The notes beneath the pieces were generated by a model. It was given only the letters and a program-made list of their open reading frames with translations. It was not told where the DNA came from and made no database searches. Below, in pieces: positions 1-64,000 of a DNA stretch of 64,000 nucleotides. The stretch lies in contig CM068757.1 in the NCBI GenBank assembly GCA_035084275.1, positions 9,858,001 to 9,922,000 of the forward strand. Direction: 5' to 3'. The DNA is from Hydrolagus colliei. Its lineage: Eukaryota. The translations under genes were made by a program, and so were the position numbers. Positions within the stretch are counted from its first letter, which is position 1. Each line of letters begins with the position of its first letter.

Positions 1-306
1 AAATAAATAAGTGCTTCAGTAATAATTATTAATAATAATAATCCTTGCATTTGATGCAACCTTTGCTTAATTTCTTATTGAAGCACATTACCTGCATTTT
101 TGTAGTGCTTTCTCCAGCTCTGTTATGGGATGTCAACCTGGACTGTGGCTTGAACCAACTATCATCCTTTCTTGGAGGACTAAGCCAGGCTGACACATAA
201 CATCTTGTTAAAGCTCAGAACAGTTTTATTCCTTCTCATTAATTGTGTCATCATGCAGTTGCTGTCAGCGAAACTTACATTGAGCATTGCTTCTGTTTCC
301 TCGCAG

Positions 307-620
307 ATGTATCTCCTATAGTGTCAGAAATCATATGCAAACCTGAACGACCCAAAATTGGTGAAATGTTAACGTTGACTTGCACGATTGATGACTTCTG
401 CCCGGGGGATATTACCATTCTTTGGAGTAGGGGATGGATGGATTTCCACAATGAACAATTTTTACAGGAACCCCGCATTGGTGCAAATGGACTTTACTCT
501 ACGTTTTCGGAGCTGAAAATTAAGATGGAGCCAGATGATGAACCAGAGGAATTTAGTTGTGAAATTCGACATGCAAAAACAAATGATGTTGTGGAGAAGT
601 TTACCAGTCTGTTGGCTTAG
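307..620 (+). CDS. Ig superfamily C1-set domain exon, apparently the last coding exon; NCR3LG1/B7-H6-like by position
   Basis: Acceptor ttctgtttcctcgcAG ends at 306 in phase 1, typical of Ig exons. Translation has C1 hallmarks: LTLTCTIDDFCPGDITILW, NGLYSTFSEL, FSCEIRH. TAG at 618-620. Upstream exons are outside the window. Confidence 0.8.
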
Positions 621-859
621 GTATTTCCTCTTCTTACTCAGGAGGTTTCTGCAAATACAATTGTGCCTGAAGACCTTTTCCTTCAACCGCACTAGCAGTC
701 ACCTTCTCCTCTTCATGGCTTGGCCTCGGACCCCACCACTGTTAAGCCCTCTGAGATGGGTAAGGTGTGTTTTGAGATGGTTTTAATGAAAAATGTAAAT
801 TTGTGTAAAGTTCAGAAGATGTAAATTAATGTAAAGTTCACAAGATGTAAATGGATTTA

Positions 860-1010
860 CAATTATACAGCACAGAAGGAGACCAACCATTCAGCCTTTC
901 CTGTGTGTGACGGCTCTTTTATTTAACAAAAAAGCTATTCAAATCAATCCAACTCCTCCATTCTCTCCGGATAGCTCTGCAAAACTTGTCCTTTCCATAT
1001 AATTATCTGA
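860..1010 (-). mobile_element. CR1-type LINE 3' end fragment
   Basis: Reverse complement of the gaatggcct...ctgtg-type 3' UTR seen in other CR1 tails in this window; boundaries approximate. Confidence 0.5.
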
Positions 1011-1022
1011 AGTCAATATATA

Positions 1023-1943
1023 CCGTAAATCTCCGCGTATAAGGCGCACTTTTTTTCATGTCGGAAGATCTCGAAAGTTGGGGGTGCGCCCTATACGCAG
1101 GTACAAGAAATTTTGAGCCTCAGAAATGAGGAGGGGCGGCCGGCGCGCTGTCAGCCGGGGTTTGGTCAGTGTGTCCAGTGGGGGTTGGGGGGAGCGGGTG
1201 ATGGGGCTTCGGCCTCGACCGCCCGGGCAGCGGCAGCAGCAGCAAACTTCAGTGCTGAGCCTGCTGCCTGCCTTCTGCCAAACCCAGTCTGTCTCCCTCC
1301 CTCCCTCTCCTGCCTCCTTCCCTCTCCTGCCTCCCTCACTGNNNNNNNNNNNNNNNNNNNNNNNNNNNNNNNNNNNNNNNNNNNNNNNNNNNNNNNNNNN
1401 NNNNNNNNNNNNNNNNNNNNNNNNNNNNNNNNNNNNNNNNNNNNNNNNNNNNNNNNNNNNNNNNNNNNNNNNNNNNNNNNNNNNNNNNNNNNNNNNNNNN
1501 NNNNNNNNCTCTCTCTCTCTCCCTGCCTGCCTGCCTCCCTCCCTCCCTGCCTGCCTCCCTCTCTCCCTCTCTCCCTGCCTGCCTGCCTCCCTCTCTCCCT
1601 GCTTGCCTGCCTCCCGCTCTCCCTCCCTCCCTACCTGCCTCCCTCCCTCCCTCCCTCCCTGTCTGCCTGCCTCCCTCTCTCCCTCCGTGCCTGCCTGCCT
1701 CCCTCTCTCCCTCCGTGCCTGCTTGCCTGCCTCCCTCTCTCCCTCCGTGCCTGCCTGCCTGCCTCCCTCTCTCCCTCCGTGCCTGCCTGCCTCCCTCTCT
1801 CCCTACCTACCTGTCTCTCCTGCCTCCCTCCCTTCTGCCGGCAATATTATCGAAAATGCTTCCGTTTTTTTTCACCAAGAAAAGATCAAAAGTGGGGGGG
1901 TGCGCCTTATACACGAGTGCGCTTTATATGCGGGTATTTACGG
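1023..1943. mobile_element. Non-autonomous Tc1/mariner-superfamily (Tc2/pogo-like) DNA transposon
   Basis: TIRs CCGTAAATCTCCGCGTATAAGGCGCAC and GTGCGCTTTATATGCGGGTATTTACGG. TA on both sides (1021-1022, 1944-1945). Subterminal GTGCGCC(C/T)TATAC motifs. Confidence 0.8.
1255..1835. repeat. CCTG/CCCT pyrimidine-rich low-complexity repeat spanning an assembly gap (N at 1342-1508)
   Basis: Directly visible; source of the spurious P/L/S/C-rich ORFs. Confidence 0.95.
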
Positions 1944-2284
1944 TACTTTGTGAAACAGTATTGCTTATATTATTTGAAATGTTTGGGTCATTTATCACAA
2001 CTACGCGATGTATAAGAAGGTTTATATAAAAGTGGAAGGCCTTTTTTTTCAAATAACAAAAAGACATTTCTTTCAAGTAAAAGTCAAAATGCCTTACAGA
2101 TGAGATTATTTAGAAATGAAGTGAATGTTATGCAGGGAAATGGGGCAGCTAATTTGTACCTATCAAAGTCCTAACAACAATGAGATGCGTAGCCAATTCA
2201 TTTGAATGCAGGGCGGTGGGTGGGGACGCGAGTGGGGTGTGTAAATATCATCACAACTCAGATATCAAAAAGTTTTAGAACGCA

Positions 2285-3560
2285 TTGTTACCAACCAACT
2301 ATGCGCACACCTCTCCCTCCACTCCCTTTACGAACCCCTTCAGTCCGGTTTCTGCTCTTCCCACAGTACAGAGACTACACTTGTGAAAGTCACAAACGTT
2401 ATCCTTTCTATCGGTAACCAGGGCTCCCTCCACCTCCTTGTCCTCCTGGACTTTTCTGCCACCTTCGACACAGTTGATCATGACATCCTTCGCTGCCTAT
2501 CTTACATCATCCACCTCAGTGGGACCGCACTTGCCTGGTTCGAGTCCTACTTCACTAACCGCCAGCAGTACATCTCTACTGACGACTTTTCCTATCGCTT
2601 TCGCCTAAGGATCCATCCTTGGTCCCTTTCTCTGCCTTACCTACATGCTCCCTCTTGGTGATGTAATCCGCACTCATGGGGTAAACTTCCACATGTATGT
2701 AGATGACACCCAACTCTACTTTTCCACCTCAATTTGTGACCCCTATCCCCAGATGTTCTGTCAGCATGTCTGTCAGACATCAAGAGCCAGATGAGTGCAA
2801 GCAAGCAAATTTCCTTCAGCTAAACGTTAACAAGACGGAATCCATACTGTTTGGCTCTCGTCGACGTCTTCAGTCCCACAGCTCTCACCTCCTCCACCTA
2901 CCCTACCTGCCCCTAAAACCCTCTGAACCTGTACATACCTTGGCCATGTTTGACCCCCAAATATCCTTCCTCCCACACATCCCTTCAACAGCACCACTTC
3001 CATCTCCGACACATTGCCCATTTCCGCCAATATCTCACCCCAAAAGCTGCCGAAACCTTATTCCATGCCTTTGGAGCTTCTTGACTGGACTATTCCAATG
3101 CCCTTCTTCCTGGTCCCCCGTCCGCCACCATTCATAAAATCCAAGTTATTCAGAATTCCGCCGACTGCATTCTCACTCGTACCAAACTTCGTTCTCCGAT
3201 TATCCCAGTCCCTGCCAGACTTCACTGGCTCCCTGTCTCGGAGTGGATCGATTTCAAGATCCTCCCTCATGTATTCAAATTCCTCCACTCCTCTGCACCC
3301 CACTACCTCTCTGACCTCTTCTCACAATAGTACCCGTTGCCTTCACTCTACTGGGTCTGGCCTCCTTGTCACCCGAATCCTGCGTTCCACCATCGGCGGC
3401 TGTGCCTTCAGCCACTACACCCCGAGTCTCTGAAACTCCCTTCTTTCGCCTCACCCACTCCTTACCTATTTTCAGGTCGTGGCTAAAGACATTTCTTTTC
3501 GACTGCTTTTGGTCACCTTTTTCCCCCTCCCTCTGGCTCGGCGCTGGGATCCATTTTATA
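2285..3560 (+). mobile_element. Degenerate, 5'-truncated L2-clade LINE (ORF2 reverse-transcriptase remnant)
   Basis: Frameshifted motifs [38 protein letters not shown] (2693-2719, YADD-like), NFLQLNVNKTE, LHWLPV, followed by an L2-type 3' region. Confidence 0.9.
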
Positions 3561-3944
3561 TAGGATGATGTTGAACTTTTTGCATCTCCTAGATGTCTCA
3601 AAATGCTTCACAGAATGTACTAAAGTGAATTGACTGTAGATTTGTGGGCAAAATGTTTTATGAAGCGCTCTGACGCTGTCTGCCATAGAGGGCGATATAT
3701 AAATCCAAATTGTTGTTGTTGGCATCTGGGACCTAAATTAATGACTCAATGAAGCGAAGGCGATAGTGATCTAGAAATAATTAAACAAATAAACTTGTAT
3801 TTAACATATAATGTTATATAGCAAATACCTGCCAATGTGTCCCAGCAAAAAATTATACAAAAAGAACAACAACAATAACTTGTATTTGTATCGCACCCTC
3901 CACACCAGGCGGCGTCTCAGAATGCTTAATACAAACAGATTTGA

Positions 3945-4146
3945 TTGGAAGCTCTGGAACTCCCTTCCTCGATCCCTTCACCTCTCCCAATCTCTTCCCA
4001 GTCTAAGGTCTCAGCTAAAGACCTTTCTCTTCGACCGCGCCTTCAGCCACCTTTCTCCCCCTGGCTCGCTGCCAGGATCGTTATTGTGAAGTGCTCTGAG
4101 ACGCCATCAGGCGTGGAGGCCACTATATAAATCGAAGTTGTTGTTA
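3945..4146 (+). mobile_element. L2 LINE 3' end with (TTG)n tail
   Basis: ctctggaactcccttcct...ctaaagacctttctcttcgacc...gtgaagtgctctgagacg...tatataaatcgaagttgttgtt. Homologous tails at about 57140-57520 (+) and 60905-61165 (-). Confidence 0.75.
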
Positions 4147-7100
4147 TGGGATTGGAGAGAGATATTCACAGGATCTGTTGGGATGAAGAAGGCCCTTTGG
4201 CACATCCAATCTTTTCCTTCCACACCACCCAGCCAACCATTCCCCTCCTGGACAGCATCAAACTGTTTTTTAGATGAGTCCAAGGTCTCAACCATGCTTT
4301 TTGCCAACCCTTTCCTGTCATTAATAACAGTGGTCAAGATAGTTTTGCAGATTAAAATCGGTATTGAAATGTAGGGAAGTGTAAAGAATTGAAGAGGAGA
4401 GAGAACAGAATGTGGAAGACAGGAATGTGAGGAGGTTTTGTCCAAAGTGATGGCCAGTTTGTGAATTCAGAAAAAATTAGAAGCTTCAGATCAAATACTC
4501 TCTTGGGATTTGATCTGAAATCCCAAATTTCAGAGATATTCACAAGATATATCATTTTCAATCCACGACTGTTTGTGGGACACAGCTGTGCACAATTGGC
4601 TGCCCATTTCGCCCAAAAACATACAGTCAATTGACTTTACACTATATTCTGTGAAGCGCTTTGAGACGTCGATAAGATGTGAAAAGCGCAACATCAAATG
4701 TAAAGATTATTATCATTCTATATTTTTAATTTTCTGTGCCATTCACATATAGTTCCTTTATCAGCAAATGTTTCTAACCCCACCCACCTGCATGCTTAAG
4801 ATAGTGCTAAATTTCAAGAGGTAGAATGTTATATTCTCAACTGACAGTGAGGAGGTTTCATATTGAATGTTTGTTTACTCTTGGTCTTTGCCAAACTCAC
4901 CTATAACCCACACGTTGAAACTACACAACGGATCAAAAGAAAGCGACTGAATCAATCCAGTACTGAGATATGTTAGGTTATCCCTTATTTAGTATTTTAC
5001 TAAATCATTTTGGAATATAGGTCTTTAGGGATTAAAACTGCAAGCCAAAAAATATCTTCAAGCTGTACAAAATATCAAAAAGCACAATATTGTATATTTG
5101 TAAATATTTAAAATGCTTTTGTATATCTGGGACTACATTGATTTAGGTTAATATGATCTAACATTTGATGAAAAATAATGCTAATTTAATTGCATAATTA
5201 ATATATGCACCAATAATCCTGTGTAAATTGCTTTTGGAATGGGGTTCAAATACTGTTATATTTTTGTAAAATGTTTAATTGTACCTTTCTAAATAAATAT
5301 TTGGATTTCCATGTGTTGCTTGAATTGTTACTAAATTTGTGGAGAAGAACTTTTAATCTTTAAAACCATGAATATTTTCCAAAGGCTGAACGGTCCTGTG
5401 CGAAAGAGAGAACTTTTTATGGCACCTTATTCAGTAAGAATCTCAAAGGGCTTGATAGTTAGTACCTGATGTTGTGCATTTTCATCGATAAATGCAGCAG
5501 CTATTTACACCAGTGAAGTCCCACAATCAGCCCTGAGCAGAAATGAACAAATAATCTGGTCAAAGGGGGAAACTCATTTTATTTAGCTTGTATTAGGGGT
5601 AGCACTCTCAACTCGAGTCAGAAAATTGTGGGTTCAAATGAATTGTGCTTCCGCATTAGCCTACAGATACGTAGTCACGCCATTTCACAGTTACTCCTGT
5701 GAAGTGTTTTGAGATAACTGAGCCAGGAGGGTCTACAGATAACATCACAGCCAGTCTTGCTCATCGACAGGCCTTCGAAGGGTAGACAAGTCGTTGTACA
5801 GACTTTTCCCACTCACCTCTCATTAACCCTACGAGCCAAAGCCCTAAATGTTTAGGTTGATCCAAGCTGGACAAGCAGTATTGCCAGATAGTACTCTCAA
5901 TGGCTAGCTTTACATATGGTTTTAGCTGATTAGGCTTCAGTAGTACCCTGATGGACTTTCTGGAATGACCCTAGCCTTGGTTCTTGCTAAACCTCACCCT
6001 GAACCCTCCACAATTAAGTAAAGAAAATGAATCCCTCCAGGGATAGATTACATATCCCATTCCAATAAATAGCACTATAATTCCCATGTGTAGATGGGAT
6101 GGATGGAACTCTGTTTGGTTGACATCTCATTGATACTGGAGATCTGACTGTACATCAGTTATGTTTGAGGTGTAAACATAGTACAACACCACACTGGATG
6201 CTATAATGTCAAATTCCAGCAGGAGGTTTGAACACGTAACTCCCATTGATCCAGAGATCAATTTTACTAACTAACTTGTGTTATTTGCTGATTGAGATCT
6301 TGGGATATCACTATTCAAATGTAGTTTGTTGATGTTGATAAGGTAAGGCTGTTGTTCTCTAGGTATAAACAACTTGTGAACGCTTGTATTCGCTATAAAC
6401 GTTTATATAAAAAAAGTATTGATATTGCATTAGAAACAGAGTAGGATGCAATTTGCACATTGTGGGATTTCTGTGTGTATCTCATGTTGAACAAGTTGCA
6501 GGTGTCAGTGTTCGATCCACAAACACTTAACAAGCTAGAGCTGTTAGCAATCTGAACCATCTGTGGTTTGTTCTAGGAACAAAGAGGGTCTTGATATGTG
6601 TCTCATGGGGGTGTTTAAAGCTGTGCTATTTTGCAAGGATCTTCGCCACTTTGTGAACCTGATATGTAAGTGTTACCATTTACTGCACTGTTTACACTAC
6701 AATCACAACTTAGGTATCACCCACATATAAATCACATGGAAATTGCGTTTGCCTTGAATTTTGGTTACATTGCGGTTGTGGAGAAATGTATCAAATTATT
6801 TACCAAATGTATTACTCTGTATTTGCTGGTCCTGCTGTGCTTTGGGGGAGAGAGAGAGTGCATGGAAATGGAGCCTTTTTAAAAGATTTGTGACATGTAA
6901 TGGAGGATTAAACTACAGGAGTTGAAATTTGACCCCCTGAAGGGTGTGTTAGATTTTTATTGCTTTAGCTTTCTTTAATGTAGAATCATACTCAGTTCAA
7001 TAGGAGACATACACTATTGTTCCTTCCTGTATGTGTGTGTGTGCATGGCAATATCATGACAAACTCCTACCCGGGAATTTTATTGCTAAACAGTTCGCCA

Positions 7101-7613
7101 ACAACTGCTCTAGCTTTCTCTGCCCACCCCACCATCTTCAGAACCTTTAATCATTTACATTCTGCAATAAAATGCTCCCTTTGGTTCTTGGTTTGTCTTA
7201 ATCCCAGCTATTGAGCACATAGCTGCTGAAACTCTAGAACATGTACCTGAAACTACAGTACTTGGTCAAAGTTGTAATGTAATGGGAGCTAAGTACTGTA
7301 TAAAGGTCAGAGTACAGTACACATTCTTTGGCTTGAATTTTAGTGGATTAAGGTGTTTTTTTGACACTTTGCTAAAAGAACGAAATCGCTGGGTAGTAAC
7401 TTGTCAGCTAATGGAATTTGTCTTCGTTTCGGTTCATCAAACTAAATGGTCTCGTTCCGCATACCCCCGGGAGAAATGTACACTAACTCGTCTCTCGTGA
7501 CTTCCTTCCCCCAATACTGTGTCATGTTTCCTGTGAACCTCGCCCTCATTTGCAACTCAGCCTTGTGATTAGACTTCTCACCGTGAATCAATCGTGTGTG
7601 TGTGTGCATGTTT

Positions 7614-7627
7614 GCGCCATCTGGTGG
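7614..7627 (-). promoter_or_regulatory. Candidate CTCF site
   Basis: GCGCCATCTGGTGG is CCACCAGATGGCGC on the minus strand, matching the CTCF core CCASYAGRKGGCRS; lies in unique sequence. Confidence 0.5.
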
Positions 7628-7649
7628 GTGATAACTTATATTTTTTAAA

Positions 7650-7790
7650 ATAGAGGGATTAGGGGATATGAGGATAAGGCAGGTAATTAGAGTTAAGTCA
7701 GAAGATCAGCCTTGATCTTATCAAATGGTGGGGCAGGCTCGAGGGGCCGAATGGCCTACTCCTGCTTCTAATTCTTATGTTCTTATGCAC
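7650..7790 (+). mobile_element. CR1 LINE 3' end with (TTCTTATG)n tail
   Basis: gggccgaatggcctactcctgcttctaattcttatgttcttatg. Similar CR1 ends at about 9010-9300, 25720-25850, 52640-52780 (+) and 19860-20150, 32660-33000, 41310-41520, 62880-63190 (-). Confidence 0.75.
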
Positions 7791-7845
7791 TTAGGCACTG
7801 CAGGAACATGTAGTTTAATAATACCGATGCTGCATAATGTGGAGC

Positions 7846-8180
7846 TCCTATGGCTCAGTGGTTAGAGCACTTGTCTTGCAAGCTGAGGAAACCAAGCTGG
7901 GGAGACCTGTGTTCGAATCCAGGCAGGTCAGGGTGAAACCTTGGGCAAGTTTCCTTACTCCACATGCCTAATAATAATCCCTCCAAAAAAAACACAATAA
8001 TAAAATTGGTCATTTCCATCCATGACTGTGTGTGGGACACTGCTGTGCGCAATTGGCTGCCGCGATTCGCCCACAAATATATACAGTCAATTCACTTTAC
8101 AGTATATTCTGTGAAGCGCTTTGGGACATTGGTAAGATGTGGAAAGCGCTATATCAAATGCAAGGATTATTATTATATTA
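7846..8180 (+). mobile_element. Full-length tRNA(Ala)-derived Deu-type SINE (representative of more than 25 copies or fragments)
   Basis: A box TGGCTCAGTGG (7851-7861), B box GTTCGAATCC (7911-7920), Deu-like core tgggacactgctgtgcgcaattggctgccgcg (8033-8064), L2-like tail ending (TTA)n. Other copies at about 9838-10233, 16430-16756, 37745-38050, 55575-55935 (+) and 10660-11050, 24690-25030, 33975-34505, 54760-55040 (-). Confidence 0.9.
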
Positions 8181-11173
8181 TCATAATACTGTAATAATAA
8201 TAACAATCTTTACATTTAATATAGAGCCTTATCACACCTTTGAGATGTCTCGAAAAGTGGTATTCAGGATATACTTTTGCCCAGAAAATATACAGGCAAT
8301 TCACTTTACTGTTTATTCTGGTAACAACAGCCAAATTGCATTTTTATGGTGCCTTTCAAGTTTGGAGGACGTGCCAAGGCGCTGGAAGCACTCAGGTACT
8401 ATATAAATGCTAGTTGTTGTTTTCTGCAAGAGGTGGTAAGGCGCTATATCAAATGCCAGGATTATTATTACTGTAAAAATGGGTAAATGTATTATGGGTG
8501 AAATATGATGTCGCTTAAATTGGATTTGGTTTGATCTGGGTTTAAAGTTGCTGTGTGGTGAAAATTGTGTTTTAACCGACTTAACCTGAAAGTATTTTTT
8601 GCACTTTTCACACCTATATTACCTATGAAGGTGGTATAGCCATGCTCTGTACTGTGTCATTTGTATTGTGACACCTTTTACCAAATGCTACTGGGCAAAA
8701 CAGAATTGTGATAGAAGTATGTGAACTTGAAAGATATTTGAATGGCTTGGAGCCAGACAGAGTGGTTGGCAAGGATGTAAAATATAAGGTTTCTCCCACA
8801 AAACATACAGTCAATTTACTTTATAGTATGTTCTGTGAAGCGCATTGAGACAGCTCAAATACATCATAAAGTGCTATATGAAATGCAAGGACTATTATTA
8901 TTTAGGTTAGAAAGTAGAAAGATGATCCTTCAACTATAGTCATCAACAATAATTTACATATGTTCATAATCCTGGAATATTTATTTTTAAAAAGTTATTA
9001 AAAAGTTATTGAAGAACAGGTCTGTTAGGTTATGGGGAGAGAGCTGGGCAGTGGGATTGAGTTGCTCTTTTCAAAGAGCCATCATAGACTAGATGGGATG
9101 AATGGCCTCGTTTTGTGCCGTATAATTCTATGAAAAGAAACGGGAAGTTAGGGGAAATTGTTTCACACAGCAAGTTGTTCAGATCTGAAATGCATTACCT
9201 GAAAGAATGGTGGAAGCTGATTTGATAATCTCTTTTAAGAGAGAAATAGATAATTATTTGGGGAGAACAAGTTTGCAGGACTATGGGGAGAGCACGGGGG
9301 AAAATGGGATTATTTTTCACTGTGGCCAGACTAATTTAAATTACATTAAGTGTGACAAATGGAAATAAGGGAAGCTGAATTCTTAAAAAGGAAGTAGACT
9401 TTACTGTACATGGATTCCAAATGTACTGTATAAGTTATTCTGTAAATGAACCAGTATTCAATTAAGCAATGGTGTCCAGTGGTAACCATTCACAGGTTAC
9501 CACTGCAAACGTGGTTGTCTAGTAATTTTTTTGCTGTTTGTTCAGTGAGGACCATTTTACTCATTAAACTTCCAGTGTTCATGCATTGTAGACTTTCAGT
9601 GTAAATGGGAGACGACTGCATAAAATACCTGCCCACCCCAAATGGCTGGTCTATCTCTTCTAAATTCACCTGACTAGTCAGCTATTAACCATGCCTTAGA
9701 ATCCTGAGCTCCAGTCTTGTTTAGGAATGGGATTATTAATTATTATTGCCAACACCACTACAATAGATCTATTGCCTGGAAGGGCTCCTGTTTTCCTCCA
9801 CCCCTCTCTGAGTATCTGTATCTATAAGTGAAGTCCTCAGGCATATTGGTTAGAGCACTTGCCTTGCAAATGAGAGGATTGGGGTTCAAATTTTGTACCG
9901 GGCGAAATGCCTAGACAAGGTTCCCAAGGTTAGACATGTTAGACATGTTCTCCGCATGTCTTTGTTTACCTAGGGGTAAGTAGAAACCCAGTAGTTAGTC
10001 GATTGGCAGATTGTTTTTCGGTGAGAAATGATTCCCTTGAAATATTAATAATTTAGTTGATTTAACTAAATTTTCAATCAACGACTGTTTGTGGGACAGT
10101 GCTGTGTGCAATTGGCTGTCAAGTTTTGTCACAAAATATCCAGTCCATCCACTGTACAGAATATACTGAAGCGCTTTGAGACGTCTTGAAGACATGAGAA
10201 GGTGCTATATCAAATGTAAGGATTATTATTATGATTGCAAACGTTGCCGTACAGGTTATGGGGAGCTCCTTAGAGCTGGCAGTGCAGGCTAAGCTTTGAC
10301 ATTAAGTGAAGCTGTTGAATTGGAATGGCAGCAGCAGGTGCCAGTGTTAAATTAGCTCAATTGCGCAGTGTGAGAGATGGTAACTATGGCAGCCTTTTAC
10401 TGCTCACAGCAATAAAATATACTGTAATACATTTTCAGGTGTGTTAAGAGTCTTTTACACAAAACTGGCTGGTGGAAGTTGAGGATGTGTGTAAAATCAT
10501 TAAGGATAGCACTGGATATAGGGCTAAAATCAACAGAAATGGTAAAAAATCGTAGAATTCATCAGTACAGAAAAAGACAATTTCTCGGTATGAGCTATAT
10601 TCAGTCTCACTCCCCTACTTTCCCTATGGATGCATTTACAAAATATTTATCTATTATTATAATAATCCTTGCATTTGATGTAGTTCCTCATGACATCTTT
10701 GAGAAATCTCTAAGTGCGTCACAGAATATAACAACAACAACTTTGATTTATATAGCGCCCTCCACGCCAGACGGCGTCTCAGAGCGCTTTGATGTCAAGC
10801 GCTATAATGTCAAGTGAATTGACTATATTAGGAGGGGTGAAACGTGGCAGCCGATTGTGCGCAGAAGTGTTACACAAACAGTTGTGGATTGAGTGACCAC
10901 ATCATTATTATTAGCCAATCGACTAACAACTGGGTTCCTATTTACTGCTGAGTAAACAGAGGCATGTGGAGTAAGAACACTTGTCTAAGGTTTCATCCTG
11001 CCCAGAAATCAAACCCAGATTCTCTTGCATATGAACCGAGTGCTTCCAATCAATACACTTCACTTTATTCCCTAATCCTGTTCACTAATTCCCTGCACAT
11101 GAAAACCTCAACACTCTTTGATTGGTACAAATTAACCAATGATAACAGTGATTGTTAATAAATAACCTGCAGT

Positions 11174-11179
11174 TTTATT
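11174..11179 (-). terminator. Candidate KCNJ11 polyadenylation signal AATAAA (second candidate at 11064-11069)
   Basis: tttatt on the plus strand, about 190 nt past the stop codon. Confidence 0.4.
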
Positions 11180-11363
11180 TGCTGACAAACAGTTAACTTA
11201 CATTACCTTTTCTGAACAGTGATCTGACATGCAGGAGATATGTTGAATTACGAGAGAGAAGCGACGGTGAGTTTGTGAACCAATTTGCACATACTCATGC
11301 GCTAGCTGTACCTCAGATCGAACGAGTGTAAGACTTCCATGTGGTTTCCATGTGTCCTGGAAG

Positions 11364-12488
11364 TCATTCAAAGATAGCCTTCTTTTTGAATGAGCCCCGT
11401 TTCGACGGCAACTCAAAGATGGGTGCCATGAGAGTGATGCCCTCCGATTCCATGCTCTGTGCGCTAATGTTCGGGGTGGGCACCTTGACTGTGTTTCCAA
11501 ACTTGGAGTAATCGACCGAGTACTTCCCGTCTTCCTCCGTCACCACCGGCACAAAGCGATGGCCCCAGAGGATCTCGTCGGACAAGTAGGAGGTCCTGGC
11601 TTGGGTGGTGATGCCCGTCGTCTCCACCACCCCCTCTAGGACCACAATGACCTCCAGCTCCTGGCGTTGGAGATCGGCGGGCTTCACCGTGTACAGGGGA
11701 CTGTCCTTGTCGATGATGTGCGAGATGACCAGCGGAGACACCAGGAAGATGCCATTGGTGTCCACCGGGTTGTCCATGCGGATGTCGATCTGGTTGAGGG
11801 GCTGGACCTCGCCTTCCTCGGTCTCGGTCTTGCAGACCACCTGCATGCGGATGCTGGCGCTGATGATCATGCTCTTCCTCAGGTCGCCCACCCTGAACAT
11901 GAAGCACAGCTGGCTGTGCCTGGGGGCGATGACGGCGTGCTTGCTGAAGATGAGGGTCTCGGCGCGCCGGTGGGCTTGCGAGGTCTTCATGAAGATGCAG
12001 CCCAGCATGATGGCGTTGATGACCAGCCCCACGATGTTCTGGACGATGAGCACGGTGATGGCGCTCGGACACTCCTCGGTGATCATGCGGCCGCCGAAGC
12101 CTATGGTCACCTGCACCTCGATGGAGAAGAGGAAGGCGGAGGTGAAGGAGTGGATGCTGGTGATGCACGGCTGGTTGCTGGACGGGCGATGGAGGTCACC
12201 GTGGGCGAAGGCGATGAGCCACCAGATCATGGCAAACAGCAGCCAACTGCACAGGAAGCTCATGGTGAACACCACCAGGGTATAGGGCCACTTGAAGTCC
12301 ACCAGGGTGGTGAAGACATCCTGGAGAAAGCGGCCCTGCTCTTGGATATTGGTGTGAGCCACATTGCAGGTGCCGTTCTTGGCTACGAAGCGAGCCTGGC
12401 GTCTCCTCTCCTTGAAGATGGGCTGGGACACGTCCTCTGCCAGACGCAGCACATACTGCTCGGGTCGGAGCGCTTTGCTGGCCAGCAT
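11364..12488 (-). CDS. KCNJ11: ATP-sensitive inward-rectifier K+ channel Kir6.2, single coding exon, 374 aa
   Basis: TIGFG selectivity filter, [15 protein letters not shown], short turret, FSKH (K185), [12 protein letters not shown] (R201), YSKFGN (G334). Intronless and directly downstream of ABCC8. Confidence 0.97.
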
Positions 12489-12642
12489 GCCTGGCCCATG
12501 CTATAGGCGGCCGGTTGAGGAGGTTGGGTTGGTGGGGCTGTGCCGTGGGTAGATGTGATGGGGGGGGGGGGAGACAGTGAGAGCTGGAGCTGTTCTGAGC
12601 TGGAGCTGGACTGACCTGTCGGTGTTACTGTTTTTAGGGGAC

Positions 12643-12666
12643 GAAGGAAGGAAGGAAGGAAGGAAG
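12643..12666. repeat. (GAAG)6 microsatellite in the KCNJ11 5' region
   Basis: Directly visible. Confidence 0.9.
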
Positions 12667-12899
12667 GACGTGCTTTTTTCCCTGTGTTGCCGAGTTCCTC
12701 TCCGATTCCAGCAGAACAGCTGCCCACGCCAGTCAGTACAGCAATCGGATATGTATGTGAGCTCAGTGAGGCAGTAGCTACAAGGCTGCAGTTAAACAGG
12801 GAAGAGGGGGGAGGGTGGCGATTGGCACAGAAGGTGTCGGGGGAGAAGGAGGGGAGATGGTTGTAGGAAGGGATTAGACAGTGTTTTGAGAGAACTGAG

Positions 12900-13330
12900 A
12901 GATGTTAATGTTCCTGGTGTGTGGGTGGGTGGGTGAGATGGATCCTGTTGTGATTTGCTGGATACTGTTTGGAGGATCCCGTCATTTGCCAGAACTGTCC
13001 ACACAATCCCCTCTCGGGAAACCTCCGACCGAACATTGCGATTTGGGAAACGGTGGATTAAATGTGGCGGAGGATGCGGGTGGGAATGGGAGTGAGACGC
13101 GCTGTCAGAGGCTGATGGACATTTTCAGAGGCTGTGGGTGGTCCTGAGTTTGGTGTGTCGTACGCGGGGCATGTTTAAAAAAAGGAATTGCCCTGGAGGG
13201 AGTGGGGGAGGGGGGGGGGTTAAACCGGGTATCCTTTGAGTTAAACTGTCTCCAAGGTGACATTCCTGGCGATGGGATATCAGAATGGAGCCTGTCCTCA
13301 GTGACGCACTCTTATCTAGTCCAGTTCCTC
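12900..13330 (-). promoter_or_regulatory. Probable KCNJ11 promoter or 5' region
   Basis: GC/CpG-enriched unique sequence with G-rich Sp/KLF-like tracts and a GATA motif (cttatct), upstream of the CDS. The TSS cannot be determined. Confidence 0.35.
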
Positions 13331-15173
13331 AGCTGAATGAATCCGCAGTAATCTAGGGCACTGCTGGTGACAGCCCAGCCTGGCTCATCGACAGGACTCC
13401 CCAAGGACAGACCAGTCACTGAGGGGGCAGGGATTGATCCCATTCAGCTCCTGTTAATCCTCCAAAGCCCTGATGTGTGGGTTGGTCCTAGATAGATGGA
13501 CAAGCAGAGGGAAAGCTTGCCGATCAGCAGTTTAAGGAATTGTCACCGCGGGAACTGAACTCAAAGGGTCCCACATCCAGAAACATTAACAACGGATTTC
13601 TACAGACGAAGGAACGCTTTGTGTATTTGTTTCAAGCTTTAGGGTGCTTAAAGTAATATGAAAACAGAATATAATGAGTAATATGCATACAACGTCTTTA
13701 ATTATCAAACAATATTTTTTTTCCGGGGAGGTTGGTAATGTTTACCTCGAATGAACTGAAGGGTCTTGTCTATACAGTATTACAGTGGGCAGGAAGTTTT
13801 CCGCATTGAGATGTAAAAATATTGCTATCAATAGCGTTTGGAATTGTGGTAAACTGAAAGTGAACTAGGATTTGTTCCCCCAAAAATGTTTTGACTTGTC
13901 CTTGTTTACTTTTAAAGGTTTCAATGTATGTATGAGCCTAGATTTGAAACTAGATCAATTTTAAAATATATATATGTGTGTGTGTTGTGTACTATATATA
14001 TTGCTAAATTCTGGAGAGTATTATGCGTAGACCGAAAAGAGCCAAGGGTTAGGGACCCCAGAGAATGTGTTGAGATACTGCTGTAGTTTAACTAGTTTAA
14101 AAGCCCTGTATCTGGCCATTGTGTACATTGACGCCTCACACTACACGACCAGCCTTACCCATTAGGGATTGAGTTTGCAGGATTAACAGGAGCTGATTGG
14201 AAATAATTCTTGCTCCCAATGCCTTTCCAAACACGGCTGGTGAGCCACGGCTTGTCCAGCAGTAATGTGAACCTGCCTGGCTCAGGAACTGTATTGACTA
14301 AGACTGCCACAGTTTGCCTCCATTCTGATAGTATCCTCCAAACATGTAACCTTGCAGCCAGATTAGCTCCATGGAGACCCTGCTGAGATTCTTCTGCCCC
14401 ACCACCCCCCACCCACCTCAGTGTTAGGCACATGGAGATCCTGAGGCACAGGTACCACAATGAGAATTGAGGCAAAATGCAAGCTTTCATTTGTGTCCAT
14501 TTTTTATCTTGTCCCATATTTCTTTATTAGTGTCAGGGGGCATTAGCGAAGTTGACCAGAGTTGTGGGATCTTGTGAACTCGTGAATAAAATGTCGTGGT
14601 CTTGGTGAAGGGAGTAATGTATTAGTGTGTATCAGGTTTTATGTGGTGATTCAACATGGAAAGTTAAGGAAATAGACCATTTGTCCCATTAGACTCCCTT
14701 GTGTGAAATCCAGGTTATTTCATTGCCTGTTATGCAAAAGTCTTGACCTTCCCTTTAATTTGTGTCCTTTTATAGACGTAACACCTCGGAGTAAAAAATT
14801 ATTTAAGCTTCTTGGCTGCAGGGAGAATGCCTTTTGTACCAAGGCTAAGCATTTCTGATTTTTGTCCCCCACCTGGTGATTTTAAGGCAATAAATAAACA
14901 CCATATCAAATGCACAAAGTTTTAAAACAAAGCTGATTTGACTTCCTTCAATGTTGTAGCCTCAATGTAACACTATCAATAATAATCCTTGCATTTGATA
15001 TAGCACCTTTTTACATGATGGTGATTCAAGGTACTTCACAAGATATACCGTAAAGTCGTTTTGACTGTGTTTTGTGGGTGAAATCAAGTGTTTTTAAAGT
15101 TTATATTGTACAGGAATGGGAGAGGGATGTCTCTTCGACAATAGGAACAGCACACAATCCTTGCAAATCTACC

Positions 15174-15179
15174 TTTATT
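15174..15179 (-). terminator. Candidate ABCC8 polyadenylation signal AATAAA
   Basis: tttatt 44 nt past the ABCC8 stop codon. Confidence 0.4.
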
Positions 15180-15222
15180 TACAAATAAGACATTAAGAGA
15201 AATTATAGCCAATATCCAGATG

Positions 15223-15360
15223 TTATTTGTCCGCACGTACAAAAGATGCAAACATTCCATCCACACATTCCAACAAAGTGTTCGGGGTGTCGTACTCCTG
15301 AATTTGTCCTCTTCTCATCACGATCACTAAATCTGCTTTCAAAATCGTGTGTACTCGATG
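15223..15360 (-). CDS. ABCC8: SUR1 exon 39 (last): [10 protein letters not shown]...FASFVRADK*
   Basis: ctcctAG acceptor, 138 nt, TAA stop. Confidence 0.95.
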
Positions 15361-17486
15361 CTAGGAGATAAAAGGCACAGGGAGCATGTTAATATCCGCA
15401 GAACAGGCAGGTTCCTTCACCGTCTGGGAGCTTTCTGTATGTGCTTTTAGTCACTGACAGCACATACACAATTTCAATTTCAGCCAAAATGCCAATCTCT
15501 GCCCCTGCTGGTGTTAAACTTAACAGTGCTGAAAAGCAAAAGTTATAGAGGTATCAGGTTAAGAAGCAAGTTATCACCCAAAACTACTTTTGTTAGTGCC
15601 AGTCAGTGTTTTAGTTGCAAGAATGAAACATGCTGTTTGTCACCCTCTTGCAAATGACATACACATCACCTCTTGAAACAGCTCTACAGATGGGACTTCA
15701 CCAGAGCTGCAAAGGTACTATCCCATGACAGCAAGTTGGCCACAGAATCATTTTCTTGAACAGTGCCCTTGTTTAGAACTAAGATCTGGTCTGCATCCAG
15801 AAGGAGGGAAACCCGAGGCTATGAAGGTAAAGGAGCAAAGATCTTTCAGTGTTGCATATCTCTGAACTGGAGTAATGAAGCATTGCCTGTGCTAGCAATA
15901 TGTCTTCTCTCAAATGTTTACCGCCCACTATTTCTCTCATTTCACTGTTATATTCATTGATTTATAGCCTGGTCTAACAACAAAATGTAGAAATATTTGC
16001 CAAAATTACAGGGAAATTTGGTCCCACAAGTTTCAGTTGTGGCAGGGAGGGAGGAGCTGGGTTTTGTGTGCAAGCAGCGATGAAGTAAATTTATACATCA
16101 TTACCTTTCAGGATCAGTAATAGAATCATTAATCTCTCCCAGTGGATGGGCTTCACAGCTGGAAGCCATTCTCTCTTACCATGTCAATCATTTTGTTCTC
16201 AATCATTCTGCAGGCAGTTGTAACACCAGTTTTACTTTTTGATTAATATCTATGTGCAATAACATTTACTTGTCCAAATTTATCAACTCCATTATTACAG
16301 CAACTACTATTACATTATCATTCAATTGAATGATTTTATTCGAAGAGAATTGACTATTTGGCAAGTTGAGGGAGTCTATTAAAATTATTATTTGGGGGGG
16401 TGGGGGTGGAAAAAAACAAAGAATTCCTGTAACTCAGTGGTTAGAGCAATTGCCATGCAAGTGAGACACCTGGGCTTGAATCCAGGCAGGGAAACAGATT
16501 GGGCAAGTTTCCACACGCCTTTGTTTTCCGAGTCGTAAATAGGAACCCGTTGACAGTCAACTGGCAGATTGCTATTTGGATATTAATCCTTCAAAAAATT
16601 GTGGTCACTCAATCCACAACTGTTTGTGGGGGACATTGCTGTGCACAATTGGCTGCCATGTTTTGCCCACAAATATACAGTATATTCTGTGAAATGCTTT
16701 GAGACATCTAGAAGATGTGATAAGGCACTATACCAAATGCAAGAATTATTATTACTCAGACCGATATTAGGACATGGGACCCTCTTATCAAACAATGGTG
16801 GATGCAGAATCTACAATAGCTTTTAAAAGGAATTAGATAAATATTAAAAGCATAAAAATGGAAGAGGGAAAGAATAGGACTAAATGGAAAGTATTTTCAG
16901 ATTGGTACAATGGACCAGATGGTCTCTTCTGCTGTAATCCAATGACTAATAATATTTTCATACTAAGTCCTGTGACAGCAGTTAAGTATTTTTCACTGGA
17001 ATCTTCAAAGGAAAACATCGCCTTAGCCATTACACCAGCAACAATATTGTGCCTGTAGTTCTCTCCGGGCCTTAGGTGCCTGCCTACATTCATTGTTAAT
17101 TTCTAATTGACTGGCAGTATATGTCCACTCTACTATTCCACCTCCAGATTACGATTCTTCATGAACTCTGATTCTGGCACTAAACATTTGGTTTAATTTC
17201 AAAATAACCATTTACTTCTCAGATTCATATTGCTAAATGAGAGAATCCAATGTCCATCCAGTTTACGTTCCACCATCCTAGTAGTTGTATGCACACGTCA
17301 TGTCCTAAATAACATACTGTATCCCACAATCTTATCAAGTTTCCAGCACCTTGGGCTATCCTCCCGACGTGAAAGGCGCTCTATAAATGTAATTTTGTTG
17401 TATTTCCTAAAATAAATTATCTCATTTGCTTTTGAAAGAATTGACAATGCATGTTTTAATGTAGCAGAAAAAAAGTTGTCACTTAC

Positions 17487-17549
17487 AGCTATTGTCACAA
17501 CCGTGCGATCAGCAAACGCTGTCATTACCACCTTCTGCAAAATATTTTC
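17487..17549 (-). CDS. ABCC8: SUR1 exon 38: ENILQKVVMTAFADRTVVTIA
   Basis: 63 nt, AG/GTAAGT. Confidence 0.95.
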
Positions 17550-18448
17550 CTGCAAGAAAAAAAAGGCTCGATCACACCTACAAAGTCCAAATCACACTAG
17601 TAGTGGAATTATTCACTGCTAGTAATAGGATGGTATAGAGGAAAGCAATGAATGTGATCCTCAGTTTTAAAGGGATTAGCAATGTGCAAATGTGCCAGTC
17701 CTAAACTGGCTCTTCAGACAAAGAGACTTCTTGAAAGAGGCGATTAAGCTGCCGAACAAAATAGAGGATGTAAACTCCCAATGAGATTTCCGGTACGAGA
17801 TAGGAAGTGCTGTTTCCACACTGAAACTCTTAACTCATGTTTCAAACTAAGGCCCCTCCAGACACAAGAAGTCTATGGCAGGGAGACAACTCGTATCGTA
17901 TACAAAGCACAACAATGATCATGTATATCATATCATCACACCTCATCAACTCAGCAAAATTGAAAGCTCTTTACACCTCTTAAATTATTCACAAGTGTGG
18001 GTTGACTGACTATTACAGGGAAATTGATCAAGGAACAATAATGCTCTGTCAGAACATCCTCCATGGTTTTTTTTGTCTAGTATTACTTATGTGCATGTGA
18101 CCACCAGGAAGGTGAACTGGGTGGACTTTGGTCTTTTTTCATCTAGCATTTCTTATGTTACTTCTTAAAACTTTTATCATTAATATCCACTCGCACACCC
18201 ATACAAAGCAGTCGCTGATTGTCAATTAGGTTCATGGGCTTAAGTTCATGGGCTTAAATTCCATTTGTCTCCACCTTGTGGACACAATGAAGAGTCAAAC
18301 TGATCCTCTTGCACTGGGACATACTTGTGCGCAGGTCATACACAATTAGTTTAATCACACAAAATATTTTCTCACCAAGTTGATTTCACAGGGCAAGAGA
18401 CACATCATGCCAGTATTGCAAAAGTTCTTCTGCTGAGCTCTAGTTTCA

Positions 18449-18679
<231 letters not shown>

Positions 18680-19519
18680 TCACTATTTATTCCTTTGACA
18701 GAACACTAACCTTCCTATTCTTTGCTAAATCCTTTCTAATGAAAAAGTTTACAACTACACAGAGGTGTGCAAGAATGCCAGAGCTTGTAAGGCATAGTTA
18801 TAACCTGGGTTAATAGAAAAGTACAGAAATGTTTGTTAAAAAATGTGGGGAAATTTGCCAAATTTGAAGAAACGTGGGGTTTGATTGGTGCTATTGAGGT
18901 ACATTTTACTGCCAACCTACAATTTTTCACTTTTCTATAAAAAGCATTTGATTTAAATTGGTCCTTTGGGCCTTTGTATATCATGTCTGTTTGCTTCATG
19001 CTCAAGTTAAATTCACTGTTTTTTATCTGCTTATTTTTAGAACAGGAGGGTACAGAGGAAAGCAATGAATGTGATCCTTAGACTCAAAGAGACTTCTCAA
19101 AGGGAATCTTCTTGAAAGAAACATACATCCAGTGCTAGTAAAAGAACACTCGGCAGTATGCATCTGTACACTTATCAACAATTTCTCCTAGCTCAACAAG
19201 GTACTCGTCTTCAACTGAATATTGCACTGAAAGTGCAGAACTTCCAACAATGTAGTGCTTCCCCAGAACTTCACTTGAGTGTCAGCTGATCTGAGTTAAC
19301 GCACTGCTTTTATGCACCAACACCATTGCCTTCTTATAAAGTCAGCAACCCATTGAGGTTGACCACAATGAAACAGTGGAGTTTATCATGTTGTATTCAA
19401 GTGGCCATAACTTTTCTTAGGAGGACTTTTACACAGTATAGGACCTACCGTAGTTAAAACATTGCATAGAGTTATTACATTTTATTTCAGGTTACCATTA
19501 TAACAATATTAACCATTAC

Positions 19520-19623
19520 CTAAACCTCCAGGTAATGCTTTCACCACGTGCTTTAGCTGTGCAATCTCCAGAGCCTCCCACAGCATGCTGTCTGTGCACT
19601 TTTTCTCTGGATCCAAATTGAAC
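19520..19623 (-). CDS. ABCC8: SUR1 exon 36: FNLDPEKKC...KALPGGL
   Basis: 104 nt, AG/GTAATG. Confidence 0.95.
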
Positions 19624-20670
19624 CTGTCACAGAAAGCACTTTTACAAAATATTCTTACTAAATCCACTTTCGACTCAGCTTATAATTTACTATATTTCAG
19701 TAATATGGGAATTGCACCTTCCAAACCACTCTAAAACTTTCACTGATGCACACAGCTGCTCACAGGCACAAGACACAGAACAATAGATTCACATTACCCA
19801 TGGAAATAGTGACAAAGGGGCAGAAGCACAAGAACATTTTGGATGAAAAAGGCACCTCAGCCCATTTGACTTAATCTTTCTCTATACTATTCTCCCATCA
19901 CAACTTAATATCCTGGTCTCAACCACCCTTTCTTACAACCTGTTCCAGTTGTTCATTACCGTCTGGGCTCCAGCACCTTGGGACATCTTCCTGATGTGAA
20001 AGGCACTATACAAAAGTAATTTTTTTGTTGTAATAGGTAAAACATTTTTTTCCTGGCATCCGCCTCAAATTTGCTCTTAGCAACCCTAAATATGGGTCCT
20101 GTTGTTCTATTGTCTTTACTTTCCAATCCCATTGACAATTTCATTCTCCTCTAGCTCAAAAGTGGAATAAATGAGGAAGTAAAATGAAATATGGAAGTGC
20201 CAGTCACAGACAAGATGTTGTATTGCCCCCTTCTATGTTAAGTGAGTGGGCGGAGGCTTGGGGTTGGTTGTAAGGGATATACAGAGGTAGTTCTAATCTA
20301 AACTTATTCCTGTGTTGCTGAGACTGATGTGGAGATGGGGTGGTGACCCATTCACATTGTCTGTACAGGGAAGGAGGATTGAGTGGTGCAGATACACATC
20401 TATACTGCAGTTACGAGGAGCACCCAGGTTTTACAAGACACTGCAGGAGTTGTACAATAAAGGCCGGAGATTGGGATACTACACTGTTAATTGGCTCCAA
20501 AACATTTCTGTGATTAAATTAATCAATAAAAAATAAATAGATAACCTATCTGAACAATGTACACTTAAAATATTCAACACTTTCAGCTGCCAGGGCTCAT
20601 ACCAACCTGCCGCCTCTTTGCCCCCCCCCCCCCCCCCCCCCCCCACTTCCCCCCAATGGACTGCCACTCA

Positions 20671-20799
<129 letters not shown>

Positions 20800-21096
20800 T
20801 CATCTTATTCAGCACTCATTTCTCTGCACTAGGGAACGGCGATATGGGATTTTTCCGGATATGGATATATCCGTTTGCTCATACCTGCTTAAACCGATCT
20901 ATCGAGTTTTTATACTGCGCATGCGCGTGCATTTAAGGTGCGCGCTCAGTCGCGGTGCGCGCGCATTGACGGTGCGTCCGCAATGACGATGCGCGCGCAG
21001 TCGCGGTGCACGTACATTTCGAAATGCGTGCTCTAGGTCCAGAAAGTTTGTAATGTTGGTGTCAAGGTCTGTTGAATTATACGATGTTGTTTGCTC

Positions 21097-21390
21097 CCTA
21101 CCTCCCCCTCCTCTCCTCTCCTTCTCTCCCTCCCTCTCTCCCCCCTCTCCTTCTCTCCCTCCCCCTCCACTCTCCCTCTCTCCTCTCCCTCTTCCCTGTC
21201 TCCTCTCCCTCCTTTCCCCCTCTCCTTTTCTCCCTCCCTCCTTTTCCTCTCTTCCTCTCTCCTTCTCTCCCTCCTTTCCCCTCGCTACTTCTCTCCCTCC
21301 TTTCCCCCTCTCATTCTCTCCCTCCCTCTCCTCTCTTCCTCTCTCCTTCTCTCCCAACTTTCCCCCTCTCCTTCTCTCGCTCCATCTCTA
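21097..21390. repeat. CT-rich low-complexity tract inside the hAT element
   Basis: Directly visible. Confidence 0.9.
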
Positions 21391-21677
21391 AACACAAAAT
21401 AGAACACACACACCAAAAACAAAATCTAGAGATTTATTCTCCTCCATTTCTTGCTTGAAAGTAGCATGTAATGTCCACGTGTAAATGAGATCTATTACAA
21501 TAGAAAAGCGAGAGACAGACAGTCTGACTGTTAGAGTTAGAAGCCAGATTATCACTGCTGTGTGTGTCTAGTCAGACACACACAGCAGTGATAATCTGGC
21601 TTCTAACTCTCTCACACACAAAAATAACACTTACAGCCACAAAATGCCACTTATTTTTATGTAGTCTGAAGTCTGAA

Positions 21678-22118
21678 TTAATGTCCTTCGCTATGTGGTT
21701 TGTACCTGGGGTCCAGTTCGTTTAGGAGTTGCTTAAACCCAAGCGTCTCAACAATCGCCATTGGCAAGCTCTCCTTTGCTATGCAAAAAGTGATAGCGTT
21801 CGTGATACTTTGCCACTTTTTGTCCCCTCTCTGGTACAATGTTCTCCTCTTAAATAAAGCAGGAATTGTTTGAGCTGCACTGGCCCCACTACCTGTCGCT
21901 TTCTCCGAAGCGCTGGTTCGACTTCCTGCTGTTGTCGACAATGATTTCGCTCTGAGGGCAGCGTGCTGGGCGGGGTGGTGCTGCTTAATGTGATGTCGCA
22001 GGTTGCTCGTGCTCGAATCAGATGTCTTAACCAAGACCTTGCAAACTGTACATCTATACACACCATTACTGACTGCATTGTTTTCAAAGTAGTCCCATAC
22101 GGGGCTTCTTTTTCCCAT
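21678..22118 (-). pseudogene. Truncated hAT transposase N-terminus (BED zinc finger plus following helical region), 146 aa
   Basis: RSPVWDYF...CTVC...TSNLRHHIKQHH, then ITNAITFCIAKESLPMAIVETLGFKQLLNELDPRY. No DDE catalytic domain. Confidence 0.9.
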
Positions 22119-23488
22119 GATGAGAAAGGTAAATTTTTAAACTACAATTTTCAGCGATGCGACTTTGTTAAGACGCCACGACTCACGTCGAGTATACACA
22201 GTAAAGTGTGCACGCGCATCGGATGTGCGCGCCCGTTAATTGTGCACGCGCACCGAATGTACGCGCATTCCATGCTCTAGATCTAGGAGGTTGCAATGCC
22301 GGCGACAAGGTAAGCTGGAAAAGATCGCATTACACTGATAATACCAACAATATTGATATATTGCCAGGAATGATATTAAAAATATATCGATGTATATTTT
22401 TAAAATCGAATCTCTCGATATAATAGTTTTTTTAGAATCACCATATCGGCATACCGATCTGAAAATCATATCGGGTTTAATCGAAAAAACGATTAATCGC
22501 CGTTACCTACTCTGCACCAGCTTCTATTAACGACAAATTGCATTTAGATAGCACCGATCATGTAAGGGTAACTCAAGAGGCTGAAACACTCAATGTACAG
22601 AACAAATGACATTTAGTTTAATTTCTTTAAAAGAAAATGACTTGCTCAATTTTCTAGTCACTTCGCTCTGCAGTAAATCCCGTGAGCCACTTTGAGATGT
22701 TTTGACAGCAAAATAAAGTGTTCTATCTAATGATTTATGAAAAAAATCAATTGAAGTGATATAAACAGCACAACAGATTTCAACTCTGAAATCCACATTT
22801 AGTTTAATTTCTTTAAAAGAAAATGACAAATTGGGTTTCCCCCTTTTTCCCCATCCAAATACTTATTTATCATCTTCTAGTCTTCACATGCAGCTTCAGC
22901 ATTCACAGAAAACGTACGAAATATGAAGTAAAGCCCCATATTGTTTCCCCTTGAATTTATTTTATATGTTTCCCTTTGGCATAGATGACAACATCACCTC
23001 ACAACCTATTAGATAGATAATAATCCTCACATTTGAATTATCCTCACAGAAATGTTTTGGAGCCAATTAATAGTGTAGTATCCCATTTGATGATGTTAAC
23101 ACATCTCAAAGTGCATCACAGAATAAATTAAGGTGAACTGACTATATATTTTGTGGGCGAAACGCAGCAACCAAATTACGCACATTAGTGTCCCACAAAC
23201 AGTTGTAGATTGAGTAACAAAATGATTATTCGTATTAAAGAAAAATCTTTTTTGAAGACGATAGAATTAAATTCCGGTTGCTTCATCATTTTAGTAAACT
23301 GGCTGCAGCAATGCACTGATAAACTGTCGGCATCTGTAACAATCCCAGGCTCCTCACTCAAAGCCCACTCATTACCATAGTCCAGATCCAAGAGAATGAC
23401 CCAGAGTCAGGAGGGTGTGATCGGTCGCTCTGTACATCACAAACTAAGTGTGGGCTATGCCCAAAGCAGCAAAATTACAATGCCGTAC

Positions 23489-23567
23489 CTTCAAACATAT
23501 CCACCATTCTGAAAAACGCTAAAGAGAAGGAGGACTTCCCACTGCCAGTCCGCCCACAGATCCCCAC
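23489..23567 (-). CDS. ABCC8: SUR1 exon 34: NBD2 Walker A GRTGSGKS
   Basis: 79 nt, AG/GTACGG. Confidence 0.95.
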
Positions 23568-24515
23568 CTGGTAAAGAAAAACATTTTAATATGCAATGAC
23601 TCCTGTTCGCAATAAGAGAGGAGCCAGAGGGAGATTAAAACATTGTCTTGCCTAATGTTCCAAATCCTTTTGAGGCTAGCCTCCACTTTCTCAGAGAGAG
23701 ATCGACTGTAATAGTCACTAGCTCCAAATGCCATTAATATTCCATCACCATGGCCAAATGGAACAGAGTGAGTTAGGCTTAACTTTCCTATAAAATAATA
23801 ATATTAATGCTTGCATTTTATATTGCACCTTTCACACGATCAAAGCCCTGTAAAACTATCTGTAGGTGAAACATTCCTAGCTGTTAATGAGGGGCCACCA
23901 CTGACCATGAACATGTAGATGATATTCCTATTGATTCAGTGTCACACTGTCTGGTATATTTTGCAGACATTTGCAAGATATTTGGATACAGATATTCTGC
24001 TGACAAATGGATGAATGAAGTTGGAATTGGGTGTCCGTTTCAATAAACCAGCAAGAAAGATGATGGGGAGTGCAGGAAAAATTAATATCAGTGCGAGGCA
24101 GATGTGGAATGAAACATGACACAATCTAAATTTCCATTTATACAGCGCTTTTCATGTGGTGAGGACATCCCAAAGCATTTGACACGGCTGGCTGGACACC
24201 CAACTACAGGGAGCGAAAGCATGGTCAAAGAGGTAAGTCTTGAGATGCAGTATTAACAATGAGAAAAACTTGCATTTATAAAGCACTCTTCATGCAGGGT
24301 AGCATCTCAGAGACGTAACCCAGGGTTGGGGATCACCCAGTAATATAAAACTAGTGTAAAATGTGCAGGGGAACTCCAAATGTTAAAATAATTTGAAAGC
24401 AGCTAAACAAGTTCCTGTAAATGTAAAAGATTTGGGCTAATTAGGAATCTTTTGAGAAATTGAATAGGGTTTTACCACTTCCTGAAATGGTTTCTATTTT
24501 ACTGAGAGCCGTTAC

Positions 24516-24646
24516 CTTCTGCCCTGGACTGAAGTGGGCATTCACGTTCTTTAAGACCGGCTTGAGGGTGCTGTCATACCGTACACTCAGGTTCTGAATT
24601 TTGATCTCCCCTTCATTAGGCCAGTTTGGGGGAATCTGAGCAGAAG
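24516..24646 (-). CDS. ABCC8: SUR1 exon 33: ...PNWPNEGEIKIQNLSVRYD...HFSPGQK
   Basis: 131 nt, AG/GTAACG. Confidence 0.95.
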
Positions 24647-25135
24647 CTGCAACAGAATAATCATAAAAATAGTTCTTTCATTTGATATAGCGCCGTATCA
24701 CATCATTGAGACAAATCAAAGCACTTCACAGAATATAACAATAATCCTTGTATTTGATAAAGCGGCTCATTGTGTCTTCTAGACATCTGAAAGCGCTTCA
24801 CAAAAGATACTGTAAAGTTGAGTGACTGAATTTCATGGGCACAATACAGCAACCAAATGCACGCAGCAGTGTCCCAAAAACAGTTGTGGATTCAGTAACC
24901 ACATTTTGTTTTCAAGGATTATTACCCCCTGGAAAATGTTTTGCCAATTGATTATCAACTGGGTTCCTATTAACTGAATTATCAATGTCCCAGGCACACC
25001 ACAGGACACTGGGATCAGGCCTGGGACTCTGCAGAGCTTCCGAGGAGAGGAGTGCACAGACAGTGTCTTTTCTGGTGATATTAACTCGTGGCAAATAATG
25101 TTGCTAAGAGTGAAACGTGTTTGAGGCATGCTCAC

Positions 25136-25256
25136 TGAGGAGTCCGTCGTAATTCTCAGTTTCGATCTGGAGAAGTGCGTTTATTCTTTTCACCGCACCC
25201 AGTTGCACTTCCATGTCTGCAAGGTTGCGGACCATCCAGTTCAAGTAGTTGGAAAT
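25136..25256 (-). CDS. ABCC8: SUR1 exon 32: [14 protein letters not shown]...
   Basis: 121 nt, AG/GTGAGC. Confidence 0.95.
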
Positions 25257-25966
25257 CTGTGGGGAAGGAAACACCAGAAAGCTGATCAAAACCATGACTG
25301 TCTCCTTGCCAGACACACACTGAATCAAGTCTACCGAGAGCAACCTTTCCTCTTGTAACAAGGCTGTTCATTCATCAAAGTTTCAAAGTCCTGGACAATT
25401 CAACAAAAACATTAACAACAAAAATTGGGGCGGCTACATAATATTTTATTACATGTGGTGGGGCAGTGCTTGAAAGCTTCATCCTGCCTCCAGCCAAATA
25501 CTACAACTGCTTCCGAAACAGTGAGAAAGTTTGGGAGGCGGGCAGTGGCCAAGAGAAGTAGATGACGTCCTTCATGAATCCAATTCATGTAGCTCTGCAA
25601 TGCAAATTGTAGCTCTGCTACTTCCGCTGGCACTTTGAAAATAAGCTTCCCTCAGCACAGAGCAGTCATTCATCTGGGACCTCAGTATTCTTGGTATGTG
25701 CCACAATGGGCACTGCACAGTGCATCAGAATTGGATAGGTTTGAAAACAAATTTGCTGGGATATGGGGTAAGAGTGGGGGAGTGGGACGGCTCTTCAAAG
25801 AGCCTGCACAAGGACAATGAGCTGAATGGCCTCCTCTGTGCTGCCTATGATTAACAAATTAAGCCATTAGGTGAGTCTGGATCTTTTGGTTCTCAGGAAT
25901 AATGTTTTCAGCTCTTAAACCGACTACGATATGCTTTGTGTATTCACCGATAATAAAATATCTTAC

Positions 25967-26080
25967 CATGAGCGCGTAAGTGAGCCCCAGACCCACGAGA
26001 CCTGAGGCCAGGCCGTAGTACAGGGAATTGGTGATGGAAGCCACAGCCGCGATAAGAACCACACAGGCCCCAATGTATTC
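25967..26080 (-). CDS. ABCC8: SUR1 exon 31: EYIGACVV...GLTYALM
   Basis: 114 nt, AG/GTAAGA. Confidence 0.95.
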
Positions 26081-26462
26081 CTGCAGAAATCACAGCAATC
26101 AAGGATCACAACCAAGTAGCTTTGGATGAAGTCGACAGCAGTGAGCACAAACACAACTGGTGTGAATCCAACCAATATTTCAGACAGGCTTAAGAATCTC
26201 TAAATCATCAGTAAAGCTTTTGTCAAAAAGCCATCTGCTGTTTATCTGGCATCTCATCACAGTCGCTCATTTTTCTTTTAATCATTCCTTTCCCAATCAT
26301 TACAATCCACTGTTCCGTTGCTATCAGATTAAGATATTGATTGTCGTGATTGACCAGCAGTGAGCCGAGAGCTCGAGTCTGCCACTGTTTGTAAATTTAC
26401 AATCAACTTTCCCCAGCTACCCACGCCATGAGTAATACAAGTGTCGGAGCTTAATACAGTAC

Positions 26463-26565
26463 CATGCGAACTTCTAGCCATCGGTTGGCAGCGGTCAGGA
26501 ACAAAGAGGCAATGTTGTTGGCGTCAGTGTGTTCCAGCAGCTGCTGTCTGAAGCGACTCTCCTGC
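26463..26565 (-). CDS. ABCC8: SUR1 exon 30: ...[26 protein letters not shown]
   Basis: 103 nt, AG/GTACTG. Confidence 0.95.
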
Positions 26566-28152
26566 CTGTAAGATATAGTGACACACATTTCACTCACAGC
26601 CAGTGCACTGGATGGACATCCGCGCACAGAATCAAGGAGCAGGAAATGAACTCACAGTTTTACAACCCAGAGTTGGAACTAAAACCAGAAATCACCAGAT
26701 ATGCAGAGCATCAGAAGAATGGCAGGTAAGAGATGTCATTGGTTACTTAAGGTACGGATCCCAGTGCCAGTGTTTGACAAGGGTATGTGTGTCAAATTGG
26801 CTCGTTGATAGCGCTTTTGCCTCCAAGTCAGATGGTTGTGGATTCAAATCCTACATTGGGACTTGAACTCACATAGTCTAAGATAATAATAATACTAATC
26901 CTTGCATTTCATATAGCATCTTCTAGACAGCTCAAGGAGGATACAAACTAGATTGTGCTTAAAGCCATTGAGAAGCAAAGCACCAAGTTAGAGTACAACA
27001 CAATAGAACAAAATTACATTGATAGAGCGCCTTTCACATCGGGGTGAATACACATCTGTACCTGATATAAATACCAGCCTCTTCAGCATTGTATACACTT
27101 TATTTTGTTGAAAACTAGGGTTTTAACTTAAAGGAAACTTATTTTTTAATAAATATTACTACCTTGTGTGGTTTCACATTAAAGCAGAGAACACAAAATG
27201 GTACTTAGGCCCCCAAATCCCTGCACCCTTCATATGCCGAGCTAAGTCATCTCACCAGCTATTCTCACTGTAAAGATGTTTTGCACATATACTCTTTCAA
27301 ACAAACAGTGCTTGCGAAAACCCAATGTGGAACAAAAGAGAGAACGTTTCTGCTGGTCATTGAGGTTGGTCCTATGATACCTTTTTCTCAATTTCCCGAG
27401 CCTTTGTCCCCTATAAGCCCCCCAATAACAAGAACAAGGATTTATATAGCGCCCTCCATGCCGAATAGCATCTCAGAGAACATAAATATAAACACTCCAG
27501 GAAGATTACTAACGTTCAAGTAACGGAATTTCTCCTATGCATGTCCAATGGACAGATCGGATAACCAGCTCATTACTGCAGTTAAGGTGAGTAAGTATGT
27601 CCCCATTAAAGTTTAAATACCAATTGAGAATTCAATTTCACCGCTTGTCCATGCAACCCTGACCTCCACAACATCTCTCATGCAGAACGTCTAGACAGTC
27701 AATAAAATTGGATTGATTTATTGGTCATTTTACAATCTGACCTCTTTGTTCCCCTCATTAATGTTGGGAGTGAAATATTTGTTTTTCTGTTTCTTCTCTT
27801 TACTGCCTAATGCTGGTACAAAGTGACAGACACAGTGACAGACACAGGTGTATTTCTCTAGTCTCCTGTGCCAGCGAGGAATCAGCTCAAGTTTTTCACT
27901 GCTGGTAGAAAGTTACATTTTATACCCAAAAGGAGGGCATTTGGCTCATTGTGTGTGTGCTACTTCTATTTTTCCTTCTTCTGTTTCTTTAGGCTTTTTA
28001 AAAAAATTATCCACTTTCCATCTCTCTCCCCAAATTATGTAACACTTTTACTTTCCTTTTTAAAAAAAATCATTCTATTATGCAAGCTACAAACTGTATT
28101 GCTTGGGTCTTTTGTACTGAGTGTTTTCTGCTATTAGCACCGACTCCATGTA

Positions 28153-28239
28153 CCCAGGTAGCAAGCCCATGTGGGGCCCATATGGGCATGGATCAACCCA
28201 AATTGTCCCATATCGGGCCATATGAGTTTGCTACCTGGG
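28153..28239. mobile_element. 87-bp MITE with CCC termini (CMC/CACTA-like); second terminus copy at 51757-51790
   Basis: TIRs CCCAGGTAGCAA and TTGCTACCTGGG, flanked by TA on both sides. Confidence 0.7.
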
Positions 28240-28646
28240 TAATAGAAGAGAATGAAAAAACAATGTTTCAAAAACATCTCTCTCACCAATGAATTCAGTC
28301 TCACTGATTGTCCATGTAAAAAGACATGAACAACATCAACAAAATTTAATTTGTAGTGTGTCTTTTCCATCGGGAGGACATGCCAAGGCGTTGAATAATG
28401 TCCACAGTAAGTATCCCTCTGAAACAAATTCACTTATCCACAGATCTCACCTGATCAATAAACTATAAGGAGAGTTATCACTAACACGACACTACCCACC
28501 ATTTGTGTCAAGTAGAGTATGTGATAGCAGTTTATATACAAGTATCCTTGCAATAATCCTTTCATTTGATGTAGCATCTTATGTCAGAGAGGTCTGAAAG
28601 CGTTTCACAGGATCTCATAGATATGCATCACTACATACATAATAAA

Positions 28647-28657
28647 TGTGTGTATAT

Positions 28658-28688
<31 letters not shown>

Positions 28689-28701
28689 ATATATATATAT
28701 A
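28647..28701. repeat. Compound (CA)n/(TA)n microsatellite
   Basis: Directly visible. Confidence 0.9.
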
Positions 28702-28822
28702 GCTGAATTACCATATGGTCTGTTGTATACAACTAACATAAAAAAAGCAGAAGGCACATTCTTTACCACTCCCCAGCATCAAATCCCTTTGAACTCCTTT
28801 AGAGTTTGTATCCATTGATTTA

Positions 28823-28939
<117 letters not shown>

Positions 28940-29894
28940 TCATTAATCTACCCGCATGCACTGCACATCTCACAACATGTCTGTACAGGTGCTTACAATA
29001 CACAGGTTAGTAGGTTGGGAGAGGGGAAGGGATGGAGGGCGAATGGTTACTGTTAGACAAAAATACATTTACCACTATGGGGAAGCAGGTGAAGGAAATA
29101 AACTTATCTTCAATGTGACATTAAATATCTTCATTATTTGACTGATACATAATGGGGGACAATCAGTATTTGTATTTTCCAAACAATACGAGAAAGTGGA
29201 TTTGATATAGTGCGTTACACATTGGGAGATATCTTAAGGCACTTCCCAAGATTGTAATGTAAAGTACAGTCACTGTGTATTTTGTAGACAAACGCAGGAG
29301 TTAATATGTACACAGTGATGTCCCACAAACAGCCATGAAGTGAATGACCAATTGTATTTGAGGTGATAGATGGCTAGGTCATAGTAGTGCCATTGGATCT
29401 TTGATGTCCACCTGAATAGGCAGACAGGACCTTAATTTTAAAGTCTCATCCAAAGATGGCAAGACTCACCCCCCAGAGAATTCAGTAGTTTACAAGGTGT
29501 GAAGTTGCTCTGGAGTTGGGAAGCTCTTCTGAAACTGTATAGTAATTATTGGGTTAAAGGCAAGATTTGATTCATTCGATTTCAATCAGGTTTATTATAA
29601 ACATAGAGGATAGTCGACTGTGCCCCATGATGTCTCTTAAACTGCATTTTAACCCTCTCCAGATGAGATCTTCTGATTAGAGACTGAATTAAAAAAATTC
29701 TCAAATTCTTCATGCTTTGAAACACTAAGAAAACAGTCAATCTAGACCCAGGCAACATTTTGCCTTTGTTCTATGGAGTAAACAACATACAACCCCTCCC
29801 CCATTCCCTTAGGCCATATATCTTGCAATAAAAATGTTTTGAAGCAAAATATATATTATAAACAGCCTTTCTTCTGACTGACATAAAGCACTTA

Positions 29895-30071
<177 letters not shown>

Positions 30072-30619
30072 CTAATTCTCCAGAGTTTATTCAAAGGCCA
30101 CACCACCTGATCCCCAAATTTACAGTTCACACACAGTGGTAGGCAAGAATAATGCTAAGGATTCTTGCATCTGATAAAGCATTGCGTCATTGAAACGCTT
30201 TGTGGAATTTTGCAACAGCGATTTGCATCCGTGAACAGCCTCCTTCTTGCGCTATTAGCATCCAGGGATCAATGCCATGGCCTTAGAACATTGTGCACAT
30301 TAAACTCAGTGGTAAATGTATTTGTGAATAAAACTCAGACTTGCTGGATGGTGTATACTGTGTATGTCAAATGAGATTAGGATTGGGTTGGCTATGATAT
30401 GTCCTCTCTCCTCACCCAACATGGCTGTATGACTCAAAGATTACATGTGATAAATCTCCCTTGGTAAAGGTAACTATATATAAGTTATATATATAATCCT
30501 AACAATTGATATACTGGCTTTCATATCAGGTGGCCATCTTAAAGTGCTTTACTGAATGTATTGTACAGTTTAATAGGTCTAATTGTAGGTGAATGCAATA
30601 GCTAAGTTGCACACGATAA

Positions 30620-30835
30620 TGTTCCGCAGACTTGAAGCGAATGAGAAATTTTATCTGAGGAATTGTTGGCCAGAACATTGGGAGAAACTCCCATCTCTTT
30701 TTGAATAGTGCAATGAGATCTATAATATCCATCTGAGCAAGCAAATGGATCGTCGGTTTAACATCTCATCCAAAGGACAGCGCCTTCAATAATGCAGTGC
30801 ACCCCCAACACTGCATTGCAGAGTCAGCCTCACAA
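30620..30835 (-). mobile_element. Older SacSINE/Deu-type SINE fragment (others at about 29240-29470, 32445-32690, 44550-44695, 57530-57800)
   Basis: Diverged copies of the gatgagacgttaaaccgagg / gagtcagcct and Deu-core segments. Confidence 0.6.
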
Positions 30836-31749
30836 TGTGATTTCTTCAAAATAGAAAGGGCAAGAGGGAAATGTGGACAGAAAAACACAGCTTGATGCTT
30901 TATTAAAAACCCTACGAGAACTACGCTTCAACGTTTTGCATTTCCTTTCCACCTTTTCAACATCTGAGCATTTATTAGCTGTGTCTATAATGAAGTCTTT
31001 TATTTGACTTTGCTATTGGACACAGGTATTAATACATCCAAACTTGATACACATTCATGCATTATTTATTCATATTAAAGTGCCTGGTTTCTTATTTGGG
31101 CCTGGTGGTTAAAGGGGAAATACATTGCAGTTAGATACTCGTAATCCCAACATATACTGAGGCAGATATCTGTTTATCACTGGAGTGTCTCCCTTGACAC
31201 CTTGCTAGCGTTTTGTTCTTTCAGATATTCTAATTATAAGTACACTAATGACATTCAGAAACAGATCCATCATCCGAAACTAGAAAGCCCCATTCACCCT
31301 GTCAAATAGCGTGTGCTTTATTCACTATGTCTGCTGCCAGCCTGTCTCTCAGCATGTGTTCGACAATGCCTTGTGTTGAAGGGATGTAGCCTCATCCCGC
31401 TTGTCCATAATTTAACACTAAGAAGATTGAGTCACTGAGTTCACAGAGCATCAGATTCTCAGTACACAAGGTTCACAAGGTTCTCGGTAACTGAATCACA
31501 TTGGGGGGAACCCATTGGTGGTTGTTTAAGAAATATTGTGTCTGAACTAGTTTTTGATAGTTAACCAACACGTTTGTTGTATTGATGAGATGAGCCATGG
31601 TCTTAGCCTTTGCAAGACAAAGATTGAATGGCTAGATTTGTGGCTACAAGTTGTTGACTTGGATACAATGCCAGTTTTTTTTTAAAAAACGATTTGAACC
31701 AAGGGACAAACCTGAGGAAATTCACACAGATCTATCTTTGGTGCATTCA

Positions 31750-31938
<189 letters not shown>

Positions 31939-32857
31939 TTATTGAGCTTTAGTCCTTGTATTTGATTATAGTAGTTGTAATTTCTCAGAGAGGATCACAG
32001 GGAATGTCTAACATTCGTGAATGTGCTAACAGTTCCCTTTGCTTGTCCTCTACTCTTTCCCTTGCTCCTGAGACTTGTCCGAGTGATATCCGCAGTGCCC
32101 TCTTGTGGCTACCTAGCAATCCAGCAGAAATTCCTCAATAAACCACTTTGGCTCTTGACAGGACAGAAGTTAGCGACACAATTACAATATTTTGTTCATC
32201 TCAAACCTTTAATGTCTGGTGTATACTTGATCCATTGGGTTGGGCTCCAATACACTATCCTGGGTGAAGGATATATAAATGCAATATAAATGCAAGTTGC
32301 TGTTGGTGATAGAAGATCTTAATTCTCTGTGTCATTCCACATAATCTTTCATGATATTAAACAGAGCCGAACCAAACATAAAATCCTCCGCTGGATGTTA
32401 CTGTAAAATGTAATGACCGTGTATAACCAGTTTGCACATAGCTATATCCTACAAACAGCCATGAAGTGAATGACCAATTTTATTTGCCAGATTGTTGGGC
32501 AGGACACAGGGAGAAACCCCCTCCTCTTTTCAACTAGTGCTATGGAATCTTTAATGTCCACCTGAACTGGCAATACAAGACTTCAGCTTAACGTCTCATT
32601 GAAAGGAAAGCCAGCACCGGGAGTCAGCCTCGATTATGTGAGCTTGAAGTCCTGATGTGGGACTTTAACCCACAACCTATGTGCAGTTTGGAGAGAAATT
32701 CCCTCTTAGAAACTCTGACTCTCTCACTACCGCCTTTCTTTGTAGGGCATTCCATGTCCTTACAACCCTACATGTAATACAAATCTATGCTAACCTCTCC
32801 CAAGGCTCTCTTGGTAATTATCTTAAATCATTGCCCTCAAGTTATCGACTCACCAAC

Positions 32858-32883
32858 GGGGGGGGGGGGGGGGGGGGGGGGGG
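32858..32883. repeat. G26 homopolymer (also C24 at 20621-20644 and C22 at 48638-48659)
   Basis: Directly visible; homopolymer lengths may be imprecise. Confidence 0.85.
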
Positions 32884-33760
32884 AAATAAATTTCTCCCTG
32901 TTCAGCTAATACTGGATCTTTATTGCAACTCCAAAGCAGACCCCCTTAAATCAACAAGGTCACTTCACTTAAAGATAATGGGGTGGCGTAAATCCTTCGC
33001 CTTGTGATTTCACAGTACTTAATGTGACACGTCGCAAATTGCCAATGGGATGACGGGACACAAGCTTACTTGGGAACTGACCTCACCACAAGCATCTAAG
33101 TGCCAGGTTAAGCCCATTGTAACTGCATGTGAATAGATGTTCCTCCCTCTGGCATTGCATGCAATCTAAATCTCTAATGGTAAAATGCCAAAGGTCCCTA
33201 TGTCATCTCCTCTGCCCTCAATTCATTGGGAATAATGTCCCTTTGTTTCACTATACTTGCTTTATTTTTATGAAACAGTACATCGCAGAAATACATTGGA
33301 CAATTTTACTGTCATTATTTCACAATGATATGAAGAGACAGTTGAACTAATGCATCGAAAAGACATTCCATGGCTACCTGGAGGCATTTCCCTTTGTCAG
33401 AATAAGAACTTGAATCAGAATTACAGTGCATTCCGGGACATGACATTAACCCTTGTGGTGATAGCAGTACTGTACTTAACCAATAAAAAAGCTCTCTCAT
33501 AAACCATGCCTTCAGCCCCAGTCCTTCTCGTTTCCCTCTGAACTCTGGCTCCCTTTTGGTCTTTGTAAAGCACCTTAAAATCTTCTCCCTATATGAATTT
33601 GAATTCTTTTTCAATGGGCTGCCTTCCAACCAACTCCAAAATCGACATATGCCCCTTTTCTCAGACACGTCGCTAAAATCATACTGTCCAATCGTATATT
33701 CAGTCATTGTGTGGGATTGAATTATGTGGATTGACAATATGACATCGAGACAGGCAGTAC

Positions 33761-33927
33761 CTCATAGGTGCCAGGATGATCTTATTGAGCAAGTTCTTGT
33801 GTAACTCCTTTGTCACTTTAAGGCCTGTCCACTCAACAGCAATGGAGGTGACTAGACAAAGCACGATGCCCAGACAGCAGAGAATGCTGAACACGATGCT
33901 GTATGAGGAATGGCTGAATCGGCAGTC
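33761..33927 (-). CDS. ABCC8: SUR1 exon 26: [13 protein letters not shown]...KIILAPM
   Basis: 167 nt, AG/GTACTG. Confidence 0.95.
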
Positions 33928-34251
33928 CTAGGGTGAGAAATATTGAAACGCTCAAACTGGAAGCAGTGGTTTCCCAATAATAATTATAATACTCCTTGCA
34001 TTTGATATAGCTCCTTATCACACCTTCAAGACATCTCAAAAAGCTTAATCAAAAGTGAATGGACTGCATATTTTTGTAAGAGATATGTTGCAGCCAATTG
34101 CACACAATAATGTCTCCCAAACAGTCATGGATTGAGTGACCAATTTATTATTTTATTTTGAAGGAATTAATCCTGTAAAAGTAATTTCTCAATCGACTAA
34201 CAAGCAGGTTCCTATTTACTGCCAGGTAAACAGAAGCATGTGGAGTAAGGG

Positions 34252-34410
34252 ACAAAAACAGAAGTTGCTGGGGAAACTCAGCAGGTCAGGCAGCATCCAT
34301 GGAGAAAGGAAAAAGAGTCTCCATGGATGCTGCCTGACCTGCTGAGTTTCCCCAGCAACTTCTGTTTTTGTTTCAGATTCCCAGCATCTGTAGTATTTTG
34401 TGTTTTGTTT
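34252..34410 (+). mobile_element. Palindromic short element, copy 1, nested in a SINE
   Basis: Perfect 54-bp inverted repeat plus tail. TSD atgtggag(t/c)aaggg at 34238-34251 and 34411-34424. Confidence 0.85.
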
Positions 34411-35122
34411 ATGTGGAGCAAGGGAATGTGCCCAATGTTTTGCACTGCTGGGAATCAAACCCAGATCTCTCGCTTGCGAGGCAAGTGCTCTAACCACTGA
34501 GGTACAGGATTCCACAATAATATCTTGGGAGATTGAAAGTCCACCTGCTCTTAAATTCTAGCATTTAAGATCATTCTGGCCAATAGAGAATTCTTAAAAT
34601 CCATGTGAAGGTTGAAGCCCATTTCACGCATTTAGAACCTGCTTGAGAATTAAGACCGAGTTTAAGAAATGTCTCCAATTTTGTGTAATACAGTACTTAA
34701 ATTTTAAATCAAAAAGGTCTTACGGGTCAAGATTCGATGGATTATTAGGCCTGTAGTTTTAAAACCAATGAGACTGAGAATCGCATGAGTAAGAGCTATT
34801 TATTGTTGGTGAATTCTCAGTTGTGTTTCCTAATCATGTTATTACAATCTGGCAGAGTGCTGAGCTTTGCAGTGTCCCACCAATTTAATTTAACTTTAAT
34901 ATGCTAGTGAATCCACTTCTCATGATCAGGGGAAACCAGAGCTCCAACAGCATCAGCAATAACCAGCATGCAAAACCAACTGCTGGATGCTTTGGTTAGA
35001 GGTTGACTCAACTCAATGTCACTGGCTCTTTAATAACCTTAAAAAGATAAGGAACCCTGTGGCAGTTTTCACCATGCTTCCCCACTCCCAGCCATTAAGT
35101 CACAGCTAAACCAATCGTTCAC

Positions 35123-35370
35123 CTGGACATTGGAACAGTTTGCTCTCTCGGCCTCGATCTTCAGCTGAATGGCGTCAGATGTCCACTTTGCCAGCCAGTA
35201 GTCAATGGCCACCATGACTGTGTGCTTGAACAGCTGGGAGAGGATGAGGAGAGGCAGCAGAAGGCAGCCCGCTGCACTCAGGTACTTGCCACAGGCTCTC
35301 CAAGGCAACTTGGTTCGCTGCCGCAAAACCGATGAAAGGTTGTCTTCATCATCACTCTCCAAAATGTCCT
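35123..35370 (-). CDS. ABCC8: SUR1 exon 25: [12 protein letters not shown]...RANCSNVQ
   Basis: 248 nt, AG/GTGAAC; keeps the NCS glycosylation sequon. Confidence 0.95.
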
Positions 35371-35845
35371 CTGCAGAAAACACAGACACCCAAAGACTCA
35401 TTTGTGCACCCACCCACACACACAAGCACAAAACAATCCTTCAGAACTGCAGCCTTCTCTTACACTGTCTTTGTGTTATTCCCATTATCTTCTACCCAAG
35501 ACTGCACCATCTATACCATGCCTTCTCTTGGTGAGTCACTGATATTCGTTTTCCAAGTTAGCACAGAATAAATCAGGATTTAGAGACCAACAGGGAAAGA
35601 ATCAGGGTGGAAGCTAGCTGCTGAAACCATCTAACTGAAGGGAGCAGATGTGGACCGCCAATCGACTAATAACCAGGTTCCTACTTACTTCCAGACAAAC
35701 AGACAGGTGTAAAGTAAGGACATTTTCCTAAGATTTTGCCCTGCCCTGGACTCAAACCCAGAACTTCTAGTGTGTGAGGCGAGTCCTCGAACCAATTTGC
35801 TACAGGAGTTTTTATGAATATTGTTTAAACATAAAATATTTTTAC

Positions 35846-35951
35846 CTTCATCCTCATCTTCCTGCTGTACTTTGAGGAGCGCCTCCCGGGAGTACATCGC
35901 TCTCCGCAGGTTCTTCCGTTCCAATGCAGTCTTGCTTTCAGCCACTGTCTC
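35846..35951 (-). CDS. ABCC8: SUR1 exon 24: ETVAESKTALERKNLRRAMYSRE...EDEDE
   Basis: 106 nt, AG/GTAAAA. Confidence 0.93.
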
Positions 35952-36379
35952 CTGCAGAATATGAGGCGAACTTTATCTTTCTTGCACATGGGTTGATGTC
36001 GTGGGGCAAAATTCAGAAGATGCCATTGAGAGTCATAAGAGCCTATCAGTCTCTCACCCTACCCCCACCCCCACCCCCAAATGATTAAATTGCAGTTTTA
36101 AATGGTCAGATTCTTCAAGAGCATCAAGACACATTAAGGTGGAATTTCTCTGATACATAATAGAAACAGTAAACAGCAAAAATGTGGATACAGTTTATCA
36201 CATCTTTTCACAAGTTACTTGGCCATTTGTCATCTTATATAAACATTCTTCACCCAAGTTTCTCTCATGTGCTGAGCTCCCTGTCACTAATCATACCCAT
36301 TTGATAATTAATTTCTGACCAATTTTATAAACCATGTGTGATATCAGACCAATCTCTGTGATTGCGAAGCCTTAAGAAC

Positions 36380-36505
36380 CTTTTCCAGTTGTTGATCCTG
36401 GCGGTTCATTAGGGTTTTCCAGTGCTCGAAGAGTTCTGGATCGGAATTCTGAATGTCCTTGAGGGTACCCTCTCGTTGAATGGTCCCATCCTTCATTGCA
36501 ATGAT
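36380..36505 (-). CDS. ABCC8: SUR1 exon 23: [13 protein letters not shown]...QQLEK
   Basis: 126 nt; weak donor AAG/GTTCTT. Confidence 0.9.
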
Positions 36506-36943
36506 CTGTGAGGAATAGATCATCACAGTGTTAGCATCGATTGGGCTACTAAAATGCAGTGGATGGGGTAAACACACTGGAGAATTAATATACAAAACAA
36601 AGTATCAAATTTACCAATTTACAGTATTGAACATTATTCAGATTTCATGTTAACATTTCATGTTTGCTTCAATATTACCAGTTAGGTTGGGTTTTTCAAG
36701 CAAGAAAAAAGATTTCAGAGTGGACTTTAAGATGGTACTTTCAGTTAGTCTGAAAATTCCATTTAGCCGTAGGCGATTCAGCCACTATTGGGATCTCTAT
36801 TTCCCCATGCCCCCAATAGCCTGTTCTACCAATTTTGTAGATCATGTTAGATCTAAGGGATAGCTTTTCCACGCTTGGATTTGCTATAAACAACTCCTCA
36901 TTGCAAAACCAGAAGCAAGCAACAACGGCTGGAGATGCCTCAC

Positions 36944-37081
36944 CCAGTCAGCATGGGGCAGGTACTGTAACTTGTGGGTGACCAGCACCACAGTCCGCTT
37001 CTCCTCCCGCAGCAATTTGAGGATTCCATCCTGCATCAGGTGGTCGCTCAGATGGACATCCAGGGCTGAGAATGGATCATC
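36944..37081 (-). CDS. ABCC8: SUR1 exon 22: DDPFSALD...HADW
   Basis: 138 nt, AG/GTGAGG. Confidence 0.95.
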
Positions 37082-38233
37082 CTAAAAACATCAACAACAT
37101 CACTTCACATTTATCATCCGGTCAGCAAGTGGAAACCTTTTTGGTCAAACAGGTACATACAAATCCCATCACAAGAATCCAGGCCAGCCTGAAAGTTCCA
37201 CATGAGTACTGTACTCCATCTGCACGTGAAAATATCCCTGTGACTGTGAATGAAATGCGCCATCTCTAATTTGAGGGATGCACCCAGCTAGCCTGATTCT
37301 GGAGAGTATTAGGTACAGCTTGGTGAGATCTTGAGATATCAGAGCTTGAGTTGGGGTACTGTTGGACTTTAAGCTATTAATACCACATAGCTTGCCATTG
37401 AGAGCATTGTCTGGCAAGATTCCTGCTACTTATCCCCCTTGGACCTTTAAGACTTAGGCTGATAGGGTTAACAGGAGCTACTCCCTCCTGGCCACATTGA
37501 CTGTTCTGTCATCAATAATGCGCTGGAGTATTGTGAACCTGCCTGGCGCAGGAACTGGGCTCCAATAATCATTGCAAAGGGTTGACTATTCTAAGATTCT
37601 GTTGCAAAGCAAATCAACTTGGAGCCAGCTCAGTTCTGAGGAGACCCTGCTTAGCTCCCCCCACCACCCCAAGGAGGATAGGATATGGAATGAATGTCAT
37701 TCTCATCAAAACAGAACAAAACTCTATCTCTTTTGAATTTAAGTCCCGTAGCACAGTGATTAGAGCACTCGCCTTACAATTGAGAGACCCAGGTTCCATT
37801 CCAGGCAGTGGGAAATGTTAGGCAAGTATCCTTACTTCACAAGCCTAATAGTACTCCCTCAAAAAAAACAATAATAATTTGGTTACTCAGTCCACGAGTG
37901 TTTGTGTAACACTGCTGTGTGTAATTGGCTGCGGCATTTCACCCACAAATATAGTAAATTCATTTTACAGTATATTCTGTTTAGTGCTTTGAGACATCTG
38001 GAAGATGTGATAAGGTGCTATATAAAATTTAAGGATTATTATTATTATTATCATCATCATCAATATTGGCTTGGACCAGGTGAAATTTCAGGTCTGTGCA
38101 GCAAAATTTGACAGGAAATTTATGCTTGGATTCAGAAATCTTTTGATGCATCAATCTTGTACAATATTTTCTGAGAGGAAATGAAAACAAATGTAAAGAG
38201 AAACCCCACTGAGTACAGATGGTCTGTACCTAC

Positions 38234-38314
38234 CAGAAATACCACATTTGTCTGCGGGTACAACGATCTCGCCACACTGATGCGTTGGCGCTGCCCACCG
38301 CTCAGATTGATGCC
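38234..38314 (-). CDS. ABCC8: SUR1 exon 21: NBD1 signature LSGGQ ... VVFL
   Basis: 81 nt, AG/GTAGGT. Confidence 0.95.
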
Positions 38315-39004
38315 CTGGGGAGGGTCAGATGAACAAAGTCAGAGAAACAAGGCAACCTCAACCAGAGCAAAGAGCTCTACAGCTCAAAGCTTATTGATTA
38401 CTCCCATCGTGTTTTCACTCAGTGTGCAGCTGTTGCCAGCAAAGATAATCAAATACTTCTCAGGGTATCTGTGTTCAAGTCAAACAAGCTTTTGAAGTTC
38501 AATCTTGTCTGAATCAATGGTGAGCTGATGATTGCAGTCATGAATGCAATTTTGGCGCTTGATATTTAGAATGATTGTTGAAAAAAGAATGATTGTTGAT
38601 GCATTGAACAGGGTAAGGAAGGATAAAGGAGGAGGATTCCTCATAATCAAGGTCCTGGCTGCCTATTCAGGTGGATGTTAAATAACACCCATGGCATTAA
38701 TTCTACAAAAAGAGAAGGGAGTTTCACCCAGTGACCTGGGCAACAATCTCCCAGATAGAACTGGTGAATCGATCACTTCATGGCTGCTTGTGGGACATTG
38801 CTGTGTGTAAATTGGTTGTCCCCTTCATCTACAAATAAACAGCACATACAACATAAATTGTCCCATTTTCACTGTGATGGCTCTCTGTACAAGCTATCTG
38901 CTTAGCATAAAAGGGGAAAAGCAAGGGTTACAATATATGATTCCTTTCTAACCCTAAATTCTCATTGAATGGTCAGAAGGGCCCAAATTGAAAATTCCAC
39001 TGAC

Positions 39005-39089
39005 CCTCTCTCCAATCAGGGTCTGATCTCCCTGAGGAAGGATGTCGATGTCTGGCTCCAGTGAACAAGCATCAATAACGGTCTTGTAC
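39005..39089 (-). CDS. ABCC8: SUR1 exon 20: [13 protein letters not shown]...IGER
   Basis: 85 nt, AG/GTCAGT. Confidence 0.95.
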
Positions 39090-41128
39090 CTGCGGAGAGA
39101 AGAGCAGGGTCAACTAGGGTCACTGTCAATGCTACACACCACTACATTAACTGCCAATTGATTCAGAGTTAGTTAAACAGAAACTGGAACGTAAGGCAAA
39201 AATCCTGCTTGGCTTTAACCAACACACAGATGGGATCCTAGAGACATGCCGTATGTTGTCTCTTCTATTGCTTTGCTAATGGGGGTAATGAGCCAAACTT
39301 GATTTCCACAAATTTGCACATTTTAGCAAACTAGCGTTTAACCCAGTTGAAATGGCCAAACAGTATCACAAGACATGGTTTTATTTATGGTTTTGTTCTA
39401 AAGATAAGAGCTGACACATAATGCTGATTGATTGCACTGCTTTGTGCCTGACAATAGTGGAGTGCTTTCAGAATCACAAGGTGGACAAAATAAAGAGCTC
39501 CTTTACACTACCTGCAACCGGGCTCAATCCCACTCTATACCTGCTCAGTCAATGGAACACACCAATTATACAGATGACTCTGAGGATTAATAACAGAATC
39601 AGCTCTGGCACAGTTGCATTCTGAGGCCATGCAATTCTTTGAGAAAGACCTTTATCAGGACCAATCCATCTAGAGCTCGCAAGTAGCAGTAGTTTTATTT
39701 TTATTCCAAAAATATTAATAATTTTGTCACTCAATCCATGACCAATTGTGGGACACTGCTGTGCACGATTGGCTGCTGTGTTTCACCCACAAATTATACA
39801 GCCAATTCACTTCACTATATATTCTGTGAAGTGTTTTGAGGCACCGCAACGATGAGGTAAAGTGCAACCTCAAATGCAAGCATTATTATTATATCGATAT
39901 CCAGAATCGCTCAGTCCACATACACTAAGTGGGTCTACAATCAGCTTCAACACTCAGCAGTGGAGCATCAGACCTGACCTTGGTGCACCTGACTGCAAAG
40001 CACCAGATTGTGCAAAGGTACGCTCCTCCACCTCCTCCCTGTACACTTCTCTGGGGGAAATAGATCACTTACTGTATGATGCACAGCAGGCAAAACCCAA
40101 AACACCATCTGCTGTGCTCAGAGCCTCCTGATTAAAGCATTGCCATTTCATCCTAAGAAGATTGCTCTGCAAACCATTAAACTGCTGAAAATATTGACAG
40201 AGAGCCTCAAACACTATGGTGCTACTGGGCTACCTGTACTCTGGGCCATTTATACAATGCACACAATGCTCAGTGCATCTATATGGTGTAAATTAGACTT
40301 TTATGCTTGGATTCATTCTGCAAATGACATAATAAAGTGAATGTGTTGATAACTCAGGAAAAACCAATAAATAGTAGGTGATGCAAGGGAAATATGTTAA
40401 ACTCTGTCCTCAGTATCAGACAAAGTCCTTTTGTTTCTTTACTTCGAAGATCCCATCACACTTTTCGTAGAATTGCGTAAACTAATATGGCCAAGGAACA
40501 GGGCATTTTGCCAAACTAGTCCATAACAGTCTCCAAATGAGCCTTTCCATTCCCCATCCTATTCAAAAAGAAAAGGGAGTCTCTCCTAGTTCTCTGGCCA
40601 ACAATTCCACAGATAAATTATCATTAAATACGGCTGAAGGATAGTCAAACCTTGTTAGCTGTTACTCTTGCCCCTTTTGCTTAGATCAGGGTGATCCAAT
40701 AGGCAGTCTGCGGGTTAAATTCATCGGCTCCCTCCTCCCACGCCAATTCACCTTGTCCACATACCCACTCCATAAACCGTAAAAGTTAGGTTTCTGGAAG
40801 GGACACCTACCAATGTTTCCCAAATAGGGCATCCTGCCCTCAGCAGCCAAAAGGTTGGATCACCTTGGGTTAGACCAAAGCTCCCAGAACCCAATGTCTG
40901 TTTCAGTTGCCAGCTGCATTATTCGGTGCTTTGTGAAGCTGAAGAGTACTACCAGTGTGGGACACCCATCATCTCTTAAAAGCAGCGAGTTTGAACTTGC
41001 TCTATCGCACCCCATATTCTGGTGGAACCCAGTGAGCCAGGCTGAAACCTGATATACATCAGATACACATACAACTGTTCATCCACACCTACCCCACCCC
41101 ACTCACATTTTGTATGGCTCACACTTAC

Positions 41129-41227
41129 CTTTGTTTGTTAAAAGGGTTTCCAAAAGTAATGTTCTCTTCTACTGTCGTATTCATTAGCCAGGGCTTCTGT
41201 GCAGCATAGGCTACTGAGCACTTCCTT
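41129..41227 (-). CDS. ABCC8: SUR1 exon 19: [13 protein letters not shown]...FNKQ
   Basis: 99 nt, AG/GTAAGT. Confidence 0.95.
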
Positions 41228-41881
41228 CTGAGAGATAGCAAAAAATAGATTTTTTTTAAACAAAAGTCTTGCTATTTGAGCCAAAGTGCTATGATTGTTA
41301 TTGTGAACCAGTCATCTCAAGGTATCAAAACTCTGGCTCTCACTCATTCCATACCAGGGTCTGAAGGCATTGGAGTTCTTTTAATCCCATTTCGCTGCAT
41401 TTTCCTCATCTCTCTTGAATAGCCCTACTTTCCAAGTACATTTCTGCCTTATGGCCAACTGGAGTCTGTATTCCATATGCTCACAATCCTCTGCATGAAG
41501 AAGTGTTTTCAAATTGGCCATCAAACTTGATATCAGTGGTAATTTTCACATCTCTGCGCTTCCCCCAGACTTCCACAGTAAAAATGATTAAATCAATACC
41601 GACCATTTTGAGTTACAATTATTCGATGCACAAAGAATGAGCTTGGGAGGGTGGCAATCGCACAAAAGCACATATACAACGTACACCAGGAGCAGTGATG
41701 TAATGCAGAAATATCAGCAATAAGATGGGAGAGAGGGAGTAGGTGGAATGACACTGAAAGCTAGCACAGCCTGGGAAGCACGCTGAGAGAAAATATTGTT
41801 TACTATCTGCAATCACCAAACACCACTAGGGAGGAACTGGGGAAAAAATAATGCTTGCCCTTTGAGTGGGAAAAGGTATAC

Positions 41882-41914
41882 CTCACATCAACAGCTGTGT
41901 CCTGCTCGGTATTG
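41882..41914 (-). CDS. ABCC8: SUR1 microexon 18: (S)NTEQDTAVDV(R)
   Basis: 33 nt, phase 2-2, polypyrimidine tract plus ttgcAG, donor GTATAC; resembles human PERETATDLDIR. Confidence 0.75.
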
Positions 41915-42000
41915 CTGCAATATGTTAAACAGAGAGAGGATAAGGTATTAAACAGCCCTAGCCAAGCAACGATTACTGCAGTCAAACTCTCTTAAAAGTA

Positions 42001-42218
42001 GAAATCGCTGGGAACACTCAGCAGGTCAGGCAGCACCTATGGAGAAAGGAAAATGAGTCAATGTTTCAAGTCCAGGATACTTAGTTAGAACAGGTCATGG
42101 ACCCGAAACGTTGACTAATTTTTCCTTTCTCTATAGATGTTGCCTGACCTGCTGAGTGTTCCCAGCGATTTCTGTTTTGTGTTTCAGATTTCCAGCATCT
42201 GCAGCATTGTGCATTTCC
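42001..42218 (+). mobile_element. Palindromic short element, copy 2 (longest)
   Basis: About 74-bp imperfect arms (42000-42073 and 42099-42173). TSD ctcttaaaagta at 41989-42000 and 42219-42230. Confidence 0.85.
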
Positions 42219-42937
42219 CTCTTAAAAGTAATAAGTGTTAAAGACCAATGTGCTTCAAGGTATCGATGTCAGGTGCAGCAGTGAAGTGTCATTGAAATGT
42301 TGTATCCAAACAGTTATCCTTTTCAGATACAAGCTGACCTACAGCATATTTTCAGTCCGTCAGACCTTATATCCTCAGCATCTAGGCCTTTCCCTTCACT
42401 TCTATAGAACCGCAGAACTTACAGGCAGAATAAGTCCATTTGGCCCACTGTGTCCACCCTGACTTTAAAAAACGCAATCAATTCAGTCTCATTGACCTTC
42501 TCCCACCTATACCACTATAAATTATTCCTTTTAATCTATTTACCTAGTTCCCTCTTTGGCCCTCAAAGCAGTCAACCACTTTACAGTATATCCTGTGAAA
42601 CCTTTGAGACGATGTTTTGATGTGAAAGATGCAAGATTAAATCCAAGATTTATCCAAGTTATTAAAACAAATTCCAGCTTGTTGTTCATAATATCTTGAA
42701 TCAAAATTATTTCCAAAGACTTTCTCTGCCTGAATTTACAAGGATTCAGACACAAAAGTTCAGCTCATTATAACTCACACTGGCATTGTAAAACACGTAA
42801 TCGCTGTATTCAGGGAAGAGATATTGGTTAAACTTTAAAAAAAAATGCAAAGCCTTTAACACAGCCATGTAAGTGCTCGTGTAAAACTAAAGGAAACCAA
42901 ATAGGCATAGCATAATAAACCAGACTAGACCCTATAC

Positions 42938-42973
42938 CTGCCATCGTTGTCCGCAGTCTCTCTGTCAGGAATG
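42938..42973 (-). CDS. ABCC8: SUR1 microexon 17: (S)IPDRETADNDG(S)
   Basis: 36 nt, phase 2-2, tttctgcAG and GTATAG; start resembles human SLPDSE. Confidence 0.8.
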
Positions 42974-43511
42974 CTGCAGAAACACAAATGAGTCTAAGTC
43001 AGAGAATGCAACATTAAGGTCTTAGAAGTGGAATTGGGGTTTTTATACATATAGTGTGATAGTGAGATGATAGCAAGAGTTCTAAGATTGATAACATGCT
43101 GGGATTGTTATATTTGTTGTTCAGCCAGGACTCTGATACATGCAGAAACCCAGCACTGAGTTAGTCTCACACCCAGACAGATGTGTATGTCACTACATAT
43201 CAAAATTATTGTGCGGCTGGAATGGCTTGTGCACTCTCTCCTTGAGAACTGCAGATCTACCAAGCTCAGGAACTGAACTACACTGGTTCCAACTCAACTC
43301 CATAGAGAATTTGGCCATGCCCACCACACATGCCCAAGGAGGACAGTCACTGGGTGGGGTTACAGTAATCATGTCATTAGTATATTGAAAGAAAGAGTGA
43401 ATAGTGAACACTTTGTGATCTAGGAAGCAATGAGTGAGGTTTTTCATTACTGTATCTACAACTAAAATTGACTGAATTGCATGCCTATATATTATTCTGC
43501 AGGATAGATAC

Positions 43512-43617
43512 CTGTTCCAGCAGACATTTCCGGATTTTTTTTGCATTTCACCAAGAGTTGCCAAGAGGAGGGAGGATTTGCCACATCCAACCTGGCCGAC
43601 TATCATGGTCAACTGTC
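43512..43617 (-). CDS. ABCC8: SUR1 exon 16: NBD1 Walker A GQVGCGKS
   Basis: 106 nt, AG/GTATCT. Confidence 0.95.
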
Positions 43618-43959
43618 CTAGAGAAGGAACATACATTTCAGGTTCACATTAACTGTGTGCACACCATCACTTCACCATTCAGATCTGAACCACAGGTCTC
43701 TGTGGAGGGAAATTCTACCTGGATCTAGTTCATCTACAAATACACAATACCTATATTTGATAGTAATTCCTGTGAAGCACTTTAATATGTTTCAATTATG
43801 TGATAAGGCATTATATATCAAATGCAAGGATTATTGTATTATTACTGTATTACAGTATTACCCATTTATTTAGCATTTCAGTGCATCTAGGTTTTAGCAA
43901 ATTATAGAAAGAACTCACAGAAAACGGGCATTACAAACGGGAGTTGTTCGCTGACCTAC

Positions 43960-44035
43960 CTTGAGGGATCTTGATGTCAATGTTCGACAGAGTGGGTGCC
44001 CCATCAGTTGTCCAGGTAAAATACCCACTGGTCAC
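43960..44035 (-). CDS. ABCC8: SUR1 exon 15: [25 protein letters not shown]
   Basis: 76 nt, AG/GTAGGT. Confidence 0.95.
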
Positions 44036-44704
44036 CTGTATTTGTATGGTAAGTTATTAGGTAAAATGCATTTCAGAGATCTTGTTTTCCCAGAAGTTTC
44101 CCAGCCACACTGCTTCCTACACACCAAAGAACCTTTCCTTAACAATGAAGCGTTTACTTTGGTATTCTGCATTCGGCCTCTTTAAATACACATTGTCCTT
44201 TCACTGAGCAAAACATTGAGAGCAAAACTGGGTAGACATTAGTTTTGTCTGATGCATTTAAAGCAGGTATCACGGGTAGAAATGTCTAACACCAAGAAAA
44301 GTTCATCACTTCCTGCAAGGCAATTTATTCATCCCCCTCATGTAAAACAGAATGCAGACTTTACATGTTGTGCTTTCTTAAATTCACAAGCACATTCGAT
44401 TTTTAAGTGGTCATCAGATGCTTTGCAGCTACTCTGATGCCATAAGTCTAATTGTGTCTAGCAAAGTGAGCCATTATCACTGATTACAGTCTAACGACCA
44501 ATTTTGCTAGGGATCAAGCAGAGAGTAAGAGTCAATAATCAGCTTCACTCTGGCTTAGTTGGTAGCACTTGTGCGTCTACATCAGAAGGTTGTAGAATCA
44601 AGCCCCACATTGGGGATTTTCAGCTCATAATCTAAAACAGTGCTGAAAGTGCCATCCTATGAATGAGATGTATTCAAACTGAGGACTCCATGCTAAGATC
44701 CCAC

Positions 44705-45343
44705 AATACTCAATTTAACCACCCCGGTTCCCGGACCGTGGCCACTGATTTGGCGGGTCCCAAACAACATTTTCATGGTCCTAACGTGACCACTCTGGCC
44801 AATCAGGCTGCGGCATGACGTCACCGAGACAAGATGGCAGCGCGGATTTGAAGAGGTCACGTGAGCGGCCGCTTTGTTAGTAAAAAAGAGAAGCTGCAGG
44901 TAACGGAACTTGAGTTCCGGCCTCGAGTATTCCCACTCACCAGCTGCGAGACATCTCCTCCGAGTATCCCCCTCCCCCCCGGTCTTGAGTATCCCCACTC
45001 CCCGGTCTCAAGTATACTCCCTCCCTCGCCGGCCTCATGTATTTCCCCCTCCCCCGAGACTCCCCGGCCTCGAGTAATTGGAATTGAAAGGATTAGCTGA
45101 GGATAAGATCGGCCATGATTTAGTTAAATGACAGAATGGCCTATTCCTGTTGCTATTGGTATTCTTTCTCCCCACCCCCCAGCCTCACGTACCCCCCTCC
45201 CCGGCCTCTCCGACTTGCATGGACGGTAGCCAATAGTTTAATCTTCCATCCAGCAGAATCAACACCTCACTTACGTGACCACCCCACCAATGCGACCACC
45301 TGGTCGTGGTCCCGTGGGTGGTCGTGTTACCGAGGTTCTACTG
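44705..45343. mobile_element. Probable pogo/Tigger-like non-autonomous element carrying a CpG-rich cassette
   Basis: Right end reads TA-CAGTAGAACCTCGGTAACACGACCACC on the minus strand (TA at 45344-45345). Left terminus only degenerate. Confidence 0.45.
44795..44905 (+). promoter_or_regulatory. Promoter-like motif cluster (CCAAT, CRE, YY1, E-box)
   Basis: CCAAT 44799-44803, TGACGTCA 44816-44823, CAAGATGGC 44830-44838, GTCACGTGA 44856-44864, CAG/GTAAC at 44900. Confidence 0.5.
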
Positions 45344-46130
45344 TATTTGCTGGCATTGTTGTGTACAAAAATACTGTATATACTGTATATATCCTGTGAA
45401 ACGCTTTTGAGAATGTGATATGGCACTATGCCAAATGCAAGGATTATTATTATATCTACACAGTCATGACTACACTGTATAGAAAACTCTTGGATTCACT
45501 TGAACAGCTTTCAACATTGTGGGAACATAGGATGATTGTAATACAGTATTTAACAACACTTGATTTGCTTTCCTTCTGACTTTCCATTGAGCCCAATAGT
45601 TAGTTACCTGCCTGCAAACGATCAAACCCCATTTCCTCCTCCCCTCTGGTGGCCACAGTTTAAACTGCAACTCGGGGGCAAAATATGTATTGCCCGCAAG
45701 GACAAGGACCTTTGAACCGGCTTCCTCACAGTTCCAAGTTACACATTCCCTGTGTGACCAGATAACACATAGCTCTGTTCTATATAATACATATTAAAGT
45801 ATTAGCCAGATCCCCAGTATGACTTAATTTTCACAGACTATATATATCTTTATTTTTTAAAAACCCATCAGATTAATATATCTTGTCAGCGGCTATCTCC
45901 TATCGTGGTTTCCAAATCTAACCTATTTTGATGCCCGCCACTTTAGAAAGTGAACAGCGACACTCTCCTTCCTTGTTGTCATGTGTCTCAAATATTCTCT
46001 GACTACAGAGAGCCCCGAGATAGTGTGAACACTGATGGTGCTTTTGTTTCAGAAATAGGCAACTTTCAAATATTCATCAACCACAAAGGAAATTACTGTA
46101 AAAGTAGATAGAATTGTCCATGAGTTTCAC

Positions 46131-46241
46131 CTTGATACAAACATCATCTCCTTCTGTGCTGAGTATTTGTTGCCTGGGCTGAGATTCGTAATTTTGCCAT
46201 TCCTCTCTGGTGGGCCGTTTGCGGTTAATAACTTTAAGGGG
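46131..46241 (-). CDS. ABCC8: SUR1 exon 14: PLKVINRKRP...DVCIK (RKR motif at 46215-46223)
   Basis: 111 nt, AG/GTGAAA. Confidence 0.93.
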
Positions 46242-46509
46242 CTGTGCAGGAGTGAGTGGAAAACGGAAGGGTAAGAAGTCATTGCAAGAGAAGTGCAAAT
46301 TAAACATACACACACACATCAAAGCTTCAGTTCTACATTACACATTCCTTACAGAGTGTGCTTTGCAGTATCGATGCTATTAATATTGGAAATTACTGTG
46401 ATTGAATTTCAGCTACTGGGAGACTATTCTACAACAGACTGGGAAGATTCTGGAAATGACAAAGACAGCTGGGACATGCAGCATGCCTGATTCGCTGCTC
46501 TGTACTCAC

Positions 46510-46615
46510 TATGGCTTGGTACATGCTGTTGCTTTCAACGTTGAGTTGCACAGTGGCTCGGTCGTGGTCTTCTCCAATCTCTTCACTGGAAAAGAATTCG
46601 CTGAGCTTCTGCACG
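46510..46615 (-). CDS. ABCC8: SUR1 exon 13: VQKLSEFFSSEEI...MYQAI
   Basis: 106 nt, AG/GTGAGT. Confidence 0.95.
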
Positions 46616-48119
46616 CTGACGGGAAGACAGACAAGAGGGAATTAGTGCATTCCAGCACATTGGGAAGATTTTTTTTTTTTTAGAGGTTTCCTACTGTTTA
46701 AAATGTTTTGCCAGCATTAACTGACAAGTGTAGCGTCTGGTTTTGTGGGCAAACACAGATAGACAGATGTTTGTACAACCAGGTCCCATAAATCGCCGAA
46801 TGATCATAGATCCGTTTGATCAACTTATCAGGAAACCAGGCGAAACCCTCCCCTTTTCAAATGTTACGTTAATACCCAGGCAAGAGGGGAATGGGTTTAA
46901 AGCCTTCACTGAAAAATGGCAACTCAAACAATGTAGAGCTCCCCCAGCACTGCACCAGAATGCAAGTTGAAAGTCTCAATATCGAATAACCTCAGGCACA
47001 TACTTTTATTATAAACAACCAAATCAATGTTAATTATTTTTCTGTAAATCAACAGTTGTATGCTGAATTTCAATTAATCTCATTTCATATTAAGGACTTG
47101 AGCAGTACAATCCTATGTGAATTCCCATTGTTCAGTGTTTCATTAAGCAGACTTGCTGTTGTGCAATTAAAGTGATGAGCGGAGCATGGGTGGAAGAACA
47201 TCCATTTTATATATTAATCCTTGTATTTTATAGTGTTTTTCACGTCAGGAGAGCTTCACAGGATTTATTATAAAGTGTGGTGACTATATATTTTGTAAGC
47301 AAAATATCAACCAGAAGGGTAGAGAAGCAAATGGTTTATTACGTATCATCTATTTCTGAAAGCAATAATCTTTCAGAAATAGTTTTGTAACAATATTCAT
47401 ATCTATACCAGGAATGTTGTTTGAGGCCAGGACATTGGACTAGTTAAAAAATAAAAGCCTGATGCTGAGATGGGAGAATGGGTGTTTGAGAAGGATTAGC
47501 CAGATTAGCCAAAGAGTCTTCTTCTGCAAAATCTCTCCTGTGTATGTAACTGAAGGAGAGTGGTATAAAAGGCTGCTGCTATCAGATGTGCATGTGAATG
47601 CAGCAAGGAGTTATAAATGCACAGAAATAACCAACTGTGGACAGACCAAAGGCACTGGCTGCATACAATTACAGTGGAAGTCTTATAACTACTGTTCCTT
47701 AGTGGAACATCAACCAGGTGGAAAACTGGGTCGCCGTCCGAGGTCGCCTTTAGTGGCTCATGTACTGCTCAAAATATTGGACTAAAGCTAAGCTGCATCT
47801 TGAAAAGGGGTCAAAAGTGAAAATGAGAGGTCAGTCAGGGGTAAAACGGGAGTCAAAGCCATCAATAATATCCAAAAATGTATAATTTCTCCAAATGTTC
47901 AATATTTCACCCAAAAGTGTTTAGTCAATTCGTCTTATACAGTATATTCTGTGAAGCACTTTGAGACATCTTGAAGACGTGATAAGGCGCTATATCAAAT
48001 GCAAGGATTATTATAATTATTGATAGTGGTGGACTCCCATAGAGACTGCTCAGCCTCACCTCGCTTGTGTAGAAAGATGTGTTGCAGTATATAATGAAAC
48101 TGATCAAGCAATGTATTAC

Positions 48120-48265
48120 CTGACGACGGCCTTGACGGTGGAGCGCACCACACTGGACAGCAGGAAGAGAGGTGTGATGAGGATGTGGAAGAGAGAGAGG
48201 GAGGCAAAGGCCACAGCTGGTGAGAGGTCAGCGTCCTCATGCACGTGGGTGTGAACTACGAACGT
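48120..48265 (-). CDS. ABCC8: SUR1 exon 12: TFVVHTHV...STVKAVV
   Basis: 146 nt, AG/GTAATA. Confidence 0.95.
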
Positions 48266-49134
48266 CTTTGGGAGAAATCAAAAACATCTGCAATCAGTTC
48301 TTCGTAAAGGGAACACATCTGTATTCATTTTAGAAACCTACAGCAGTGGAAATTCACAGTACATTAGGAGAGCCCACCACTGCGCTCTGAAAGAATTATC
48401 CATTTATTATAATAATCCTTGCATTTGAGAAGCACCTTGCATGTTAGAAGGATGTCACAAACGCTTCACAGAATATTACTGTAACGTGTGGTATAGTAAC
48501 TGGTTTAGCATCCACACCTCCTCCCTCCTCACATTCAAAGCCTGCTTCAAGACAAACCTCTAACTGCATTTTTGGCCAGTTTCCCTCCTCATCCTTTTTA
48601 AGTCCACCCCGGGCTCCCTCCTTACTACCCCCCCGCGCCCCCCCCCCCCCCCCCCCCCCTCCAAGGCTTGGGTGCTTAGCCAACAGTGTAAAGCACTTTG
48701 AGATGCCCTCTTGGCGTAAAAGGCAAGTAGATATAGCATATGTAGGCAAACGCTGCAGCCAATTTGTGCATGGCAATGTCGTAAAAGAAATGAATTGGCA
48801 ATCTATGCATTCTTTTAAGAGTGAATCAAATAAATAATAATCGCTGCATTTGATTATGGCACCTTTCATTTCAACAGAACATCTTAAAGCGCATGATTTC
48901 CTGTAGTAGAGCAGTGATTGTGTATTTGTAATGCTCAATAAAGTAGATTATTAAACTAAGGGGAACCAGTGGTATGGGATTAGTACATTAAAAATGATTA
49001 ATTTCTTCAATAAGATTTTGCTTCGGATCTTACTCAGGTCTTTGTCTCCAGGGGGGAACAGACCTAAGGCAGTTGCTGCCATTAGCAAAGAGGCAACCAG
49101 TTGTGCTAAGGAATAAGAAACACTGGCTACTTAC

Positions 49135-49175
49135 TGTAAGGACTGCCGCAATGGGTATTGCTGCATTCATGAAAA
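49135..49175 (-). CDS. ABCC8: SUR1 exon 11: FMNAAIPIAAVLT
   Basis: 41 nt, AG/GTAAGT. Confidence 0.95.
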
Positions 49176-50586
49176 CTGCAAATAAAAGGAGAAATTCATG
49201 AATGAAGTGGAACCAGCCCAATCCTATCTGATCTAGAAAATATTGTTTGACAAAAGATTAGACAATAGTTTATTCTGACTGTGTGGCTTCAATGTTATGA
49301 GTGCAGATTTATCACTGGTTCCATGGAAGGTCTTGAGCTTATTCAAGTGTCTAATTTCCATTATGTGTTGTGTGTAGTTGATGAATTTAAGCAATGTAGT
49401 ATATAAGAAGATTAATAGTTTAATAGTTTGTGTTTTATGTAGTGGAAATTTTATGTAATATGTACATAATAAATGTATAAAATACATGTAAGAGCAAATA
49501 ATTCCTGATAATCTGCTGCTTTAAAACACACTGGAAATGCTACATTATGATAGTGAAGTTAGTTCAGTTGCTATGTAACTATCAGATTTACTGTCCCCAT
49601 TATCTTTATTACAGTACAGTACAACACAAGCCTCGCAAAACAAAGAATAAAATAAAACCACAGATGAAATTTTACAACACTTAATAAACAGCTGGCTGTA
49701 CATTAAAGCAATGCAGCTCTAGTCTTCAGAGACTACAATAGGGACCTAACTTCTGTTCCATTGGAGACACTACCCCACTTGAAGGGTGCAATATAAATGC
49801 AAGTTGTTGTTCATGGATCTTTTAACACACTTTCAGCAACTTGCCTCTCCTATATCAGTGGTAGGGTTCCTCAAAGAACTTTCAGACTGAAATGTTGCTG
49901 GGAAGAAATGACAAGGAGTAAAAAATGAAGGGGCGAAACCCTAACCGAGAGTTGACCTGGGCTGACAACATGTTTTGTTTTCCTGGTGTCTTACTAGTTT
50001 TACTACTTTATTTACTAGTGTCATACAACCAGGTTATATTACTCAAGTCACCTAACAGATGAGATTACAATGATCATGACGTGTTGGGTCTCCAGACTGG
50101 ATCTCATCCAGTAACCCACGTGGATTGAGGACATCTTATTTTTGGAGCATGAGCAATTGGGAAGTGGGTGCAAGAAATTAATGGAAAATGGGGATAGGAT
50201 GTAGAGTGAGCTGAGAAATAGTGAATTTAGAAATTTTAGGTTCTATAACTTGTGGTTTCCTCCTGGATCTTGGTTTCTTTCCATTGGTTTCCAGTCTGTT
50301 GGGAGAAGTGGGTGAGGCAACAAACACAAAAACAATTATGTATTGATGTAGAACCTTTCACACAGTGGGACATCTCAAAATTCATTACAAAATTGAGAGG
50401 GAGTGCAGGTTTGGGGGTGGTGGGGGGAGGGTAAAGAGAAAGAGAGGGAGCTCAGAAAACACAACATTTTAGAAAATTTGCTAAGAGACCATGAACCAAC
50501 TCGCTTTAATCCTGAAGAGAGGAAATACACTAAGTGACTAATGTCTTCAAGCTGAATGCCAGTTTGTGGCATTCAGAAAATGTTAC

Positions 50587-50749
50587 TTGATATGGAGGTG
50601 TAGAGAGCGAAGGACTTGAGGCTAGTCAGCTCCTTGCGCCGTGTCTCCTCTACACTGCTGTGGAAGATGTGCTCCCAGGCATATAGCTTGAGGACTTTGA
50701 TCCCACGCAGCATCTCGTTGGTTTTCCTTAGTCGCTCACTTGAATATTC
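50587..50749 (-). CDS. ABCC8: SUR1 exon 10: [18 protein letters not shown]...YTSIS
   Basis: 163 nt, AG/GTAACA. Confidence 0.95.
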
Positions 50750-51379
50750 CTGTGGGAGTGAGAAAAAAGAGCAACCAGTCTGAAGACAGGCTAAGGTATC
50801 TCAGGACCATCTCACCTCGCAGTCAGCCACTCCATATTGGAACACATACACAAATACTTCAACTCCAGCAAGTTCCTTATGCTGGTTAGATTTTCTGGTC
50901 CTTGCAAAACCAAACTACACAGCACTTGGTTTCTTCTTTCCAGAATTGTAACAAAGTACGCAGGGTATTATTTCTATCTTGATGACTTGGTCAAGGTGCA
51001 ACTTGGAATAAATCTAGAGAAAACCTCCTTCAGCTCTGCTTGAATGTGCTTGAACATGACAGCAGAAGAGAGCATTGTGGTTGGAGTACCACATGTTTTG
51101 TGCTACAAAGGAATGTTGGATCAATATAAGGGATGGACATAGCAGAGGCTATATTACTATGGACAGATGGAAGGATTGGCAGGCGAACTCGCTCAAGTGG
51201 CTCAGGTGGTCACTGAAAAAGTGTAGCATAAGGTGATGGTTAACTGTAGAGCTTCCCTCATCTTGGGAATGTGGCTTGGGGTAAATAATAAAGGATGAAA
51301 AAATGTAAATCTAGTAAACAGGATTTTCTGGCAAAAAGCACAAAAATTGGAGATCAATATCAATTTAAGAGGTACTTAC

Positions 51380-51514
51380 CAATGTGCTTCTTTGGGCCTG
51401 AGAAAGCTTAGTTGCTACAAAATATTGAACTGGGGCCAGTACTGCAATCACTGTTGCTCCAATTAAGGCACTAATTCCAAGGAGGTAGTACAGAAGGATC
51501 ACACCCACGATGAT
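51380..51514 (-). CDS. ABCC8: SUR1 exon 9: [10 protein letters not shown]...AQRSTL
   Basis: 135 nt, AG/GTAAGT. Confidence 0.95.
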
Positions 51515-54500
51515 CTGGTACAACAGAGAATGACAATTCATACTGGATCCACTGTGTCCCATTAAACATAGAATTTGTAGAATTTTGCAATACTGCTATC
51601 TCGATAGGTTATAAACCTTTCATAACCTGCTGAGATAAAACTATGGTTTGTTTTTTCATCTGCCAGGTCTGAGACATGCGGAAACCCAGAATTCGATACA
51701 TCCCACCTATCCCATGGAAATCCCTGAGTAGATCTTTGGAATGGAATGCACACTCTCCCATATGGCCCCCACATGGGCTTGCTACCTGGGAAGCAGAAGT
51801 AATCAAACAAGCTAGAAAAATAATTAAAATCATGGACGTTAATGGTTTGGCCCCAGAACCTGCCTGTGTTGAAAACAACAAAAAAATTACATTTACAGAG
51901 TGCCTTTCATATCGTGAGGCTGTCCCAAGGAGGTGAAAAAGCACAGACTTTTAAAAAAGTGATTGAAAACTTCAGAAATAGTTTGTGTCTTGGGTTGTGG
52001 AATCTGAGAGACGGAGAAAGGAGGGGAGTGGCAAGCTGCAAAGGAGAATCTTTCCATTGCAAAGTTGACACTGTGTAATTGTGATATGTACCATGTATAG
52101 TTGACCTGCGTATTGGCCCATGTTATACTTTATGCTTGAATCTGATCAATCCAATTTAAATAATTCAAAAAAAGATGCCTGGTGGGTACGATATGACCTC
52201 TTAGTTGATAAGCTGATTGATATAATTGTTCTTTGCCAGGCCCACTTCCCCTTCACAGTTGGTAAGGAGGGAGATGGGGTACAGCCTTGATTCCTGCTCC
52301 TGATTGCAATGCAGTGACCTCTGCTGGAAAGAGTGTATGTATACATCAGGCAAGAACAGGAGCCCCCCCAAATAATAAGGCGCTACATCAAATTCAAGCT
52401 TTATTTTATATATACTATACAGTACTACTGATTTACAAAAAACTCCAAGTTTAAAAACTTTTTCATAATTGAATGCTGCAATCCAGATTAAATGTATGAA
52501 AAATGGTCCAAACAACAACAATATAATGACACCTATAGAGTACGTTTTGCGTTGGGAGGACCTCCCAAATCATCATTGTTATTATAAAAGTTATGATGTT
52601 GAATAGTCCTGAGCTGAGTCCTGCCTCAGAGGGTTGAGTGTTCAAGACTTGCATTGACTGCATGCCTTACAAGTGTGGGAAAAGGGCAGATAAATGGAAC
52701 TGAAAGGATTGCTCTTAAAAGAGCCAGCACAGACACAAAGCTGAATGGCCTTCTTCATTTATGTAAATTGCTATGGTTCTATGTTTCTAGGTCAGGCATT
52801 TCAAGTAAAGACATTTCCTTAACCTCTCGGTTTCCACTTTGGGGCAATTATCTTAAAATTGTGTACAATTATGGGAATATATGTCACAGAGGTTTATTGA
52901 GTGTCTTCCTCACACGCATTTATAATACTGCTGAACAACTTACAGTTGTATTAGCACCAATTATGTAAATTGAACATCTAGAAGCAGTTAAATGTCATAT
53001 GGGAGTTAAATATGATATGGTACTCCGAGCAGGGAAAGTTAATCAACTAACAGCTTGCTTTAAAGGACATGTTTTATGGAGAGTTGTGAAAGCATAGAGA
53101 GGGGAATAATAGAAGAGAATTCCAGATGGCAGTGGTGTGGTGACTGAAGGTTTGACTGGTGGAGGCAATTAGCCATGGCTAATTGGCAAAAAACAGTTCA
53201 ATGGGGAGATTACTGCTCAATCTCTCTTGTACATCAGTTCCTGATCCAGAATAATTCTATTGTCACCTACCAATACACAGTTACTACACTTTATTGTAAA
53301 GAGCTTTAGGAATCAAGAGTGCCAGACTGCCATGGGATCTTTGTTGGCAATTCTCTGCCCATAAACAGCATTAATACCAAATGAAATTAGTATTATTATT
53401 ATTATTTATCACAACAGCCAATACACATTCATCCAATAGGAGGGCAGTGGGTCGAGAGAAATGAACTGAGGCTGCCAGAGTTAATTGTCATCCAGAATGT
53501 TAACTACTAGCTGGAGTAGATTCTGTTGCCTGAGGCACACTTGAATGGTTTGCTGTCAGAGCTGTGAAGAGATTTTACAATAATGCCATGTACTGCCTTG
53601 CTTCAGTCCAACACAGAAAATGATCAGCATTAAATGATCATCAAAATGTTCTTTCAGTAATTACAACCCAGCATGAAAGATTCCTCTAGTCAAACTTTCC
53701 TCTTCTAGTGTGATAGCTGTCCCCTCGCTAACCCTCGAATCACTTCCTGGCAAGTCTTTCCTTTGTGACTTCTTTATTGTAGTCATTGTTCCTTTGGATT
53801 CTTCCTCCTCATCGCCACATACTCTGTTTTGTACAATGTATTTAAGAGAAAGCATGATGCATATATGCGGAAGTAAGGAATAGAAAAGGTATGGTGGAGG
53901 GGATTAGGCTAAAGTGGAATATGAACATGCCTAGTGGTCCCAATGATCTGTTTCTCTAGTGCAACTCTAGGTCTGTGTAAGATTGCTTCTAACTGTGCTG
54001 AAATTAATATTCAATACATTGGCTCCTGCTTTCCCAGGACCTTCAGACCCTGGAGCTCATATCACTATTTTCTTTTCCTTCCACATTCTGCAACCATTTT
54101 GTGCTCATATGAGAGGCTGGGCAGTGAAGGTTGACCATCCATTTGGGGTCCCAGACAAGCTTGATTCTGTCCTCACCAACAGCACAAACAAATGCATCTG
54201 AGACAGTTATTAGGAACAGGACACCTAGTTCAATGTCCCACAAACAGCCATGAAGGGAAGACCAGTCTATTTTTTTAAATAAAGCTGTTGGGTTAAGATT
54301 CACTGGGAGATAATAATAACACTGATTCAGTGGGAGATACTGTATGAAATCTGTACTACTGATACTAATAGGGTTAAATGACTTTGTCCCACAAACTCCA
54401 TCTCTGAATCAGAGTACAGTATATCAGCAGGAAATAATCAATAACTAGGTGCATTGAAAGATAAATGGAGACAAGGCAATACCTTGCGGTCCGTCACTGT

Positions 54501-56456
54501 TATTATTCTTCCACAACAGGAAGTTATTGTGCAAGATTGCAGGTCGGTGCCAAGTTCCCATACATGTGTGATCCATGACAGATACTAAGCTGCTTTGTCA
54601 TTGTTGCCAAAATGGAACATCTGTCACATTCAAGTGATGAATAGTAGGGGCTTCACGCCCAGAGAACTGAAAGTCACTTAATATCATCATAATTTTCACT
54701 ATTAAAATTCCACACAAACCATTACAAAGATTCTTGATTGGAGCCAAGAAAATAAAGAGACGCCGAAACAGACACAATAACAATAGAAATAACCCTTGAA
54801 TTGCGTCTCACAGAATATATTGTAAAATGGATTGACTATATTTTGTGGACAAAATACAACAGGCATTTGCACACAGCAGCATGTCACAAACAGTCATGGA
54901 TTGAGTAACCAATTGTATTTAATTTGAAGGGATTATTATGCTCGGAAAGCGATACCTCAATCGAGTAACAACCATGTTTCTGCTTACTGTTAGGTTATCA
55001 GAGACATATGGAGTAAAGAGACTTGCCTAAGGTAACAGCCTTGCTCAGTTGGTAACACACTCCAAAGAATATTGGTTCAAGCTCAACATTCCTTGAATGC
55101 AAACCATTTCATCTTTAACATACAAATGATAATTAATTCTTAAATTTCAGCTGGTGCGTGCATATCAGTTCTGTGGCAATAGCGGTTTAAAAGTTAATAC
55201 CTCTTCTCAGTGTTATTCAACTAACTCCCCTTTGCCTGCTCTCAATCACTTTCAAGTACATAAGATATGCTGTTTGTCAATGATAAGAGTGGCTTTCACA
55301 AACAATTCTTTTCAAATATTTCAATTCTTTTGAAATAAATTGCCCAACATGTTTATTTCATACCAGTGCCTGTTCTGCTTCTGAGCTTCACTCAATCACA
55401 GAGTGATTACATCTCTCTCGCACAAAACACACACTCACCCATATACTGCTGCTCAGATGTTCAAAACAAGCTGTAGATGGGGATAATGAAATGCTATTAA
55501 AGGGCCCTACGATAACATTAGTAGGATACAGACAAGACAGATACAATCCTGTAGAGTATTTATCTCATAATTGAGAGGACCTGGGTTCAATTCCCGGGCA
55601 GAATGAAACATTAGACAAGTTTCCTTACTCCACACTATTTATTTAGCAGTAAGTAGGAACCCATTTATTAGTTGATTGGCTGGTCACTTTTCCAGTGGTA
55701 ATAATCCCTCCCAAAAAAAAGGATTACTCAATCAATGACTTTGATTTTCACCCACTTTTCAGTGCAAGCTGTGAAGCGTTTTGACATATCACAAAAGTGC
55801 CAGCTAAACCCCAAACTGGCTGCCATGTATGCTTACAAACACAGTCGCTTCACTTTGCAGTAAATCCTGTGAAGAGCTTTGAGAGTTTGACAACATGATA
55901 AGGCACTATATCAAATGCAAAGATTATTATTATTACTTCAGCACTTACAGGATAAGTTCAGTAACCTGAGTTTTACACTTTTGTCATCTCTGCCTCTTAG
56001 CAATTTAAATGCTTTGTTCATGTCCTCCTTATTTGTCTTTTTCTATGAAAAAGGTTCAGTCCCTCACATCTCTTAGAACAATACGCAGAGGGAGAGGTTA
56101 CAGAGGACAAGGATATAATTAGTGGCTGAAGTTGATACATGACAGAATGAGTCAATAAAAAAAGGGGGAGGGATGGGGAGGGCGACAAAGAGACTGGGAC
56201 ACAAGATAATAATTTGTACACAGTAAGTGCATGTTCTGAGAATTTAATAATCATTGTTGCATTGCGCACAGAAATATAAATGTAGCTTAGTGAGATTCAC
56301 CAATACAGTCAAAGACTAGAAGTACTAAACATGTTATGATAATTCTGCCCATAAACGGTGGCATGAAGAATCAAATCAGTCCCTTGGGTGTCAAGGTTCT
56401 GTAGTCTACCTTACACTAAAAAAGCCATGTTGTAGGTAGAATGGGAGATATTATCT

Positions 56457-56616
56457 AAACAAAACACAAAATATTACAGATGCTGGGAATCTGAAACAAA
56501 AACAGAAGTTGCTGGGGAAACTCAGAAGGTTGTAGACCCGAAAGGTTGACTCATTTTCCTTTCTCCATGGATGCTGCCTGATCTGCTGAGTTTCCCCAGC
56601 AACTTCTGTTTTTGTG
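56457..56616 (-). mobile_element. Palindromic short element, copy 3 (opposite orientation)
   Basis: 30-bp arms. TSD tgggagatattatct at 56442-56456 and 56617-56631. Confidence 0.85.
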
Positions 56617-57885
56617 TGGGAGATATTATCTGTTGCCTCCAAATCAATGAAAACCCAGTGCCAGCCAAGTGATGCTCAATACAGCAATTTCAGAACTGAG
56701 GGCTGGACAGCTCCAATTCAGCTCCTAGGCTGGTTCAAAGCTACCATTCTGCTTAACAACAACAAAATTACACTTGTATAGTGCCTTTCACGTCAGGAGG
56801 ACGTCTCAATAATAAATGATAAAAAATAAATTAAAAATCATCCACGTTGATAACGTGCTTGATATAGCACATTATCAAGTTATTAAGATGTTTCAAAAGA
56901 CTTCACAGTTATAATGATAATTTCTGCATTTTGATATAGCACTTTTCACATCTTCTAGAGGTCTCAAAGAATACACTTTACCATATAGTCTGTGAAGCGC
57001 TTTGAGACGTCCGGTAGAGTGGAATATCAAATGCAAGGATTATTATTATACAATAAATCACTGTATTAATATACTGCCTTCCATGTCAAGAGGATGTCAC
57101 ATTGGGACTCGTGAGTGTGCAATCGAGGCTAACGCTGCATTACATTGCTGGTCCAGACTTTCAAAGCCCTCCATGGCTTTGCTTCCCACCTGCCTTGTGA
57201 CCTCCTAACTGCCTACCAACTTGCCTGCTTCCTCTACTCAGTGGGTTCCAGCTTGCTTCATGTTCCCCACCTCACCACCGCCAGCCTTCAGCCACCCTGC
57301 CTCTATAACTTCATCCTGCCTTGCTGCTTCTTTTGCCTCCTTCAAGACCCATTTCAAGATCCTCCTCTTCGACCGTGCCTTCAGTCACACTCTTTTTCCC
57401 CGCTTGCTCTCCACTCTCCCTGATCTCGACCTCCAGCTTAGTCTGAAACAGTGATTGTACAGTACCTTGGGACCTCCTCCCGACATTAAATCCACTATAC
57501 AAATGTAATTTTGTTGTTGGGGGTATGCATCTGCAATTACTGGAGGTGCCATCCTTTGGATGAGAGTTTAAACTGAAGTACCACTGAAGGTTGATGTGGA
57601 TATAAAGATTCTATGGCACTATTGGAAAGCACAAGAGAATTTATTTCCCAATGTCCTGACCAACAACCCGCAAGATAATACTGGTCATTCCCTTCATGGC
57701 TGTTTGTGGGTTACGGCTGTGTACAAATTAGCTGCTGCATTTGCCAACTGAAAAGAAAAATCCATCACTACAATAAATGCTGTGAAGTATTTGGAGACAG
57801 TCTCCTGATGTTAAAGGCAATCTGCCAAATGGAAGGATTATTCTGATATTCATGGGAGGGAGATTGGTTTTTATCAAACACTTAC

Positions 57886-58041
57886 CTGCACTGGCATGGC
57901 CCACAGGTTAGGAGAGAGAAAGAAAAACCACATCAGCTGGTTTGTATCTATGGCTACCAAGTTGCAGATCTGCCCCATTGTCATTTCCCCCATGGACATG
58001 TTTGAGGTCGACAGACGGAGAATCTTGTTGTAGATTTTTGT
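57886..58041 (-). CDS. ABCC8: SUR1 exon 8: [10 protein letters not shown]...WAMPVQ
   Basis: 156 nt, AG/GTAAGT. Confidence 0.95.
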
Positions 58042-59044
58042 CTGAAATTTAAATAAAATAGTTGAGAATCGCAATCTTGCTCACAATTTCACCAAGGTAA
58101 GCGACCTGTATACTGTGTATAGAACATATGCAATTTCTCAGTAATAAGCATCTAATAATAATCCCTAAAAAAAACAATAATAATTTGGTCACTTCAATCC
58201 ACGACTGTTTGTGGGACACTGCTGTGCGCAATTGGCTGCAGTGCTTCACCCACAAATGTACAGGTAATTCAATGTACAGTATATTCTGTGAAGCGCTTTG
58301 AGACATCTAGAAAGAAGATGTGAAAAAGTGCTATATCAAATGCAAGGATTATTATCATTAGCTAGAGAGAACCCAGCTCCAACTATGCCCATTTACTGCA
58401 ATAATATTGCTTTTCTGATTCAGCATTCAGTGTTGACAAGAGGCTGCAGGTAAGTAGTGGAGATGCAAAGGAACTGGAGTAAAGCCAAACTTAAACTAGT
58501 TGGGATGGTGCAATGATTTTGTGAATTGTCCTCACACACAGTTACAGCAAGGACATTGCAGCCACATGAACTGTGACAATGCAAGGCTAACAACCTTCAT
58601 TTATGAAGCTGCAGAGGTGCATTATTCACACAATGGAGGTAATTCTAGAATTACCTTCAATGGAATAGAACAGTAAACTCACCTTCTTAATATTGTGTAG
58701 ATTTGTATGGAAAAAGTTTATTTCACGTCTCAATTTTACTGGGTAATTAACTGATACCACTCAGTCTGTGTCTGATAGATTGACATGCAATGCAAAATTA
58801 CATTTGTATAGCACCTTTCACACCAAGAGGACATCCCAAAGCAAAGTACTCAGTCAAACCACCTTTTACAGTATATCCTGTGAAGTGATTTGAGATGTCC
58901 CCATGACACAATAAGGCTCTTTATCAAATGCAATGATTATTATTATTTTCCAAATCTATGAGAAAGTAATTTGTAATTCTCTCACTAGGGGTTTCTGGGG
59001 CTCACAATTCCATGCAGTCTCAGCCCATTATGGAATCATTCAGG

Positions 59045-59345
59045 TAATAATAATCCTTGCATTCGACATAGCACTTTTCATATCTTCTAGACGCCTCAAA
59101 ACGCTTCACAGAATATCCTGTAAAGTGAATTGACTATATTTGTTGGTGAAACGTCGTGCCCAATTGCACACAGTAGTATCCCACAAAGTCATAGATTGAA
59201 ATGACTAATTTATTATTGGGGGGTTTTCCTCGAGGGATTATTATCAGGCTTGTGGTATAAGGAAACATGCCCAAGTTTTCACCCTGCCTGGAATCGAACC
59301 CACGCCTCTTACTTGCAAGGTGCAATGCTCTAACCACAGAGCTAC
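59045..59345 (-). mobile_element. Full-length tRNA(Ala)-derived SINE
   Basis: Head GTAGCTCTGTGGTTAGAGCATTGCACCTTGCAAGTAAGAGGCGTGGGTTCGATTCC, Deu core, (TTA)n tail. Confidence 0.9.
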
Positions 59346-60326
59346 AAGGACTCCAAAGATCTTTTAAAAGAGATCTGGAAAATCAACTTCCAAAATGAGG
59401 CTGCATATTCCTATTGATCTTTTTTTACATAATGTCGGTAACTTCAATCCATATAAATCTCAACACTGCCTTAAAAGGAGGAAATTAAAATGGATGGAAT
59501 AACGTGGGGTTTTGAAACAGCTTCCAAATATAAAAGGCACCAAATCAAATGTTAGGATTATTATTATTATTTCAGACGTTTAAGGCTTGTGTTCACTTAA
59601 TCACAAGGAACCAAAAGTGGTGTCAAGTTCAGCAGTAGGTCATGCGGATTTTACTATTTCTCCAACAAGCTCAAACCACTTGGTTCAGGAAAAGGCACAG
59701 TAATTAATACCAGGTTCAGGTACAAACTTTGACATTGTTAAATTGAAAGCTACTGAGGTTAGAGATCCTCATTTTCCATCGGGTTGTCCTAAAATAAGCT
59801 CATTTACAATCAGCTCAGTCTATCATCCTCAATTTGATCACTTCAACAGAACAAAATCTAATTGCCTCTCAAATTGGTTGATGTAATGTAATCTGCCTGA
59901 ACCCACCTTCCTGGATAGTCAATTCTGCATGCTCCCCACTCTCTCTGCAAGGTTATTAGATCTAGAGCGTCTCTTCTCTTCCCCTGAGCTTTGGTACCTC
60001 TCCTTGTTACAGAACCATTGCTTGCCAAGATATCTGCAGTTCTTTAAGAAAAGAATGTACATGGTGGTACCTTTTTCAGCACTCAAGCCTGGCTCAGTGG
60101 CAAGCTTCTGCTGGCTTGCAGATTTAGTAGGATGATTAGTAGGGTTAAAAGCTCAGATATGAAAAGTGTGCTTTGACAAGCAGCACTGCAGAGCTGGTAG
60201 AAGGAAAATGAAGGAGTCAAAATGCTTCAACTGAAAGGGAACAAAAGAGACCAATTGGCAGAAGCCACCCCAAGAGGAAATATCTTAGCAACATGACAAA
60301 CCCTAGCCTGAGAAATTAATCAGTAC

Positions 60327-60491
60327 CTGGATGGCTCCTCGTAGGTTAATTCCAGTTTCTATGGCAACATAGTATGATGCCTGGAGAAATGTCCTTTGGA
60401 GAAGCAGGGCCAGAAATAGAAGGACAGCAAGGACGTAGGCATTGGCGAGGAATTCCTGGGATGAAATGAAGTAAACTCCCAACAGTCTGAC
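60327..60491 (-). CDS. ABCC8: SUR1 exon 7: [14 protein letters not shown]...GAIQ
   Basis: 165 nt, AG/GTACTG. Confidence 0.95.
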
Positions 60492-61427
60492 CTGTGAAGG
60501 AAGAGCAGAGGCTGTGAGGGACGCATCATTTTCACAGTACAAAATATAATTTTAGATATTTTGGTATTCAATACTGGTTAGCACCAAAGGAGGTCATTTT
60601 GCCAACTGCAAATCCCAAGTCAACTCACAGGGACAGTCTGGGAACCCAAACTATCCGCTTTGTTGTATCGAAGACTACTTACAACAACACAATCTTCAAA
60701 TCCACATGCAATTCAAACTTCCAAATTGGAAACTAATCCCTATTCTATCTTCTGTAAAGGCCTTTGCTGCAAAATGTCAGGCTGACTAAGCTGGCTACAA
60801 GTGCTTTTCATGACAGCAATCATTTTGTTCCCACAGTACAATGGAAACTTATAACAGCCTTGACCTTTCTCTTCTTTAGATTGAAACAAGATATGCAGTT
60901 CCAAAACATCACAACAACAACTTCGATTTATATAGCGCCCTCCACACCGGACAGCTGAGAAGGGTTGACAATAGAGGATCGTGGGAGCGAGCAAGGGGCA
61001 GGGGTAGAAAGGTGATCAAAGGCGAAGAGAAATGTCTTCAGCTGGGACCTGAAGCTGAGAAAAGAGGATCGAGGCGAAGGTAGTGAGGAAGGGAATTCCA
61101 GAGCCTCGGGGCATAGTGGCTGAAGGCATGGCCACCGAGGGTGGAGCAGAGGATTCGGGGTCATGGAGGAGGCTAGACCCAGTGGAGCAAAGGCAACAGG
61201 AGCTGGTTTGAGGAGAGGAATTTCAAGGCAGGTAGAGGTGAGACAGAAAAGCAAAGCGGGAATTCCAGAGGTTGGATGTGGTTCAGATGAAGGTTCAGCC
61301 ACCACAGGTATCGAACTGAAGAGCGGGGTAGGAGAAGATCACTGTGGTAGAGCGGTGCTAGCATGAAGAGATTTACAGGCCAGGGGAAGGACCTTAAAGT
61401 TGAGAGATAGCTTGAGGCCTGCTATAC

Positions 61428-61616
61428 CTGAGGTCGGAAGGTATTGTTTTCATCGCTCAGGTGATGTACAATCCCAGAGATGCACAGTGGGCCTGCGAAT
61501 CCCAGTAAGTCGGCCAGGATGCGGAATGTACTGCTGAGGACAATGGGACGTCCAAATGCCTGCCGTAGCACTCGCCAAATCAGTTTGGAGCCTTGGGGGC
61601 TAGTGGAGGTCTTCTT
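61428..61616 (-). CDS. ABCC8: SUR1 exon 6: [10 protein letters not shown]...[18 protein letters not shown]...RPQ
   Basis: 189 nt, AG/GTATAG; not listed in the ORF track. Confidence 0.95.
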
Positions 61617-63631
61617 CTACAATAGACAGAAGCACATTCAACGTTAAAGCAAACTTGTTGTGCGATGACTTTTACCAGCGAACTCCTTAATGTAGCAAAT
61701 CAAATCAAGTAAACTACCACGGGGATGTGTTATAAGGTGACAATTAGAGTGAATAAACTTCTAACTCCCTTTATAACACAGAGCCAACACAGAGTGAACC
61801 AGTATTCAAGCAAAGTGAGTTAGAACCAAATTCAGTGGTATTTGCATTTGAATTTCTTTGAAGCACAACAACTGATTCTGTGTAATTAAACATTGCTGCT
61901 AACATGCATCAACAAGGTCTAAAACTGGCTACGAGGTGAAAAATTAATGCATTGTCATTTTGGTGAGTTTGGATGAGGGAGGAATATGACCAAGAAGCTG
62001 GGAACTCTTTCTTTGACATGGAACATTCTAACATGCACCTGGATCACCAGTATAGGATTTCAGCACAGACCCCATCAGATGTATAGTATTTCAGTGGTGG
62101 CTTTACCTGAGCTATTGGGGGAAGCAGCATTGAAAGGTATACCCCAATATAACATAATTGCTTATTTTAATTTTACACATGTTATAAGTTTACTGGACTC
62201 ATTTAAGTGTGAATATTAAAATAAAACCATGTGTTTCAAATAACCTGTCACATGTGCAAGATGTCTCAAAGCACTTCTCAGGATTAATATGTTTTTGTTA
62301 GTGAATATACATCTTCTTGTACAGGTTTCTCTTGGATCTGTGGCTCTCAAAACCTGTAAAGAGCCATTTCTAATCTGAAGTCTGATATAACATAAAATAC
62401 AACTAATAATGAAAGCCTTTTGGGTGTGAAATTAGCTTAGCTGCAAAATATTGGACACAACCAGTGAAAGTTAAGATGGTGTTGTTCAAGTAACATTTTG
62501 ATACATTTTTCCAGCAATTATGGACACAAACACTGACACTGCATTATTGTTTTTAAAGAAGCTGAGCTCACCGTTTAGCACTGCAGTGAATATCAACAAA
62601 ACTGCTCTGGGGATTTAAAAGCTGAGCGAGACCCTGCCATAGGTGGATTCATGTTACACGTTTTGTGGGCTTTGCAATCCAACTCCGCCAGTCGACAGAG
62701 AAGAATGTTGCAAATTTTACTATCCATTGCTTCCACATTCACTGAATATCTATTGTTGACTTTTATCCAATCTTCCCTCAACCAGATATAACAATATATT
62801 CAGGCAACACATACAGAGGCACTTCCTGCATCCTGCAATGTAGTGGGGAAAGGAATACAGCTACACAGAGGGTTATAGCACAGAAACGGGTCATTCAGCC
62901 AGTGTTTGTAGTCCACATGAGCCCTCACCCCTCCCAATACTCTCTCCTATACTCATCTATAATATTTCCTTTTCCCTCATGTATAAGTTAAGTTTCTTCT
63001 GAAGTGTACTGATGCTTTCTGATTCATCCACAGCTTCTGGCAGTGAGATCCAAGTTTTCACCATCCTCTGGGTTGAAAAATTCCTCCTAAAACTCCCTTT
63101 TAGATCTGCTCCAGGGTATCTTATGTTTCTGCCTCCTCAGTTTTGACTCACCAACAAGTGGAAACAGCCTGTTAACGTCCTGAGCCTTGAATCTGAAGGT
63201 GGCTTCCTTCATTGACGTAGAGATTACTTGATTAATTCCTTGATTCTCGTGCTCCCTCTGTGACACGACCTGCCAGTGTGATTAGATGCACGAGAGCCAA
63301 AGATAACAAGTGTATCCAACTTTGAATTTGCTATTGCAGTGAGTTAATGGATAAAATCTACATATGATACAGAGAAAAGTGCTCTATCTTAAACAGAGTA
63401 GGAGATGGGGGATTTGAAGCTTCTTCTAACCTGGCATTTCTCATCCTGACAGATCGATCTTACACCCAGAGAATGATTGTTAGTCCATGGGCAAGGTGTG
63501 GAGCAGTGAGAAACTGTTGGCAATGTCTTATTTTAGTTAGAGGGAAAACACAGATTCTCACTCACTAGGGTGGCCAATGACTATGATCTCTGCCTGTTCA
63601 TCCATTCATCACGAATAATGAAATGCTTTAC

Positions 63632-63874
63632 CTTTTGTGCGTCATAAGCATCCTTCAAGTCAATGTAATTGGTAGCAGCCCTCATCGCGAAAGGAAGCTT
63701 GCCGATGGCCTTCAGGTCAATTGGCCGCTTGTGTGCAGTTGTGATGAAGGTGTTCATCCACCAGTAAGTGCCCTTGGACAGCAGGTTGACAAAGGGCTGC
63801 AGGAATCGCACCCCCAAATCTTGTAAGTCCTCTGGAGGCTTCACTTCCCGCGAGTGCTTGTAGAAGATGTAACG
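63632..63874 (-). CDS. ABCC8: SUR1 exon 5 (L0 linker): [21 protein letters not shown]...DAQK
   Basis: 243 nt, AG/GTAAAG. Confidence 0.95.
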
Positions 63875-64000
63875 CTAAGACAGAAAAAACACCCCAGTTA
63901 GCAGTAATAATATTAATCTTTGCATTTGATGTAGTGTCTTATCACGTCCTCGAGATGTCTCAAAGCGCTTCACAGAATGTACTGTAAAGTGAATTAACTA

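Follow-up and report, generated by a model that had tools for sequence, protein, structure and literature searches.

Genes and features of the locus

The DNA analyzed here (the window, a stretch of 64,000 nucleotides from the genome assembly of Hydrolagus colliei) carries on its minus strand the KCNJ11 gene, which codes for Kir6.2, the pore subunit of the KATP channel, and a long series of exons of ABCC8, the gene for its partner SUR1. A run of N is found at positions 1342-1508 of the window. The features on which this work is based are given below, with positions referred to the window.

11364..12488, minus strand: coding sequence of KCNJ11 (Kir6.2), one exon with 374 codons plus stop, identified from the list of open reading frames, PDB and Pfam matches and the tree
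11379..11387, minus strand: KKK (AAA AAG AAG), residues 368-370 of Kir6.2, replacing the Arg-based ER-retention motif RKR/RRR
12342..12344, minus strand: codon 49 of KCNJ11, CAA (Gln), the Arg50 position of Kir6.2; the plus strand reads TTG
15226..63874, minus strand: exons of ABCC8 (SUR1) for residues 194-1581, located by tblastn; the gene continues past the end of the window
46215..46223, minus strand: the own RKR ER-retention motif of SUR1 (VINRKRPTREE), retained
63635..63874, minus strand: L0 exon of SUR1, residues 194-273, with a PDB match to human SUR1 (E 1e-39)
63839-63841, minus strand: K205 of SUR1, a contact at the Kir6.2 ATP site, retained
63845-63847, minus strand: E203 of SUR1, a contact at the Kir6.2 ATP site, retained

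The KCNJ11 open reading frame is intact and codes for a protein of 374 amino acids in a single coding exon. When this protein was compared with PDB chains by phmmer, the top match was Kir6.2 (5twv, E 3.5e-180, 601.8 bits), with lower scores for Kir6.1 (555.3 bits) and for Kir3/Kir2 channels (388 bits or less). The Pfam domains IRK (PF01007, 7e-58) and IRK_C (PF17655, 2e-65) were both detected, as well as a selectivity filter with the GFG of the Kir6 type (TIGFGGR), and the identity with human Kir6.2 is about 73%. Among the best 120 database matches every named protein was a KCNJ11 orthologue, the rest being unnamed predicted proteins; the closest was KCNJ11 from Callorhinchus milii, with 89% identity, followed by others at around 76-79%. 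In a maximum likelihood (ML) tree the window Kir6.2 appeared as sister to Callorhinchus KCNJ11 with a support of 100/99, and both proteins have in common the holocephalan-specific residues S4, F65, V73, I109 and V254.

KCNJ11 adjoins ABCC8 on the downstream side, head-to-tail and on the same strand, and around 2.7 kb separates the end of the last ABCC8 exon (15226) from the start codon of KCNJ11 (12488). Gene order and orientation are the same in Callorhinchus, where a gene for an ABC transporter of 1572 amino acids ends 3.4 kb upstream of KCNJ11, also on the same strand. The two ABCC8-KCNJ11 loci are collinear, with introns, intergenic DNA and UTRs alignable at about 73-85% identity, and the conservation of KCNJ11 at the UTR level is about 85%. 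These data show that the gene of the window is the true syntenic KCNJ11 orthologue, from a holocephalan species different from C. milii. A confusion with the paralogues Kir6.1 or Kir6.3 was considered and excluded by the scores, the tree and the synteny with ABCC8. The Callorhinchus gene differs from that of the window in its Arg codon (CGC) for the R50 position and its RRR retention motif, in a tail that is 5 residues longer and in a branch less than half as long. No protein identical to the window Kir6.2 was found by exact look-up in the protein collection, and searches for a second KCNJ11 of the Hydrolagus lineage (with the full-length protein, with its N-terminal 130 amino acids and by exact look-up) gave nothing closer than Callorhinchus. 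A literature search on KCNJ11 together with holocephalans or elasmobranchs gave, among the papers listed, none in which this gene was mentioned, and no mention of Gln at the Kir6.2 R50 position in chimaeras.

The partner gene was studied in the same way. About 30 collinear ABCC8 exons, covering residues 194-1581, were located by tblastn with a human SUR1 sequence as query, and the best 120 database matches of the joined exons were all ABCC8. Over 1276 ungapped columns, SUR1 is 98.2% identical to Callorhinchus ABCC8, with a balanced number of lineage changes (10 in the window versus 7 in Callorhinchus), and in the C-terminal exons 1 of 186 residues differs from Callorhinchus, as read by eye. 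The L0 exon conserves the sequence REVKPPED, and the full alignment with Callorhinchus revealed no lineage-specific change in the L0 linker, the changes falling elsewhere. Two residues of this exon, E203 and K205, face Q52 of Kir6.2 and the bound ATP. The closeness of SUR1 to its Callorhinchus counterpart, with E203, K205 and its RKR motif retained, shows that the KATP complex is clearly maintained as a whole. The contribution of K205 to ATP binding has been reported as 5-10 fold (PMC9700523).

Gln at the Arg50 position of Kir6.2

An earlier note on this DNA had claimed that codon 49 of KCNJ11 reads CAA and puts Gln at the position of the ATP-binding Arg50. This was borne out by our analysis, in which the phmmer alignments with Kir6.2 of rat, mouse and human (5twv, 5yke, 7tys) paired Gln49 with R50 with no gap nearby. 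CAA at codon 49 is confirmed as a genuine observation in the genome sequence.

The conservation of this position was studied in two sets of proteins. In the best 120 Kir6.2 matches, which span teleosts, other ray-finned fishes, coelacanth, amphibians, nine sharks and rays and Callorhinchus, the R50 column holds Arg in 119 cases and Gln in one; Callorhinchus and all nine sharks and rays have Arg. The alignment across chimaeras, sharks, rays and teleosts, proposed as a check in the earlier note, marks Gln as unusual in this way. The second set consisted of 28 shorter Kir6.x fragments spanning the motif, among them mouse Kir6.1 and fish proteins similar to Kir6.1 or Kir6.3. Arg was present in 27 of the 28 and Met in the remaining one, a kcnj11-like fragment from Fundulus, in agreement with the claim that Kir6.1 also has Arg here.

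The only Gln in the best 120 matches belongs to a KCNJ11-like duplicate of sturgeons (NIQEQGRF), found in two species, Acipenser ruthenus (XP_033909737.2) and Huso huso (KAK6472642.1). As in the window, this is a natural Gln at the R50 position of an intact Kir6.2 gene, which shows that Gln is tolerated there in an intact gene. In contrast to the window, the sturgeon gene is one of two copies, the sister copy having Arg, it keeps RKR, and it represents an independent event in ray-finned fishes.

At the DNA level, the orthologous codon is CGC in Callorhinchus and CGA in the stingray Hypanus and the white shark Carcharodon, the two outgroups used to polarize the codon. Since both outgroups read CGA, the CAA of the window is derived from an ancestral CGA through one G>A transition at a CpG. 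The base change is the same as human c.149G>A (p.R50Q), so that the human allele coincides with the window in position, in amino-acid change and in the G>A transition of the middle base of a CGN codon (CpG). The human ATP pocket is otherwise identical to that of the window. Both cases differ in their status, as human p.R50Q is a disease allele that arises de novo in the heterozygous state, whereas Gln49 belongs to the genome assembly sequence of a wild fish; the window protein further differs from the human one in two residues that are normal for fishes, N38 and T46, and in having no RXR.

Only one sequence, from one haplotype of one individual, is available, and CAA could correspond to an allele that is rare, or heterozygous in the sequenced animal, or, with much lower likelihood, to a base error of the assembly. 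We consider this unlikely. The surroundings of codon 49 are clean, with no homopolymer run, in an intact open reading frame and with the single assembly gap of the window 10 kb away. It is true that CpG transitions are the most mutable class and that the same change recurs de novo in humans, that protein collections gave no second sequence of the lineage, and that at a strongly constrained site a segregating variant is a priori about as likely as a fixed one, by an order-of-magnitude reasoning rather than a computed value. Nevertheless, the same protein has many other derived changes, including the destruction of the RXR motif through several events that is described below, and as other functional motifs of Kir6.2 have been changed and fixed on this lineage, the prior for a fixed R49Q is raised.

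The ATP pocket, the retention motif and the rate of evolution

The inhibitory ATP pocket of Kir6.2 is formed by N48, R50, I182, K185, Y330, F333 and G334, together with R201, R54 and E179, and all of these residues but R50 are present in the window. The equivalents of N48, I49, Q52, R54, E179, I182, F183, K185, R201 and L205 are unchanged, and so are those of Y330, S331, F333, G334 and N335. The equivalents of I182, K185, R201 and G334, described as intact in the earlier note, were indeed found as I180, K183, R199 and G331, G334 being a small residue that gives room to ATP (PMC9700523). The residues of the pore, the selectivity filter and the PIP2 site are also unchanged. A compensating change was sought in the Kir6.2 ATP pocket and in the SUR1 L0 contact, and none was found in these two places. 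Gln49 lowers the status of the protein as a canonical ATP site, not its identity as KCNJ11.

The equivalent of K39 is Asn (N38) in the window, as the earlier note had stated, although its possible role in a special tuning of the channel did not hold. Asn is present at this position in 113 of the best 120 matches, zebrafish among them, and the whole stretch from F34 to F54 matches zebrafish Kir6.2 with the exception of R49Q. The native KATP channel of zebrafish beta cells shows a mammal-like ATP IC50 of 22.6 µM (PMC5367309), and the K39A mutation leaves the IC50 unaltered (PMC9825998). On these three grounds (its frequency, the zebrafish IC50 and the behavior of K39A), Asn at the K39 position is ordinary outside amniotes and takes no part in any special tuning. 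N38 and T46 (the K47 position) were considered as meaningful differences and excluded, both being majority states that are also found in zebrafish, with its normal KATP.

The absence of RKR in the C-terminal tail, also noticed earlier, was corroborated by the alignments. An R-x-R was found at the retention motif in 110 of the best 120 matches, Callorhinchus having RRR, whereas KKK takes its place in the window, where the tail ends in KKKAIFE followed by the stop. Alignment of the DNA with that of Callorhinchus showed that the change from RRRPVSPK to KKK involves an in-frame deletion of 15 bp and two AGR>AAR transitions, in such a way that the destruction of the motif took at least three independent events. 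A frameshift or a truncation as the origin of the short tail was excluded by the same alignment, in which the stop and the four codons before it are unchanged. When the tail was read by eye, neither a replacement RXR nor a canonical KKXX was found.

Arg-based signals are generally reported to be intolerant of Lys. Should KKK not work as such a signal, part of the Kir6.2 of the chimaera could arrive at the membrane free of SUR. Kir6.2 without RKR is known to reach the cell surface in the absence of SUR, still inhibited by ATP and not activated by MgADP (PMC9700523, PMC2901339). The window protein resembles the laboratory constructs Kir6.2deltaC26/36 and RKR>AAA in having no Arg-based C-terminal retention signal, but the deltaC26/36 constructs are truncated, whereas the tail of the window protein is a natural one (KKKAIFE) and coexists with a SUR1 that keeps its own RKR. 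As a secondary point, with KKK added to Gln49, two functional motifs of one protein have been hit.

The rate of evolution was compared with that of Callorhinchus. The pairwise dN/dS of KCNJ11 was 0.08 by ML and 0.17 by NG86, values that show a gene under purifying selection; a pseudogene was excluded by this ratio and the intact open reading frame. However, when changes were assigned by parsimony with sharks as the outgroup, the window branch accumulated 18 nonsynonymous and 21 synonymous changes versus 7 and 24 in Callorhinchus, a borderline difference (Fisher p = 0.048), and the ML terminal branches were 0.099 for the window versus 0.043 for Callorhinchus (2.3 times longer). The rate of evolution of KCNJ11 in the window is thus 2-3 times that of the Callorhinchus gene.

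The two Kir6.2 proteins differ in 40 amino acids, few of them at columns otherwise near-invariant or invariant in charge. The near-invariant columns that have changed correspond to G6A, E11Q (D/E in 120/120), K31Q (K/R in 120/120), R49Q, R368K and R370K, to which H/R193Q and R322K can be added as further changes of the lineage, several of the lineage changes being located in the cytoplasmic N-terminus. It is the pore subunit that has changed, above all in the cytoplasmic N-terminus and the distal tail, and not SUR1. Taken together, Gln49, the loss of RXR and the neutralized N-terminal charges point to Kir6.2, and not SUR1, as the subunit that has drifted or been re-tuned.

A relaxed constraint, in which the function of Kir6.2 is being lost on this lineage, with Gln49 and KKK as early signs of decay, would account for the longer branch, for the higher proportion of nonsynonymous changes and for the identity with Callorhinchus of 89% in Kir6.2 versus 98.2% in SUR1. 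We regard it as highly improbable, given that the open reading frame is intact, with start, stop and UTRs conserved, that the pairwise dN/dS is low, that pore, selectivity filter, PIP2 and the other ATP residues are unchanged, and that the obligate partner SUR1, encoded next door, is very strongly constrained.

Expected effect of Gln49 on ATP inhibition

The role of R50 in the inhibitory ATP site, on which the earlier note relied, agrees with the structural literature. [quoted passage not shown] In molecular dynamics simulations, contacts with the beta and gamma phosphates were detected (PMC9825998). The R50A mutation decreases ATP sensitivity with no increase in open probability (Po), the signature of a residue of the binding site (PMC2229524). 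A different pose of ATP, with the gamma-phosphate towards N335, also fits some cryo-EM maps (PMC9700523).

The association of R50Q with neonatal diabetes was likewise found in the literature. The human allele is heterozygous, de novo and pathogenic, and produces transient or permanent neonatal diabetes (PMC8458931). In a further report, it is classified as a 'moderate impairment', among the least severe neonatal-diabetes alleles (PMC3714477). A shift of the IC50 from 18 to 38 µM, in the homozygous state, suffices for human disease (PMC4901145).

From these mammalian data, the consequences of Gln49 can be predicted. Gln would remove the charge pairing with the terminal phosphates and would shorten the platform that stacks on the adenine, while the main-chain hydrogen bond to the adenine and all the other pocket residues would be left in place. 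The channel would still be inhibited by ATP, with an apparent affinity a few-fold lower and an intrinsic open probability unchanged or slightly lower, and for the same ATP/ADP ratio the remaining KATP current would be larger. The size of the effect may be compared with that of R50Q in Kir6.2deltaC26, which is said to have raised the Ki for ATP from ~117 to ~300-400 µM, about three-fold (Proks et al. 1999). By transfer from mammals, a less ATP-sensitive channel is the most likely single reading, and its chances are probably about even. The further step from Gln49 to a different tuning of KATP and a different set point of insulin secretion is speculation.

Two observations are to be set beside the prediction of lower sensitivity. 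As a hydrogen-bond donor, Gln can still interact with a phosphate, and N335 is conserved here; given the N335-facing pose and this hydrogen bonding, the net effect of Gln49 could be small. In addition, the effects of R50 substitutions depend on the context and are moderate even in humans.

Wild-type residues equal to human disease alleles are reportedly a known phenomenon (Kondrashov et al. 2002), and such residues are fairly common and often neutral in their own background. As in these compensated pathogenic deviations, the window residue is identical to the human pathogenic allele (p.R50Q) at the orthologous site, in an otherwise conserved and constrained orthologue. Gln49 could accordingly be real and fixed and yet compensated or effectively neutral, in such a way that the ATP sensitivity of Kir6.2/SUR1 is about normal and the set point is not shifted. 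We hold this as a possible reading, although a somewhat doubtful one. It would fit with the maintenance of Gln in one intact KCNJ11 copy of two sturgeon species, with the mildness of human R50Q among neonatal-diabetes alleles, with the alternative pose of ATP on the conserved N335 and with the retention of SUR1 K205 and its 5-10 fold contribution. Several other lineage-specific changes lie in the cytoplasmic N-terminus, and the compensators might possibly be found among G6A, E11Q, K31Q, H/R193Q and R322K. By contrast with typical compensated deviations, the site contacts the ligand directly, and no compensating substitution was identified in the pocket, where the other residues are the same as in other vertebrates and offer no candidate, or in SUR1 L0, which has no lineage-specific change. 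The sturgeons have a second, Arg-bearing copy, so that they give no proof of tolerance in a single-copy gene, and the near-invariance of the site over a very large tree suggests that most backgrounds are intolerant.

Weighing these data, Gln49 is most likely a real derived substitution that would weaken ATP inhibition a few-fold unless compensated, a conclusion that we hold with roughly balanced confidence. In mammals and zebrafish the KATP channel controls insulin release, the side chain of R50 is among the few in direct contact with the inhibitory ATP, and in humans a change in ATP sensitivity as small as two-fold causes diabetes. The only syntenic KCNJ11 of a wild vertebrate, with a disease residue and without the ER-retention signal responsible for enforcing a 4:4 assembly with SUR1, constitutes a natural mutant, and it would bear on how dependent on context the role of R50 is, and on the metabolic set point of chimaeras.

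A wider proposal, which we put forward as doubtful, is that the pore subunit was re-tuned in non-callorhinchid chimaeras, with SUR1 almost frozen, as an adaptation to a cold, deep-water, low-turnover physiology rich in urea and TMAO. If so, the re-tuning would comprise a weaker ATP binding (Gln49), the loss of an Arg-based assembly checkpoint and the neutralization of the charges at E11Q and K31Q, and the outcome would be a natural 'neonatal-diabetes-like' channel, open at higher ATP, perhaps with a SUR-independent Kir6.2 at the surface. If Gln49 is instead neutral or polymorphic, it would be one more human-pathogenic residue tolerated elsewhere, useful for the interpretation of variants and with no new mechanism. 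Gln49 is an unusual natural variant of a known channel and a candidate for a pathogenic residue as wild type, rather than for a new mechanism.

Divergence of the two channel subunits

The partner subunit gene ABCC8 (SUR1) was compared with its Callorhinchus milii counterpart, as was the adjacent Kir6.2.

Window 15226-63874, (-): ABCC8 (SUR1), residues 194-1581

SUR1 residues 194-1581 showed 98.2% identity to Callorhinchus, whereas Kir6.2 showed only 89%, in such a way that the protein divergence of the two subunits of one channel differs around six-fold.

Changes in the Kir6.2 termini and at the R50 position

Window 12456-12458, (-): KCNJ11 codon 11 (E11Q)
Window 12396-12398, (-): KCNJ11 codon 31 (K31Q)
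Window 11379-11399, (-): shortened Kir6.2 tail, in comparison with Callorhinchus

Changes to Gln make up 6 of the 40 amino acid differences between the Kir6.2 proteins of the window and Callorhinchus. E11Q neutralises a charge where all 120 of the nearest homologues carry an acidic residue (D/E), and K31Q does so where the same 120 carry a basic one (K/R). Both positions are located within or beside the N-terminal peptide that inserts into SUR1.

At the other end of the protein, RRRPVSPK is replaced by KKK through two AGR>AAR transitions and an in-frame deletion of 15 bp that shortens the C-terminus, the final four codons and the stop being the same as in Callorhinchus. An Ala occupies the equivalent of human S372, a reported PKA site.

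In other fishes, the sturgeon KCNJ11 duplicates (P0007, P0179 and P0180) show Q versus R at the R50 position, and a kcnj11-like fragment from Fundulus (P0145) has Met. Gln also occupies the position of human H46 in both sturgeon duplicates; the human substitution H46L is a severe iDEND allele.

Flanking gene and repeats

Window 243-620, (+): ORF encoding a C1-set immunoglobulin domain (Pfam, 9e-10)
Window 1293-1833: (CTCC)n / 28-nt tandem array
Window 12563-12574: G run, KCNJ11 5' flank
Window 12581-12618: 16-nt tandem repeat, KCNJ11 5' flank
Window 12643-12668: (GAAG)6.5 microsatellite, KCNJ11 5' flank
Window 7828-8184, 37742-38054, 58152-58363, 59045-59355, plus over 20 others, both strands: interspersed repeat copies

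The C1-set ORF has 83% DNA identity to the Ig-domain gene flanking KCNJ11 in Callorhinchus (20611-21152 of L001, its ABCC8-KCNJ11 locus). The only N run of the window (1342-1508) falls inside the (CTCC)n / 28-nt array. The G run, the 16-nt tandem repeat and the microsatellite lie in the KCNJ11 5' flank (12563-12668).

The interspersed repeat, around 140-350 bp long and with many copies in the window, was also detected in L001 (1-137, 504-846, 11625-11796 and 19566-19892), and this element common to both is probably a holocephalan SINE-like element.

What the first reader, a model, noticed from the sequence alone, without database searches (positions are those of the whole stretch)
11364..11402. 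Kir6.2 lacks the RKR ER-retention signal (KKK instead) and has a shortened C-terminus, while SUR1 keeps its RKR
Seen: the C-terminus reads ...[14 protein letters not shown], aligning to human ...[26 protein letters not shown]; SUR1 exon 14 keeps NRKRP. Known: Arg-based R-x-R signals hold unassembled Kir6.2 in the ER, and removing them lets Kir6.2 reach the surface without SUR. The lysines sit at -5 to -7, so this is not a canonical KKxx motif. The human RKRS PKA serine is absent, but KRGS offers a new candidate. Inference: this Kir6.2 may form SUR-independent surface channels or use different assembly quality control.
Basis: partly seen in the sequence, partly recalled or inferred. Interest (0 to 1): 0.7.

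Follow-up and report, generated by a model that had tools for sequence, protein, structure and literature searches.

The report
Chimaera Kir6.2 tail: KKK replaces RKR
[quoted passage not shown] The difference is real and rare, but its effect on trafficking is untested.

Summary
Window 11364-12488 (-) is one intronless 374-codon ORF, the KCNJ11 (Kir6.2) orthologue of a holocephalan. It is 89% identical to Callorhinchus milii KCNJ11, the locus is collinear with that species' ABCC8-KCNJ11 locus, and dN/dS is 0.19. It ends ...[18 protein letters not shown] aligns KKK368-370 with mammalian RKR369-371, and no R-x-R remains in the tail. Callorhinchus has ...NRGSMRRRPVSPKATFE*. The most parsimonious path is two G>A transitions (R>K) plus a 15-bp in-frame deletion (RPVSP) that brings a downstream Lys alongside. 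Of 164 vertebrate Kir6.2 sequences, 145 have RRR or RKR and none has KKK. Seven others also break R-x-R but stay tribasic (RKK, KKR, KRR, RRK in iguanian lizards, a lungfish, a newt, a galaxiid, a shark), so the motif is not inviolable. SUR1's NRKRP is present at 46212-46226 (-). The functional reading is only partly supported. The Arg-based consensus is lost and KKKAIFE is not a K(X)KXX signal. However, internal KKK motifs retain NMDA-receptor subunits, the tribasic cluster is always preserved, and SUR2 (RKQ) already shows a weaker natural signal in this channel family. The most likely outcome is a weakened pore-subunit checkpoint in a channel that still depends on SUR1. Interest is modest.

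The parts
11364..12488 (-). KCNJ11 (Kir6.2) coding sequence, single exon, 374 codons plus TGA
   Evidence: ORF list. PDB Kir6.2 scores 602 bits against 555 for Kir6.1. Pfam IRK and IRK_C both match. 89% identity to Callorhinchus KCNJ11. dN/dS is 0.19.
11379..11387 (-). KKK368-370 (AAA AAG AAG), at the position of mammalian RKR369-371 and Callorhinchus RRR
11381..11382 (-). Most parsimonious junction of a 15-bp in-frame deletion relative to Callorhinchus (CGA CCC GTC TCT CCC, encoding R-P-V-S-P), lying between K369 and K370
   Evidence: A codon-wise scan of gap positions gave 11 mismatches here and 13-15 for the other placements. A BLOSUM global alignment places the gap at the same point.
11391..11402 (-). 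K363-R-G-S366, a candidate basophilic-kinase site. The Ser is ancestral; the Lys at -3 is new (Asn in Callorhinchus).
   Evidence: Phosphorylation was not tested.
11364..11378 (-). Terminal A-I-F-E plus stop, homologous to Callorhinchus A-T-F-E plus stop
12399..12407 (-). N-terminal RRR28-30, the only R-x-R left in the protein. Callorhinchus has it too, so it is not a new compensating motif.
10803..11363 (-). 3' flank (probably the 3'UTR), 85% identical to Callorhinchus, with AATAAA at 11179 and 11069
46131..46241 (-). ABCC8 (SUR1) exon that carries the RKR signal. The boundaries come from the cag| and |gtgaaa splice consensus only.
46215..46223 (-). SUR1 R-K-R codons (CGC AAA CGG) within NRKRP
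14449..23036 (-). 3' part of ABCC8, collinear with the Callorhinchus ABCC8 3' region, lying head-to-tail upstream of KCNJ11

Best explanation
Shown: this is the functional, selectively constrained KCNJ11 (Kir6.2) orthologue of a holocephalan other than Callorhinchus milii. It sits in the conserved ABCC8-KCNJ11 tandem. After the split from the Callorhinchus lineage its disordered distal tail was remodelled. Two Arg codons became Lys by single G>A transitions (AGA>AAA, AGG>AAG). A 15-bp in-frame deletion then removed the third Arg together with P-V-S-P and brought a downstream Lys alongside, giving K-K-K. No R-x-R remains in the tail.

Inferred: the Arg-based signal on the pore subunit, which is read by the beta/delta-COP site of COPI, is lost or much weakened. 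ER quality control of the channel then rests mainly on the intact RKR of SUR1 and on Kir6.2's other dependence on SUR1 for efficient biogenesis and gating. The physiological channel most likely remains a Kir6.2/SUR1 octamer. At most there would be a small leak of low-activity Kir6.2-only or under-assembled channels, not a new SUR-free channel type.
For: Identity and orthology:
- PDB Kir6.2 scores above Kir6.1.
- All 120 listed hits of the first search that carry a specific source name are named KCNJ11 or KCNJ11-like, with Callorhinchus best at 89%.
- Pfam IRK and IRK_C both match.
- The window is collinear with the Callorhinchus ABCC8-KCNJ11 locus from 23036 down to 127.

Constraint: dN/dS is 0.19 overall and 0.41 in the last 29 codons.

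Mutational path: DNA and codon alignments.

Ancestral state: 145 of 164 vertebrate sequences have RRR or RKR, including sharks, rays, bony fishes and tetrapods, and none has KKK.

No compensating R-x-R was found. SUR1's RKR is retained.

Literature:
- Removing RKR or truncating the C-terminus lets Kir6.2 reach the surface without SUR1.
- R-based signals and K(X)KXX signals use distinct COPI sites.
- K(X)KXX needs its lysines at the extreme C-terminus, and KKKAIFE does not fit.
- From memory: Zerangue et al. 1999 reported that Lys cannot replace the Arg residues of RKR.
Against: - Internal KKK motifs are reported ER-retention signals in GluN1 and GluN2A.
- Every full-length orthologue keeps three basic residues or an R-x-R at this site. 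Both changes here are conservative R>K and the deletion restores a third basic residue. This could mean selection on a tribasic signal that still works.
- I could not retrieve the primary data on K-for-R substitution.
Confidence: 0.5

Rival explanations
1. The signal is conserved in another chemical form. The KKK cluster is still a working ER-retention or retrieval element (a tribasic signal), so assembly control is unchanged and the difference is functionally silent.
For: Internal KKK motifs act as ER-retention signals in the NMDA-receptor subunits GluN1 (C1 cassette) and GluN2A. Every full-length Kir6.2 examined keeps a tribasic cluster or an R-x-R here, including the seven that break R-x-R (RKK, KKR, KRR, RRK). 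Both substitutions are charge-conserving, and the deletion restores a third basic residue.
Against: R-based signals are recognised by a COPI site distinct from the one that reads di-lysine signals. Arg is kept at the flanking positions in about 96% of orthologues, which argues that Arg matters and not just charge. From memory, Lys did not substitute for Arg in the original Kir6.2 mutagenesis (Zerangue 1999). R>K by a G>A transition is also among the commonest neutral changes.
Confidence: 0.3
2. The Kir6.2 forms physiologically relevant SUR-independent surface channels, or the lineage uses a different assembly quality-control logic.
For: There is no R-x-R in the tail and no canonical K(X)KXX. 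Mammalian Kir6.2 without RKR reaches the surface and conducts without SUR1.
Against: SUR1 sits next door with its RKR exon conserved and its 3' part collinear with Callorhinchus. Kir6.2 is under strong purifying selection along its whole length, including the regions that contact SUR1. From established knowledge of Kir6.2 C-terminal truncations, Kir6.2-only channels have low open probability and lack Mg-nucleotide activation. From memory, zebrafish Kir6.3 lacks RKR but still needs SUR1 to traffic (Zhang 2006).
Confidence: 0.12
3. Artefact or non-representative sequence. This could be an assembly error, a private allele of the sequenced individual, or an unrecognised splice that gives the mature protein another C-terminus.
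For: The KKK codons contain an A5 homopolymer. The exact protein is not on record elsewhere. No second holocephalan of this lineage could be compared.
Against: The frame matches Callorhinchus both before and after the changed segment, and the stop codon is at the homologous position. A 15-bp in-frame deletion plus two transitions is not a typical assembly error. The Callorhinchus gene model is also a single exon ending at the same stop.
Confidence: 0.05

Closest known systems
Mammalian Kir6.2 (KCNJ11) with the C-terminal RKR369-371 Arg-based ER retention/retrieval signal
   Same: It is the orthologous gene. It has the same domains (IRK, IRK_C), the TIGFGG filter, an aligned ATP/PIP2-site region, an intronless CDS and an adjacent ABCC8. 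The tribasic cluster sits at the same aligned position.
   Different: All three basic residues are Lys, so there is no R-x-R. The Ser after the motif (mammalian S372) is Ala. The protein ends 4 residues after the cluster instead of 19.
Callorhinchus milii KCNJ11 (P0001), the nearest sequenced relative
   Same: 89% amino-acid and 91% CDS identity. The terminal A-x-F-E-stop, the short tail and the locus are the same.
   Different: Callorhinchus keeps RRR followed by PVSPK. The window has K-K, then the RPVSP deletion, then K. There is also a separate 4-residue deletion in the extracellular turret.
Other vertebrate Kir6.2 with a naturally broken R-x-R: Anolis sagrei and Sceloporus undulatus (RKK), Phrynosoma platyrhinos and Protopterus annectens (KKR), Lissotriton helveticus and Aplochiton taeniatus (KRR), Cetorhinus maximus (RRK)
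   Same: The site stays tribasic but no longer fits R-x-R.
   Different: Each keeps at least one Arg, and Cetorhinus has a second RRR further on. The window is the only all-lysine case among 164 sequences.
Zebrafish Kir6.3 (kcnj11l) and SUR2 (RKQ): KATP subunits with an absent or weaker Arg-based signal
   Same: Both are natural KATP subunits that depart from RKR. SUR2's RKQ is described as less potent. Kir6.3's existence is confirmed. That it lacks RKR and still needs SUR1 is from memory of Zhang et al. 2006.
   Different: Kir6.3 is a teleost paralogue with no adjacent SUR gene. Here the change is in the Kir6.2 orthologue itself, next to SUR1.
Internal KKK ER-retention motifs of NMDA-receptor subunits GluN1 (C1 cassette) and GluN2A
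   Same: Three consecutive lysines lie in a cytosolic C-terminal tail of a multimeric channel subunit, away from the K(X)KXX position.
   Different: The protein family is unrelated and the recognition machinery is not established. Function here is untested.

Membership tests
Kir6.2 / KCNJ11 | Inward-rectifier fold: IRK transmembrane domain plus IRK_C cytoplasmic domain | tested here: met
   Pfam PF01007 at 195 bits and PF17655 at 220 bits.
Kir6.2 / KCNJ11 | Closer to Kir6.2 than to Kir6.1 or other Kir subfamilies | tested here: met
   PDB Kir6.2 scores 602 bits, Kir6.1 555 and Kir3.2 388. Among the 120 best database hits, every one with a specific source name is KCNJ11 or KCNJ11-like.
Kir6.2 / KCNJ11 | Head-to-tail synteny with ABCC8 (SUR1) | tested here: met
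   A SUR1 exon lies at 46131-46241 (-). The window is collinear with the Callorhinchus ABCC8-KCNJ11 locus.
Kir6.2 / KCNJ11 | K+ selectivity filter and conserved ATP/PIP2 contact regions | tested here: met
   [28 protein letters not shown] and SKFGNT are all conserved in the alignment to solved Kir6.2. This is sequence level only.
Kir6.2 / KCNJ11 | Distal C-terminal R-K/R-R signal | tested here: not met
   KKK368-370 aligns to RKR369-371. No R-x-R is left in the tail.
Arg-based (R-x-R) ER retention/retrieval signal | Sequence consensus with Arg at positions 1 and 3 (R-x-R, ideally preceded by a hydrophobic, aromatic or Arg residue) | tested here: not met
   F-K-K-K has no Arg.
Arg-based (R-x-R) ER retention/retrieval signal | Binding to the beta/delta-COP site of COPI and retention of a reporter | not testable with these tools
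   This needs pull-down and reporter assays.
C-terminal di-lysine signal K(X)KXX | Lys at -3 and at -4 or -5 from the free C-terminus | tested here: not met
   The lysines are at -5, -6 and -7, and -3 is Ile.
Internal KKK retention motif (GluN1/GluN2A type) | Three consecutive Lys in a cytosolic tail | tested here: met
   KKK368-370. The motif is described.
Internal KKK retention motif (GluN1/GluN2A type) | Demonstrated ER retention that depends on those lysines | not testable with these tools
   This needs surface-expression assays.
SUR1 / ABCC8 Arg-based signal | RKR in the cytoplasmic linker before NBD1 (mammalian residues about 648-650) | tested here: met
   NRKRP at 46212-46226 (-) aligns with PLKVVNRKRPAREE of solved SUR1 chains, E about 0.04-0.05 for a 45-residue query.

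The most novel reading that the evidence does not exclude
This is a natural vertebrate Kir6.2 orthologue that has fully lost its own ER-retention checkpoint. It would reach the plasma membrane without SUR1, or in sub-stoichiometric complexes, while SUR1 stays retained by its own RKR. That would make it a natural counterpart of the laboratory Kir6.2 C-terminal truncations and a case of relaxed stoichiometry control in a KATP channel.
Probability: 0.12. Interest if true: 0.55.

Novelty: new variant of a known kind. Interest (0 to 1): 0.3.

Why it matters
RKR in Kir6.2 is the founding example of Arg-based ER retention signals and of trafficking coupled to assembly. An orthologue with an all-lysine cluster is a ready-made natural experiment. 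So is the series found here in other vertebrates (RKK, KKR, KRR, RRK). Together they can test whether Arg identity or only a tribasic charge cluster is needed, and whether the pore-subunit checkpoint is dispensable when SUR1 keeps its own. The practical consequence is small: one heterologous-expression experiment settles it. The physiology of the animal probably still depends on Kir6.2/SUR1 octamers.

Tried and rejected
1. I looked for the same protein in other assemblies or transcriptomes to get cDNA-like support. It is not on record.
2. I searched the protein database with the tail alone (residues 318-374) to find other holocephalans. Only Callorhinchus came back, so the change cannot be dated within Holocephali.
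3. MAFFT's default DNA alignment put the gap at the stop codon and aligned KKK to RRR with many mismatches. A codon-wise scan of gap positions gave a more parsimonious placement.
4. My first regex census of R-x-R was contaminated by upstream 'ARFRL/RYR' matches and by failed anchors. I redid it.
5. I tried to retrieve primary or review statements on Lys-for-Arg substitution in RKR and the Kir6.3 paper. They are not held, and the text searches were unproductive. Those two points are therefore marked as memory.
6. A compensating new R-x-R elsewhere in the protein: none.
7. A canonical KKXX/KXKXX reading of KKKAIFE: rejected on position.
8. Structure prediction was not attempted. The distal tail is short and unresolved in the solved channels, so a model would not bear on the question.

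Full report
**What is at the coordinates.** On the minus strand, window 11364-12488 is a single uninterrupted ORF of 374 codons. It ends ...[19 protein letters not shown] followed by TGA. The three lysines are residues 368-370 (AAA AAG AAG, 11379-11387) and lie at positions -5 to -7 from the C-terminus.

**What the gene is.**
- Against all solved structures, the best matches are Kir6.2 chains (about 600 bits, aligned over residues 1-372), ahead of Kir6.1 (555 bits) and Kir3/Kir2 (below 390 bits).
- Pfam finds the IRK and IRK_C domains.
- In the large protein collection, every one of the 120 best hits that carries a specific source name is annotated KCNJ11 or KCNJ11-like. The closest by far is Callorhinchus milii at 89% identity; everything else is 79% or lower.
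- The Callorhinchus locus (L001) is collinear with the window from about 23036 down to 127, through the 3' part of ABCC8, KCNJ11 and an Ig-domain neighbour. Identity is 70-85% even in non-coding DNA.
- The window therefore comes from a holocephalan (chimaera) other than C. milii, and the ORF is the KCNJ11 orthologue in the conserved ABCC8-KCNJ11 tandem.
- It is not a decaying copy. dN/dS against Callorhinchus is 0.19 overall (dS 0.26), 0.155 over codons 1-345 and 0.41 over the last 29 codons.

**The motif.**
- HMMER aligns '[11 protein letters not shown]' with '[11 protein letters not shown]' of rodent and human Kir6.2, so KKK sits on RKR369-371.
- A scan of the whole protein finds only one R-x-R, the N-terminal RRR28-30. 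Callorhinchus has it too, so it is not a compensating novelty.
- KKKAIFE does not fit K(X)KXX, which needs lysines at -3 and at -4 or -5 (motif definition).
- The Ser that follows RKR in mammals is Ala here and Pro in Callorhinchus.
- The Ser of 'RGS' is widespread: Callorhinchus has NRGS, and many bony fishes have PRGS or HRGS. Only the Lys three residues before it is new.

**How the tail arose.**
- Callorhinchus ends ...ELLSNRGSMRRRPVSPKATFE*.
- At the DNA level the window reads TCA TTC AAA AAG AAG GCT ATC TTT GAA TGA. Callorhinchus reads TCG ATG AGA AGG CGA CCC GTC TCT CCC AAG GCG ACC TTC GAA TGA.
- I scanned every codon position for the 5-codon gap. The minimum, 11 mismatches, is F-K-K-[deleted R-P-V-S-P]-K-A-I-F-E. 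Aligning KKK directly on RRR costs 14. A BLOSUM global alignment places the gap at the same point.
- The likely history is therefore two G>A transitions (AGA>AAA, AGG>AAG) plus a 15-bp in-frame deletion that removed the third Arg and brought the Lys of 'PK-ATFE' alongside. The margin of 2-3 mismatches is not decisive.
- The frame matches Callorhinchus on both sides of the changed segment, and the stop is at the homologous TTY GAA TGA. A homopolymer frameshift in the A5 run is therefore unlikely.
- Of the 9-residue length difference from Callorhinchus, 5 residues are in the tail. The other 4 are a separate deletion in the extracellular turret after residue 106.
- Most of the shortening relative to human is shared with Callorhinchus.

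**How unusual it is.** I tabulated the cluster in 164 vertebrate Kir6.2 sequences from two searches, covering sharks, rays, ray-finned fishes, coelacanth, lungfish, amphibians, reptiles, birds and mammals.

| Motif at the site | Count | Notes |
|---|---|---|
| RRR | 79 | |
| RKR | 66 | |
| Other R-x-R (RHR, RTR, RMR, RIR) | 5 | One further sequence, KRRIR, contains RIR |
| Truncated or alternative gene models | 6 | Not informative |
| Tribasic but R-x-R broken | 7 | See below |
| KKK | 0 | The window is the only all-lysine case |

The seven that break R-x-R are RKK in Anolis sagrei and Sceloporus undulatus, KKR in Phrynosoma platyrhinos and Protopterus annectens, KRR in Lissotriton helveticus and Aplochiton taeniatus, and RRK in Cetorhinus maximus. 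Cetorhinus has another RRR downstream. The ancestral state is clearly R-[RK]-R. The window is therefore an extreme of variation that exists elsewhere, not a unique break with a universal rule. The exact protein is not recorded in any other assembly, and no second holocephalan of this lineage could be found. The change cannot be dated or shown to be fixed.

**SUR1.** The minus strand at 46212-46226 encodes NRKRP within an exon bounded by cag| and |gtgaaa, about 46131-46241. The peptide aligns with 'PLKVVNRKRPAREE' of solved SUR1 chains at residues 640-679. The E-value is only 0.04-0.05 because the query is 45 residues, but the synteny makes the assignment secure. SUR1 keeps its RKR. I did not verify the exon number.

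**What it probably means.**
- Established background: C-terminal truncation or RKR>AAA lets mammalian Kir6.2 reach the surface without SUR1. RKR in both subunits is thought to be masked on assembly, and COPI and 14-3-3 read the signal.
- R-based signals bind a beta/delta-COP site that is distinct from the alpha/beta'-COP WD40 site used by K(X)KXX.
- On that basis, a tail with no Arg and no terminal di-lysine should have lost the classical signal.
- My recollection that Zerangue et al. 1999 found Lys unable to replace Arg points the same way. I could not retrieve that text, so it stays a lead.

**Points against a dramatic consequence.**
- Internal KKK motifs are reported ER-retention signals in GluN1 and GluN2A.
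- The site stays tribasic in every full-length orthologue. Here both substitutions conserve charge and the deletion restores a third basic residue. This is what selection on a basic cluster would produce, although G>A transitions are also common neutral changes.
- KATP subunits with weaker or absent signals already exist. SUR2 has RKQ. Zebrafish Kir6.3 exists and, from memory of Zhang et al. 2006, lacks RKR but still needs SUR1 for trafficking.
- SUR1 lies next door, its RKR exon and collinear 3' part are conserved, and Kir6.2 is under strong constraint throughout.

**Verdict.**
- Best reading (0.5): the pore-subunit checkpoint is lost or weakened in a channel that still works as a Kir6.2/SUR1 octamer. 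Quality control rests mainly on SUR1's RKR.
- Rival (0.3): KKK still retains.
- Rival (0.12): physiologically meaningful SUR-free channels.
- Rival (0.05): artefact, private allele or alternative splice.
- The sequence observation is solid. The functional inference is plausible, untested and already has partial precedents.
- I file it as a new variant of a known kind with modest interest (0.3). One reporter or surface-expression experiment would settle it.

Noticed in passing
window, many sites, e.g. 4552-4727, 7828-8184, 10070-10236, 37742-38054, 58151-58363, 59042-59355, 63905-64000: An interspersed repeat of about 150-330 nt occurs in more than 25 copies on both strands of the window. The same element recurs in the Callorhinchus locus L001 at 70-87% identity. 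It looks like a SINE-type element common to holocephalans.
   Followed up: no
window 10803-11363 (-): The 3' flank of KCNJ11 is 85% identical to Callorhinchus over about 550 aligned bases, not far below the CDS at 91%. AATAAA occurs at 11179 and 11069. It is probably a conserved 3'UTR. I found no evidence that it codes.
   Followed up: partly
window 12170-12171 (-), between residues Q106 and P107: There is a 4-residue deletion in the extracellular turret loop relative to Callorhinchus (HSKPSDQSAPVPC against HRPSSNQPC). It is unrelated to the tail change.
   Followed up: no
window 243-620 (+): This open frame encodes an immunoglobulin C1-set domain (Pfam PF07654, 39 bits). It is collinear with the end of the 941-residue Ig-domain gene that lies downstream of KCNJ11 in Callorhinchus (L001 20611-21152, 83% identity). 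It is the conserved neighbour gene.
   Followed up: partly
window 1113-2015, around the N run 1342-1508: GC-rich, low-complexity repetitive sequence flanks the masked or gap stretch. The frames read as repeated 'LPPSLPACLPLSL'.
   Followed up: no
window 12001-14000: This interval has the highest G+C (0.51) and the most positive GC skew (+0.24) of the window, immediately upstream of the KCNJ11 start. It may be a CpG-rich promoter region between ABCC8 and KCNJ11.
   Followed up: no
related proteins P0126, P0150, P0157, P0163, P0046, P0087, P0044: Annotated Kir6.2 of Anolis sagrei and Sceloporus undulatus (RKK), Phrynosoma platyrhinos and Protopterus annectens (KKR), Lissotriton helveticus and Aplochiton taeniatus (KRR) and Cetorhinus maximus (RRK) also lack a strict R-x-R at the retention site. 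The three iguanian lizards suggest a clade-level change.
   Followed up: partly

Follow-up and report, generated by a model that had tools for sequence, protein, structure and literature searches.

The window analysed here, a 64-kb stretch of the Hydrolagus colliei genome, contains three short palindromes, for which the original prediction proposed target-site duplications of 12–15 bp and a one-sided tail; the inverted repeats (54 nt at 100%, 59 nt at 92% and 33 nt at 97%) and the duplications could all be located. A blast search of the 64 kb and of 10 kb beyond each of its edges gave no further copies. Arms are numbered below on the element, with the C of CUGA as +1. Copy 1 consists of a tail-less inverted arm on the minus strand (34252..34319, +30 to +97, subfamily A, 100% identical to the majority sequence) and a tailed arm on the plus strand (34318..34410, +44 to +134, with the alignment reaching 34408 and the tail at about 34372–34410), the two having 2 bases in common at the joint (34318–34319). 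Its plus-strand duplications (34238..34252, the last base of which is common to the arm, and 34411..34425) form a 15-bp repeat with one mismatch and not the 14 bp first given, whereas the lengths given for copy 2 (12 bp) and copy 3 (15 bp) stand. Copy 2 has a tail-less inverted arm of subfamily B on the minus strand (41994..42094, −5 to +96), which extends to the common 5′ end and carries the whole hammerhead motif in decayed form (about 42057–42092), followed by a tailed plus-strand arm (42093..42218, +10 to +132, alignment to 42216), which starts in hammerhead helix II and retains the GAAA and the cleavage triplet. Its duplications (41989..42000 and 42219..42230, plus strand) are exact over 12 bp or extend to 14 bp with one mismatch, the last bases of the left one being similar to the end of the element, and its fold-back lies well beyond chance (z = −17, none of 200 shuffles being equally good). 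Copy 3, of subfamily A, is arranged the other way round, with the tailed arm on the minus strand (56457..56530, +63 to +134, aligned over 56459–56530) being the shorter of the two and joined over 3 common bases (56528–56530) to a tail-less plus-strand arm (56528..56616, +10 to +97), in which hammerhead helix II and GAAA are present; exact 15-bp duplications flank it on the plus strand (56442..56456 and 56617..56631).

The tail is thus confined to one arm in each window copy. The centres do differ between copies, as first noted; the description that fits them best is of two arms, each truncated differently, that meet over 2–3 shared bases, although any single copy may also have undergone a later central deletion. 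The CUGANGA box is, as proposed, not intact: truncation has removed it from five of the six arms, and the left arm of copy 2 has it in decayed form. The window copies do hold a hammerhead remnant, but a decayed core does not describe the family, thousands of whose other copies have an intact motif. The suggested check with hammerhead models gave no support, Rfam detecting no hammerhead in the window or in an intact-motif copy. The same scans returned weak matches to microRNA hairpins, far below threshold. A non-LTR retrozyme, with head-to-tail tandem units and whole hammerheads, was also considered and set aside, the three window copies being head-to-head and without an intact core.

Elsewhere in the genome the same end lies downstream of a pseudo-LTR (pLTR), a GIY-YIG nuclease and a reverse transcriptase (RT), which bears out the suspected Penelope link. 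The search for a partner with RT, GIY-YIG and these ends succeeded: L042 encodes a GIY-YIG domain (E 1.2e-5) upstream of the end found in the window palindromes, and L096 both RVT_1 (E 4.4e-6) and GIY-YIG (E 0.002), its terminal end being 97.8% identical to the tailed arm of copy 1. Long copies are ordered RT-linker-EN-pLTR-tail, the ORF being broken into several frames in those examined, and relatives of about 900 aa carry both RT and GIY-YIG. A DKG motif precedes the RT in the majority translation, the nuclease has a CCHH arrangement (cysteines between the VVY and YIG blocks, two histidines downstream), and the stretch that links RT to EN reads C-X4-C-X2-C (L096, L095 and others). The pLTR arises from a partial tandem, the tail running into the same ORF 5′ sequence in L351, L352 and L353, the last of which has a second end at +130 after the ORF. 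The family is therefore an EN+ Penelope-like element (PLE), and a CR1/HER1 LINE tail was dropped as a candidate, since the upstream ORF encodes GIY-YIG and a PLE-type RT. A CX2-5CxxC linker is a clade criterion and is given as absent from Penelope/Poseidon in the part of PMC8557442 consulted; by this criterion the clade would be of Neptune/Nematis type. Among named proteins, the nearest are uncharacterised ones of sharks and rays (59–66%). No intact ORF occurs among 150 scored nuclease hits (longest open frame 360 aa), and thus no active master was identified; 11–12 matches in 400 kb correspond to roughly 14,000–49,000 copies in the genome. The literature searched yielded no earlier description of this family, although Repbase/Dfam, subscription papers or supplements may hold one.

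To place the window copies in context, we turn to a genome-order sample of 114 elements, comprising 60 two-armed and 54 single copies. Seven two-armed calls were 'rescued', all seven being left out of the 53-copy tests; two of these (L226 and L279) are doubtful and were counted in the 60, with their partner arms dropped from the 5′-end counts (172 arms). First of all, 3′ ends are fixed at two sites 35 nt apart, the proximal one at +97 to +102 in tail-less arms (ends clustering over +95 to +104) and the distal one at +131 to +135 in tailed arms, both inside sequence that runs on into the ORF. Second, 48 of 51 classifiable pairs combine one tailed with one tail-less arm, where free pairing of arms predicts 25 (P 8e-12); the other three are doubly tail-less and none is two-tailed. 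Third, duplications of at least 10 bp flank 37/60 two-armed and 14/54 single copies, against 1/227 mismatched flank pairs in a control of the duplication finder, while 23/60 two-armed copies have no clear duplication. The proposed tabulation of their lengths gave a mode of 14 bp, most falling at 11–17 bp. Finally, the target flanks are alike on both sides, with A at the third flanking base in 39/61 on the left and 32/61 on the right. Retrotransposition rather than cut-and-paste, as originally favoured, is upheld by the asymmetric ends, by duplications varying around 14 bp and by the RT and GIY-YIG partner. A MITE, or another DNA transposon of the cut-and-paste type with long terminal inverted repeats, would account for inverted repeats that extend to the insert ends, but not for these features, for 5′ truncation or for the direct continuity with the ORF, and is almost certainly wrong.

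The central joints speak to whether the palindrome is itself the mobile unit. The original prediction held that a non-autonomous hairpin retroposon is transcribed and mobilised whole, its copies differing by internal deletion. Thousands of copies with common outer ends, and centres more truncated than the 5′ ends of single copies, would fit such a family, as would near-identical joints; however, only two near-identical pairs occur among 118 joints, both from query-chosen loci, the other 114 being unique, and the joints of copies 1 and 3 were found at no other locus among 30 fetched for each. Furthermore, about half of the copies are single-armed and end at the same fixed sites as two-armed ones, and the same layout is seen at L091 and L095, where ORF sequence is part of arms as long as 1.1 kb. 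We regard this explanation as highly improbable: the palindromes are insertion scars and not a self-spreading hairpin family.

Arms falling short of the common 5′ end are more frequent in two-armed than in single copies (70/111 versus 15/53, P 5e-5), an excess that both trimming at insertion and later central deletion would fit. Perfect spacerless palindromes are unstable, and it could be that both strands prime but that every insert is initially a full palindrome, most joints being later deletions after cruciform breakage. Near-full palindromes nevertheless persist at equal divergence (L235, L243 and L251 among them), and single copies too show truncation downstream of −1, in the 15/53 cases just given, which makes this version very unlikely; it would in any case alter the time of trimming and not the identity of the element.

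A different origin of the mirror symmetry is fold-back, in which one strand, either the first cDNA or, as in the published self-priming model, antisense RNA (PMC3846280, consulted in part), folds and is copied. In subfamily A, the arms of one copy do have 16% of variant sites in common as against 4% between copies, and 15 of 53 joints have overlapping bases. The two arms may stem from one RNA or from two: they belong to the same subfamily in 53/53, but agree in a fine variant in only 20/38 (7.8 expected). On the other hand, 35 of the 53 joints carry inserts, the remaining three being blunt. Copying from a folded tailed cDNA would always leave the tailed arm longer, whereas the arm that extends further 5′ is the tail-less one in 20/48 and the tailed one in 22/48, with the two equal in 6/48. 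Copies in which both arms extend to the common 5′ end number 9/48, close to the 6.7 expected if arms are independent (hand count), and an extra G at the 5′ end, described below, suggests a capped sense RNA template. Fold-back is in our view unlikely, though less so than the explanations above.

The 5′ ends pile up 2–3 bases before the ribozyme core and not at its cut site, the stop rate per base being 0.20 at −5 to −2 versus 0.007 at +3 to +65; at the cut site it is 0.005, with 2 events in 435 base-risks against a background of 65 in 9000 (genome-order sample). Genome-wide counts of exact patterns gave 747 starts at −3 and 1052 at −2, with 1003 copies continuing to −8. Among the first 100 listed of each, counted by hand, a G precedes the start in 48 at −3 (P 1.5e-6) and 42 at −2 (P 0.004). 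Four single copies with a duplication (L368, L375, L378 and L392) have an extra G that separates duplication from element; in L385 it is the duplication that contains the G before −3, which counts against a cap origin. A templated G variant was rejected as the source, being present at −4 in merely about 2% of arms covering that position. Full-length L1 copies often carry a cap-derived G, and here too the extra G is likely to be a copy of the RNA cap; from the pile-up we infer an RNA start site at this position. The position also has an acceptor-like CAG after a pyrimidine tract (−4 to −2), and in D. virilis an intron end coincides with helix I, according to the portion of PMC4209133 consulted. 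Spliced RNA is not favoured as the origin of the pile-up; single copies adjoin the duplication, with no more than a few additional bases in between, and have no upstream exon in common. Single-cell polyA reads cover both strands without pile-ups of starts or ends; the organism is not shown to be H. colliei, and hence they provide no start-site evidence.

The pLTR contains a minimal type I hammerhead motif in sequence and pairing, and the core boxes occur in long copies. Helix I pairs hold in 65–71 of 72 arms selected by the motif, and helix II shows a U-G/C-G change between subfamilies. Ribozyme-cleaved RNA is rejected as the template, the stop rate at the cut site being no higher than background. 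The inverted arm of copy 1 starts at +30, exactly the predicted cut site, which we take as chance because the genome-order sample has no cut-site excess. Since most templates spanned its cut site, the ribozyme is likely to be a passenger in the stumps.

Taken as a whole, we consider it probable that the palindromes are separate insertions of the PLE front end, in which both strands of a staggered cut each prime cDNA on element RNA. The nuclease would cut both strands about 14 bp apart; one 3′-OH would prime at the distal start site and yield the tailed arm, while priming from its counterpart at the proximal site would yield the tail-less arm. Each cDNA would run towards the capped RNA 5′ end, 2–3 bases before the hammerhead core, or halt earlier, and the free cDNA ends would then be trimmed and end-joined head to head through microhomology or short inserts, single-armed copies being events in which just one cDNA was kept. 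A more specific version, in which an asymmetric dimer makes the 14-bp double cut at a two-sided target and extends two cDNAs 35 nt apart on a capped, uncleaved sense-RNA leader, so that there is always one tail, is only modestly favoured. L1 twin priming, in which both nicked strands prime cDNA and produce a 5′ inversion within the target duplication, offers a parallel; L1, however, inverts without duplicating, whereas in the PLE both arms are copies of one stretch, begun at sites 35 nt apart. Poseidon PAc of Anolis provides another in the sections of PMC11167929 available: in vitro, the anole protein cleaves both strands and extends them, the tail is bounded by two internal RT start sites with the RNA running on into the ORF, a dimer is predicted, and insertion does not need hammerhead cleavage. 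Those sections do not deal with palindromic inserts, the length of duplications or 5′ ends. PAc belongs to the Penelope/Poseidon clade, which lacks the linker zinc finger, unlike the H. colliei family with its linker motif (PMC11167929).

The head-to-head layout is already published. Neptune/Nematis EN+ PLEs, as far as PMC8557442 was covered, likewise have a single ORF with RT, a CX2-5CxxC linker plus a CCHH-bearing GIY-YIG at the C terminus, a partial tandem pseudo-LTR, heavy 5′ truncation, and an inverted 5′-truncated copy, as well as a 30–40 bp tail at one end; H. colliei inserts, on the other hand, are mostly leader-only stumps of 100–250 bp, and their ends can be counted, giving the one-tail rule, the 14-bp mode and the 5′ pile-up with extra G. 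Pen2a_Av/Pen2 of Adineta vaga, in the consulted part of PMC3846280, also has head-to-head pLTRs, one of them tailed (31 bp), within a target duplication, which is 8–10 bp there; its inversion is explained by antisense self-priming, which the H. colliei counts do not favour. Minimal metazoan PLE hammerheads (PMC4209133, in part) agree in their core boxes, a single additional base after position 9, the G10.1-C11.1 pair, a short helix I and a palindromic 15.2-16.2, whereas helix II is 5 bp in the putative ribozyme of H. colliei. They are mostly single motifs, with some opposite-strand pairs 100–700 bp apart, which we liken to the H. colliei arrangement.

The sequence feature itself is ordinary, one more PLE family, and its value is mechanistic. 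In the covered parts of PMC8557442 and PMC3846280, the way in which PLEs form their tails and inverted ends is treated as an unsettled question, and the one-tail and cap-G end statistics were not found in the literature searched, supplements and subscription papers being outside its reach. The counts supply testable values for the existing in vitro system, namely a stagger of 14 bp, a single tail in each insert and run-off at the cap. When genomes are annotated, such palindromes and solo hammerheads are best masked as PLE remains, rather than labelled MITEs, microRNA hairpins or a new SINE. If true, an asymmetric dimer with two start sites would supersede antisense self-priming as the account of head-to-head PLE inserts, and most genomic 'solo hammerheads' would be by-products of initiation at the front pseudo-LTR copy.

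All three elements are present in the window, and each consists of two arms arranged head-to-head and enclosed by direct repeats, as the original prediction had it. With the C in the CUGA box of the hammerhead taken as +1, copy 1 (34252-34410) joins +30 to +97 to +44 to +134 between repeats of 15 bp with one mismatch, copy 2 (42001-42218) joins -5 to +96 to +10 to +132 between repeats of 12 bp, or 14 with one mismatch, and copy 3 (56457-56616) joins +63 to +134 to +10 to +97 between repeats of 15 bp. The long target-site duplications and the one-sided tail of that prediction are thus both seen, the final 35 bases being confined to a single arm in each copy. At the three joints, 2-3 bases are common to both arms. 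No further copy was found in the window or within 10 kb on either side of it.

The surroundings include an inward-rectifier potassium channel (IRK) ORF (E 7e-58) beside ABC transporter exons (ABC_tran E 3.6e-6 at 43 kb), at 11364-12500, 35069-35440 and 43193-43648, all on the minus strand; we take this arrangement to resemble the KCNJ11/ABCC8 or KCNJ8/ABCC9 pair, and copies 1-3 likely sit in introns of the transporter. Copy 1 appears to have inserted into one member of a highly abundant SINE-like repeat family headed by a tRNA (Rfam tRNA 41 bits; 34445-34507 on the minus strand, 37745-37813 on the plus strand and many inverted pairs). A 37-bp hairpin, perfectly paired around a 4-nt loop (21533-21610), adjoins a BED zinc-finger ORF fragment (21678-22136, minus strand, E 3.8e-8); together they are likely a decayed hAT-type transposon, and the hairpin has no relation to the Penelope family. 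The plus strand holds an immunoglobulin C1-set exon (243-620, E 9e-10) and, at 2245-3433, decayed pieces of LINE-type RT (RVT_1 E 1.5e-6).

With one arm as query, the 1.0 Gb genome gave 3483 first-look candidates. Exact 24-mers of subfamily A, to which copies 1 and 3 belong, matched 1540 times and those of subfamily B (copy 2) 756 times, with 0 matches for reversed 24-mers. A sample of forty 10-kb stretches at even spacing contained 11-12 matches, four of them two-armed, or about 14-49 per Mb as computed for 11. Separately, eight near-identical truncated copies at 4.15-4.33 Mb of contig C38 (L331, L333-L338 and L343), with common flanks and 22-35 kb spacing, are a tandem segmental duplication rather than separate insertions. 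Pattern matches were then sampled in genome order irrespective of their 5' side (90 of the 1540 A and 30 of the 756 B), giving 114 distinct elements, all on contig C1 and biased to young copies; 60 are two-armed, seven of them called by a looser rescue step and two of those seven doubtful, and 54 are single. Across 118 joints, from this sample and query-chosen loci, only two near-identical pairs occur, and the joints of copies 1 and 3 do not recur among the loci retrieved for each. The same head-to-head layout is also found with arms of more than 1 kb. The proposed non-autonomous hairpin family therefore does not hold: the hairpin arises afresh at each insertion.

Walking upstream from longer copies leads to the partner that had been predicted, an RT plus GIY-YIG element with the same ends. 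Going inward from the terminus, a pseudo-LTR rich in pyrimidines comes first; it is followed by a GIY-YIG domain (E 1.2e-5), then by a linker of the form C-X4-C-X2-C, and finally by an RT that contains YIDD (E 4.4e-6). One locus, L096, holds all four, and its terminal tail arm is 97.8% identical to that of copy 1; the nearest named proteins, at 59-66%, are from sharks and rays, pointing to a cartilaginous fish as host. Intact ORFs were not encountered; among 150 scored matches, open frames reached 360 aa at most. According to PMC8557442, the linker marks Neptune/Nematis and not Penelope/Poseidon, which would place this family on the former side. In three long copies, the tail runs on into the same ORF 5' sequence instead of ending, the partial-tandem layout of Penelope-like elements (PLEs), and the fixed 3' ends thus lie within the RNA. 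Two further loci (L042:540-1720 and L038:1101-1697) are direct partial tandems in which a tailed end meets another copy at a mid-ORF or pseudo-LTR position, the kind of structure that template jumping would be expected to leave.

The long copies also carry a predicted minimal PLE-type hammerhead, with CUGAYGA, one extra A, GAAA, a palindromic CG, the triplet GUU, a G-C-closed helix II of 5 bp and a helix I of 4 bp, features that PMC4209133 lists for minimal PLE hammerheads; Rfam models did not detect the motif. The remnant in the window had been rightly recognised, but decay of the motif does not extend to the family as a whole, core box and start of helix II being intact in ~2800 arms genome-wide by pattern counts.

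Among 172 arms, the stop rate per base rises to 0.20 at -5 to -2; downstream of this interval it is 0.007 and upstream 0.006, and the predicted cut site has a rate of 0.005. Across the genome, the start lies at -3 in 747 arms and at -2 in 1052, and 1003 run on to -8. In hand counts of the first 100 arms listed at each start, G precedes 48 at -3 (expected 26%) and 42 at -2 (expected 29%). For 16 single copies starting at -3, G lies between duplication and element in four and inside the duplication in one, while two G copies have no duplication found; duplication overlap explains six of the nine with A or T before the start. The start site matches the initiator consensus YYANWYY. We infer that the 5' pile-up reflects run-off at a capped RNA start; PLE start sites within the pseudo-LTR are described for D. 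virilis and Chlamydomonas in PMC8557442. Aligned RNA reads did not display such a start, nor would data of that kind be expected to reveal one.

The 3' ends fall into two groups, at about +95 to +104 and +131 to +135. Where both ends of a pair could be classified (n=51; nine further pairs have one unclear end), 48 are mixed, three tail-less twice and none tailed twice (48/51 mixed versus free pairing, P 8e-12); of the single copies, 23 have the tail, 30 lack it and one is classed as other. Duplications of at least 10 bp flank 37/60 two-armed and 14/54 single copies (control 1/227), with a modal length of 14, and flanks beyond them look similar left and right. Arms of one copy agree in subfamily in 53/53 cases but at a finer variant in only 20/38, compatible with one template or with two. 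Joints (n=53) comprise 15 overlaps, three blunt and 35 with inserts, as in end joining. Inserts reach 42-61 bases at L214, L249 and L263; those of L214 and L249 are mostly short repeats of nearby element sequence, which suggests repeated slippage while joining. Arms are cut short more often in two-armed (70/111) than in single copies (15/53), and part of the joints may therefore have formed by subsequent deletion; to this extent the internal deletion originally proposed for the centres stands.

Simple fold-back of a tailed cDNA, which would also make a palindrome, is excluded because the tail-less arm reaches further 5' about as often as the tailed one (20 versus 22 pairs, six level). Antisense self-priming has been proposed for the same head-to-head layout in PMC3846280. 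PMC11167929 reports an in vitro system in which both strands are cut and extended by a PLE protein, with two start sites that flank the tail. Priming of both strands from two such sites would yield one tailed and one tail-less arm head-to-head, and double priming probably accounts in this way for the layout observed here. The layout of these inserts is thus one already published, in PMC3846280, and the family is Penelope-like.
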